47,858 nucleotides of DNA from a virus: positions 1-47,858 of IMG/VR virus record IMGVR_UViG_3300003309_000009. The stretch is one strand, 5' to 3'. A program made the translations under genes and the position numbers. Below, in pieces: positions 1-47,858 of this stretch (its first letter is position 1; each line of letters begins with the position of its first letter). The notes beneath the pieces are model-generated. The model had not been told where the DNA came from and made no database searches. It saw only the letters and a list, made by a program, of their open reading frames with translations.

Positions 1-48
1 CACACGAGGAGCCTCCTCCCCGATAAGCGTTATGATTTCTTTAGCCAT
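1..48 (-). CDS. 5' end of a hypothetical gene running off the window (MAKEIITLIGEEAPRV...)
   Basis: ATG at 48 preceded by an AAGGA RBS, the GUAGGA hairpin and the promoter motif; frame open to the window edge. Confidence 0.7.
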   Translation of the reverse strand, partial: MAKEIITLIGEEAPRV

Positions 49-87
49 ATCGCTATTTCCTTTTTATTAAAAAGAAAGAATAATTAA

Positions 88-107
88 TGATACTTCCTAC
101 AGCATCA
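88..107 (-). promoter_or_regulatory. GUAGGA-loop leader hairpin
   Basis: UGAUGCU-GUAGGA-AGUAUCA. Confidence 0.8.
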
Positions 108-112
108 CATTA

Positions 113-138
113 GTAATATGTCATTAATAAATCATTGA
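113..138 (-). promoter_or_regulatory. Putative early promoter
   Basis: TCAATGATT-N8-ACATATTAC; resembles the phiKZ early motif TATATTAC. Confidence 0.75.
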
Positions 139-147
139 ATACAAAAA

Positions 148-175
148 ATAAAGGGATCCCGAAGGATCCCTTTAT
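148..175 (-). terminator. Intrinsic terminator
   Basis: ATAAAGGGATCC-TTCG-GGATCCCTTTAT plus T-run, directly after the stop of 180..1400. Confidence 0.9.
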
Positions 176-179
176 AGGT

Positions 180-1400
180 TTATTGATTATCGATAGCGTG
201 CTTAGCTAGATCAAAGATATTTAAGCCAGCGAGGTTATGACAGCAGATTGCCGTGTCAGGATACCAGCCCAGTGTCCAGACACCACCATTAGATTTAATT
301 GTTTCTAAATTCACTTCACCCACAAGATCAGTATCTTCAGGGTAGCCGATAGAAAGCATATCAAACACATCATCAAATGGAGTCCAGTGAATTTCTAGCG
401 AAACACTGTACTGCGGAAGCTCCAAACTTTTCAAATATGATAGTCCTACCAAATCAAACACACCATCACGAGTATCTGATACATATTCTTTACCACCGAC
501 GTTAACTATCCAAAAACTATTATTTTGAATACATTTAGTAACGCAGTTTCCGTCAAGAACAACGCTCCCTTTTGATTTGCTCAAAAGTCGACTAGCTTCC
601 TTTTCCGGAGCACCATAACTATTCTTATGATCATTATGCGTTATGCTCAATGGTCCGAGTGGTCGAATGTCCGGAGCCTTATTTTCATCAAGGCTCTTTA
701 TTGACTGTGATGTGGGTCCGACCATAATGACATTTGCTTTTCTAAAGAATACTGCAAAGTCAGCAAAGTCATCACCGGCCAAAGCAGTTAGTACCGGAGA
801 GGCTTCAACAGTTCGGATAACTTTAAAAAAGACCTCTGTGTCCCCAACCATCCCAATGAGCTTTTTATGGAGAACTTTGATATCACCTTCACAAAGTTCT
901 TTCTGACGCTCAATGAAAACACGAAATACATTGACATTATGCTGGTTAATACCAGTAGCGAAATGTTCTGAAATATCAACACTCCCAACATTGGCTTCCA
1001 GTATATTGTTAGTCATAGTGGATAAAACTTTTTCTGCATTGCGCGCCGAAAGTCTTGCAAAGTCAAAGATATCATCAAACTCTTCCAAGTCTTCAATATC
1101 AACTTCGGTTAAACCCTGATCTTCACCAAGGACTAACATACTCACAGCACTACTTAAACGTTCACCAAGAAGACGCAGGTTGTCTTCCGTTAGCGCACCG
1201 TTTAAACTATCACGATTTAATAACATACGTGCCATCTTAGTTAAGCGATTTACGTTGTTTAATAAATCAGGGTAGTTTTGCAACGGACCAAGGATACCAG
1301 CTGCCTTATAATTGAAGACATCAAGCATTTCTTTCCATTGTAGGCTATTAAACTCACTAAGAGTAAAGGCCTTATTATAGTCTAAATTGAGCTCGCTCAT
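180..1400 (-). CDS. Hypothetical protein, N-terminus paralogous to 1639..2400
   Basis: 406-aa ORF, AAGGA RBS; shared N-terminal pattern. Confidence 0.85.
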   Translation of the reverse strand: MSELNLDYNKAFTLSEFNSLQWKEMLDVFNYKAAGILGPLQNYPDLLNNVNRLTKMARMLLNRDSLNGALTEDNLRLLGERLSSAVSMLVLGEDQGLTEVDIEDLEEFDDIFDFARLSARNAEKVLSTMTNNILEANVGSVDISEHFATGINQHNVNVFRVFIERQKELCEGDIKVLHKKLIGMVGDTEVFFKVIRTVEASPVLTALAGDDFADFAVFFRKANVIMVGPTSQSIKSLDENKAPDIRPLGPLSITHNDHKNSYGAPEKEASRLLSKSKGSVVLDGNCVTKCIQNNSFWIVNVGGKEYVSDTRDGVFDLVGLSYLKSLELPQYSVSLEIHWTPFDDVFDMLSIGYPEDTDLVGEVNLETIKSNGGVWTLGWYPDTAICCHNLAGLNIFDLAKHAIDNQ

Positions 1401-1440
1401 TGTTTTATTCCTTACAAGGGGTTTTAGATAAATAAATGAG

Positions 1441-1464
1441 GACAGTACATCCTACAATACTGTC
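1441..1464 (-). promoter_or_regulatory. GUAGGA-loop leader hairpin
   Basis: GACAGUAU-U-GUAGGA-U-GUACUGUC. Confidence 0.75.
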
Positions 1465-1478
1465 TCCCATGGATTACG

Positions 1479-1628
1479 TTATTTTTGTGGACGAGGGATG
1501 ATACCGGCGGACTGCAACATACGAAGACGCTCGCGGGTTTCTTCATCGAAAGATTTCACCGTTTTAGATCGTGGTATTATACCACGATCTAGTCGTCCCT
1601 TTTTACGCGGTACGTATTTTTCATACAT
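1479..1628 (-). CDS. Small basic hypothetical protein (49 aa)
   Basis: ATG at 1628 just after the upstream stop, AGGT RBS; K/R-rich with GIIPR twice. Confidence 0.65.
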   Translation of the reverse strand: MYEKYVPRKKGRLDRGIIPRSKTVKSFDEETRERLRMLQSAGIIPRPQK

Positions 1629-1638
1629 AGCGCAATAC

Positions 1639-2400
1639 CTACGCAAGAACGCGGTAGAAGTTAAAGACGTTTGCCAAATCCGGATCAATCACATTGTCAC
1701 TAAAAGCTTCGATGCGATCAATCAGGTCTACCATTCTATCAAGGTCATGGCAACGATCTTTAAGCTCATCATGGTAGTCTTTTTCATTAGCACCACACCA
1801 GAGCATTAGCTCTTCAAAGTAATGATTAAGGACATGAATAGTTTCTTCATTGACCACATCATCATTGAAGATGACTAATGGACCTGCGCCAGTCATGGCG
1901 AGACGCTTAGCTTTATGCTTCGCCTTACAAGCACCGCCGGTGATTGTCCTAAGTACATCTGATAGACCGCGTGGAATGTCATCAGGTTTACCAATTAGTA
2001 GGTCATTCATCGCCATCAGTCCGGGAGGTGGATTCTGAATAGCACGAGACGCACTCTCACTAAATAGAGTATCATCTGCGGTGATAACGTCATCAAACTC
2101 TACCAAGATAATACTCTGCCTGCCATCATAACCTAATAGCGATTCTTCGGTAAGCTCGATTACGCGCTTACCAATCTGAGACATGTTGTCCTCAGATAGA
2201 ATTTCCGAAGGCTTCGTGTTTACTTCAAAAAGAATATATACAAGGCACTTAGTGGTAACACCCAGCATGGTCATATCTTTTAATTTAGGTAAAATCTTAC
2301 TTACCTTGTGATTAACAACAGCCGTCAGTTGATCTTTTGATAAAGACTTTAAGTCTTCCAAAGAATAGTTACAGTCAAGTGATTTTTCAGTATCGCTCAT
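1639..2400 (-). CDS. Hypothetical protein, paralogue of 180..1400
   Basis: 253-aa ORF, AGGAG RBS. Confidence 0.85.
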   Translation of the reverse strand: MSDTEKSLDCNYSLEDLKSLSKDQLTAVVNHKVSKILPKLKDMTMLGVTTKCLVYILFEVNTKPSEILSEDNMSQIGKRVIELTEESLLGYDGRQSIILVEFDDVITADDTLFSESASRAIQNPPPGLMAMNDLLIGKPDDIPRGLSDVLRTITGGACKAKHKAKRLAMTGAGPLVIFNDDVVNEETIHVLNHYFEELMLWCGANEKDYHDELKDRCHDLDRMVDLIDRIEAFSDNVIDPDLANVFNFYRVLA

Positions 2401-2406
2401 TGTTTT

Positions 2407-2423
2407 ATTACTCCTACAGTAAT
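2407..2423 (-). promoter_or_regulatory. GUAGGA hairpin overlapping the Shine-Dalgarno
   Basis: AUUAC-UGUAGGA-GUAAU, 6 nt before the ATG at 2400. Confidence 0.65.
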
Positions 2424-2442
2424 TTAATTGTTTATTGACTTG

Positions 2443-2889
2443 CTAAGAAGCCAGATTTAGATGATGTACGTTATTATCTTGCATATCGCCCGTATATTTT
2501 TTTAATTCCGACAATAACTTCTCAGCAGTTACCTTCCCCGCGCCCAAAGTAGTGCCGTCGGCAGATTTATCAGCTAACAGTCCCCAAATTCTAGCCTGTC
2601 GAATTTTATCTACAACAGATCCTTCTAATACGACATCTAGATCCTCGGTTGTACTACCGTAGGCTGCAATCCATGAAAGTCTATCATTGACCGCAATCAA
2701 ACTATCGCGTCTTAACATACCAGCGAGATCCATCGCATCTACCGTGCTTTCACGAACTAACTTTTGTAGCGCCAGTAGGTAGGTACAAAGGCCGCCCGTG
2801 GTTTTCAAAAGTTTTATACTCGATTTGATATCTTTGTTAATTAAACAACAAATATCATCATTCCATGTATCTTTACCTAATATTGTCAT
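2443..2889 (-). CDS. Hypothetical protein
   Basis: 148-aa ORF with GGAG RBS, first gene after the promoter at 2947-2972. Confidence 0.8.
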   Translation of the reverse strand: MTILGKDTWNDDICCLINKDIKSSIKLLKTTGGLCTYLLALQKLVRESTVDAMDLAGMLRRDSLIAVNDRLSWIAAYGSTTEDLDVVLEGSVVDKIRQARIWGLLADKSADGTTLGAGKVTAEKLLSELKKYTGDMQDNNVHHLNLAS

Positions 2890-2920
2890 AGCAATTCTCC
2901 AGTTTTTCCATTTAATATTT

Positions 2921-2940
2921 AGACAGTTCCTACACCATCC
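2921..2940 (-). promoter_or_regulatory. GUAGGA-loop leader hairpin
   Basis: GGAUGGU-GUAGGA-ACUGUCU (three G-U pairs). Confidence 0.7.
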
Positions 2941-2946
2941 ATTAGG

Positions 2947-2972
2947 GTAATATGTATTTTTAGAATCACTGA
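2947..2972 (-). promoter_or_regulatory. Putative early promoter
   Basis: TCAGTGATT-N8-ACATATTAC. Confidence 0.75.
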
Positions 2973-2980
2973 TTGCGATA

Positions 2981-3010
2981 TAATGGCTGTCCTGGTGAGG
3001 ACAGCCATTA
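2981..3010 (-). terminator. Stem-loop, probable terminator of the spike transcript
   Basis: 13-bp perfect stem, 4-nt loop; weak U-tract. Confidence 0.65.
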
Positions 3011-3061
3011 GTTATTTAAATGCTAGGTCGAATATCCATGATAGACACCCCCATTACCAGT

Positions 3062-3181
3062 TTAACTCATTGGCACGCTTAATAATGCGTTTAATTGCTT
3101 CACGTCTAGAACGTTTTCCCTTGTTTCAAATTTAAGAACTTTAGCAGATTCTTTTTCTTTTACACTCTTAGACTTATCCAT
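3062..3181 (-). CDS. Small basic protein (39 aa as written; possibly frameshifted)
   Basis: AGAGGA RBS and ATG at 3181; an alternative -1-frame tail ends at 3054. Confidence 0.5.
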   Translation of the reverse strand: MDKSKSVKEKESAKVLKFETRENVLDVKQLNALLSVPMS

Positions 3182-3194
3182 CGGAATCCTCTTA

Positions 3195-4340
3195 TTAAGT
3201 ATCGATTAAATGTAGGTCTTGCGTTACATTGTTCCAGGTAGGACTCTGTAAGTCCGATGCGGTAACCGGCTTTGTACAAGTTAACGGCATGTTAATGACA
3301 GCACTGGCACCTCCACCACCCGATCCTGGTGCTGCTGATATTCCGCCTAAGATAGCCACCGCCCCTGTTAAACCAATTGATGGTGATGTAACAGTATAGG
3401 TGCCGCTGGCTACAACATTCCCAGTTGTACAGGTTAAGCTATAACTCTGCGTAGTAATCTCATAATTACTACTTGCTGTCATACTAATGTTTTCTGCAGT
3501 TACAGTATAATTACCAGTAGTAGCTTCTGTTCTACTACCTTTAACAGTTTCAGACTTATCACCATCCACATGTAAAGTATCGTTACCTTGGATTGTAGTA
3601 GTTCTATCACCTCCTACAATCTCAGTATAATTTCTACCAACCTCAACTAACATATCCCGGTTACATTTAGTATGAATATCTCTAGGTGCAAAGGCAATGA
3701 TATCTTCTTTATCTAAACTAAGGTGAGTATTATCTTTATTTCTAAAGGTAATCTTAGTATTCTTAGTGTCTAACTGGATAATGTTTCCTACATCATCACT
3801 AGCTGTGATATGCCCCTTACCAGTGTTAATTTGAATCTTGTAACGACAGTGCTCGCCATTATCTTTACTGGTATGAAGAGTGATCATTTGAGAAATTGTA
3901 TCAACGGTCAAATAGTAGTGATTATTGTCGTTAATCTCAATATCTGTATCACTACCTTCAGAACTAGCGTTCCAACTCCATACAATGCGTTCTCCGCGTC
4001 TTTTCTCATCATCCCTACCCAATGGACTCCACCAGTACCTTTCGCTGTTACAGGTCGTATAGATCATTACCTGCTCACCTGCTTTTACATTAGGTGCAGT
4101 GCGTCTATTTGTTTCACCAACCCATTCAGCTAGAACACTCATTCCAGAATCAAGTTCTATAGAGAATACCTTTCCAGTACTATCAGTAACCTTCCGATTA
4201 ATAGGTGATACTTTATCAGTAATGGTGCCTTCGAAGAAAGGAAACATTTCATAGGGGAAGACCTCAATCATCTTACTATCGTCTTCTTTATCTGCCGCCA
4301 CAATACCAATAGAGTAAGGGCGAAAATTAGATATTTCCAT
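3195..4340 (-). CDS. Baseplate central spike, gp5/VgrG-like (phiKZ gp164-like)
   Basis: N-terminal SIGIVAADK and APNVKAGEQV OB-fold-like region; C-terminal 8-residue VxG repeats (VGRNYTEIVGGDRTTTIQGNDTLHVDGD) typical of the gp5 beta-helix. Confidence 0.85.
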   Translation of the reverse strand: MEISNFRPYSIGIVAADKEDDSKMIEVFPYEMFPFFEGTITDKVSPINRKVTDSTGKVFSIELDSGMSVLAEWVGETNRRTAPNVKAGEQVMIYTTCNSERYWWSPLGRDDEKRRGERIVWSWNASSEGSDTDIEINDNNHYYLTVDTISQMITLHTSKDNGEHCRYKIQINTGKGHITASDDVGNIIQLDTKNTKITFRNKDNTHLSLDKEDIIAFAPRDIHTKCNRDMLVEVGRNYTEIVGGDRTTTIQGNDTLHVDGDKSETVKGSRTEATTGNYTVTAENISMTASSNYEITTQSYSLTCTTGNVVASGTYTVTSPSIGLTGAVAILGGISAAPGSGGGGASAVINMPLTCTKPVTASDLQSPTWNNVTQDLHLIDT

Positions 4341-4395
4341 AGGTGTTCCACATCAATTATTTTTCGTATACGATTTGCTTTTTTGGTGAAAAAAA

Positions 4396-4422
4396 AAATA
4401 GAGTCCCATTGGGACTCTATTT
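4396..4422 (-). terminator. Intrinsic terminator
   Basis: AAATAGAGTCCC-N3-GGGACTCTATTT plus a long T-run. Confidence 0.9.
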
Positions 4423-4424
4423 GG

Positions 4425-5777
4425 TTAAGGAAAATCTACGTATTGCATTTCACCATCAAAAGTATCATACACTTCTTTCAGCGTTTCAACATCGGCTTCG
4501 ATGTTAGAAATATCAATAGAGTCTACAGCACCTGCGTTCTTTGGTAAGGTATCCAAAGCGACACATGTCTCTAATTTGATGCAGAGAGAAGTTTTTGACT
4601 TAACATGTTCCAATAGAGAGATGAGTTTTTCCATAATGGCGTTATAGGTAGATGAAAAGAATAACCAGATGGATGTTCTTTTACCAGGCTCTAACACATT
4701 ATAAAACCCCTTCATAGCAGACAATGTCACTAGGGTCTGTTGGAAAACTTTATACTCAGGAACATACTCACCTTCCGACTCAGGACTTTCGGCCTTCAAT
4801 GTCAGAAGATGCTGAACATTATGGAGTTCCATAAGTAGCACCTCTGACATGGCTGTAACCGCCCCGGTAGCGTGTGTGGATAAGGTGATATGCGCGCTAC
4901 TATACATCTCACAAATGAGTCTGCTGGCAGTCAGCTTCTTAGTCACCACATCGGGAAAAATTACAAACCGCGCTGTCCCTAAAAGGGACTCATGTCCATC
5001 ATCTATATCTAAAGATAGTATTTCTTTACAACCATCTGCAATATAGCTCTTCGTTGACAATGTTGCTAAGCTCCGCACTCTTCCGAAGTTTAAAAATTCA
5101 GTCACCGTGTAATCGTAGATAGTCGTTGCAAATACACTCAATAGATTACAAAAGGCAACCGCAACTGGACAACCAACAGTATCCTTTTGATAATTACCTT
5201 TTTCAAGGATTTCTTTCTTGAAGTAAACATATTCGTCGACCATGCAAACTTCCAAGGTATCTGCATCGAGAATTCTACTCGCTAAATCATTCATCTCGGC
5301 CACTAGTCTTAAAGAAGACTTCTCTCCGCCAATTGTAAATTCAGTAGCAGAGTTAATATCGGTATTAACATGAATGACTGGTCGTGTGTTAGCCTGTACA
5401 AACTGGAGGTCATTTGATACCGCATCCTTTGTAACCAGCGTTAAGTTTCGACTAATGTATTTAGCAGTACCAACTTTACTTTCGATTAGCATAGCAAAAA
5501 GCTCATTTGTCGTAAATGACTTCCCTAAAAGCTTGCGTGATTCAATTTCAGTTACAGCCATATCCTTAATGACATTAAGGACTTCATTGTATTCCTTGGT
5601 TAGCTTACGACCCAATAACTGAAGTAACTCATTAAGCTCTTCGATATCTATTCCACTCGGAATTGATATTTCCTCTAGAGACTTATGAGACTCTAAAGAG
5701 TATTGGTGAATCGATTTACCAATTTCCTCAGACGATAAACTGTCGTCTGATAAAAGTTTCTTTAAATAACTATTCAT
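4425..5777 (-). CDS. Hypothetical protein
   Basis: 450-aa ORF, AAGGA RBS; no recognisable domain. Confidence 0.85.
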   Translation of the reverse strand: MNSYLKKLLSDDSLSSEEIGKSIHQYSLESHKSLEEISIPSGIDIEELNELLQLLGRKLTKEYNEVLNVIKDMAVTEIESRKLLGKSFTTNELFAMLIESKVGTAKYISRNLTLVTKDAVSNDLQFVQANTRPVIHVNTDINSATEFTIGGEKSSLRLVAEMNDLASRILDADTLEVCMVDEYVYFKKEILEKGNYQKDTVGCPVAVAFCNLLSVFATTIYDYTVTEFLNFGRVRSLATLSTKSYIADGCKEILSLDIDDGHESLLGTARFVIFPDVVTKKLTASRLICEMYSSAHITLSTHATGAVTAMSEVLLMELHNVQHLLTLKAESPESEGEYVPEYKVFQQTLVTLSAMKGFYNVLEPGKRTSIWLFFSSTYNAIMEKLISLLEHVKSKTSLCIKLETCVALDTLPKNAGAVDSIDISNIEADVETLKEVYDTFDGEMQYVDFP

Positions 5778-5808
5778 GTTTATTTCCTTCCAGGGTTATA
5801 AAAAAATT

Positions 5809-5829
5809 AGGGGGTTTGTTAGACCCCCT
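5809..5829 (-). terminator. Putative intra-operon terminator
   Basis: AGGGGGT...ACCCCCT stem followed by AA and a T-run. Confidence 0.7.
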
Positions 5830-5838
5830 CGTAATAGA

Positions 5839-6198
5839 CTAAAGCTCGTTTACAATTTTACGGATCATAATAGAGCCATTTAACACTGCAACACCAGTAA
5901 TTACAGTTCTGTGATTCTCAATGAACTCTTCACCTTGTAACTCCGTCAACAGGACTTTAGTACATTCACCAAGGTCATGCGGCTCAACACCGCTATGAAT
6001 TTTGGTAACGACCGAGTCAAACCATTTCTGAAGTACGTGGGTGATCTTCTCACCCACTTCCAAGATTTCTGAGAAATCAACACCACCGCTATCATCATTT
6101 GTTTCCAGAAGCGTACTGGCGGATGATTCAATATCTTCCATAGTAACTTCATTAGACGACAGGGTGTCGAAGATCCTTTGTAACTTATCAACCAGCAT
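5839..6198 (-). CDS. Hypothetical acidic protein
   Basis: 119-aa ORF, TAAGGA RBS. Confidence 0.8.
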   Translation of the reverse strand: MLVDKLQRIFDTLSSNEVTMEDIESSASTLLETNDDSGGVDFSEILEVGEKITHVLQKWFDSVVTKIHSGVEPHDLGECTKVLLTELQGEEFIENHRTVITGVAVLNGSIMIRKIVNEL

Positions 6199-6208
6199 AA
6201 TCTATTCC

Positions 6209-6850
6209 TTAAGCGGCCTTTTCTTCACGCATTGCTTTCTCAGCAAGGATTTCCAAAACCGTTGCCGATACTAAATCAGTCAAAGGGTTTTGAGGGTCAG
6301 CGATACCTGAGATTGTGGTGGTTTCATCACCTTCACGATTATAAACCACACGGTAAGTGTAGCTGCATTCGGATGGTTTTTTCTCACCATTAACATTATC
6401 AAGCATTCGGTAAACTGTACTACTTGTATGTTCAGTTTCAAGTTCTACAAGTTCAACATATTCAAGAAGACCATGTTCTTCCAAAATCATTCGATATTGT
6501 TTAAGAATCTCAGCGTCTTCGACAGGAGCACCTTTGCCGATTTTTAAATAAGATCCATCAAGGGCCCAATTAATTCCTTCATCAAGGTATCTTAGCGCAT
6601 CTTCAACTACCTCAGTAAATTTCAACTGACTACTATATGTATCAGAAAAAACACGATCAATGTTTTTAAGTTGTACAAGCATTTCACCAGTATCAAAGTC
6701 GTTATCAGATTGTCCCACGATAAACCAGCTATAGCCATCTTCACCACGTGGGCCAAGAAGAACATCGATAAGGGCGTATTCTCGAGCCTTATCTTCAATA
6801 GCATTTAATTTACGGTTTAGCTTTAATAGTTTTAGTTGTTGTTCACTCAT
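6209..6850 (-). CDS. Hypothetical protein
   Basis: 213-aa ORF, AGGAG RBS; possible paralogue of 6883..7497. Confidence 0.85.
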   Translation of the reverse strand: MSEQQLKLLKLNRKLNAIEDKAREYALIDVLLGPRGEDGYSWFIVGQSDNDFDTGEMLVQLKNIDRVFSDTYSSQLKFTEVVEDALRYLDEGINWALDGSYLKIGKGAPVEDAEILKQYRMILEEHGLLEYVELVELETEHTSSTVYRMLDNVNGEKKPSECSYTYRVVYNREGDETTTISGIADPQNPLTDLVSATVLEILAEKAMREEKAA

Positions 6851-6852
6851 GT

Positions 6853-6871
6853 CTATTCTCCTACTGAATAG
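6853..6871 (-). promoter_or_regulatory. GUAGGA hairpin overlapping the Shine-Dalgarno
   Basis: CUAUUC-AGUAGGA-GAAUAG, 2 nt before the ATG at 6850. Confidence 0.7.
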
Positions 6872-6882
6872 TTTTATTAAGT

Positions 6883-7497
6883 TTAAGGTGTTTTAATCAT
6901 AAGCGTGCTAATGATGCGATTGACCAATACTACTAGGTGATCCGCTTCAACTGTACACTTTATGTTAACGTGGGTTTTTTCACGAAAATTAATATTCGCG
7001 GTAGCACCACGATCAATTATAAAAATCTTGGTGTCGGGATTTTCTTTAAAATCACTGTTGTATGCAGACTCAATAACTTCATTTTTCCATTGTCTAATAC
7101 AGACGTCAATGAGAATACCTTCAAAACCATGCATTGCAATCAATTTATTTAATAAATTGATTGCGTTCTCACGGGTAATATCAGCAATAACTTTCTCACG
7201 AACCATTTCACCGAGATTATGAATAAGGGTATCGGCCTCTTGCAAAGTCAAAGATTTAAATTTACCTAGGATCTTTCCTTCATCTTTCAGAGGTAATTCT
7301 ACTGAAAGAATGTGTTCCAACCCATCTATGTTGATTTTATACCCATGACCTTCGGTATCAACAAGTACTTCCATCGAGTTTAATTTATCTTCAGGAAGGG
7401 CTTTAAAGTACATAGGGTATCGGGCCTTCAATTCCTTCTCCACTTCACTCAATTTTAAATTAAGATGAATTAGGTTTCTTTGAGTGGTTTCATTCAC
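6883..7497 (-). CDS. Hypothetical protein
   Basis: 204-aa ORF; GTG start overlapping the upstream TGA, GGAG RBS. Confidence 0.8.
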   Translation of the reverse strand: MNETTQRNLIHLNLKLSEVEKELKARYPMYFKALPEDKLNSMEVLVDTEGHGYKINIDGLEHILSVELPLKDEGKILGKFKSLTLQEADTLIHNLGEMVREKVIADITRENAINLLNKLIAMHGFEGILIDVCIRQWKNEVIESAYNSDFKENPDTKIFIIDRGATANINFREKTHVNIKCTVEADHLVVLVNRIISTLMIKTP

Positions 7498-8006
7498 GAT
7501 TCTGACTCCAGTAAATCACCAATGGTTTTCGGTGTATTTAGGTTATAGTAATTAAGACTGGCATTGAATAATTCTTCTGCCCGCTTATCATTTTTGTCAG
7601 TGCCATCGGCCATCATCACGGATCCTTTGAAATTATTCAACTGACCTTCGGTGATACCTTGTAGGACCAGCATGACCGTACGATAAGCTAATGTATCTCT
7701 TACATTTAATGGTAGTTCCGGATCTAAGGAAGTTAGAAAGTTATCAGCCTTACTAATCTTCTCAGTCAGATAACCATTAGGATAATCAATTAAGTGATCC
7801 GCATGTTCATACAGGCGTACCATTGTACTTGTGAAGACACCAAGGGCATTTGAAAACTCAGTACTGTGCCACGAGGTTTTCAACTCCTCTTCATTGTCTA
7901 AAATGATTACCGCTAACGCAATGGTTGTCGTAATCACAGCTTCTGCTGATTTTTCATCAGCAATAAACAGGTTATCAAGTAACCCGTTAAAATCAAATTT
8001 CATCAT
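7494..8006 (-). CDS. Hypothetical protein
   Basis: 170-aa ORF, AAGGA RBS. Confidence 0.8.
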   Translation of the reverse strand: MMKFDFNGLLDNLFIADEKSAEAVITTTIALAVIILDNEEELKTSWHSTEFSNALGVFTSTMVRLYEHADHLIDYPNGYLTEKISKADNFLTSLDPELPLNVRDTLAYRTVMLVLQGITEGQLNNFKGSVMMADGTDKNDKRAEELFNASLNYYNLNTPKTIGDLLESES

Positions 8007-8036
8007 AGCTCATTTCCTTTAGGTTTTAATAAATAA

Positions 8037-8054
8037 ACTCATTCCTACATGAGT
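8037..8054 (-). promoter_or_regulatory. GUAGGA-loop leader hairpin
   Basis: ACUCAU-GUAGGA-AUGAGU, perfect stem. Confidence 0.8.
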
Positions 8055-8087
8055 ATAGTGGGAGCCAGAGCGACTCCCATCAAAAAT

Positions 8088-8113
8088 ATAATATATAAAT
8101 AACATTTTACTGA
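8088..8113 (-). promoter_or_regulatory. Putative early promoter (variant)
   Basis: TCAGTAAAA-N8-ATATATTAT, same spacing as the other copies. Confidence 0.6.
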
Positions 8114-8116
8114 TTA

Positions 8117-8398
8117 CTAATAGTGGGGGTCTATTTTTAAAAACATCTCCACCTTTTCTTCCTTAGCCTTTAACAATGCATCATCAATGTGATACTCTAC
8201 ACCTAATTCAGCACACAGCATTCGGTACACCCCAAGTAAATCATGAATCTCCCCTCGCAGGGCATTTATATTAGTAGTAGTGGAACCCGGGGCTCTCGAC
8301 TTAGGTCCAAATCTAGATAGCTTACTAGAGGCTTTAATCACCTCACTACCTTCCTCACTAACAATCTGGGCGAGTTCTTTAACACGCATTTTATCCAT
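8117..8398 (-). CDS. MazG-like NTP pyrophosphohydrolase
   Basis: EExxEVIKAxSKLxRFG ... LxxEIxDL motif of small phage MazG-like proteins. Confidence 0.75.
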   Translation of the reverse strand: MDKMRVKELAQIVSEEGSEVIKASSKLSRFGPKSRAPGSTTTNINALRGEIHDLLGVYRMLCAELGVEYHIDDALLKAKEEKVEMFLKIDPHY

Positions 8399-8399
8399 T

Positions 8400-10835
8400 T
8401 TATTTATACTCCAATGTTACATGGTTATTGTGAATACTCGGAATAGATATATTTCGACTATCCATTACTAAACACTCGTGGTTAGATAAACCACCTTGTA
8501 CTTCAGCATAATGGTTAATCATAAAGATCTGACTACATTGTCCCGCATCTAGTAGAGTCTTAATATATCTTTGTAAATTCTCCCTATGCATTATATCAAA
8601 GCGAATACCAAGTTCATCTAAGAAGAGCGGATAGTCTTGTAGACCCAAATATTGTCTAGCAATTAATACAAAGCACCAGTTGATAAATTCTTTTTGGCCC
8701 TCAGAACCAAGGCTGATGTCGCCAACCCGACTTCCCTCAACATCCATAGGAAATTTATAATCCATATTCCCCTTATCATTAAGACAAGGTAATACCTCCA
8801 GTCCAACAGTCCAAACCTTAGAGATGATATCATTGATAGAATCAATGTACGTAGTGGTAAAGCCATTCATCTGATCAGCTATTTCACCTCTAATTGGACC
8901 GAGTGCATCAATGCACAGTGATAACACTTCGCCATTTTCTTTAAGTTCAACGAGATCCTTCCTAACATTCTCAAGTGAATTGATAGCCATATCTCTTTTC
9001 TGAACAATGGTTCTAAGATGAGATAACTCATCATAAAGGGATTCTTTTAGTTCTTGGGCATAGTTCTCCATAGAGACCTTAGATAGCTTAATCAGATCAT
9101 CTTGTAAACTATCTAAGATAGCAGCGGCTTGTTCTACCATTCTACTATACTGAACATAGTTTATTTTAAACTTATCATAGTACTCTAGTTTCTTATTGAT
9201 ATTCTCAATCTCACACTGGGTAACTTCGAGATCCAACTCCATCTCTTGCACGGTATGGATGTTATCACCTAACAACTCAATAGACTTAATTGCATTTTCA
9301 ATACGCTCAGCCTCAAGCTCTAGTGAGGATTGCTTGGTATCTAATTCAGCCTCAGTGCGAAGTTTAATACAGTGATTATTAAATCCTGTAAAGTTTCCAA
9401 TGATTACAGAGTTAGTCCATTCCTCAGACCAAATTAAGTTATTACCAGTGGTTCTTCTTAGACTATCTATTCTTCTACAAAGAGAAATAAACTCATCGGC
9501 TAGTCCAACTTCTTTTAGAGATTCATCAAATTTACCTTTGCCAATCTCCAGTGTTTTGAGAAGATCATCTTTCTTTGTAAGAAGCTCAGCTTTATACTCT
9601 TCAGGGTTCCTACCGCGTACATTAAAACGATAATCACATTTAGGACAGGTGTGTTCACCATCTTCCTCAACATGTGTAATTTCATTTTCAATGCGGTTAA
9701 TCTTATCTTTAACCATAGTGAGCTTGAATTCTATCTCTTCATGTATTTTGTTAATGGATTCTATCTCCTCACGAGTATAGACCTTACCATCATAGTAACC
9801 AGCAATCTCCCTGACACCAGTAATAACTTCATCACAAAGTTTGAGTGCAATGGTAGGTCGACTGAATAAGATCTCACGATCCAATGTAGACAAAGTACCC
9901 TTTATACCCGCTAACTCATTTTTAAGGCCTTCCGGCGTCATCTGCTTTTCACTTAATGAGTCCGTCACCTCTCTAGCTTGGAAAATCTTTTCTGTAAGAT
10001 CTAATCGTCTTTCGTTAAGTGTCTGACGAATACCATTAAACTTACCAATGGCCTCATTTAGATCAGAGAGGTCCTTGATACCTTCGTCTAAAAGATACAT
10101 AGGTTTATACCGATCCCACTCCTTTACCATGGTATTTAACCTAGACTGCTTGCTGATAATGGTATTCTCAATATCATCAACAGTGCCATGTTCAGAGTTA
10201 CCAATGAAGGGTATAATCTTCTGAATACGATCCTCAACACCTTTAATAAGTTCATCAATATTCTCTTCAACCATCGCATTTTCTACAGATAGATGAAGTT
10301 CTTCTTCACGTAACTTCAGATGCTTAGTAGCCCCCTGAGAATCGCGTAACATGACTTTTAGTTGATCAAACACCTTAAGCCCGTAGCTCAGCTCCAGTGG
10401 AGATATCTCCATTAACACTTCTTTACGCTTAGCAGGTGTCATTTCGGTAAAGTTTACCTGACCTACTAATAACTTGTGGATATTATCCGTATAATTAAAT
10501 TCTCTAGTAACAAGGTCACGTTGTTCAGCAATACTTTTACTCTGGTTAAGCTGCTCACCATTTTTATAAAAGAGATGTTCGCCACCACCAGACCCTTTAA
10601 ACTCAGAACTAAGCTTGTACTGATTACCAGAAAACTCGATAAAGATTGTCTTATACCCACCTTTACCATAGTTAGCTCTAACTGCAGGCATTGGATTAAG
10701 TTCTAATAATAGGCTTGACTTACCACAGCCGTTAGTCCCCAATATAGTTTGCATAGTTGCAGTAGGTTCATAGTCAATCTTTTCTATGGTTGTAAGTGGT
10801 TTGTATTTGTTTAATATTAAACGTGTAATTAACAT
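8400..10835 (-). CDS. sbcC: SbcC/Rad50-like ATPase
   Basis: Walker A GTNGCGKS, long coiled coil with CPKC zinc hook, signature-like GSEGQ, Walker B LFLDE, H-loop INH. Confidence 0.93.
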   Translation of the reverse strand: MLITRLILNKYKPLTTIEKIDYEPTATMQTILGTNGCGKSSLLLELNPMPAVRANYGKGGYKTIFIEFSGNQYKLSSEFKGSGGGEHLFYKNGEQLNQSKSIAEQRDLVTREFNYTDNIHKLLVGQVNFTEMTPAKRKEVLMEISPLELSYGLKVFDQLKVMLRDSQGATKHLKLREEELHLSVENAMVEENIDELIKGVEDRIQKIIPFIGNSEHGTVDDIENTIISKQSRLNTMVKEWDRYKPMYLLDEGIKDLSDLNEAIGKFNGIRQTLNERRLDLTEKIFQAREVTDSLSEKQMTPEGLKNELAGIKGTLSTLDREILFSRPTIALKLCDEVITGVREIAGYYDGKVYTREEIESINKIHEEIEFKLTMVKDKINRIENEITHVEEDGEHTCPKCDYRFNVRGRNPEEYKAELLTKKDDLLKTLEIGKGKFDESLKEVGLADEFISLCRRIDSLRRTTGNNLIWSEEWTNSVIIGNFTGFNNHCIKLRTEAELDTKQSSLELEAERIENAIKSIELLGDNIHTVQEMELDLEVTQCEIENINKKLEYYDKFKINYVQYSRMVEQAAAILDSLQDDLIKLSKVSMENYAQELKESLYDELSHLRTIVQKRDMAINSLENVRKDLVELKENGEVLSLCIDALGPIRGEIADQMNGFTTTYIDSINDIISKVWTVGLEVLPCLNDKGNMDYKFPMDVEGSRVGDISLGSEGQKEFINWCFVLIARQYLGLQDYPLFLDELGIRFDIMHRENLQRYIKTLLDAGQCSQIFMINHYAEVQGGLSNHECLVMDSRNISIPSIHNNHVTLEYK

Positions 10836-10898
10836 GGGATATTTCCATAAATTAACAATACATTATTCGGATATCCAATAATAAATTACGGACAAAAA

Positions 10899-10920
10899 AA
10901 TCCCTCCATATGGAGGGATT
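10899..10920 (-). terminator. Intrinsic terminator (perfect 22-bp palindrome)
   Basis: AATCCCTCCATATGGAGGGATT plus T-run on the minus strand. Confidence 0.9.
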
Positions 10921-10923
10921 AGA

Positions 10924-11835
10924 TTAGAAGTTTTCTTCAATGATTTTAATTAGCATCTGATCCACTAGATCGCGAATCTCAAGCATAAAGAAAGGACTTA
11001 CATTAGTGCCATGGAGGACATCGTTTTTGAGGTTGTATTCCGGTAGATTAGCAGTATTAAGTTTACCACTAAATTTAGCAACATAATCTTCACGATTAGA
11101 TTTATACTCCCAGTCCTCGATATCACCGGCATTAGGCTTAACCTTAGTAACTAACTTGAGTAGTTCTAATGTACCCTTTGGCTTTTTAACCTGATGAAAG
11201 TGACCAGGGAACCATCCACAGTATCCCGGTACAATTCGCATGCCTACTTTATTCTTACTACCTTTAATCGAAGCTATCGCTGTAGTGTTACGACTACGCA
11301 CACGCATAAAGTCCAGACCCATTAACTTTAATGTATCTTCAACTATTTGATAGTAGCCTTCATATAACTCCGCTGTCCTACCGCTGTCTTCAATATTAGC
11401 AACGTACTTACCGAATAAAGATAGGTCATTTAATGATTCAAGAATATCAGCTTTATTCATATGACCTTTAAGCAAAGAATAATCTAAGAGTGCTTCTTCT
11501 AGTTGCGCTCGCTTATCAGTTGGAATAAGGTCATCAGGAACAGATTTTACTTCTTTTAATAACTTAGGAATAAAGTCGTTAACTAGATCCATGAATTCAC
11601 TGTTGTAAATTTCATTGGTTAGTTTTTTAACAGCACTTTTCTTAGTATTAAATAACTTATTGAATAAACCCTCTGTACCTACATCGACATCGTATTTATA
11701 GTCTGGCGAGAGAATACGCACTGCGTTTTCAACAGCAAGTGATATATCAGCCTCAGGGTTATTTTTCAAATGCTCATTAGCAATAGTAACACCATTTATA
11801 GCGGTATTTAAAATTAAAAGATCGTCTAGATTCAT
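10924..11835 (-). CDS. Putative internal head protein with cleaved propeptide
   Basis: 303 aa; VGTE-GLF at about residue 56 fits the S/A/G-X-E prohead protease site of phiKZ-like phages; lies in a structural operon. Confidence 0.55.
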   Translation of the reverse strand: MNLDDLLILNTAINGVTIANEHLKNNPEADISLAVENAVRILSPDYKYDVDVGTEGLFNKLFNTKKSAVKKLTNEIYNSEFMDLVNDFIPKLLKEVKSVPDDLIPTDKRAQLEEALLDYSLLKGHMNKADILESLNDLSLFGKYVANIEDSGRTAELYEGYYQIVEDTLKLMGLDFMRVRSRNTTAIASIKGSKNKVGMRIVPGYCGWFPGHFHQVKKPKGTLELLKLVTKVKPNAGDIEDWEYKSNREDYVAKFSGKLNTANLPEYNLKNDVLHGTNVSPFFMLEIRDLVDQMLIKIIEENF

Positions 11836-11851
11836 TTTACAACCCCATTAA

Positions 11852-12472
11852 TTATGGCGGTGGATTGATTGCGGTGATGATGGTTTGTAAACGCTGGTTT
11901 TCATCCAGAATCTTAACGCGCTCTTCCTCAGATTTTTTATACTTAGCATAAAAAGATCCCTCAGCTAAAGAATTCGCCTTTCTCTGAGCAACCATAGCAT
12001 CCGCTCTAGATTTACTAATACCGCCTTCGATAAGACCACGATGAATAGACATACTGGCCTGCTGACCGATTGTATTTGTAACCAGCGCCAATATGTCTTG
12101 TTGCAATTGATAAAAGTCCAAATGATCAGGAATGAGTCCTAAATCAATAGCCATGATTAATCGACTATGTGGGACATTTAGATTATTTGGAAATTTTAAT
12201 ATATAGCTACTAGGGACATGGATGGTAGGACCATCGGTACTCATTAAGGTAACAATGTTAATGCCGTTGACTCTGTCCTCGCCAAAGCGCTGTTCACTTA
12301 CACCCTTTGGGTTATAAAAGCGATCATAGACATCAATGTTGTCTAGTTCCAGCTCTTCGAATCCACGAAGAGCTTCACAGCGGTAGTCTACATTACTATC
12401 AATGACCCATGGTGTACGAAGTTCGTAAGACCCAGTGGCATTGATTTGTGGAGATTTATCTTCAAAAGCCAT
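11852..12472 (-). CDS. Conserved phiKZ-like protein (gp161-like)
   Basis: GSYELRTPW, YRCEALRGF, HVPSSYILKFP, IDLGLIPD motifs; synteny. Confidence 0.7.
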   Translation of the reverse strand: MAFEDKSPQINATGSYELRTPWVIDSNVDYRCEALRGFEELELDNIDVYDRFYNPKGVSEQRFGEDRVNGINIVTLMSTDGPTIHVPSSYILKFPNNLNVPHSRLIMAIDLGLIPDHLDFYQLQQDILALVTNTIGQQASMSIHRGLIEGGISKSRADAMVAQRKANSLAEGSFYAKYKKSEEERVKILDENQRLQTIITAINPPP

Positions 12473-12489
12473 TGATAACTCCTAATTAA

Positions 12490-13785
12490 TTAAAGTGATG
12501 CTAGGTAGCTTTCCCGTGTAGCTACTGCAAATTCAGCCCCGACAATAGTACCTGTTATGTAAGTTAAATCACCACGAGTAACAGTATCGTATTCTGGATC
12601 AAGTGTTGTAGTGCCTGAAATATAATCTTCAGAGATCTGGATAAGACTATCTAGTAGTCGGATAGCTTGAATGGTTTTACTATCTAGAAGATTAATTAGG
12701 TGGGAGTTAATATTAATATTTGCAAAATCAGCAAAATCTTCGCTAAACTTTTCCCAGCCGTTAGGATTGTCTTCTTCTGGCACAATATAAAAGCCAATAG
12801 AATTGTAATTAAGTACTGAGTATTCAAGGCGATCTAATGTGCCCGATGGGTCGGCCACTGTACTAAAGTAAGAGTTGATAAGATTAGTTTTATCTTCTGG
12901 TCTTACAGTGGGAGAATAAATCGGAGATGCTAACCCCGGATTATCTTTAGCAATGTTATCCCAGGTAGGGATAACCCAATACTTATTAGTTGCTACAAGG
13001 CCCGGGATAACTTCAATCCACTGCTCGATGGTATAATTACTACCATCCACAATATCATCGGCAATCGCCCCTAGAATTTCCTCAGTAGAGGGCATAGGGC
13101 CATTAACTATAACATACCAAGTTGCGTTGAACCACTCGTTAACATTTGATAGTCTATGAACACGTAAGGTAATAGCAGCAATGTGTGAGTGCGTTGCACC
13201 AGCAACTAGAGCATTAACACGGCTCATCTCTTGACCAGCAGTTCTTGAGCCTACCTCTAGTTTACTCGCATCGAAATCATCATAGAGATCATCTTTAATA
13301 TCAACAGGGTGGATAACTTGATACTCAGGTTCGCTGTAGTCATTTACAAAGATGGAGCCTGCTAGCCACACTAAGAATGTCCAGTTCTCGCCAGAGTTTC
13401 CAGTATATTCAAAGGAAATATAACTCGGCCAGCTATCACCAGTAATGTTATTTACGATAGCAGGACCGATGTTTAAAATAGAGATATCGGTATTTAGCGC
13501 AGCATTAACCTGATCGGCTAATGTGCCACCTCCTACTTGAATAGTAGTACGAAGGTCCGCTAACTCAGTCATCACTGCTGAAATAACCGCATCACGAGAG
13601 CCAACTTCAGAACCAACTAACTCGTCTTGCTTAGTAACATATAAACGATGTGTACCTTCATTGAATACTAGGTTATCACGATCGTAAGTTTTGCCGATAG
13701 AAGGCATTTCACCAATAGTGTTATCGACATCAACGTTATTTGAAACGAACTGATCGTATTCAAAAAAACCATAAATTTTAGCCAT
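12490..13785 (-). CDS. Virion structural protein (phiKZ gp157-like)
   Basis: N-terminal IYGFF...NN...IGEM...KTY; WVIPTW and IYSP motifs; synteny next to RNase H. Confidence 0.7.
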   Translation of the reverse strand: MAKIYGFFEYDQFVSNNVDVDNTIGEMPSIGKTYDRDNLVFNEGTHRLYVTKQDELVGSEVGSRDAVISAVMTELADLRTTIQVGGGTLADQVNAALNTDISILNIGPAIVNNITGDSWPSYISFEYTGNSGENWTFLVWLAGSIFVNDYSEPEYQVIHPVDIKDDLYDDFDASKLEVGSRTAGQEMSRVNALVAGATHSHIAAITLRVHRLSNVNEWFNATWYVIVNGPMPSTEEILGAIADDIVDGSNYTIEQWIEVIPGLVATNKYWVIPTWDNIAKDNPGLASPIYSPTVRPEDKTNLINSYFSTVADPSGTLDRLEYSVLNYNSIGFYIVPEEDNPNGWEKFSEDFADFANININSHLINLLDSKTIQAIRLLDSLIQISEDYISGTTTLDPEYDTVTRGDLTYITGTIVGAEFAVATRESYLASL

Positions 13786-13882
13786 AATAGTAAGCTCCTG
13801 TGGCGCTATATGGTGGATAAGTTTCTCATATAGTATGAGCGGCGTATTTGTTTTATAGTACTTTTATTTTGGAAATTAATAA

Positions 13883-14170
13883 ATGAAGACCTTCATTGAG
13901 TTACTTAGTCATCTGCTCCACTTAATACCACCTCTGGTTGTATCTGTTATTACCAATGTTTTGCTGATTGGTTATTTTATTATTGACTACTATGTCCTAG
14001 ATTTAACCCCAGCGATTGGTAGTTATTACTCTATAAAGTTAGGGGTGTTAGAAGATAAAATAGAAAGTGTTGAAAACAGCAGTTTTAGGATTGAAAAATA
14101 TCTTCTGGAGATAAGTGAAAGTGGAAGTTGTAGATTGGTTATGACCCCACAAGACTCAGGGAAGAATTGA
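13883..14170 (+). CDS. Small membrane protein
   Basis: Hydrophobic stretch LIPPLVVSVITNVLLIGYFIIDYYVL followed by a short coiled segment; bounded by a divergent gap and a convergent terminator. Confidence 0.7.
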   Translation: MKTFIELLSHLLHLIPPLVVSVITNVLLIGYFIIDYYVLDLTPAIGSYYSIKLGVLEDKIESVENSSFRIEKYLLEISESGSCRLVMTPQDSGKN

Positions 14171-14188
14171 TAATAATTTTAGGGAAAC

Positions 14189-14222
14189 AATAAAAGAGAG
14201 CCCAATTGGGCTCTCTTTTATT
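14189..14222. terminator. Bidirectional terminator (perfect 34-bp palindrome)
   Basis: AATAAAAGAGAGCCCAATTGGGCTCTCTTTTATT between convergent genes. Confidence 0.9.
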
Positions 14223-15708
14223 TTGGTGCTATGAGGCGAAGGTTACTTTGTGGACTATAGGTTAGTAACAATTCCCCATCGCGTTCAATGACACAGAAGA
14301 ACCTAAAGCCAAACTGCTCTTCTTCATAACAGACTAACTTAACACTGACCGGAATAGTATCGTCCATTTTTAATAATGCACTAAACATATTTCGAATAGG
14401 GATATCAATTCCCACATTGACAACATAATCTTTATCAACCGATGGATTAATTTTCACATCAAAGGTTTTCCGAGGAACACCGAAGTCTTTAGCAATAGTT
14501 ATCTTACCCTTACTGCTTGTTGTGTAGATAAGGTCCGTGATATCAGTTACTACTTTCAACTCACCATCTTTATATCGACCGTAAAGTTGCGTTACTAGGA
14601 AGCTAACATTGTCTTCTAGTTTATAAAAGATATGAGGGTTCTCTGGAGATCCAATTAATGGTTCTTTCTCCATTGTAAGGACCGCAGTTCTTTTATTAGA
14701 AACCAGTGGGACAGGGCTATCTACAACTTCAGACCATTTTTGCTTGATTCTATCAACGTAAGAAAGCGCCATGGTACCCGGCATACGTTCCTTATCAAAG
14801 CCTTTTAATAAAGAATCAAACACCTCCACAGGCTCTTTAATAAGACATGCCGTTACTAATGTATCCGATGCTAATTTACCCGCGTTCTTAAGCTTATCTT
14901 CTTTTTTATCAGTAAAGGTAGAACTCGCGTAGAAGTATAGATCTTCTATCTTTTTGGTTTCTTCACCGATATAATGAATACCCCTACTACCAGCAATGAA
15001 TGGGTGGATCATTACCTTAGGTTTAGGTAGTTTCTTACCTACCGTCCCCCTGACATAGTTAATATCGTAATTACAGTTACGGGTACAGACGATTCCATAG
15101 GTCGCAGCCTTATCGGCTTCCTCGTTACCATAGACACCACTATGACCTTTAACCCAGGTAACCTTCCACGTACCACTATCCTTTCTTTCATTAGATGCAG
15201 CATGTAGTTCTTTCCATTCCATGTGATTGGCTATTGGATTCCCTTCTTTATCTTTAAAATCATTAGCTGCGGTTTTATTTAAGGTCTCAAAATTCTTTAT
15301 AACATATTTAGAGTCAATGAAGAACTCAGCGCTCCATGGACCTGAGACCTCATTAGTCTCCTTTGGTAAGTATTTAAATGCCTCAGCTAACGCTTTAATT
15401 TCTGCCGCATTATTAGTACTGACACCTTCTATACCACCAAAGCCCATACAGTAGACATTCTTACCTTCATCCCCCAGTCTTTCTGAATAAAACCCCCAAC
15501 CAGCATCACCTGGGTTTGGTCTGCATCCGCCGTCGGTATAAATACTAAAATGAGGCGGTTCGTTTAGGAAATCTGTAAGTTCTTTATAAGTAAACTTTAC
15601 ATTGTTTTTTTCGTCAATGACAATTTCATCTGAATCAGATGAATCAGAATGTTTTTCCAAGATCTTTCTAATTTTATTTTTAGGAATTTCTTTTAATGAA
15701 ATACTCAT
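14218..15708 (-). CDS. rnhA: Ribonuclease HI with long C-terminal extension (phiKZ gp155-like)
   Basis: YTDGGCRPNPG, TNNAAE, IDSKYV, WVKGHSGVYGNEEADKAA catalytic motifs. Confidence 0.93.
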   Translation of the reverse strand: MSISLKEIPKNKIRKILEKHSDSSDSDEIVIDEKNNVKFTYKELTDFLNEPPHFSIYTDGGCRPNPGDAGWGFYSERLGDEGKNVYCMGFGGIEGVSTNNAAEIKALAEAFKYLPKETNEVSGPWSAEFFIDSKYVIKNFETLNKTAANDFKDKEGNPIANHMEWKELHAASNERKDSGTWKVTWVKGHSGVYGNEEADKAATYGIVCTRNCNYDINYVRGTVGKKLPKPKVMIHPFIAGSRGIHYIGEETKKIEDLYFYASSTFTDKKEDKLKNAGKLASDTLVTACLIKEPVEVFDSLLKGFDKERMPGTMALSYVDRIKQKWSEVVDSPVPLVSNKRTAVLTMEKEPLIGSPENPHIFYKLEDNVSFLVTQLYGRYKDGELKVVTDITDLIYTTSSKGKITIAKDFGVPRKTFDVKINPSVDKDYVVNVGIDIPIRNMFSALLKMDDTIPVSVKLVCYEEEQFGFRFFCVIERDGELLLTYSPQSNLRLIAPK

Positions 15709-15777
15709 CTTTTATATTTCCGCAATGGTTCAACATACATTTGCTTTTTCTATTTTTAATTATTAAAACGGGAATAA

Positions 15778-15801
15778 AGACAGGGCTACAAAGCCCCGTC
15801 T
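15778..15801 (-). terminator. Putative terminator
   Basis: AGACGGGGCT-TTGT-AGCCCTGTCT-TTATT. Confidence 0.7.
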
Positions 15802-15924
15802 CTAAAAAGGTATGAAATCTAAAAACCAGATTACATTCTCGACCAGTAATACTCCGTTAACACCCGCTAAGATTTTACCTAGGTTAGATATAATCACCGT
15901 AGTGAATTCCACTGAACCATTCAT
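15802..15924 (-). CDS. Small hydrophobic protein (40 aa), below the ORF-track cut-off
   Basis: MNGSVEFTTVIISNLGKILAGVNGVLLVENVIWFLDFIPF; GGGGA RBS; fills the gap between the upstream stop and the terminator. Confidence 0.55.
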   Translation of the reverse strand: MNGSVEFTTVIISNLGKILAGVNGVLLVENVIWFLDFIPF

Positions 15925-15938
15925 AGCAATCCCCACTA

Positions 15939-17159
15939 TCAAAGTCTATAAATGTCAACCATGAGTGCTTTACTAATTGATTTATGAACTAGTGACTCAG
16001 CATTAGTTACAGAAATCAATTCACCGTTAGGAACAGTATCAACAAGACGATTCATGGTGATAGGTAAAGAAGATGATATTGAAACAATGTTATCCTCATA
16101 GCTATCGATGTGATACTCTCCTACAGTATTGTCGTCTAATAACAAAATGCCTTGCGGAATTCGATAATGGGTATATCTACCTTCAATAGTTGTCCTATGG
16201 AGATACTCTTTATGAATTCCAAGGTTCTCTTCATCTAAAAGAAGTAGCTCACAATTTTCTTGAAGATATTTGATAGGATCAAATGAAGATAGTAAGTAAC
16301 CATTGCTATTACTGTTAGCTGCATCTATCCATGATAGTTTATCGGCCGATCTAAATTCTTTACTGATTAAGCGATCCACATCGAGTGTTAAAGAAAGCTT
16401 TTGTCCACTTACAGACCAAAGGCCTCTATCAATCATAATAGATCCGCCAAGTACAAGAATTGGATACTTACCAGTCATATCTGGAACGATATCAATTTCA
16501 ACAAAACGTTGTACATCGGTACTAGGTCCCGCTAGCACATTTATACCTGATGCATCTGCAAATGGCACACGCTGTAATACACCTAATTCACTAAAGTCAA
16601 TGAGACTGATAGATCTCTCACTATTAGGTAAATCGGGGTGATTTAGAAAATCCATTTGGTCAATTAGATAAACATCGCCATCCTTGTACTCAATGTTGTT
16701 TACTACATTACCATTGATTAGGACTACAGAAGATTCTAATAGATCCTCCGCTGTTCCAATGCTATTGGGTCTAACAGATAGCTTTATATCCGGCTCCAGA
16801 CCAGAAGGATTTCCACTCGTGTCATATAGTGCAGATTCCACCCTGATACCCATATCAAACATAGATTTATATTTAGCCTTTTTAGGACGACCAATATGTT
16901 TGATATCTTCAAAATCAATGGTGGTAATTGTAGCCGCTGTAAAGCTCTGTAAGTAGGTTTCTAAAACAGTGTTGCTATCGGTACCACTATCACTAGAAAT
17001 CTCATTAAAATTAATCTGGTGGCTTCCTACGAGATCACCGTGGGTAACGTTAATAAAAACCTTTTCAAAGGTACTTAAAGTTCCAAAGGTCACACCACTG
17101 GGATCCAGTTTTTTCCATTCCTTTTCTTTAAGAGTAATGATGGATTCAATATTGTACAT
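15939..17159 (-). CDS. Virion structural protein (phiKZ gp139-like)
   Basis: VLINGNV, LIDFSELG, GKYPILVLGG, GRY..YRIPQGIL motifs; GGAG RBS. Confidence 0.65.
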   Translation of the reverse strand: MYNIESIITLKEKEWKKLDPSGVTFGTLSTFEKVFINVTHGDLVGSHQINFNEISSDSGTDSNTVLETYLQSFTAATITTIDFEDIKHIGRPKKAKYKSMFDMGIRVESALYDTSGNPSGLEPDIKLSVRPNSIGTAEDLLESSVVLINGNVVNNIEYKDGDVYLIDQMDFLNHPDLPNSERSISLIDFSELGVLQRVPFADASGINVLAGPSTDVQRFVEIDIVPDMTGKYPILVLGGSIMIDRGLWSVSGQKLSLTLDVDRLISKEFRSADKLSWIDAANSNSNGYLLSSFDPIKYLQENCELLLLDEENLGIHKEYLHRTTIEGRYTHYRIPQGILLLDDNTVGEYHIDSYEDNIVSISSSLPITMNRLVDTVPNGELISVTNAESLVHKSISKALMVDIYRL

Positions 17160-17251
17160 GTTTTAGAATCTCCAATGTATCTAATTAAAATGCGGGAGCA
17201 ATCGTATACAGAAAAACACAATCACAACCTCTATTTTACTGGAGTAGACGA

Positions 17252-18244
17252 ATGCCTACTACTTATCCTTTTGATTCGACTGGTAAACTGCCATCGAATA
17301 AAATTACTAATGAGTTGCATACAATCAACTCTGTAAATGGTGTTGATCATAATGCCATTATCCCCGACGCTGCGCCTTTATATGCCGATAGCCTGGTTGT
17401 TGTAAGAGATGACGGCAGTTATTTAGAACACGGTGTTGATTACGAATATATCTTCAACTGGGAACAGGCTGAACAGGCTGTTGGTAGCAATATCATTGGT
17501 GGTCTTGTATTCCTTGATAAAAATATTTTAGGTACATTTGGATTACAATACCAAACGTTAGGTGGCGTACATGTAGATAGCCCAGCTAATACAATCCAAT
17601 CTGGTCTTATTGCACTACATCAAGGTGTAAATGTTGATTGGTCTACTGCTCCTGCTACCTTCCCACCGACAGAACATACCCACCCTCTAGAGGCCCAGCC
17701 GGGTATGAATCAAATCTATGCCATGTTAGGTCACATTCGTGATGCAGTGAGTGACCCGGGTGGTCTTATTCAACTAGAGGATGTCTCTGATATTGATCAA
17801 GCTTTTATCAACCCACTATTGGGTAGGTTGGATCAAATCATTGCTGCTCTAGTAATCTCAAGTGGATTGGAGAGTTCTGTTAATGATCTAAGCGGCAAGA
17901 TGCTAAGTCTTCTTCCTTTTAATAATACAATCTCTACTGGTTCCGAAAATTATCTGGTACCCATTGCTGGGTTCTTTTATATAGCGATAGGTAAGCGTAC
18001 CTTTGTCCCTAGTGCAGAACCCGCCTCTGTTAACTTTGCTGGTTCTATTGGTACACCATTGTTTTGCACGGTAAATGTCTCTCGTACTGACACTAGTGCA
18101 GATAGCCCAACGCATGTAGTGAATCATAACTTTGCAGAAAGTAATAGAATCTCTGGTATTGAGGTCGACTATATGTCTGAGCCTGACCAAACCGAAAGGA
18201 CTTTGAGCTATATTGCAATCGGTATTAAGGTACCAACAACATAA
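17252..18244 (+). CDS. Tail fibre-related protein, anchor type A
   Basis: N-terminus YPFDSTG..SNKITNE, GVDY, QYQTLGG, FPPTEHTH characteristic of phiKZ-like fibre N-termini. Confidence 0.8.
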   Translation: MPTTYPFDSTGKLPSNKITNELHTINSVNGVDHNAIIPDAAPLYADSLVVVRDDGSYLEHGVDYEYIFNWEQAEQAVGSNIIGGLVFLDKNILGTFGLQYQTLGGVHVDSPANTIQSGLIALHQGVNVDWSTAPATFPPTEHTHPLEAQPGMNQIYAMLGHIRDAVSDPGGLIQLEDVSDIDQAFINPLLGRLDQIIAALVISSGLESSVNDLSGKMLSLLPFNNTISTGSENYLVPIAGFFYIAIGKRTFVPSAEPASVNFAGSIGTPLFCTVNVSRTDTSADSPTHVVNHNFAESNRISGIEVDYMSEPDQTERTLSYIAIGIKVPTT

Positions 18245-18257
18245 AGGTTTTTAAATT

Positions 18258-19535
18258 ATGGCTTTTGAATTTGATCCAAACGCAAGTAATCCCGATAACT
18301 ATTTTCAGGGAGAGCCGCAAACAACTAATGGTACTCTATTAGTTACACCTGATAATGCGCCATTCTTTACTAAGGATCTTGTTGTTATTGGCTTTAACTC
18401 TGCGCATCCCGGAGGTAAGGAATTAAAGCTTCATCAAGATTATGTTTATTCTCCGCTATTTACAGAAATGACTTTTAAAGTTAGAGCTGAAGTTTTCTCT
18501 TACCTGATTTTAATGAGAGAGTGGGATAGTGTTGAAATTGATTATCGTGCGGTGGGTAGTGACCCCGATACAGCTCTCCTACAAGAGGTCGTGGATGCCG
18601 GTTCCTTTGATAGATCGGTTCTTGCTAACTGGCTACAGTTCCGCGGGCAAGAGTATCGATCAAAACTCCCACCCGCCTTGTTAGGCGACTCACCTAAAAG
18701 TCTGTTAGAAATTCTTTCAGACAAAATGCAACAAATTGCTGATTTGATCGATAGCCCGCCAGTACTTGATCCAGCGGTTACTCAACAGATTACTACTAAA
18801 ATGCAGGAGCTTCAGACACTCGAGGCCGATGTTCAGAACCTCGTTGCCGCTGTAAATGTATTAAACTATGATCAGCAAATAGCCCAGTTAAATAGTAATT
18901 TGAATGGCCTATCAACTTCATTGACGAACTTCCAACAAGGTATATCAGCTAACATCAATGGGCATGTTAAACAGTTCTTTGGCGGGGCTATTTTACAATG
19001 GGACGAGTTCTTAAAAGGACCAGTGCCTACTGATAAGTTCAATATTTGTAACGGTACAAATGGTACGCCAGATTTAAAAGATAAATTTATTATTGGTGCA
19101 GGCAAGTTTTTGGCCCCAGGTACTCCGGCTGCTGGCTGGAGTGATAATGCTAATTATAGCGGCACAGGTCTTAGATCTGCTGAGACTGGCGGTAGTGTTT
19201 CTAAAACAACCGCCAGCGGTGGTGACTTTACTGTAGTGGTTGCGGTAGAAGATCATATTCTAACTGTGGATCAACTACCAGCTCATAGCCATGAACTACC
19301 TATGGCGACGTCTGTCGGCGGTACCCTATCAGTTAATGGTGGTACGGGGGAGTATACTAACGTAGATGAATATACCGCTGAGACTGGTAATAACGAAGGT
19401 CATAACCATGGTGCGTCAGTAAGCTATCAGGATTCATCAAGTAACCCAGTAGGCAGCCTTGGTCATACCCATAGCATCTCTGATATTAGACCTCCGTACT
19501 ATACGCTGGTTTTTATTCAGGTTAAAGATACTTAA
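18258..19535 (+). CDS. Short tail fibre-like protein, anchor type B
   Basis: DPNASNPDNY N-terminus; coiled coil; collar-like ICNGTNGTPDLKDKFIIGAG; three HxH motifs; PPYYTLVFI end. Confidence 0.85.
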   Translation: MAFEFDPNASNPDNYFQGEPQTTNGTLLVTPDNAPFFTKDLVVIGFNSAHPGGKELKLHQDYVYSPLFTEMTFKVRAEVFSYLILMREWDSVEIDYRAVGSDPDTALLQEVVDAGSFDRSVLANWLQFRGQEYRSKLPPALLGDSPKSLLEILSDKMQQIADLIDSPPVLDPAVTQQITTKMQELQTLEADVQNLVAAVNVLNYDQQIAQLNSNLNGLSTSLTNFQQGISANINGHVKQFFGGAILQWDEFLKGPVPTDKFNICNGTNGTPDLKDKFIIGAGKFLAPGTPAAGWSDNANYSGTGLRSAETGGSVSKTTASGGDFTVVVAVEDHILTVDQLPAHSHELPMATSVGGTLSVNGGTGEYTNVDEYTAETGNNEGHNHGASVSYQDSSSNPVGSLGHTHSISDIRPPYYTLVFIQVKDT

Positions 19536-19564
19536 TATTAAAACATAAATACTTGGAGAAGGTA

Positions 19565-21046
19565 ATGACAGGACAACTTTTACCATTCGATGATAGTGCT
19601 GCAGCAGCGAGTAATAAAATCATCGATGAAGTCCAAACAATTTCCCCGCAAGTGGGCAAGGTTATTATACCTGACCATGGTGCCTTTTACACAGATACAT
19701 TAATCTGTGTAACTCAAGGTGCAATTAATTTCTTACAGCTGGGTGTTGATTATAAATTAATCTCTAAAGACGCTGAGATGACTGCCCGTGTTGGTAGACC
19801 GGTTGCCAATGGCATCCAGATTATTAACCACAGCATTACCTCTAACCTATTGTTAACATATCAGGCAGTAGGTGGTCGTGAGGGAAATAATAGTAAATTA
19901 TTGATAGATTTACGAAAAGCTTTAGAAGAGGTATTGACCGGATCGATTCCCTGGGGTCAAATCCTCAACCCACTTAGTAGTTACCCGCCTAGTGAACATA
20001 CTCACAACATGGTGACTGATCTTACCAATATGAATCCACTTCGGGATTCTCTATTAGAGCTAGTTAACGCATTGGTAGGTAAACGTAGTTTATCCTTGGC
20101 AGGACAACATCTGCATACGGATATTTCACGTACACTGGATATACTTGCTAATCAGCGTCGTGAAATTAACAAGATTGCTACGGATTTTAATATCCTACTC
20201 CAGGCTGAAGAGATTGCTCGTGTAAATCAGGATAATACGAATGCGCAGGACATTGCCGATGAAGTAAATACTCGCGAATCTCAATTTAATAACTTAGATA
20301 CTGCGCTTCAGCAACTTACCTCAGCATTGAATACTGAAACCACTGCCCGCCAACAAGGCGATGCTGCATTGGTCTCTGGTATTCAAACTGAAGAGGCTAA
20401 TCGACAAAGTGGTGATAGTGCATTACAGGCAAGCATTGATAATTTATCAACAGCATTATCTCAATTCCAGGCCAATCAAAATAGCTATGATGCTAGACGT
20501 ATTGGTACACTGGCCATTACTCTAGATGATAATCTACCCACGGGTACGGTTGAGGCGGTGGGCCAAAGAATTTCTCAAACAACATATGCTGAGCTTTTTG
20601 CCGTTTATGGGCATCGTTATGCGAAGATGACAGATAACACCAATGATGGATTGTTTCGTCTACCTGACCTTAGAGGACAGCATCTACGTGTTAATGGATT
20701 TGTTTCTGGACTACGCTATAGTCATTGGTCATCGCGCTCTGGTAGTACTGTTACTCAAAATGGTGGTCCATCCGGTAATAACCCAGGTAGTCGTCAGTTT
20801 GATGCTATTCGTAATATCACAGGTTATATTGAAGGTCATGAACAGGTTGAATCTGAAGCGGGTATCTTTACAAACTCTAGTGGTGCATTTAGCCTATCGG
20901 CTAGCCGCGCTAAGATATTCTCAGAAGTTGGTGGTGGCGCTACTACTTATAAACGTGCAACGTTCAATGCATCTAATGTAGTTCCTACAGATTCAGAAAA
21001 CGTTGTAGATAACATCTTTGTTAAGGTTGGTATTTGGTATGAGTAA
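19565..21046 (+). CDS. Tail fibre with collar domain, anchor type C
   Basis: ATG at 19565 with GGAG RBS; coiled coil; ISQTTYAELFAVYG...FRLPDLRG collar; DAIRNITG...FNASNVVPT tip. Confidence 0.88.
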   Translation: MTGQLLPFDDSAAAASNKIIDEVQTISPQVGKVIIPDHGAFYTDTLICVTQGAINFLQLGVDYKLISKDAEMTARVGRPVANGIQIINHSITSNLLLTYQAVGGREGNNSKLLIDLRKALEEVLTGSIPWGQILNPLSSYPPSEHTHNMVTDLTNMNPLRDSLLELVNALVGKRSLSLAGQHLHTDISRTLDILANQRREINKIATDFNILLQAEEIARVNQDNTNAQDIADEVNTRESQFNNLDTALQQLTSALNTETTARQQGDAALVSGIQTEEANRQSGDSALQASIDNLSTALSQFQANQNSYDARRIGTLAITLDDNLPTGTVEAVGQRISQTTYAELFAVYGHRYAKMTDNTNDGLFRLPDLRGQHLRVNGFVSGLRYSHWSSRSGSTVTQNGGPSGNNPGSRQFDAIRNITGYIEGHEQVESEAGIFTNSSGAFSLSASRAKIFSEVGGGATTYKRATFNASNVVPTDSENVVDNIFVKVGIWYE

Positions 21047-21620
21047 TAAAGCCTACTATTTCGATGAAAACTTTGTTTACCTAGGGGTAGGGACACTCCC
21101 GTTAGATCCTCTGGAAACTAAACGGGCAAAGAAGCCGGTTTATACTCAGGTCGATAATGCTACCGATAAGAAACCTCCTGAGGTTAAAGAAAATGAAGCT
21201 GCTCGGTTTAATATCGGAACTGACGAGTGGGAAGTGGTAAAGGATTATCGTGGTACCGTTGTTTTTAATAAAGAAGGTTTAAGTAAGGTTATATCTGAAT
21301 TGGGACCCATTCCTAAGGGATATGAAGAACCATCAGAAGCACTGCTTAAGGAAATTGAAAAGAACAACAATATACCTAAGGTTCTCAGGTCGTCTGAATT
21401 CTTTGATGCAATTCCGCTAGAAGAGCAAATGTCTTTATTTGCCAATGAAGAACCTTGTGTTAAAGTCTGGTTGAATCGTCTTCAAACAAATCGTGCTTTT
21501 GAAATGGATGAGAAAAATATCGAGACTATTGAAACGGGTTTATTTTACCTTTTTACAGAGGGTATTTTATCCGAGGAAACGGTAAAAAGAATCCAGGATA
21601 TTTATGGGGATGGTGAATAA
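21039..21620 (+). CDS. Tail fibre assembly chaperone (Tfa-like)
   Basis: ATG at 21039 overlapping the upstream stop; DPLE, ATDKKPP, WEVVKDYRG, LGPIP motifs. Confidence 0.85.
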   Translation: MSNKAYYFDENFVYLGVGTLPLDPLETKRAKKPVYTQVDNATDKKPPEVKENEAARFNIGTDEWEVVKDYRGTVVFNKEGLSKVISELGPIPKGYEEPSEALLKEIEKNNNIPKVLRSSEFFDAIPLEEQMSLFANEEPCVKVWLNRLQTNRAFEMDEKNIETIETGLFYLFTEGILSEETVKRIQDIYGDGE

Positions 21621-23263
21621 TGCCTACGTATATTTTCGATGAGTTTGGCAATAACCCTGCAAACTTAATTAATAATGAAAAACGCACTTTAGCGGTTGGC
21701 AATGCTAGCGAACATTTTGTCATTGTACCTGATGCCACACCGTACTATGGTGATAGTCTGGTCCTTGTTGGGCCAGATGGAGATATTCTGGAAGAGGGTA
21801 TTGATTATGTACCTACACATAAATGGCAGCAGGCTAGTGATGCGGTAGGACAGGATATCTTTGGGACAATATTGATATTGGATCCTAACTTTGACCCAGG
21901 GTCTTATTCTTACCAATACCAAACGCTAGGTGGGGATTATGTTGATAACAGGGCCAATGCCATACTAGATGGATTGGTTGCGATCAATAGCGTCCAGTCA
22001 TACAGTAACGTCGATTGGAGTACTGCACCAGCGACATTCCCTCCAACTCAACATACTCATGGTATTTTATCCGGCCTAGTTGGAATGGATGAAATCCTAA
22101 CTAGACTAACCGAGATAAAGGATGCCGTTATTAGCGCCTACTCCGATATTCACATCGCTGATATTGTAGATTTTGGTGATCCCACTGCTAATCCTATCTT
22201 ATTTGAATTTGCAAGGATTGCTGATGCACTAGAATCCATTTCAGCAGGTTCTGGTGGTACTCAAGATCTTAGTCAAATTCAACAAGATATCCAGGCATTG
22301 GAGACTACGGTTAACAACCATATCTCAACCTACCAGAGTAACAATACATCACTTGTTCAACAGGTGAATGCCTTAGAAACCATTGTTAATGCTATTAATG
22401 CTCAGTCAATTGCTAACCACAGTGTTGCTGATATTGCTGCCCGTGATCTCCAACAGGCGAATATTAAAGTTGGTGAAAATGTTTTAGTTGATGATGCAAC
22501 TGCCGATCCCTCTGTAGATATAGGCTGGGCTATCTATAAGAAAATGGGTGCTAGTTCGTGGTTAAAGATCTCTGAAGAAGAATCTATTGATCAAATTGGT
22601 GGTGCGGGCCCTCTAACTACAACCGAGGAGATGATGGGTAGGGATGTCAATGCCGGTAGTAAAGGTATCTCACTGTCTTCGTTCTTAGATACCTTTAAGG
22701 ACGAACATTATGGTCAATATGGCGGTATTGTGCCCGCTGGTCAAAATATCAATATGTTCGATGATCTACCCTACCTATCTCTATCTGACCAAACAACCGC
22801 ATGGATTGACTACTCTATTCAATTTACACTACGCGGGTCATCTGGCATTGATGGTAAATTATTACTGACCACGCTTGCAGGTAGCAATCGAATTCAAGGT
22901 TCGTCTGTAATTTTCCACGACTACGTTATGACAATTACAAAGCGTACTCAGACGGCCGGTAATCCACCAGTCATTACCGAAGAAAAACGCTTACATAGAT
23001 CTACTAGTGGTAGCTTTTTCGATATGGAATTACCTGATATCGATGGAGTGGATGGTCTACCTATTGCGGAGCCTACTATTACAACAGATAGTGATAGTAA
23101 TGCAATTGTTACATTGCGTGGAAAGATTGGCTTTAGTATCTCTTCACCAAATGACCTGGTATTTCAGCCCCACCTAATTGTAAATCAGGGTGAAGGTGGA
23201 GCCATGGCCGGATATTGTAAGACTAGTTTGTTTAAACCTGCCTCAGGCGGTGGACCAATTTAA
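21620..23263 (+). CDS. Tail fibre-related protein, anchor type A
   Basis: Paralogous to 17252 (NVDWSTAPATFPPTQHTH); coiled coil; VADIAARD...DATADPSV..GWAIY fibre motif. Confidence 0.8.
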   Translation: MPTYIFDEFGNNPANLINNEKRTLAVGNASEHFVIVPDATPYYGDSLVLVGPDGDILEEGIDYVPTHKWQQASDAVGQDIFGTILILDPNFDPGSYSYQYQTLGGDYVDNRANAILDGLVAINSVQSYSNVDWSTAPATFPPTQHTHGILSGLVGMDEILTRLTEIKDAVISAYSDIHIADIVDFGDPTANPILFEFARIADALESISAGSGGTQDLSQIQQDIQALETTVNNHISTYQSNNTSLVQQVNALETIVNAINAQSIANHSVADIAARDLQQANIKVGENVLVDDATADPSVDIGWAIYKKMGASSWLKISEEESIDQIGGAGPLTTTEEMMGRDVNAGSKGISLSSFLDTFKDEHYGQYGGIVPAGQNINMFDDLPYLSLSDQTTAWIDYSIQFTLRGSSGIDGKLLLTTLAGSNRIQGSSVIFHDYVMTITKRTQTAGNPPVITEEKRLHRSTSGSFFDMELPDIDGVDGLPIAEPTITTDSDSNAIVTLRGKIGFSISSPNDLVFQPHLIVNQGEGGAMAGYCKTSLFKPASGGGPI

Positions 23264-23302
23264 AGTATATTTAAAATATTTTCATTGAAAGGATAAAGAA
23301 TT

Positions 23303-26300
23303 ATGGCTAAAGACTATGATCCAAATGCCAATAATCCAGACAACTACATTCAAAACGATCCTTTTACCATTACGGATAGCCTGGTATTTTTTCCAGCAGA
23401 GGGACCGTTTTATGAGAAAGACCTTTCCATAGTTGCGATTAGACCAGGTGAAGCTACTCCGAGTCAGTTAGTTTATGGTAAGGATTACTTCCTATCTCCA
23501 CTATTTTTAACCGCAAGTAGAAACGTTGCTCGTGAAGTATTTAGTTTCTTTGGTTTAGTATCATCAGGTTATACCAATATTGAGGCAAGTTACCGTGTCA
23601 TTGGCGGTGACTTAGTAGATGCCCAGCTCGCAGCTGAGATATTAGCATTAGGTCAGTTTGATCGATTAGATAGAAGCATCTGGTTGTCTTTACGGGGTGA
23701 GGAGATTGGTGTTGATCCATCTCACAGTGACCCAAGTTTAAAAGGTAAGAGCTTTTTAGAGCAGGTGGGTTATCACTCCGATCGAATTGCAGCAGCCACT
23801 GAGAAAATTGCAGAAAATAACACTAGTTCCGGTGGTGGTAGCTTCTTTGGACCAATCGTTGAACCTGCCAACGCTGTTCCACGTGCTGTTGGCGATTACT
23901 CAGCCAACGGTACACTTAGAAAGTCATCAGGGGCTATTTTAAGCCACTATGATTTTAAACGTGTTAATTATGACTCAAGTTATAAAGCTAATAACTTGGT
24001 TATTAAAAATAGTACTGGGGATATTGTTGATGGTGATTTCTCAGGCTCTGGTCTTAATACGGAATATGCTAACAAAGGTTTAAGTAGTTTAGGCGAAGGC
24101 GTTTGGTTCGAATGGCTTGCAGATCTAGATTCTGATATTTCTATTAACGATGTCAAGGCATTTGTTTGTACAGTAGACCCGATTTCTGTTTCTAGTCAAG
24201 TCAATAACAAACGTGAGTTTACTCTACTTGAGACATTCGATAGGAATGCTACTCGACTTGGATTTGCTATCAATGCGGTTGTAAATGCACAGGCTACTGT
24301 ACTGTCAGTTCAAGTTAGCTTTTATAAGGAAAACGGTACAGTAGAAAGTTCAAGTGTCATTGATCTTCCTATTCCAACATTTACCAGTGCTGCAAATATT
24401 TCGCAGTTGACAGAGTCTGCAATTGGCTTTAACTTTAAAGAAAATGGACTTGAAGTTTGCTATAGACATGATGATGTGGTCAATGGTAAGATTGGTTCGC
24501 TAATCCCATTGCCGGTAGATACTGATTGGGATGACCTTGGTGTAATCAGTCACATCGGTACTGGTAGAAGTATCACATCGGAAGAGTCTTCGGGAACTAT
24601 ATTACCGATCGAAAGCTTTGGTATTAAGCAGCATATCTTAACAGGCTTTGAAGTTGGTGATGAATTCCTTAAGATGTTAATGACATCAAGTGGTGTGGAA
24701 AAATCCCCTGTAAATTTGTTTGGACATGTATCTAACCCATTACTAGATAGTCTTATTTTCTACCCACATCCAGCCTTCGGTAGCAGTACATCAAACAACT
24801 TATGTCAGACACTGGGTGTTTTAAATCAGCCTGGTAAAGTCTTACGACTAGCATCGGGTAGTAGTCCATTTCCGACGCTATCAGGTGGTGATTACCCGGC
24901 TAACGCAAAACCATCGGACATTGATCACTATAGTTGGTCAGGTGCCGAAGGCAGTAGTTCATTATTAACTCCAACGGTTTCAAGTGAACGTCCAGAGCTC
25001 CTATTAGGGGCTAATGATTTTACCTGGGTCACTCGCTTCAGATTCAGAAATCAGGCTAACTTAACCAAGTACAATGTATTCGGTAATTGGAATTTTGAAC
25101 AATTCTCAGCCGGGGATAGCTCAGGTCCAGACGGCTTTAGCTTAATGATGGTTAATGGAGAACCTAAGTTATTTTACACATCTCCTACGGATAACACTGT
25201 AGTTGTTGCCGATCCATCATTTTCAATCAGCAGTCATAATGCTGGAGGTCCTTCACCATGGACTTATGCAGAGGTATTTTTATCTGTACGTAGGGTAGGA
25301 GATAGCTTTACGTTTGACTGGAATACTACTTCTGGTGATAGTGGTCAGTTCACATTTATTGATCCAAATCAAGATGTGGTAGACTTCGGTGTTCCTTTTG
25401 CATCTATTACTGACTTTGGCTTTGGTACACCAACTGCCATAAATAGTTCTGACGGTGTTTCTATCAAGGAGATAGGTTTCTTTGGGCGCAGCTTAACGGA
25501 TGCTGAGGTTAGTCATTTAATTGATAACCGAATTACAGACCCCGTTGATGTAAATGTGCCAGCTAAATCTGACTTCCTTTTTGATTTCAGCGTCATCGGA
25601 GAAAATGAAAGTGGTTTGATTATCCCTAACGAAATTTCAGATAGGGAAAGTTTAGTATTAGATAGCTATACTGGTATTCTAAACAGTAATCATGAATCAT
25701 TAAGCTTTCAACAAGAGAAGGGGTCTATTTCACTACCGGCTGGTCTAGGAACCAAAGACTGGTGGTTTGCTAGTACATTTGAAGTAGTTACTGGTGGCGA
25801 TAAACCATTCATTATTTTAGGTACTAGTGAAAGTGCAGATGGTCTTCTAGATAAAGATACAGGGGCCTTTAGACTTTATGTTAAAGGTGGTGATCGCATA
25901 GCGCTTGATGTTGTACGCGGATCTAGCATTTTATCTGGAGAGACACCTATCAATACACTGGTAGGTCGCTATGTACAAGTATTGGCTTATCGAGTAGAAG
26001 CTGGTATTACCGTTGAAACCAAGATCTATGAGAGTAAATTCGCCTCTGCGCCAATTGCAAATGAATCATTTACCATTACAGGTGATGAGATATTTGTTAA
26101 CTGGGGTGAAATGGAATTTGCAGCGCCTACGTGGGATAATCCTACCCATGGCTCTGGATTACCGTCTGTTAATACAGGTAATGAATTCCATGTAGTTAAG
26201 ATGGATAGAATGTTACTATCAAGGGATAGTAGTTTTGATAACACTATCCGTAACCTTATCTTCCCTACGGAATTAGTTAGCTATAACAACATTGTGGCTA

Positions 26301-29300
26301 AGGTAGTGGGTACATATGTCCCACCACTAGAACTTGATGACATCTATGCCCGTAAGGCTGAAAAAGAAGTCATCGGGGATCTTTGGGAATTCAGTAAAGG
26401 ATTTAAAGTTGGTGGTACTCAGTATAAAGTAGATGGCTTTACCATGTTTGGTATGCCTGTAACGAACGCTGATGTTACAACGGTAGGGGGTGTTGGAAGT
26501 AAGATTAGTGGAACTATCTTCGCAGGATTTGATATTGTCGATGTTACAGGCTGGACAATTGTAGACTTTGATCAACTTCCGATAAATGGTGCGTACATGA
26601 GTACTACGCCTATTATCTTAAAGGGTGGTCCATTGGTTCCTCCACCTGCTTGGAATATTCGAAAGAATCCCGATGGTGGCATGACCTATACTTACCGAAA
26701 CGTTCAGATGTTTCAAAGCGGCCAACGTTTTATTGGTAACACTGAGAATGTTATCACGGATTCAACCGGGAAGGTTGTCACTGCAACTAAGCAAACATCT
26801 ACACCGACCAACTCAAAGATCTATGGATCTATTACAGACGAACGTCGTAGCGAACTTGATACTAACACCGGTATTATTACCCTTACCGCAATCGTTGAAA
26901 TGGGTCGTGCACGTGAATATGTCTATCCAAGTAATAATGAGTTTGATAGCTCTAAAACGGGCTGGGTGGTAAAAGCGATTGAAGATGGCTCTGTGATGAA
27001 GGTACTTTCTTATGAAGGTAGTCTTTTAACAGGTACGCCCATTGGTGAGAACTCTAAGTTAGGTATCTTTTATGGCTACAGTCATAATCTAAATACCGAT
27101 GCAATTACAGTAGAGATTATTGAGCATGCAGGTGACTCTCAGACCCCTGCGGGTAATAATACTACTAAGACTAGTCGTAAGACTACACTTGCTTACATCA
27201 GTGATGGCTCCGGTGGCTATGAACTTAGCAGTGTGGAGAAAGATGACACCTTCTCTGTTCAGGGTCAAACCGCCGGTATTGTTACCAAGATCAGCGGACC
27301 TGCATCAGATCCTAACTCTAAAGGTACTAATGAAATATATGGAAGTGTTGTTTTAAAACCTGGCAATAAGCAGGGTACTCCAGACAACATGCCTCCTAAC
27401 TTAGAACCTGGTGAGTTGTGGTTAGATGTATCATTAGGGACATCTCGACCGTTAGCTAGAATCGCGCTATTTGGTACCGATGCTAATGGTAATACACTTG
27501 GCGGCTCTATTGAAGATGGTTCTGGCTCCGACGGAGGCGGTGGTGGCGGACTACAACCTTATGTTGAGGCTGTTCATCCGTTAAGTGTTATTGCTAAGAA
27601 TCCACCAATGATGTTTCCAATTAAGTACCACCGGTTTGTTGATGAGAACACTGTATTCGAATCTCCAGATCCGAGATTAGCTATCATTGGACATCACCTA
27701 AGTCGTGATGGTGAACTCAACTTAGAGCTAAACTACATTGGTCCTGATAATGCTACACCTGTTCTACCATTCAATATCGTTGCTAAAAATGGTAATCTGG
27801 TATCGGTTGAAGAGCTGGTAGTTCATATCTTAAAATCAACAGCATTAACAGCGGTTACTGATTTTACATGGGAAGAAGCTACCGTTGGTACAATGGACAC
27901 TACGGTACCGGGTGAACTTGCTACACTAGGACCGGCCTCATCTGCACATAGAACTGCCTGGATGGCGGGTATGCCTATGTTTAGCAATACCACTCAAATC
28001 TCATTTAGAGTGAGTAAAGAAGATGCAGGGGTGGCAAATACAGCCTACTGGGAAGCAGGTCTATCGGACAATCCAACCGGTAACGCTGATGGTAATCACC
28101 TATACAGCCTATATGCTACAAGTGCGACAACCATGAGTTTCCGCTATGGTAACTCAACGGCGGTTTCAGCCATCGCATATACCCATGGTGATTTAATTAC
28201 GTTGGAGTTAGTACAAGGTCATTATGCTAGGGTACTTATCAACGGTGTTGAGGTTGCTAGAACTACCAGTGGTAATAGACAGCGTGAAGTAACGCCCGTC
28301 TTTAATATGCGTTATAATACTCGCTATTATGATATCACTGTACTGAATACCTCGGATATGCACCTTGAGTTACGCCCAGGTGACAATGCCGAATGGAATA
28401 GTGCAAGTACTGTGAATATTGAATACGGTGTAGGTCGTGTAACAGCACTTACTAATAACACAGGTTATAAGTCTAACTACTTTAAGTCAGCGCCAGATTG
28501 GTCGGGTGACTTTGCAACAGAGTTTGACATTGCATTGTCCCAAGAGTACACGCCGCCTGTTGACAGTGAGTGGTTTGCGGTTGGTTTCCATGAAGGTGGT
28601 GCAACCTTATATCCTCAAAGTGTCCATGTTGCCTTTGAATTCAGGGATGGATTAATGAAGTGTCGTATTGATAGTACTACACTTTACTCAGAAGCTACTG
28701 ACTGGGGTGCAACATATCGCCTTGAGCGTTCTAAGGGTAATTGGATTAAGTTCTATAAGAACGATATACTACTGGTGACCTATAATGGACCAGACTATCT
28801 AACAACGCCAATGCGTTGGCAGGTTGCTGGTTGGCATGATGCTGAGGTTAGTAATATTCGAGTCTATGATCCATCTACACTACCTCTGGCAGCACTTGCT
28901 ATTATCCCAGGTGGTAATGTACCGTGGCAAGAAGCCGGTACAAACCCTAGTAGAATTACCCGTGACAAAGGTAGTTTAAATACCAGTGATGGAACGATTA
29001 CCAATGATGCCATTGTACACGTCGGTTACAACTATCCATTGAGGTATAATAGTAAGCTAACCTTCCGTTACAAAGGACCTGCAGGTGGAACTACATTAGG
29101 TGGCGCTCTAGGTTTATCTGAGCAACCACTATTGAGTTTAGGGCAGCCTGATTATGCATTTGTCTTTGGCGGTACTGATAGTGCTCCTACTGCAAAAGCA
29201 ATGGTTGGTGGTACAGAAGTAGTAGCGCCATTTGCAATCGCGGTGGATGACTACTTTGATATTTCAACAGATGAAGTAGGTAATGTTTTATTTAGACATA

Positions 29301-29962
29301 ACTTTGTACTACTGGATACGCATGCTCCATCTGAGTTAGGTAGCGATTTATTCTTGGATACATCGTTCACTGATACGGTGAGTGTAGGTAATATTCGTCT
29401 AGATATTCACAAAGATAGGCTGTTGTATATCCCTGGTTCACCAGAGGTCCCGTATAACATCGTAGCAGGTGCTCCTGCAGATTTTGTACTAGCCGAAGGC
29501 GATATTGAATGTGTTGATCCTGCAGCAGCATTCGATAAGAGTGTTATCGTTGATAATCTAGCTGGTCTACGTTTAGGCGGTAGTCTTTCATTCATCTATG
29601 ATGGTGAGGGCGGTGCTACTGGAAATGACGTAGGTGGTTTCCTTGGATTATCGGCGGATCCTAATCTTGATAACTCAGTGCCAGAGTTCTCGTGGAGAGT
29701 CTCTGATAATGGTGGTACCATTTCGGCATCGCCGATGGTCGGTAGTACTGCTGCCGGTGGTATTTATATACCACTTACCATTGGAGATGAATTAGAGATT
29801 AAGCGTGAAACAGATGGAACCGTTTCATATCTTATCAATGGTACGGAACATCATAGTACGGCAATGGATCCATATATCACATACCACTTTGATACAACCT
29901 TTATTGGTCGTTTAAAAGTTACAGATGTGACAATTGATAATCCTGAGTTAGTACAGCCGTAA
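23303..29962 (+). CDS. Giant tail fibre/adhesin with multiple lectin-like beta-sandwich domains, anchor type B
   Basis: 2219 aa; N-terminus paralogous to 18258; LamG/ConA-like segments (IKEIGFFGRSLTDAEVSHL); four C-terminal repeats of about 170 aa. Confidence 0.8.
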   Translation: MAKDYDPNANNPDNYIQNDPFTITDSLVFFPAEGPFYEKDLSIVAIRPGEATPSQLVYGKDYFLSPLFLTASRNVAREVFSFFGLVSSGYTNIEASYRVIGGDLVDAQLAAEILALGQFDRLDRSIWLSLRGEEIGVDPSHSDPSLKGKSFLEQVGYHSDRIAAATEKIAENNTSSGGGSFFGPIVEPANAVPRAVGDYSANGTLRKSSGAILSHYDFKRVNYDSSYKANNLVIKNSTGDIVDGDFSGSGLNTEYANKGLSSLGEGVWFEWLADLDSDISINDVKAFVCTVDPISVSSQVNNKREFTLLETFDRNATRLGFAINAVVNAQATVLSVQVSFYKENGTVESSSVIDLPIPTFTSAANISQLTESAIGFNFKENGLEVCYRHDDVVNGKIGSLIPLPVDTDWDDLGVISHIGTGRSITSEESSGTILPIESFGIKQHILTGFEVGDEFLKMLMTSSGVEKSPVNLFGHVSNPLLDSLIFYPHPAFGSSTSNNLCQTLGVLNQPGKVLRLASGSSPFPTLSGGDYPANAKPSDIDHYSWSGAEGSSSLLTPTVSSERPELLLGANDFTWVTRFRFRNQANLTKYNVFGNWNFEQFSAGDSSGPDGFSLMMVNGEPKLFYTSPTDNTVVVADPSFSISSHNAGGPSPWTYAEVFLSVRRVGDSFTFDWNTTSGDSGQFTFIDPNQDVVDFGVPFASITDFGFGTPTAINSSDGVSIKEIGFFGRSLTDAEVSHLIDNRITDPVDVNVPAKSDFLFDFSVIGENESGLIIPNEISDRESLVLDSYTGILNSNHESLSFQQEKGSISLPAGLGTKDWWFASTFEVVTGGDKPFIILGTSESADGLLDKDTGAFRLYVKGGDRIALDVVRGSSILSGETPINTLVGRYVQVLAYRVEAGITVETKIYESKFASAPIANESFTITGDEIFVNWGEMEFAAPTWDNPTHGSGLPSVNTGNEFHVVKMDRMLLSRDSSFDNTIRNLIFPTELVSYNNIVAKVVGTYVPPLELDDIYARKAEKEVIGDLWEFSKGFKVGGTQYKVDGFTMFGMPVTNADVTTVGGVGSKISGTIFAGFDIVDVTGWTIVDFDQLPINGAYMSTTPIILKGGPLVPPPAWNIRKNPDGGMTYTYRNVQMFQSGQRFIGNTENVITDSTGKVVTATKQTSTPTNSKIYGSITDERRSELDTNTGIITLTAIVEMGRAREYVYPSNNEFDSSKTGWVVKAIEDGSVMKVLSYEGSLLTGTPIGENSKLGIFYGYSHNLNTDAITVEIIEHAGDSQTPAGNNTTKTSRKTTLAYISDGSGGYELSSVEKDDTFSVQGQTAGIVTKISGPASDPNSKGTNEIYGSVVLKPGNKQGTPDNMPPNLEPGELWLDVSLGTSRPLARIALFGTDANGNTLGGSIEDGSGSDGGGGGGLQPYVEAVHPLSVIAKNPPMMFPIKYHRFVDENTVFESPDPRLAIIGHHLSRDGELNLELNYIGPDNATPVLPFNIVAKNGNLVSVEELVVHILKSTALTAVTDFTWEEATVGTMDTTVPGELATLGPASSAHRTAWMAGMPMFSNTTQISFRVSKEDAGVANTAYWEAGLSDNPTGNADGNHLYSLYATSATTMSFRYGNSTAVSAIAYTHGDLITLELVQGHYARVLINGVEVARTTSGNRQREVTPVFNMRYNTRYYDITVLNTSDMHLELRPGDNAEWNSASTVNIEYGVGRVTALTNNTGYKSNYFKSAPDWSGDFATEFDIALSQEYTPPVDSEWFAVGFHEGGATLYPQSVHVAFEFRDGLMKCRIDSTTLYSEATDWGATYRLERSKGNWIKFYKNDILLVTYNGPDYLTTPMRWQVAGWHDAEVSNIRVYDPSTLPLAALAIIPGGNVPWQEAGTNPSRITRDKGSLNTSDGTITNDAIVHVGYNYPLRYNSKLTFRYKGPAGGTTLGGALGLSEQPLLSLGQPDYAFVFGGTDSAPTAKAMVGGTEVVAPFAIAVDDYFDISTDEVGNVLFRHNFVLLDTHAPSELGSDLFLDTSFTDTVSVGNIRLDIHKDRLLYIPGSPEVPYNIVAGAPADFVLAEGDIECVDPAAAFDKSVIVDNLAGLRLGGSLSFIYDGEGGATGNDVGGFLGLSADPNLDNSVPEFSWRVSDNGGTISASPMVGSTAAGGIYIPLTIGDELEIKRETDGTVSYLINGTEHHSTAMDPYITYHFDTTFIGRLKVTDVTIDNPELVQP

Positions 29963-29972
29963 ATGGCGATTG

Positions 29973-30000
29973 AATAGAGTGGCCCTAGGGCCACTCTATT
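29973..30000 (+). terminator. Intrinsic terminator (perfect 28-bp palindrome)
   Basis: AATAGAGTGGCCCTAGGGCCACTCTATT plus TTT. Confidence 0.9.
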
Positions 30001-30063
30001 TTTCCCCAATTTTATAGACATTTAATTCCATACTTTCTATTTATTATAAGTGGGTATAAGACT

Positions 30064-33000
30064 ATGCAAATCCCTACATATCCGTTTGACTCTAGTGGAC
30101 AAAGTTTAGCTAATCGCATTGAAAACGAGGTAGTTGAATTCTCTGTACCTCAGGCACCGGTACTACGATTTAATGGTGGTTTATTTTACACAGATTCTTT
30201 TAATATCGCCACTCAAGCTGATCCCAATACACCCCTAGTCTTGGGGACTGACTTTCAGTTTGCCCTTTTAGATCCTATTGTTGTTACTAAAACAGGTAAA
30301 CCCGCGGCAGCAATGGTTGAGGTTATTGATAGTAATATCACCGGACCGTTTGTTGTAACTTATCAGCTAGTTGGTGGTAAAGAAGGTACAGATAGCATTC
30401 TGATCTCAATGTTAATTGAACAGCTAACCCGTGTTGATAATGGTCAGATCACATGGGATCAGATCGATCCTTCGACAATACCTTCTTCATTTACCCCTGG
30501 AGAACATAACCATGATATTCTGACCGACTTAACTAATCTTCAAGTATTAAGTCACCGCTTAAATGACCTAACCGATGCTTTATTAAGCGCCCGTAAGTTA
30601 AGCAATGTTAAAGCTAATGTAGATGATAATTTCTCTCGAGTCTTTAATCTCGTTGCTGGACTTAGAAAAGACCTTAACCAGATTTCTGTCAATAGTGACT
30701 ACTCTACTCAAATTCAAGCGTTGGCTGATGCTATTACCGATAACTTTAGTACGTATCAGAACTTTGCAACGGCTACGGATGCTAGTCAGGTTGTTCAGAA
30801 TAACGCCATTAATGGTCTAGATTTACGTGTCACTGATATCGAGGAAAATGGCACAGGCATTGAATCGGTAGATCAATCTTCCGGGGCGATGAATGTTTAT
30901 GTTCCTAAAAGTGATTTAGTCGACCAAGGGGTAGTGGATACGACAATTGATAGACGTCGTTATAACTTAGCCGAAACTATCCGTCAGATTTCACAATTAG
31001 TAACGCCGCCGTTGAATGATGATACGTATCTATTAATCGGTGACATGCAGTATTCATATCGCGTTGATGGTAGTTCATCTATTATTGCTAGTGGTGGTGC
31101 TGGACAGCATGCCGACAACCCCTCCTTTTACAAAGAACCTTCTGGTCCTGTAACGGGTCATACGTTATCAGCTGATCAAACAGAACTACCATTTCATACA
31201 GCGATTGAATGGCCTAATGAGTTCACCCCACCTGCCGGTGAAACGGATACAATTACCTTTGGTTTTTACTTTGATAAAAATGATATCAGTGAAGACTTTT
31301 ATCTATTAAACAAAGATCCGGTTTCAAATAACAATCCAGCGGGTGCTATCTGGTATGACGTTAGTACTGATCGCATTAACTTTGCACCGACGAATGGCTC
31401 ATCTAGTCAGGTGACGATGGTCAACGCTGGTGATATCTATCTAGTAGTTTATAGTGTTAAATTTCAAAATGCTATTGATGAATTGGCCAATGATCTATCA
31501 GACATTCGTGTGGCTGAGTATCGCATTACCGTTTATGATGATTCGGCTAATAGATTAGGTAGTTATCGTAGTACGAGTACTACCAAGGATGCGAAGTGGC
31601 TCCTAGAGCAAAACTCTTCTAAGTATACGGGTCGTCGCGGTAGCTTTAATGGGTCAGGTAGTATGATCCTTTATAATGTCATGGTATTTAATGAAGCCAT
31701 TACTCATAGAACGGTAGCGGGGTTACTTCGTTATCAGAAAAAACAATCAATGGATCTCGCATCAGTAAATGCGGTAAGTGGTGCTCGTGATTTTATCACC
31801 CGTCTCTATGCTAATAAAATAGCAAAATCCATTGATGAGTATGCTTCAACCCTACCCGTTTCTGAACAGACAGAACGTAAGAAATATATTCTTAACAAAA
31901 TGGCTGGATTGAAGAATGGTCTTAAGGTACCTTTGACTAACACTGATGTGGATGACAATGGCCTCTTTTATCTTCAGTTAACTACGGAAGAGTTATTTAG
32001 AGACATTACTCTATCGCATATCACAGATATCAATGGTATTAGATCAATCTTGTCTGATATCTCTGTCACCAATGATGGGGAGATCTTAGTCTCTTATGGT
32101 AGCATTAATCAATACGACACTGATATTAACTCTGAACAGGCAAACTATGCTAAGCTAGAGGCTGGCACGGTAGTATCCGTTTATCCTATTCTAGCGGGTG
32201 CATCGGGCGGTGGCTTCTCCATCGGTCATGAATCCCCGCTACCATGGGCCGTTGTGACTGATGGCTTAGATGTTAGTAATATATTAACCAATGCCATCGA
32301 TAGTAATAACAGTGATGATATTAAGTTACCGGAGCGTATTATTGCCGTTACGGCAACTGCTGAAGGAACACCTATTGTTATCCAGGAAAATAAGGATAAC
32401 AGTGATCTAGGTTCTGAAAATGAATATGATATACTCTATAGCATCTCAGAAGCCAAGATGCGAGTAGCCGATCACATTGGCCAAGCTTTTGTTAAAAATG
32501 CTTACAGTAAGAAACAGCGCTGGTCATCTGGTATTCGATCTAACTTAATTGATCGCTTTGCAGATGTTAATATTACCCAGGGGGAAGACTATTATAAGTT
32601 TAGCCCGACCTCATTAGATGTTGGTCGCGGACTTCTTGTAGTTTCTCATAAACATATGCCGGGTACCGATATTAACAGTAACTCTGTACCTGCGCTAGTT
32701 ATCTATGGGGAAGTAAGTGGAACCAATGCTTTCAATTATGAAGGTCTGCTTAAAAACACCCTGTCTGATAAAGAGAGACTGTTGGATCTAACATCTCCAT
32801 TTAACAATGGGTTAGTATCTTCTGTTTTAGGTAAAGCTGAGCGTAAGTATGCTAAGGTCGCCACTGTTAGCATGGGTACCAACGGTAATCATGTGGGCAT
32901 TCCCATTGGTCATGTAGTTCACAAGATCTGTATCTTACCCACGGAGCTAGATTATGGTTTCCGTGCAATGATCTTAACCTATAAGACTAGTGGTCGTATG

Positions 33001-34353
33001 GTTTATCTGGTAGAGTTTAATCTAACAGATATCGAAAACATTACTACTGATATCCTAGCATCTTATTCAGTGGGACCAGAGGTTGGTACATGGGACCAGG
33101 AGACAGTAGAACGCTGGCATACGCTATCTATCAACCCGGAGTTAGGTGCCGGTCTAGCGGTGTCACACCCTAGTCATGATAAAATGGGTGGTTGGATGTG
33201 GACTGCCTTCGGCGGATCTATTATCGAACAAGATGATATTGGTGTTATAGCAGAAGTCGGTAGTACTCTTAAACTCACTAAGCAATATGGTAGTGATAAA
33301 GTAGGTGTTACTGAACCTGAGGATAATGCTATTGTCACTGTATCTCGAGTACTTAGTAAAGATAGTGTCCTTGTTTATGAACCAGTTCCTAAGATGCTAC
33401 GCATTGATCACCGTGATGCTAATGGTGGTTTATATCAGCAGCTGGATGGTCGTATTATTGCCACTGTGGTTTCTAAGAAAAAGATGGCGTTGACTAACAT
33501 TGAAGGACGTAATGTTTGGCGTCGTCATGGAACCCCACCTACAATGCAGAGGTTAACTGAGACCGGTGATTATCCAGCGAATAATTACATGGATGGATAT
33601 AGAAGTGATACTTCATTAACCAATCTGTATACCACTCAGGACTTTGGTCCGTACGATATTGGTGATAGTAGCCATCCTTGGGATACGGGACCGGCTGTGC
33701 CAACGTATATGAATGGCGAAGTTAATTTCATGGGTAAATCAGAGTTCACCCCAATCAACGGCTGGGCGTTCGCACCGAATTTACCATATATTAACGATAT
33801 GACATTTAACAGTGGAGCGGGCTCCTATGAGTACAACAGTGTTAGTGGTCAATGGGAGAACATTGCCTTCGGTATAGAAGTACTTGCACTTGAAGATGAA
33901 AATCTACCAGAAACCATTAGTGCTAATATGAGTAGTGCTGGACAGTCTACCGCTGTTCAGGATGCCATCGCTAATAACCACGAATATATCGTTTGGTTTG
34001 GTTTACACAACAGCAATGCCGTTCCTACCTTTGGTACATTTGCTGGTGATGATAGCGCTCATAATGAAATGGTAATTGCTATTGGTACAGATGGTAAGAA
34101 CATCTACTATAAGGCCAGTAACTTTATCTTCATTGAACACGATGGTTACTCACCAAAGACGGTCTTTAATATTCGACATACTACCAATGGACTAACTGGT
34201 ACGAATGGAGATATTGAATTCTTAAAAGATGGCGAGATCGTCACAGCTATCACTGGTCAGACTGCCCCGTTTAATAACATACCTGTTGTTTGTCTGGGTG
34301 CTAAGACCAAAGGGTTTGTTAAAGATATCATTTTGCAAATGAAAAAGGAATAG
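30064..34353 (+). CDS. Large tail fibre protein, anchor type C
   Basis: 1429 aa; N-terminal ~210 aa paralogous to 19565 (TYQxVGGxEG, PxEHxH, TDLTN); LamG-like segment. Confidence 0.8.
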   Translation: MQIPTYPFDSSGQSLANRIENEVVEFSVPQAPVLRFNGGLFYTDSFNIATQADPNTPLVLGTDFQFALLDPIVVTKTGKPAAAMVEVIDSNITGPFVVTYQLVGGKEGTDSILISMLIEQLTRVDNGQITWDQIDPSTIPSSFTPGEHNHDILTDLTNLQVLSHRLNDLTDALLSARKLSNVKANVDDNFSRVFNLVAGLRKDLNQISVNSDYSTQIQALADAITDNFSTYQNFATATDASQVVQNNAINGLDLRVTDIEENGTGIESVDQSSGAMNVYVPKSDLVDQGVVDTTIDRRRYNLAETIRQISQLVTPPLNDDTYLLIGDMQYSYRVDGSSSIIASGGAGQHADNPSFYKEPSGPVTGHTLSADQTELPFHTAIEWPNEFTPPAGETDTITFGFYFDKNDISEDFYLLNKDPVSNNNPAGAIWYDVSTDRINFAPTNGSSSQVTMVNAGDIYLVVYSVKFQNAIDELANDLSDIRVAEYRITVYDDSANRLGSYRSTSTTKDAKWLLEQNSSKYTGRRGSFNGSGSMILYNVMVFNEAITHRTVAGLLRYQKKQSMDLASVNAVSGARDFITRLYANKIAKSIDEYASTLPVSEQTERKKYILNKMAGLKNGLKVPLTNTDVDDNGLFYLQLTTEELFRDITLSHITDINGIRSILSDISVTNDGEILVSYGSINQYDTDINSEQANYAKLEAGTVVSVYPILAGASGGGFSIGHESPLPWAVVTDGLDVSNILTNAIDSNNSDDIKLPERIIAVTATAEGTPIVIQENKDNSDLGSENEYDILYSISEAKMRVADHIGQAFVKNAYSKKQRWSSGIRSNLIDRFADVNITQGEDYYKFSPTSLDVGRGLLVVSHKHMPGTDINSNSVPALVIYGEVSGTNAFNYEGLLKNTLSDKERLLDLTSPFNNGLVSSVLGKAERKYAKVATVSMGTNGNHVGIPIGHVVHKICILPTELDYGFRAMILTYKTSGRMVYLVEFNLTDIENITTDILASYSVGPEVGTWDQETVERWHTLSINPELGAGLAVSHPSHDKMGGWMWTAFGGSIIEQDDIGVIAEVGSTLKLTKQYGSDKVGVTEPEDNAIVTVSRVLSKDSVLVYEPVPKMLRIDHRDANGGLYQQLDGRIIATVVSKKKMALTNIEGRNVWRRHGTPPTMQRLTETGDYPANNYMDGYRSDTSLTNLYTTQDFGPYDIGDSSHPWDTGPAVPTYMNGEVNFMGKSEFTPINGWAFAPNLPYINDMTFNSGAGSYEYNSVSGQWENIAFGIEVLALEDENLPETISANMSSAGQSTAVQDAIANNHEYIVWFGLHNSNAVPTFGTFAGDDSAHNEMVIAIGTDGKNIYYKASNFIFIEHDGYSPKTVFNIRHTTNGLTGTNGDIEFLKDGEIVTAITGQTAPFNNIPVVCLGAKTKGFVKDIILQMKKE

Positions 34354-34363
34354 TCCAACTATA

Positions 34364-34389
34364 AGAGAGAGTCCCTAGGGACTCTCTCT
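34364..34389 (+). terminator. Terminator-like perfect 26-bp palindrome
   Basis: AGAGAGAGTCCCTAGGGACTCTCTCT. Confidence 0.8.
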
Positions 34390-34466
34390 ATTCAAGGCAA
34401 TTCTATATCTGAAGGAAATCATAAATTTTAATAATTAATAAACTCTTCGTTAAGGGGGACTTTAAC

Positions 34467-34952
34467 ATGCGAGAAATACGTGTACATTTCCACAGATCTT
34501 CTACCTTAATGAGTCGTCTAATTCAATGGCGCACTGGAAGCATTTACTCACATGTTTCTGTAGAGATAAAAGATCACTATTACCACGCTTTCATTGAGCG
34601 AGCATTCTTTAAAACAAAGGAACGCTATAGTGACATCGCACTATCTTTTGGTCTTAAGGTTTCTGAAGAAACGTTAAACCATATTGAGCAACGCTTAGAT
34701 GAGAAACTAGGTACCAAGTATGACTTAAAGTCATTATTCGGTTTTGTTATCAATGCTAAGCGTCAGAACAAAGATCGTTTGTTCTGTTCTGAAGTTGCTC
34801 TTATTGCCCTTGAGGAGATACTGGGAGTATCGCTACGAGGCAAACGCTTACTATCACCAGGTGACATCGCACTAATCTGTCAAACAGTTTACATCGCTCA
34901 ATTTAGTGATGGTGTACTGGGTAATGTAACGCGAACCGAACACACTGAATAA
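34467..34952 (+). CDS. Permuted papain-like NlpC/P60 enzyme (YiiX/YebB-like)
   Basis: SRLIQWRT.SIYSHV (His) ... GTKYD ... LFCSE (Cys) ... LSPGD: His-before-Cys permuted order. Confidence 0.85.
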   Translation: MREIRVHFHRSSTLMSRLIQWRTGSIYSHVSVEIKDHYYHAFIERAFFKTKERYSDIALSFGLKVSEETLNHIEQRLDEKLGTKYDLKSLFGFVINAKRQNKDRLFCSEVALIALEEILGVSLRGKRLLSPGDIALICQTVYIAQFSDGVLGNVTRTEHTE

Positions 34953-34958
34953 TATTTA

Positions 34959-34994
34959 GGGATAGCTATATGGTAGAATCCATATAGCTATCCC
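34959..34994 (+). terminator. Stem-loop, probable terminator
   Basis: 15-bp perfect stem, 6-nt loop. Confidence 0.75.
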
Positions 34995-35082
34995 GGTATT
35001 TTCTAATTTATGGATATTGGAGGTGAAAATACCATATTCAGTGTTTTATTAAACTAAGAAGTAATGGGGTAAATACCTAACT

Positions 35083-35841
35083 ATGAACAAAGATCGTTTT
35101 ACTATTAATGAATCTGAAGAGATGGCATATGCTGTATTTCAACACGCATGTTTTAGTCATCATAAAGAAATAGTGGATCTTTTAAATACTGATCTAAACA
35201 TTCTTGATCTTGATAGACATCCGTGGACATTTACACGAGGGTTTAAGCTAGCGCGTGATTACTATGGTAGACACAATGATGAAAACATCCTTGTGGCAAC
35301 TATTTATTTCGAATACATCCGTGCTGATGATAATGACCCATCAAGTAGACTAACCGGGGTTCGTAAAAAGATAGATTTCTATCTATTTGATAAAGATGAA
35401 GAAGGGAATCAAATTGTTGGTGCAACTAAAGATATTACTAAAGAATATCTTGCTAAAGATTTAAAAGGAATTGAGCGCGCAGCACGTCAAGGACAGATGG
35501 ATTATATGGAATCATTTGGTGAAATGGTTCCAGCAATGAAACCATATCTTGATAGTCTCTTTACTTATTTTGATGCCGATATTAGAACTTACATTGAGCG
35601 TGGAACAAGTAGTTTGAATGATCGAATTATGCAAATGGCAACATCTGCTTCAGATGATCCAGCATACCAACAAATTCAGGGCATCTTACATGCACCTACC
35701 CGTGATCCTGCTACAGACCCATTGTGGGATGAAGATTTTATTCTCACTACTGGTAACGCTATTGTTTTCCAGATCACCGGAAAATATGTTCAAGAATATA
35801 TGACCGCTGGTCAGAACATTAGTGATTATAAGTCGTACTAA
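35083..35841 (+). CDS. Hypothetical protein
   Basis: 252-aa ORF in the tail module. Confidence 0.8.
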   Translation: MNKDRFTINESEEMAYAVFQHACFSHHKEIVDLLNTDLNILDLDRHPWTFTRGFKLARDYYGRHNDENILVATIYFEYIRADDNDPSSRLTGVRKKIDFYLFDKDEEGNQIVGATKDITKEYLAKDLKGIERAARQGQMDYMESFGEMVPAMKPYLDSLFTYFDADIRTYIERGTSSLNDRIMQMATSASDDPAYQQIQGILHAPTRDPATDPLWDEDFILTTGNAIVFQITGKYVQEYMTAGQNISDYKSY

Positions 35842-35856
35842 TAGGAGGGTATTGAA

Positions 35857-36756
35857 ATGAACAATAAAAGAGCACCTAAGTTAAACAGTCGTGTTCATCT
35901 AGTATCTGCTAGAAAACAACTTACAAGGTTAATCCAGGATGATGGTGACGATAGAGTAGGTCTAGCCACTAAACCTTATATTGGTGTAACATCTGGTGAG
36001 TTAAAAGCACCTGCTGGTGCATTTGCCTTTAAACTTATCTTAGATGATTGTGGTAATATTGATGATGAGACTGAGTTTTTCTTTGAAGGAGCTGAGAATC
36101 ATGAAATCATTATTGCCGAAGTTGAGGTTGTCAATCCTCGTAAAGTGATACTTCATGTCACCACCAAAAATATAGCCGGTAAATTTAGACTTCGTGCTAT
36201 CAACGTAGACTCAATTGATTTTGGTGAGATTTACATTCAGGTGATTAAAGCAAACATCATGATACCTGGTCACAATGTAGAGTGGAATCAACCAACCCAT
36301 AACACCATTGAGTTGGATGAGGGTCATATGGCCGCGCCTGGTAGTTATGCATGGAGGCACCAAGTTACTATTAACTACAACCCTACGGATAGGGATACTG
36401 TGGTTGAAGGTAGATACCTTGGAAAGGCCAATTCAAAAGGGGCTTCATCGTATATGATGGTCGGCCTTGATAGTAATCCGACCAATGGCAATTCATACAG
36501 AGATATGGATTATGCACTTTACTTTCGTAACGGTAATGGTGTTTATATTTACGAAAGTGGAAGTAGCAAAGGTAAGAAAGGTGACCTCAAGGAGGGCGAT
36601 CGTTTTGCGATTAAACGTATTGGTGAGGAAGTCTTCTATCTTATCAATGACGTAGTAGTTTATACATCCACCAAAAAGGCCACTGGTCCATTGGGTTTCG
36701 ATAGCAGTATTTATAGAAACACAGCCTTGACAGATGTTAAAGTTACTACTTATTAA
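35857..36756 (+). CDS. Putative virion accessory protein with lectin-like beta-sandwich domain
   Basis: C-terminal half matches the repeats of 23303..29962 (MVGLDSNP...DYALYF...GDRFAIKR..V.YLIN); GGAGG RBS. Confidence 0.7.
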   Translation: MNNKRAPKLNSRVHLVSARKQLTRLIQDDGDDRVGLATKPYIGVTSGELKAPAGAFAFKLILDDCGNIDDETEFFFEGAENHEIIIAEVEVVNPRKVILHVTTKNIAGKFRLRAINVDSIDFGEIYIQVIKANIMIPGHNVEWNQPTHNTIELDEGHMAAPGSYAWRHQVTINYNPTDRDTVVEGRYLGKANSKGASSYMMVGLDSNPTNGNSYRDMDYALYFRNGNGVYIYESGSSKGKKGDLKEGDRFAIKRIGEEVFYLINDVVVYTSTKKATGPLGFDSSIYRNTALTDVKVTTY

Positions 36757-36783
36757 ATAAATTAATAAGAAGGAAAATATGTT

Positions 36784-37281
36784 ATGGCATCACCACGAAT
36801 ATTTTGTGCGCCAGACAGTGAGAATGCCAGGATTCTCGATAAACATCCTGCTGAAAGCCCGATGTTACTTCTAACTAATTTACCACCAGAACCAGAAGTT
36901 ATCCGTTGTACTAAAGGGGATTGGGAGCGTGAATACGTTGCTGTCCCTAACGGATCTTCAACACAAAATGTTGATTTTGGTGGTGATGTTAAAACATATA
37001 GCGTAGGTCGATGGGTGCCTAGACCACTTACGGAATATGAAATTAAGTTAGAGGGATTTGAATTTGAAAATGTAATGTGTAGTGGCTTAGCGGAGGATTC
37101 TTTCGGTCTAGCTGCCGTTCAGGATTTTGTTTTAGCGGGGAATCCAATTCCGTTTGAGTTTTTAAATGGTAACAAACTAGTATTACATGCAGGTAACTTC
37201 GTTGCATTTGTTACAGCTTTTGCAACATTCCGTCAGTCATTCTTCCCACTTTCTGAGGAAGATATTGCTAACTTACCGTAA
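36784..37281 (+). CDS. Putative tail fibre assembly-associated protein
   Basis: C-terminal GFEFENVMCS...NGNKLVL...FRQSFF resembles fibre-adjacent proteins of gammaproteobacterial phages (recall). Confidence 0.55.
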   Translation: MASPRIFCAPDSENARILDKHPAESPMLLLTNLPPEPEVIRCTKGDWEREYVAVPNGSSTQNVDFGGDVKTYSVGRWVPRPLTEYEIKLEGFEFENVMCSGLAEDSFGLAAVQDFVLAGNPIPFEFLNGNKLVLHAGNFVAFVTAFATFRQSFFPLSEEDIANLP

Positions 37282-37291
37282 GGAGAATAAT

Positions 37292-37873
37292 GTGAAACTT
37301 TTTAAAATGTTCTCCAAGGCATGGAGAAAAGAAAGTGCTAAACATGATGGTGAGATTGATCAGTTAAAAAGTGATTTGGTGGAGCTTAATGAAATTGCTG
37401 AACAGGTGTCTGACTTAACAGAGTTAAATAATCTCATCACAGCGGTTTCTGATCGAATTGATGCTTATGACGCTACACCGACCGGTGCACTTTATTTTGA
37501 TTATCTAACTTTGGGACAACGTGCAGCAGATGCTGATCTGAATACCCACAGCAGTATTACAATTAATACAACCCGTATCATTGATGCTGGGTACATCACC
37601 CACCCTTATAACGGTGATGGTTTTGAAAACTACAACTTCCAAGTTTGGATGGAAGTGTGGGGTGGTAATAAAGGATGGATTAGGGCTTCTATAGCTAATC
37701 AAAAAGGAATCTACTGTGTGTTCAATGAAACCACCAATGAGATAGAAATCTCTACCGGTAAAAAGCACATTGCAGGTGCTTCCAATAGTCCAGCTGCACC
37801 AAATTCAAAGAACGTTAAAACAGCACCGTGTAGATTGGGCATCCAGTTCTATAGTCGTCGTGCAACAACATAA
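37292..37873 (+). CDS. Short fibre-tip-like protein
   Basis: GTG at 37292 with AAGGAG RBS; N-terminal coiled coil; ends IEISTG...TAPCRL like some fibre tip domains. Confidence 0.6.
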   Translation: MKLFKMFSKAWRKESAKHDGEIDQLKSDLVELNEIAEQVSDLTELNNLITAVSDRIDAYDATPTGALYFDYLTLGQRAADADLNTHSSITINTTRIIDAGYITHPYNGDGFENYNFQVWMEVWGGNKGWIRASIANQKGIYCVFNETTNEIEISTGKKHIAGASNSPAAPNSKNVKTAPCRLGIQFYSRRATT

Positions 37874-37886
37874 AGGTTTTTAAATC

Positions 37887-38375
37887 ATGGGAAGTTTTCC
37901 AGAAAAAGACTCTATTCGCTGGAGAGATACTCTTCGTAAAATTGTTAAAGCGTACTTAGACGGTACACTTGGTGGTAGTGGTGGTTCTGGTATCGCTACT
38001 CAGGGTTTCGTTGATGGTGCATTAAAGCCATCAAATCATCCTGGCAGAGGATTTGTAGGTATTAGTTTACCCCCTTCTACATTCGGTAGTACCACAGCTA
38101 TTGTCTTAGAATTTGATACTTTAGTTACCGAGCTGAACATTACATCGGCAATGTCAACACCTTGTAGTTTTCGAGTAGCTCCGGTAGACTCTAGTGGTAA
38201 CCCTAGCTCAGATGCCGAATCGCTATTCTGGTCAGTTGAGGTGACAGATATTAATGCCCACATTAATAATGCAGACACACCACCTGCACCTAATGACATT
38301 GATTTCTATTTTCAAGGCACTTATACCTCAGGTACTACGTCTAGTGGAGGTGGTGGTGGAGGCACTATCATCTAA
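37887..38375 (+). CDS. Hypothetical Gly/Ser-rich protein
   Basis: 162-aa ORF with AAGG RBS; Gly linkers. Confidence 0.75.
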   Translation: MGSFPEKDSIRWRDTLRKIVKAYLDGTLGGSGGSGIATQGFVDGALKPSNHPGRGFVGISLPPSTFGSTTAIVLEFDTLVTELNITSAMSTPCSFRVAPVDSSGNPSSDAESLFWSVEVTDINAHINNADTPPAPNDIDFYFQGTYTSGTTSSGGGGGGTII

Positions 38376-38377
38376 TT

Positions 38378-38407
38378 ATAATAGAATCCCTTTTGGGATT
38401 CTATTAT
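38378..38407 (+). terminator. Intrinsic terminator
   Basis: ATAATAGAATCCC-TTTT-GGGATTCTATTAT plus TTT. Confidence 0.85.
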
Positions 38408-38481
38408 TTTGCAACCTAGGTTAGCAATCTTATGTTCTAATAATAGAACTAATTTAGCTAAATTAATTTGAGGTAAGACAA

Positions 38482-38847
38482 ATGTCTGAAAAGAAACCAA
38501 ATGCTCTTATGGGCTTTTTACTAGCAATCCAGGGTTACTTCCGTGACGGCAGTTATAAGTCAGATGGTATCCTTGTCGCATTAGCTGGTTTAGTATTGAC
38601 CTATGGTCAACAATGGCTGATGTCGGTTAACATGGAAGAAGTTGCAAGCTTTCGCATCGTGATGGTACTAGCGTTAGCTTCATTATTTCCAATCCTTGGT
38701 CGTATCATCCTGCGTGTTATGGATATGTTAATCGGTGCCAACTTTAAAGAAGACTGGAAATTGATCTCTCCAGAAATTCGAATGCAGTATTACATGGTGC
38801 GATTACTGGCCGTATTTATTGGTATGGCATTAATTATTTCTGGTTAG
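38482..38847 (+). CDS. Membrane protein, holin candidate
   Basis: About three hydrophobic helices; directly upstream of the muralytic enzyme; GAGGT RBS. Confidence 0.65.
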   Translation: MSEKKPNALMGFLLAIQGYFRDGSYKSDGILVALAGLVLTYGQQWLMSVNMEEVASFRIVMVLALASLFPILGRIILRVMDMLIGANFKEDWKLISPEIRMQYYMVRLLAVFIGMALIISG

Positions 38848-38873
38848 ACAACTTAGATTATTCTAACTGAGAT

Positions 38874-39689
38874 ATGTTAAAGCCATATTTTAAATTTATT
38901 GTACCTGTTTTAATCCTACTGATCATTGAGTCGGTGAGTGCTATGGGAACTACCCCGCCAGTTACTCCAGAACTTGATACAGTGGTCTTAGAGCAGGATG
39001 TTGAAGAAAACCTTCCTACCACTAAGGTTGTGGTAGAAAACCTCTCAGAGGCCGTTACAGAAGCTCCTCTTGGATCTATTGAAGAGACAGAGGCGGTAGA
39101 GCAACAAGTGGAAGAGGAGGTTCAAGTTGTAGTGCAGACACCGGCTAAAATTGGTCGATATGAAACGCGCTACAATGACTCTTTTCGTAAGTACACAAAA
39201 ATGTATCTACCCATGCATTCGTGGCACCTTTTGGCAGCTCAGTGTTATCAGGAGTCGTTACTCCAGCCAGATGCTGTTTCGCCAGTAGGGGCTATGGGCC
39301 TTTGTCAATTTATGCCAGGTACCTGGAAAGATGTTTCACGGCAACTAAAATTTCCAGAGGATGCTACAGCGTTTGATCCAGATTTTGCAGTAATGGCGGC
39401 AGCTTATTATAACTACCGCTTACGCAAGACATGGAAGGCAGAGCGCCCTGAGTTTGATAGAATGAATTTAGTATTTGCAAGCTATAATGCAGGTAGTGGT
39501 CACCTGATCAATGCCCAGAAATTATGCTTTGCTGCTAAGAAGAATGGCGATGATCATCTACAATGTAACTTACACAGCGATATTGAAGCCTTTCTTCATC
39601 TAATCACAGGGCATCATTCTAAAGAAACGAAAACGTATGTACGTCGCATAAGACGCTGGGAGAAAGAGTTATTAATTCTTCAACCTTGA
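38874..39689 (+). CDS. Lytic transglycosylase (SLT family), probable endolysin
   Basis: QES catalytic Glu, AVSPVGAMGLCQFMPGTW, ASYNAG, ETKTYV; N-terminal signal-like segment. Confidence 0.92.
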   Translation: MLKPYFKFIVPVLILLIIESVSAMGTTPPVTPELDTVVLEQDVEENLPTTKVVVENLSEAVTEAPLGSIEETEAVEQQVEEEVQVVVQTPAKIGRYETRYNDSFRKYTKMYLPMHSWHLLAAQCYQESLLQPDAVSPVGAMGLCQFMPGTWKDVSRQLKFPEDATAFDPDFAVMAAAYYNYRLRKTWKAERPEFDRMNLVFASYNAGSGHLINAQKLCFAAKKNGDDHLQCNLHSDIEAFLHLITGHHSKETKTYVRRIRRWEKELLILQP

Positions 39690-39701
39690 TTTACTATATC
39701 T

Positions 39702-39727
39702 AGAGGATAGCTTAATTGCTATCCTCT
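39702..39727 (+). terminator. Intrinsic terminator
   Basis: AGAGGATAGC-N6-GCTATCCTCT plus TTTT. Confidence 0.85.
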
Positions 39728-39742
39728 TTTTAGGCAAAAAAA

Positions 39743-39768
39743 ATAGAGAGCCCCATGGGGCTCTCTAT
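39743..39768 (-). terminator. Intrinsic terminator (perfect 26-bp palindrome)
   Basis: ATAGAGAGCCCCATGGGGCTCTCTAT plus T-run on the minus strand. Confidence 0.9.
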
Positions 39769-39784
39769 ACCGAGATGGTTATAA

Positions 39785-41659
39785 TTAAAACTCACCGATC
39801 TCTTTTGTTTCAGGATCAAACCATTCCACCTTACCAGCACGAGTCCTTGATTTACGCATACTAGTCTTCATGCTATTAACAGAACTGAGCTTATAGCCAA
39901 GACTAATAATAACACGATCGTTCTCACAAAATACCGAGTGGAAGCAGTAGTTTTCAAACTGTTGCTTATTTACAACGTTAAAACGACCACTATGTTCCGA
40001 CAGTGTTTTTATGAGATCATCATCGCTGCCTACAGGAGAGACAATAAAGCAGACGTTTGGACGGGTAACTTTTTTCAAACAGTCATCCTTGAAACTATAG
40101 CTATAATACTCCGGAGGAGTAGTACTCATTGTCGGTGCGCAAGACTTTAAGATGTGAGAAAGATAGCGATGATCGGTATCGATGTCGATTACTACCTTAA
40201 CATCTTTACCATTCGCCCGGATGTAGTTATAGTAAACTTCATCTTCTTCACGATCCTCCCGTGGTAGCACTATCAAATCGCGGTAATCATCTACTGCTAA
40301 CTCAACCACACGAGCTAGGCAATGCGAAGCTCTTGGTAGTGCTATATATGTAGATGGCGTTAATTCTGTTAAGTAATTAACAACCTGCTGATTACCCCAG
40401 CCATACTTAATAGCCTGAATGGTTAGATAGCGGACAATCGCATAGGTCACACGAATATCATCCTTACCAAATAGTTTGCCTTCACAAAGTGCTTTGATAT
40501 ACGGTAAACCAGATGGACTATTAGCATACGGAGCAAAGATCTCAATGAATGCATTCAGTAGGTCCTGATAAGGAAGCTCAGGATTTTTCGGTTGATAAGC
40601 ATCCTCTGGCACATAGAACTTCAATGTTTCTACACCCAGGTTAAGACGATGGAATAAACCAATGCTGATTTTATCACCGCCGTTAATCTTAACACCGTTG
40701 GAATGTACCATGCAGTGAATAGGTGAATCACCTTTTAACTGACTCACCTGGTGGATCGCGCCTAGCGCTACAGCTACATCTGTAAGAAACTTATTACGGG
40801 AAATTACCGCATCTGTGATAATGTTCTTACCGCGTTTTACAAACTCACGGAAGTCATCAAAATCAGACCATTTATCTTTCCAATTTTCATAAATGTCCCA
40901 TAGACATGCTGCTGTAGAATCTACCTGCTTTTCCAACTCAAACCCACAAAGATCTAGGATGACGTTACCACCACTGATCGTAATAAGTTCAGCTAGATCA
41001 CTTTCGCTATATAGCGAATGGCCACGCACTGGATGGATTACTATTGGATCGTTATCATCTAGGGAATTCCAATCTATCAGACGGATTTCAGAGGGGATAT
41101 AATCCAATAGCTTGCTAATGGCTTTACCATCGTTACCACGACGGGTAGCAGCCTTGATGATATCAACTAACTGCTGTACGGTTTTGGGATTTCTCATATT
41201 AATTTCAATACGATCGATCTCTATAGCATCATCCAGTAGCCACTTGATAAATAGTGGTAGATTGGTGAAGCTGGTCACTTCATTGGAATCGATGAAACAT
41301 TGCACCGAGTCTATGTTAATTTTCACAACATATGCTGACGATACGATGATGTTATCACCAATGGTTATTACACGATCATTTGCTAAAGTGATCTTTTCAA
41401 CTATGTGCGACTGCTGCTCTTCTGATAGAGTGGTCTTTTTGAAATCTTTAATGATACCACATTCAATAACTGAGTAGTCGCTCACTACCGCCCATAAGAA
41501 ATCTTTAATGACTTCTTTATCATCCAACGGTGAATATAAAGTATTCATTCGCTTAACTACATCACCTTTGAACTTTTCAGAACAGTTCGGGTTACTTAAT
41601 GTATGGAGGTAGGTGACAAACTCAGCTACCAGATGTTGCATATTAATATTATGATTCAT
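39785..41659 (-). CDS. Hypothetical protein (624 aa)
   Basis: Start moved to ATG 41659 (AAGGA RBS); the upstream in-frame part overlaps the leader hairpin. Confidence 0.85.
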   Translation of the reverse strand: MNHNINMQHLVAEFVTYLHTLSNPNCSEKFKGDVVKRMNTLYSPLDDKEVIKDFLWAVVSDYSVIECGIIKDFKKTTLSEEQQSHIVEKITLANDRVITIGDNIIVSSAYVVKINIDSVQCFIDSNEVTSFTNLPLFIKWLLDDAIEIDRIEINMRNPKTVQQLVDIIKAATRRGNDGKAISKLLDYIPSEIRLIDWNSLDDNDPIVIHPVRGHSLYSESDLAELITISGGNVILDLCGFELEKQVDSTAACLWDIYENWKDKWSDFDDFREFVKRGKNIITDAVISRNKFLTDVAVALGAIHQVSQLKGDSPIHCMVHSNGVKINGGDKISIGLFHRLNLGVETLKFYVPEDAYQPKNPELPYQDLLNAFIEIFAPYANSPSGLPYIKALCEGKLFGKDDIRVTYAIVRYLTIQAIKYGWGNQQVVNYLTELTPSTYIALPRASHCLARVVELAVDDYRDLIVLPREDREEDEVYYNYIRANGKDVKVVIDIDTDHRYLSHILKSCAPTMSTTPPEYYSYSFKDDCLKKVTRPNVCFIVSPVGSDDDLIKTLSEHSGRFNVVNKQQFENYCFHSVFCENDRVIISLGYKLSSVNSMKTSMRKSRTRAGKVEWFDPETKEIGEF

Positions 41660-41694
41660 AGGAATATTCCTTTTAAGGGTTTTTAATTTACACG

Positions 41695-41718
41695 TGTAGT
41701 ACTTCCTACAGTACCACA
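41695..41718 (-). promoter_or_regulatory. GUAGGA-loop leader hairpin
   Basis: UGUGGUACU-GUAGGA-AGUACUACA. Confidence 0.8.
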
Positions 41719-41794
41719 TTAGTAATATGTCATTAATAAATCATTGAATACAAAAAAATAAAGGGATCCTTCGGGATCCCTTTATAGGTTTATT
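41700..41794 (-). repeat. Terminator-promoter-leader hairpin cassette, copy 2
   Basis: Near-identical to 91-184; promoter motif at 41722-41747, terminator at 41758-41785. Confidence 0.95.
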
Positions 41795-43541
41795 AAATGA
41801 AGATAAAACGATTCTCGATCTCGGTACCAGCGACCTTCATCTTCAAACGACTAACAAATTTCTTTGAATAGCCTTTTTCGATAATAACAATTCTAGAAAA
41901 TGTTTTTAAATACTCCCAAGATTCTAGCTTACCAGATGTAATGGTCGTACTGGTCGATTGATGCCATTCACAATCTTCCCAGGCTTTACCAAGTACCCCA
42001 GAGAGTTTATCTTGTTCCGCAGGCTTTAGATAATAGCTCACAGGTTTAGATTTATCCATATAACTACTATAGATAGCTAATACCTTAGGCTCTTTAGAAG
42101 TCTTTTGGTATTTAATAACACCTGTATAACCTATCTGCTCTAACTTATCACGGATTAACCAATTCCAATTTTGATCAATGTTTTCAGTTGAGCAAACGGC
42201 ATTGGTTACAATGTGAACCTCGTCATAGTGAAATAAGTCTACTAGACCTTCTTCTGGTACTCTTCCTGAAATGAAAGCGTCCCCGCATAAACCACGAGTA
42301 TTAAGAAGCTCCTGTGTGATAGGTTGATTTTCATCCCACGGTTTATGATCGATCATCAGAATACGCTTGGCATCACCAGGCAATGATTCGGCATTGCGAC
42401 TCACAGACATGTGCGTAACCCCTGCATCTACTACCCCTTGAGCATCAACATCGCCTGTTGCGGCTTTATAGATGTCAGTGGTTAGTCTGTCAAGAAGCTC
42501 AGCCAGCCCTTCCTTTCTAGCAATGATTACATTACCATCTGTAATAAGATTACAGAGTAGGCGAGGTGGCTGCTCTGTTCGTCCAGTCAAATCAGGCCAG
42601 TAGTCTAAAGCCCGTCTAAAGAGAGCTAGAAGGTGGTTGTACATTGTACCATTGGTATTTTCAAACTGTGTAACATCAAGGAATAGTGCTGGGCGATAAC
42701 CATCATATTGATCACAAGTGATCAAATGGGAGATAATGTGATTAGCAATGGCTACATGGTCGATCATACGATGTGTATTAGCATCTAAAGACCAGCCGAT
42801 AACATTACTCTGGTTAGCTCTACACAAGTTATAAACGTCGGTAAAAGTTCCAGTTGCATCAAGTGTTTTATTGGTATAAATAAGATCACCAATGTTAATA
42901 TCACTGCCATGGGACATTGAAGATGTAACCCTAACATTAATATCTCTATGATTATCCATACCTTTTAGAATGCTTGTTATTACAGGTAGTGTAATGCTAC
43001 TAATAGATTCTAAATCAATAACCACATCAGTAGCAGAATGACGATATACTTCTTGTAAAATTAATTCTACATAACTACGATGTGGGTCACGATAAGGTTG
43101 ATGTTTATGGACGTTCGTTGTAAATAAAACACCGTTAGCATTTAAAATAAAATTAATTTCATTACGAGGAGATCGGTTCTCTACCCCCGTACTTCTTTCC
43201 ATGTGAACGGGAATTACCAAGTTAGGAATCTCAATAGACTCTACAATGGTATTACCTAATGGATAGTTCATACTGAAATTAATTTTCGTTATACCAACGT
43301 TTGGGTTTGTAAGATTTGAGTTTGTAAGGCCTACAAGAACATATTGTAAAATATTCCAGAAACCACCGTCGGATTTATTCTGAATTTCATTCAATATTAC
43401 ACCGGCATTTAGTTTAACATCATCAGGATGCAAAGGATTTAAAATTACCTTCAACTGTTCTACAGTCTCGCCAACGAATGGCTCGTGGGAATACCATATG
43501 GCTCGCTGAAAAGGACGCTGATGTGGGTTATTTTGATACAT
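41793..43541 (-). CDS. Hypothetical protein (582 aa)
   Basis: Long ORF, TAAGGA RBS. Confidence 0.85.
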   Translation of the reverse strand: MYQNNPHQRPFQRAIWYSHEPFVGETVEQLKVILNPLHPDDVKLNAGVILNEIQNKSDGGFWNILQYVLVGLTNSNLTNPNVGITKINFSMNYPLGNTIVESIEIPNLVIPVHMERSTGVENRSPRNEINFILNANGVLFTTNVHKHQPYRDPHRSYVELILQEVYRHSATDVVIDLESISSITLPVITSILKGMDNHRDINVRVTSSMSHGSDINIGDLIYTNKTLDATGTFTDVYNLCRANQSNVIGWSLDANTHRMIDHVAIANHIISHLITCDQYDGYRPALFLDVTQFENTNGTMYNHLLALFRRALDYWPDLTGRTEQPPRLLCNLITDGNVIIARKEGLAELLDRLTTDIYKAATGDVDAQGVVDAGVTHMSVSRNAESLPGDAKRILMIDHKPWDENQPITQELLNTRGLCGDAFISGRVPEEGLVDLFHYDEVHIVTNAVCSTENIDQNWNWLIRDKLEQIGYTGVIKYQKTSKEPKVLAIYSSYMDKSKPVSYYLKPAEQDKLSGVLGKAWEDCEWHQSTSTTITSGKLESWEYLKTFSRIVIIEKGYSKKFVSRLKMKVAGTEIENRFIFI

Positions 43542-43565
43542 AGTTTTTCCTTATTGAGGGTTTTG

Positions 43566-43589
43566 TTGGTAGTCTCCTACGACTACCAA
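43566..43589 (-). promoter_or_regulatory. GUAGGA-loop leader hairpin
   Basis: UUGGUAGUC-GUAGGA-GACUACCAA, perfect 9-bp stem overlapping the upstream stop codon. Confidence 0.85.
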
Positions 43590-45424
43590 GGTTTACGAAT
43601 AAGATCTGTTGTAAATGTTAGTTCTGGATAATCCGAAGTATAGTTAGCAATGGGTCGGACTTTTGTTATCTGTCGCTTACCATTTTTAATATAACGCTCT
43701 CTACCAATGATTGCTGTTACAAAGTCACCTGCCCCCGGGGATAGTTTATTTTGATTTAAACTATCCAGCGTACGCTTTATAGTACTTCCGGCATAGCGTT
43801 CTACGCTAAGGATAATAATATCGGCCTCTCCTAAAACCATGGCATCGATATGACCTGATCTAATGTATGAAACATCAATTTCTGTATAATCGACATCACA
43901 TGCGTCTGAGTGATAATAATCTAAGAAGCATTCTTCAATTGCAGCATCATAGCCGCCGCTTGAAAACATTTGCATTTCTTCCACTTTTATAACCACATAG
44001 ATTTTACAAGACTTATCTTTAAATGTACCAGATTGTAACTTGGTTAAATTCTCAGACATTTCCTCCGGCAACTTTTGACCATCGGTTAAAATCGTGTGTA
44101 AGTCATCGTGTCGAATAAGATCGTCGATTGTTCCTTTGGAGAATGGCATAGCTTCCTTAATATCCATCAACTCCTCATAGATCTTCTTCGAGAAATATCC
44201 CCACTTACCACGATGATGATCGGTTACCGGTAACGATAGCTTTGGAATCACCATGGTCTTTTTATCAGCTTGGTAATGAGGTTGAACATTTACACCCTCT
44301 TGTTGTTGAAGATCCACATTACCCGTAAGCAAAACCGGATTGCCAGTACAATCATCTCGGATAATTGTAGACATGGGGGTGGTTAATTTTTTAATGTCTT
44401 TTGGGAAAAAGCTATCACTTCTAGCTTGAAAACATTTGATCCAGAACAGACAATCTGCACTAATCCCTAGTGGATTCATAAGTTTTTCCGAAAATAAATC
44501 AATTAATAAAGTATCTGCCGGTAAAGGTAGGTCTCTGAAAACATCCTCCGGTGTTAACTCGGTTGAATCATAGAATACTATGGTCGTAGCCTTAGGGACA
44601 TCATCGCCAGTCTCAATGACAACATGGCGTCTAGCCCTAACCAACAGCTCATCACCATAGTCAGCTAGAACTAAGGCATTGTGTCTTTGGGCATCAAAGT
44701 AAAAATCAGACGGCTCAGCAATAACATAGATAGGATCAACATCTTCAACCGCTGGGTTTAATTCCAGCGTAACATTATCAAATCTATGATCGTTGATGAC
44801 CGCTCTAATTGACCCATCAGAAATCCCTTGTCGCCTAATCTTTTCAGCAATGTCATTAAACATTAAACCAGGAGCTTTGTTATGACAATTAATAATCTGA
44901 ACAACGTCACCTTTATTTGACAAATGTGCTTCTAAAACCTTTCTATAAAAATCACTCAGTGAATTTACAATGTGCTTTACCATAGTGTCGTTGATACACA
45001 GCTGCGTAACAGCGATCAACTCTCCCAACTTTTTAGTCGAAAGATACGTTTCTTTTTCCATGACCATGCGGTTAAGGCAAGAAATCGCAGCTTCCTTATC
45101 ATGGAGTGGGTTATTTTTTAATACTTCGCCAGCGGTATCTTTAAAGACCCCGAATTCATCCAGCGTAATAGCAGAGTTTTCAGGGGATCTTTTCGCTAAG
45201 ATATTATCGGTATTGATATTATGCTTAAATGGATTACCCCTGACTTCAAATGTTTCACTCGGATCAATTACAATGTTATCTCCAATTGTAGATTCTTCAT
45301 TCGACTCTGTTAAACCAAAGAGCTCTACAATTGCTTGAATCTTGTCAGAATACGTTCCTACTTTGCTCATTAGTAGAATAAGTACTTTAACTTGATTGAT
45401 AATTAGTATTTCGATATAGCTCAT
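43583..45424 (-). CDS. Hypothetical protein (613 aa)
   Basis: Long ORF, GAGGA RBS. Confidence 0.85.
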   Translation of the reverse strand: MSYIEILIINQVKVLILLMSKVGTYSDKIQAIVELFGLTESNEESTIGDNIVIDPSETFEVRGNPFKHNINTDNILAKRSPENSAITLDEFGVFKDTAGEVLKNNPLHDKEAAISCLNRMVMEKETYLSTKKLGELIAVTQLCINDTMVKHIVNSLSDFYRKVLEAHLSNKGDVVQIINCHNKAPGLMFNDIAEKIRRQGISDGSIRAVINDHRFDNVTLELNPAVEDVDPIYVIAEPSDFYFDAQRHNALVLADYGDELLVRARRHVVIETGDDVPKATTIVFYDSTELTPEDVFRDLPLPADTLLIDLFSEKLMNPLGISADCLFWIKCFQARSDSFFPKDIKKLTTPMSTIIRDDCTGNPVLLTGNVDLQQQEGVNVQPHYQADKKTMVIPKLSLPVTDHHRGKWGYFSKKIYEELMDIKEAMPFSKGTIDDLIRHDDLHTILTDGQKLPEEMSENLTKLQSGTFKDKSCKIYVVIKVEEMQMFSSGGYDAAIEECFLDYYHSDACDVDYTEIDVSYIRSGHIDAMVLGEADIIILSVERYAGSTIKRTLDSLNQNKLSPGAGDFVTAIIGRERYIKNGKRQITKVRPIANYTSDYPELTFTTDLIRKPW

Positions 45425-45462
45425 GACTATTCCTCTTTTAGATTTCTATTACCTACACATTT

Positions 45463-45488
45463 ATAATGTACAAATATAAAAACGCCGA
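45463..45488 (-). promoter_or_regulatory. Putative early promoter (variant)
   Basis: TCGGCGTTT-N8-GTACATTAT immediately after the portal terminator. Confidence 0.5.
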
Positions 45489-45521
45489 TTTAAAGAGAGT
45501 CCCGGTGGGACTCTCTTTAAA
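45489..45521 (-). terminator. Terminator of the portal gene
   Basis: TTTAAAGAGAGTCCC-N3-GGGACTCTCTTTAAA. Confidence 0.85.
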
Positions 45522-45524
45522 GTG

Positions 45525-47858
45525 CTATACATCTGGTAAATCAAAACCTGAATTGATATCGTCAGCTGGCTCACTTGTAGCATCAGGATTATCCTCCGCT
45601 GTTCCTTCACCATCCGCATCAGTATCTTCTTCTGACTCGGCATCCGTCTCAACATCTGCGTCTGTAGTATCACCTACGTCTGAAGAATCCTGTTCGTCAT
45701 CCTCGCCATCGTCATATGCTGCATCGCGATCATCGCTCACCTTGTCTTCAGTTTTCTCAACCTTAAGATCTTTCCTCCATTCATCCTTCTTAATAGCGAT
45801 CAATAACTTATGAACAACATCCGTTACCTTACCTGCATGGTCAGCTAACTGTTTGTCAATTTCATATTCACCATCAATGAACAATTCTTGAAGCTCTGGT
45901 AGAATATTTTGATTCTTAACATATTGACGTTTCAATAGATCTAATACCGCAGATCTAACAACCTCAATACCTTCCTCAAGATAATCACCGGATAAAGCCA
46001 GTCCTAATGATTCCTCATTAAAGTAAGACTCAACAACAAGTTCAGCTAGATCACTGTAATTATCAAAGCTTTGCTTCTGCTGCTCAATGATTACTGTATC
46101 AGGACGTGGAAGTTTAACTTTAATGCTATCAAGGATCTCATCGAAAGTTAACTTAGTCTTACTCTCATCCAATATTTTATTAATGGTGTCTAATAGTGGA
46201 CCACCAGCTAATATGTATTGACGAATAAATGAAGAAGCCTGTCTACAAAAGACATCTTGACGAGTAAGAACGCGCTTAGTTTCAATTTGATCAGATTGAA
46301 TTAAACCTTCAGCAAAGTCACCTTCTAGTTTACGGTCCATCTTCTCAGGAGGGACACCCAGACCCATATAATGTAAAACACGTAAACGTTCATCTAAATC
46401 ACCATCAGCCTTTGGTCGCTGGCGCTCAACGTGTTCCATTGTAAGTTTAGTATCTGGGTAAACTTCACCACCATCAACTTCAACATCTAAGTTACCGCGA
46501 TAAATAGCAGAGGTAATATCCGCAGGAGTTAATGGGAAATCACTCAATACATTACTCTGCATTGCCAATAGCTCAGCTATAGCTGTTTCAACGGTCTTTT
46601 GTTGATCAGGATCATCAGCATCTAATGTGATATTTACCTTTTTACCAGGGATGGAATTTTCAACACCTGAGATAATATCAGAGAACATTAACATACCACG
46701 TAGCGCAGCATAAACTTTAGTCTTCTCCAATAGTGATACACCGCGTCCCATTTCATCATAGTTAAATGCAAAATAGGTTAACATTGTAGCGGGGACGTAG
46801 ATGAGTCTTGTTTTCTGACGGGCTAGCTGACGTGTAAACATTGTACGATAGATATCTTCAGTACAGTTAACTTCCAATGTCTCACCATTGCTACTTCTGG
46901 TAGCTTCTTGTAACCGCTCCTCAAGAATTTGATAATAAGCATCACTGATTGTTGAGCTCATCTTATCTTTATCTTTATCGGTATTATAGCTAATTGAGTT
47001 TACACTTAGAGAACTAGTGATAACATTAAAATCACTGGCGTTTTTCTTTGACAACTGCTCTAGCTGTCTGTTAAGTTCTGCAATTTGAGTTTTGTTACGC
47101 TTTGTATGAACAAACTCACCACTTGCGTTTGTAACAAGATAATAACCGACATGGTTATCTGGCTCACCTGGTACGTGTACTGGAATGACGGATTCTGCGG
47201 GAGGATTGAGAACAATAGGGTTTAGAGTCGTATCGACATCTTCAGCTTCCTTAATGAGTAACCTCTCAACACGCTTAGCCGCGCGTTTTAAGTAAACATC
47301 ATCGCCACTACCCTTAACCGTCAGATCGTAATTCTCAAAGCCAAGAGAAGTCATTGTATCCTGATCACGCTTTTTGTTTAAAACGGCAGTAGTAATCGGT
47401 CTTAGAAGTTCAATGGGGTTATCACTGATCTCAATTAAATCAATTGGTGTTTTATCATTAATCAATTTCGAAAAGTCTGCAATGATCTTACCAGCATCGG
47501 TACTGATATCTTTACTAGGTAACCACCCAGTTTGAATGTCTCCGATTTTATCCACATGGCTTTCTGAAAAAGACTCCATCGTGATATTATTATCATTAAT
47601 GATATTAGAGATGGATTTAACAGGCAGTGCAATTAAAGAAAATGAACCAATGCTAAATAAAGCTTCACCAATGATGTCGGGGAATTTAGACTCTAAATCA
47701 TACTCTGTGGTGAGATGTTTAACAATAGCTTCTGCGATACCACCTGGTGCATTACGATCAAGCATAACTTCCAATTGTGCAGGTGTTGAATCTTTAGGCG
47801 ATAAGGTGGTTGAGACGATAATTTCTTCTGCTAAAACTACATCCGGTAGTAGTTCTTT
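45525..47858 (-). CDS. Portal protein (phiKZ gp129-like), 5'-truncated by the window
   Basis: Frame open to the edge (KELLPDVVLAEEIIVSTTLSPKD); ESVIPVHVPGEPDNHVGYY and YFAFNYDEMGRGVSLLE motifs; acidic C-terminal tail. Confidence 0.8.
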   Translation of the reverse strand, partial: KELLPDVVLAEEIIVSTTLSPKDSTPAQLEVMLDRNAPGGIAEAIVKHLTTEYDLESKFPDIIGEALFSIGSFSLIALPVKSISNIINDNNITMESFSESHVDKIGDIQTGWLPSKDISTDAGKIIADFSKLINDKTPIDLIEISDNPIELLRPITTAVLNKKRDQDTMTSLGFENYDLTVKGSGDDVYLKRAAKRVERLLIKEAEDVDTTLNPIVLNPPAESVIPVHVPGEPDNHVGYYLVTNASGEFVHTKRNKTQIAELNRQLEQLSKKNASDFNVITSSLSVNSISYNTDKDKDKMSSTISDAYYQILEERLQEATRSSNGETLEVNCTEDIYRTMFTRQLARQKTRLIYVPATMLTYFAFNYDEMGRGVSLLEKTKVYAALRGMLMFSDIISGVENSIPGKKVNITLDADDPDQQKTVETAIAELLAMQSNVLSDFPLTPADITSAIYRGNLDVEVDGGEVYPDTKLTMEHVERQRPKADGDLDERLRVLHYMGLGVPPEKMDRKLEGDFAEGLIQSDQIETKRVLTRQDVFCRQASSFIRQYILAGGPLLDTINKILDESKTKLTFDEILDSIKVKLPRPDTVIIEQQKQSFDNYSDLAELVVESYFNEESLGLALSGDYLEEGIEVVRSAVLDLLKRQYVKNQNILPELQELFIDGEYEIDKQLADHAGKVTDVVHKLLIAIKKDEWRKDLKVEKTEDKVSDDRDAAYDDGEDDEQDSSDVGDTTDADVETDAESEEDTDADGEGTAEDNPDATSEPADDINSGFDLPDV

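Follow-up and report, generated by a model that had tools for sequence, protein, structure and literature searches.

A GUAGGA-loop hairpin in the leaders of accessory genes of an uncultured phiKZ-like giant phage

Introduction

Why do hairpins with different stems and one loop sequence, GUAGGA, stand before the accessory genes of a giant phage? The source of the sequence is an uncultured phiKZ-like (Chimalliviridae) giant phage from a coral metagenome. The initial annotation of the window (the whole stretch of DNA analysed, 47,858 nt, IMG/VR record IMGVR_UViG_3300003309_000009) had pointed to eight such minus-strand hairpins and proposed an RNA-level regulon. The motif is known from this one uncultured genome, of which ~70% was surveyed. 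The main scan covered a 128-kb contig (~47% of the genome); a further ~28 kb, read along a 221 kb ENA contig, held no new exact copy and one GUAGGG variant.

Results

Structure, strand and enrichment of the hairpins

All eight hairpins fold as claimed, displaced by at most 1 nt, with stems of 5–9 bp (Table 1). The loop is an exact hexaloop in five (87, 2920, 8037, 41695, 43566) and carries 1–2 extra bases in three (1441, 2407, 6853), as had been described. Stems vary in sequence and keep pairing, and the claimed covariation is seen over the eight copies. In their alignment, whose members were selected for pairing, so that enrichment and not covariation is the unbiased statistic, 95.3% of cells are paired versus 56% after shuffling (0/500 shuffles reach 95.3%). 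All eight pair positions vary on both sides; pairing falls to 27–55% when the alignment register is slid. The two copies of the duplicated cassette differ by one double compensatory and three single changes, with pairing kept through wobble, in agreement with the compensatory changes first reported. Loop invariance over drifting stems fits, at the level of sequence, a common trans-acting reader.

The element works on the sense strand, as had been proposed. Summed folding energy is -77.0 kcal/mol on the sense strand and -45.6 on the antisense strand. G-U pairs make up 9 of the 81 hairpin pairs, and these nine restrict the fold to the sense strand. With ~90 of 118 genes on the minus strand, the strand bias by itself says little.

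The scan proposed with the annotation, run on the 128-kb contig against shuffled controls, placed GTAGGA hairpins strongly above expectation. With stems of at least 5 bp, 13 occur on the minus strand and 2 on the plus strand. Stems of at least 6 bp form at 10 of 45 minus-strand GTAGGA sites (0.92 expected; 2000 flank shuffles, largest count 5) and stems of at least 8 bp at 7 (0.14 expected from flank shuffles). GTAGGA is the commonest hairpin-loop hexamer of the genome. Loops that depart from GTAGGA at one base do not exceed background (20/609 and 13/615, ~3%). Intergenic sequence, ~5% of the total, holds 11 of the 15 hairpins; the remaining four have stems of 5–6 bp within genes, about the chance number. 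Eleven hairpin copies divide into five promoter-linked, four internal or intercistronic and two with the Shine-Dalgarno sequence (SD) in the loop.

Table 1. Hairpins, promoters, terminators and ribosome-binding modules. Positions are those of the window unless given as contig positions; +1 denotes the predicted first transcribed base, P a promoter of early type.
Feature	Position	Strand	Description
hp87	87..108	(-)	GUAGGA hexaloop; 6 bp from +1 (106), 8 bp counting 2 bp further upstream
P106	106..140	(-)	Upstream box 136-140; CATATTAC 113-120; N6; G+1 at 106
Terminator ahead of P106	148..175	(-)	GC-rich hairpin and T-run; start of duplicated cassette
RBS module AAAACCC(U)U..AAGGAA..AUG	41657..41684; also 1398-1425, 8004-8027, 43539-43564	(-)	After several hairpins
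hp1441	1441..1464	(-)	8 bp; 8-nt loop U-GUAGGA-U; U-rich tail
Hairpin 2407	2407..2423	(-)	Weak, 5 bp; GUAGGAG loop is SD of 253-aa gene; SD-in-loop class
hp2920	2920..2941	(-)	GUAGGA hexaloop; 7 bp from +1 (2940)
P2940	2940..2974	(-)	AATCA 2970-2974; CATATTAC 2947-2954; G+1 2940; preceded by terminator 2981-3010
Hairpin 6853	6853..6871	(-)	6 bp; A-GUAGGA loop is SD of 213-aa gene; SD-in-loop class
hp8037	8037..8054	(-)	GUAGGA hexaloop, 6 bp; +28 to +45 of P8081 transcript
P8081	8081..8115	(-)	AATCA 8111-8115; TATATTAT 8088-8095; G+1 8081
hp41695	41695..41718	(-)	GUAGGA hexaloop; 6 bp from +1 (41715), 9 bp total
Terminator-promoter cassette, second copy	41715..41785	(-)	Terminator ~41758-41785; CATATTAC 41722-41729; G+1 41715
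hp43566	43566..43589	(-)	GUAGGA hexaloop, 9 bp; intercistronic; no promoter boxes
P45456	45456..45490	(-)	TACATTAT-N6-G; predicted transcript begins GUAGGU, unstructured
GUAGGA hairpins beyond the first eight	contig positions 94086-94104, 103098-103121, 119842-119863		From the 128-kb contig scan

Promoters and cassettes

A bipartite promoter, AATCA...CATATTAC-N6-G, is present in 13 copies. Its consensus is AATCA (-34..-30), (C/T)A(T/C)ATTA(C/T) (-14..-7), N6, G. Promoters of phiKZ-like virion RNA polymerases (vRNAP) have AT-rich boxes and a start 6 nt downstream (PMC5312081, PMC7598289). The same arrangement, TATATTAC-N6-G, is found at ~24 early promoters of phiKZ. Judged from sequence, the promoter has the phiKZ/AR9-type vRNAP early-promoter layout, with an AT-rich box near -10 and a G start 6 nt on. 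One copy lies immediately upstream of a gene for a 690-aa nvRNAP beta-subunit homologue (phrog_3295, E=7.5e-171). In phiKZ, nvRNAP subunits belong to the early gene class.

Start sites are inferred here from homology of promoter layout. Five GUAGGA hairpins begin at the predicted +1 of such a promoter. A perfect hairpin from +1 is formed at 6 of the 13 predicted starts; the rate for G positions in general is 7.7% (P=2e-4). Of the six, five contain GUAGGA; predicted transcripts of two further promoters open with GUAGGA or GUAGGU. In the five promoter-linked copies the offset of GTAGGA is fixed at +7..+12 or +8..+13. Complementarity in all five reaches 1–3 bp upstream of the predicted +1: either the true start is slightly further upstream, or these pairs are relevant only to read-through RNA. 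The five copies give the term 'early mRNA' used in the initial annotation a basis in sequence; the timing would follow from the promoter type.

The cassette copies at 87 and 41695 lie 41.6 kb apart. Their homology stops within the 3' arm of the hairpin, and both still pair. Upstream of hp1441 promoter boxes are absent, and the stop of a 69-aa ORF lies 15 nt before the hairpin. On the P8081 transcript, hp8037 is preceded by a first hairpin (8060-8078). The 5' arm of hp43566 contains the stop codon of a 613-aa gene.

Downstream genes and ribosome-binding sites

The genes behind the hairpins, ~10 accessory genes, are ORFans and one AAA ATPase. They are mutually unrelated; no paralogues occur among them. 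The claim that the hairpins mark ORFan or accessory genes holds: none stands before a recognisable structural gene or the nvRNAP subunit gene. Separation from the ribosome-binding site, claimed for six copies, holds for nine including those six; in the nine leader copies the SD, AAGGAA, sits 14–38 nt downstream of the loop. Hairpins 2407 and 6853 carry the SD in the loop, as had been stated, and belong to a commoner class of SD-in-loop hairpins. The usual SD of the phage is AAGGA, not UAGGA. GUAGGA(G) is the actual SD of three genes (2407, 6853 and contig 68.2 kb); therefore ribosomes must read the sequence. A start-stop mini-ORF (NUG-UAG) occurs in 7 of 11 copies without a preceding SD and was set aside.

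Searches for relatives and readers

Megablast of 8 kb against phage records gave no match. No close relative of the portal protein was found in IMG/VR; among 5.8 billion proteins the portal matched only the phage itself and sequences of at most 38% identity. No relative of a 582-aa gene was found in JGI metagenomes. The pattern ACATATTAC-N12/13-GTAGGA gave 92 single matches in IMG/VR, none leader-like; wherever a stem was present, the surrounding sequence looked coding. GTAGGA hairpins are at background in three loci with 35–38% portal identity (L003, L105, L106), and likewise in another 80 loci from related jumbo phages, where they form at 2.6% of the GTAGGA sites in 1.65 Mb. The promoter type is kept in L003, L105, L106 and other jumbo-phage loci, sometimes with a +1 hairpin with different loops. 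At the ~24 early promoters of phiKZ a hairpin at +1 is present in only 4–5, with no common loop. Rfam at gathering score gave no match in the window. In the search for RNA with the loop complement UCCUAC, only two weak 5-bp intragenic hairpins were found to carry it.

Discussion

Comparison with known elements

Stems are AU-rich (-3 to -13 kcal/mol) and U-rich tails occur only at hp1441 and hp8037, which is not the form of an intrinsic terminator. N4-type hairpin promoters are not matched either: here the predicted +1 coincides with or precedes the hairpin, whose stability is confined to the sense strand. PeSL cassettes of T4-type phages are similar in that units of a terminator stem-loop, an early promoter and an SD are repeated before unrelated ORFans in plastic regions (PMC2839356, PMC4122927); here too one cassette occurs twice, at a distance of 41.6 kb, and the two copies cease to be homologous at the gene-specific part. 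The PeSL stem-loop, however, is a terminator that precedes a sigma-70 promoter, whereas the promoter here is of phiKZ vRNAP type and a second, invariant-loop hairpin lies downstream of the start and also occurs without a promoter.

Two kinds of 5' mRNA stabiliser are known: terminal stem-loops, as in ompA and the T7 gene 10 leader, and SD-like sequences, as in STAB-SD and aprE. The hairpin resembles the former (ompA hp1, T7 gene 10 leader) in its place at the extreme 5' end with no unpaired overhang, and the latter (cryIIIA STAB-SD, aprE leader) in an SD-like sequence far upstream of the real ribosome-binding site. STAB-SD is single-stranded and belongs to Gram-positive bacteria. To our knowledge, none of these elements has an invariant loop common to many genes.

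Proposed function

The tentatively favoured reading makes the GUAGGA hairpin a stem-loop that acts in cis from the 5' leader of accessory transcription units of early type. It would cap early mRNAs, and its SD-like loop would be offered to a reader acting in trans. In five units it would start at the first transcribed base of a virion-RNA-polymerase-type promoter, so that the message would begin fully base-paired; in Gram-negative hosts a paired 5' end would block 5'-end-dependent decay by RppH and RNase E. The invariant loop with its SD core AGGA, displayed 14–38 nt upstream of the true ribosome site, would be a docking site for one common trans-acting reader, for which the 30S subunit together with S1 is the likeliest candidate, followed by a dedicated RNA-binding protein. 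The net effect would be that early accessory mRNAs, made when no phage protein is yet present, are stabilised and preferentially translated; we infer both the reader and this direction of effect. Capping alone cannot account for the element, since four copies (1441, 8037, 43566, 94086) lie away from a 5' end. In phiKZ, RNase E is blocked by the phage-encoded Dip (PMC4980113), and the phage mRNAs show an unexplained enrichment on 30S/70S (PMC8545117). Against the 30S subunit as reader, the invariant loop bases G1 and U2 would find no partner in the anti-SD, with which a loop of six bases would pair under strain. Against the favoured reading as a whole, the motif is absent from phiKZ and every relative examined, which gives no cross-species support. 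ChmC was considered as the reader and is not supported: its binding to phage mRNAs follows no motif (PMC11077065) and takes place downstream of start codons.

Alternative explanations

A host protein could be the reader instead: a CsrA/RsmA-type dimer would bridge the loop GGA and the downstream SD GGA, repressing or protecting the mRNAs according to host physiology. The reported bridging range of the CsrA dimer includes a spacing of 14–38 nt. As in CsrA/RsmA sites, GGA lies in the loop directly on the stem, preceded by A, and all nine leader copies have a second GGA in the SD AAGGAA 14–38 nt downstream; the arrangement suits 5'-terminal and intercistronic copies alike, and lower-affinity AGGA-type loops are known ligands (PMC4005645). 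This second GGA is trivial, since any SD contains GGA. The register fails: the high-affinity site is an A(N)GGAX hexaloop (PMC4005645), whereas GU-AGGA has GGA at positions 4–6, no N or X, and two extra invariant 5' bases. G1 and U2 are left unexplained, one-mismatch loops are not enriched, all enriched copies being exactly GUAGGA with no free variation outside A..GGA, and no CsrA gene was found in 128 kb. CsrA is an unlikely reader. A shut-off tag, read by a phage RegB/RegA-like endoribonuclease or repressor that inactivates early accessory mRNAs at the middle programme, would account for all six invariant bases by a dedicated protein; cutting in the loop would also strip the protective 5' hairpin. 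T4 RegB acts in early-gene intergenic and translation-initiation regions and recognises unpaired GGA, best with the next base constrained (PMC3014915). The parallel is close, the base after GGA being constrained here as the first stem pair and the motif being the SD itself in three copies. The T4 signal is GGAG with an A-rich tail, however, not GUAGGA: G follows the loop (GGAG) in only 3–4 of 13, the 3' neighbours are stem bases, and the A-rich RegB/S1 consensus GGAGRAYARAA is absent. No RegB homologue (REGB_T4, PF10715) was found in 128 kb, about half of the genome, and shut-off is likewise improbable. Unlikely too is the idea that GUAGGA is a lineage-specific address tag, read by a virion-borne protein or the vRNAP complex, which would hand early accessory transcripts from the enclosed early compartment to host ribosomes or later mark them for timed destruction. 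Export of early mRNA as the role of the hairpin, raised in the initial annotation, is not supported.

The fixed offset from +1 in the five promoter-linked copies and the boundary of the duplicated cassette within the hairpin would suit a DNA-level element, in which GTAGGA and its flanks are a vRNAP downstream promoter element or a crossover point like the PeSL cassettes that mediate promoter-cassette shuffling in T4-type phages (PMC2839356, PMC4122927), the RNA fold being incidental. Four good copies lack promoter boxes, though, the nine G-U pairs become A-C mismatches on the other strand, where folding is much weaker, which counts against a cruciform or template-strand hairpin, and a sequence-only signal leaves the compensatory stem changes unexplained; such an element is quite improbable. 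Antitermination of the boxB kind, raised in the initial annotation, would have a phage factor on the nascent hairpin let the polymerase read through the GC-rich terminators flanking the cassettes. Lambda boxB acts with boxA and host RNA polymerase. A small hairpin with a conserved loop does lie just downstream of early promoters, strong terminators do lie between units, and the hairpin resembles lambda boxB and the MS2/PP7 coat-protein operators, short hairpins recognised through the loop sequence whatever the sequence of the stem. The loops differ from those of boxB, MS2 and PP7, a boxA-like partner is absent, and no gene could be recognised as N-like. Transcription here is by a divergent phage polymerase, the intercistronic and SD-loop copies are not accommodated, and several units are single genes ending at the next terminator. 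The idea is very unlikely to be right. Two copies clearly are one duplicated cassette, four promoter-linked 5' arms begin alike (UGUGAU/UGGAUGG), and AT-rich spacers readily fold; even so, an origin without common function, as relics of cassette duplication and chance hairpins in such spacers, is hardly credible against a tenfold enrichment over flank shuffles and natural jumbo-phage DNA, the same loop on at least six unrelated stems, and one-mismatch loops that are not enriched, the pattern expected of a loop under selection.

Biological meaning

The finding bears on how nucleus-forming jumbo phages stabilise, export and preferentially translate their first messages. The tag is carried by accessory early units, not by core early units (nvRNAP). 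It extends the PeSL notion of portable regulatory cassettes to vRNAP promoters. If the address-tag reading were true, the early genes of a nucleus-forming phage would have a dedicated post-transcriptional regulon. A six-base loop common to ~10 unrelated accessory genes is a small, mutable entry point to the search for a reader and to tests of 5'-end protection.

Phage and source

PHROG matches (portal and virion proteins, gp131-135-like fibre family, phiKZ-type RNase H, major head protein, RNA polymerase beta subunit) identify a nucleus-forming jumbo phage of the phiKZ-like type. The window spans the first 47.9 kb of an IMG/VR record 128,299 bp long (the contig). The same phage is contained in a 221,665-bp contig of coral metagenome SRR2008167. 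The nearest other portal proteins are at most 38% identical, which leaves the phage without a known close relative. Of its 118 ORFs, about 90 lie on the minus strand.

Description of the GUAGGA hairpins

Structure, loop invariance and placement of the hairpins are solid. All eight minus-strand copies of the initial annotation (hp87, hp1441, hp2407, hp2920, hp6853, hp8037, hp41695 and hp43566, named by start coordinate) fold as stated there. With stems of at least 5 bp, the whole contig holds 13 GTAGGA hairpins on the minus strand and 2 on the plus strand; strong added copies are listed in the table. Comparison with shuffled controls, proposed in the same annotation, gives stems of at least 6 bp at 10 of 45 minus-strand GTAGGA sites versus 0.92 expected (2000 flank shuffles, highest count 5), and stems of at least 8 bp at 7/45 versus 0.14. 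GTAGGA is the most frequent hairpin-loop hexamer genome-wide. Such hairpins include 10 of the 49 exact GTAGGA sites in the 156 kb surveyed; loops with one mismatch are at background (20/609 and 13/615). In a natural control of 80 related jumbo-phage loci (1.65 Mb), 10 of 383 GTAGGA sites (2.6%) fall in such hairpins, none of them in a leader-like context.

In the eight copies aligned in register, which were preselected for pairing so that the enrichment is the unbiased test, 95.3% of cells are paired versus 56% when shuffled. Both sides vary at all eight stem positions, and pairing is lost when the register is slid. G-U pairs make up 9/81 of stem pairs, and the folding energies sum to -77.0 kcal/mol on the sense strand versus -45.6 on the antisense; the fold is therefore that of the sense RNA, in agreement with the RNA-level reading of the annotation. 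No Rfam match is found in the window.

Copies at 87 and 41695 lie in a duplicated terminator-promoter cassette. Sequence identity runs from the stop region across terminator and promoter and ends four bases beyond the loop; the 5' arms differ at two positions. After the end of identity the sequences are unrelated and homology ends inside the 3' arm. The outer 3' arms are non-homologous, yet each matches its own 5' arm. The compensatory changes reported between the copies consist of one double change plus three single ones in which wobble maintains the pair. The terminator loop is inverted (UUCG versus CGAA). This layout is reminiscent of T4-type phage PeSL cassettes (PMC2839356, PMC4122927) and suggests that the conserved loop region can act as a crossover point.

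Coordinates of features (Shine-Dalgarno, SD; ribosome-binding site, RBS)
Feature	Reference	Position
Duplicated terminator-promoter cassette	window	30-185; 41640-41795
Added strong GUAGGA hairpins	contig	94086-94104; 103098-103121; 119842-119863
Bipartite promoter	window	106-140; 2940-2974; 8081-8115; 41715-41749; 45456-45490
Bipartite promoter (+1)	contig	59758; 71434; 94545; 103118; 110334; 115008; 119861; 127409
Promoter regions of relative L106	L106	6168-6240; 10381-10450; 11274-11320
Other SD-in-loop hairpins	contig	120352-120371; 94512-94530; 90302-90320; 80128-80145; 65533-65549
GUAGGG hairpin	locus L099	12455-12506
Recurrent RBS context	window	1398-1425; 8004-8027; 41657-41684; 43539-43564
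Recurrent RBS context	contig	5778-5838; 70184-70259; 71373-71517; 94060-94085; 127321-127350
69-aa candidate ORF (-)	window	1479-1688
31-residue peptide ORF (-)	locus L102	15985-16080
Non-coding gap	contig	65533-65675

Promoter and placement

Viewing of all intergenic regions, followed by alignment on a conserved octamer, yields a bipartite promoter in 13 copies: AATCA at -34 to -30, an AT-rich spacer, (C/T)A(T/C)ATTA(C/T) at -14 to -7, six bases and G. Early promoters of phiKZ share this layout (TATATTAC-N6-G, about 24 sites), and in phiKZ-like phages, according to the literature, a virion RNA polymerase promoter consists of an AT-rich box from which transcription starts 6 nt downstream (PMC5312081, PMC7598289). 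Most copies are preceded by a GC-rich hairpin with a T-run. A homologue of the non-virion RNA polymerase (nvRNAP) beta subunit stands immediately behind one copy; nvRNAP subunits are an early gene class in phiKZ. Transcription start sites and timing are predictions, and +1 is assigned by the promoter rule (box, N6, G).

Five GUAGGA hairpins (87, 2920, 41695, 103098, 119842) begin exactly at the predicted +1, with the loop at +7 to +12 or +8 to +13. A perfect hairpin from +1 is present at 6/13 predicted starts versus 7.7% of all G positions (P=2e-4). Transcripts predicted from two more promoters open with unstructured GUAGGA (127409) or GUAGGU (45456). Since complementarity extends 1-3 bp upstream of +1 in 5/5 promoter-linked copies, their real start may lie slightly upstream.

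The promoter type is conserved in relatives with 35-38% portal identity. In L106 (38%) a 10-bp hairpin starts at +1 with a loop other than GUAGGA; in phiKZ, just 4-5 of the roughly 24 early promoters have a +1 hairpin, and these have no loop in common. The GUAGGA loop is thus specific to this lineage in the sequences compared. The L106 hairpin belongs to the third of three promoter regions, and CATATTAC and TACATTAT promoters there share an approximately 45-nt leader containing AAUCCUAC.

The CATATTAC promoter subtype stands before ORFans. The TACATTAT subtype, without GUAGGA hairpin, precedes conserved genes (nvRNAP beta subunit, phrog_3209, phrog_7727). The hairpin is absent before every recognisable structural gene. 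Proteins behind the hairpins have no match in Pfam or PHROGs, one AAA ATPase excepted, and comparison among themselves rules out mutual paralogy; 'marks the accessory genes', as the hairpins were first described, is accordingly fair wording. Behind hp103098, the first ORF codes for a hydrophobic peptide of 31 residues and is followed by a 203-aa ORFan.

Neither promoter box is found upstream of hp1441, hp43566 or hp94086; the latter two overlap the preceding gene's stop codon and are therefore intercistronic. Hairpin hp8037 lies 27 nt inside the transcript of P8081 (early-type promoter, +1 at 8081), after another hairpin. A basic candidate ORF of 69 aa, overlapping the 253-aa gene at its end, has its stop 15 nt upstream of hp1441.

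As annotated, hp2407 and hp6853 carry the real SD in the loop, in both the same GUAGGAG; resembling this genome's other small SD-in-loop hairpins, they are classed separately. The others are AU-rich, sometimes with the start codon within the 3' arm. The gene at contig 68.2 kb has unstructured GUAGGA as its SD. The sole strong one-mismatch variant, with a 9-bp stem and the loop GUAGGG, sits in a 3' UTR directly before the GC-rich terminator closing the three-gene hp87 operon. In the recurrent RBS context AAAACCC(U)U-N2-5-AAGGAA, CCU can pair with AGG of the SD or of the GUAGGA loop and could form a small SD-masking structure. The plus strand of one non-coding gap holds anti-SD-like CACCUCCUAAC, which could pair over 5-6 bp with loop UAGGA(G), equally with ordinary SDs.

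Proposed function

We infer a reader and a direction of effect. Recognition by a CsrA-type protein fits the two-GGA geometry but is rather unlikely, as the A(N)GGAX register is mismatched and invariant G1 and U2 (the first two loop bases) are unaccounted for (PMC4005645). A RegB-like shut-off tag is about as doubtful: unpaired GGA, a constrained next base and early-gene targets all fit (PMC3014915), but no homologue is found in the 128-kb contig and the GGAG consensus is absent. Roles at the DNA level are improbable, boxB-like antitermination slightly more so, and absence of function is the least credible. ChmC binding shows no motif and falls downstream of start codons (PMC11077065).

A leader that stabilises the mRNA and recruits ribosomes is tentatively favoured, because the loop contains the SD core AGGA, by which it would recruit ribosomes, the same heptamer serves as SD elsewhere in this genome, and phiKZ mRNAs are unusually abundant on 30S/70S (PMC8545117). 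Capping leaves the internal copies and six invariant loop bases unexplained, so beyond it the loop would be read by a shared reader. Complete pairing of the 5' end is known to shield mRNAs from 5'-end-dependent decay, and here would protect early mRNAs in this way. Such phages do contend with RNase E, as the Dip protein of phiKZ indicates (PMC4980113). Early messages precede any phage protein, and protection built into the RNA would therefore make sense.
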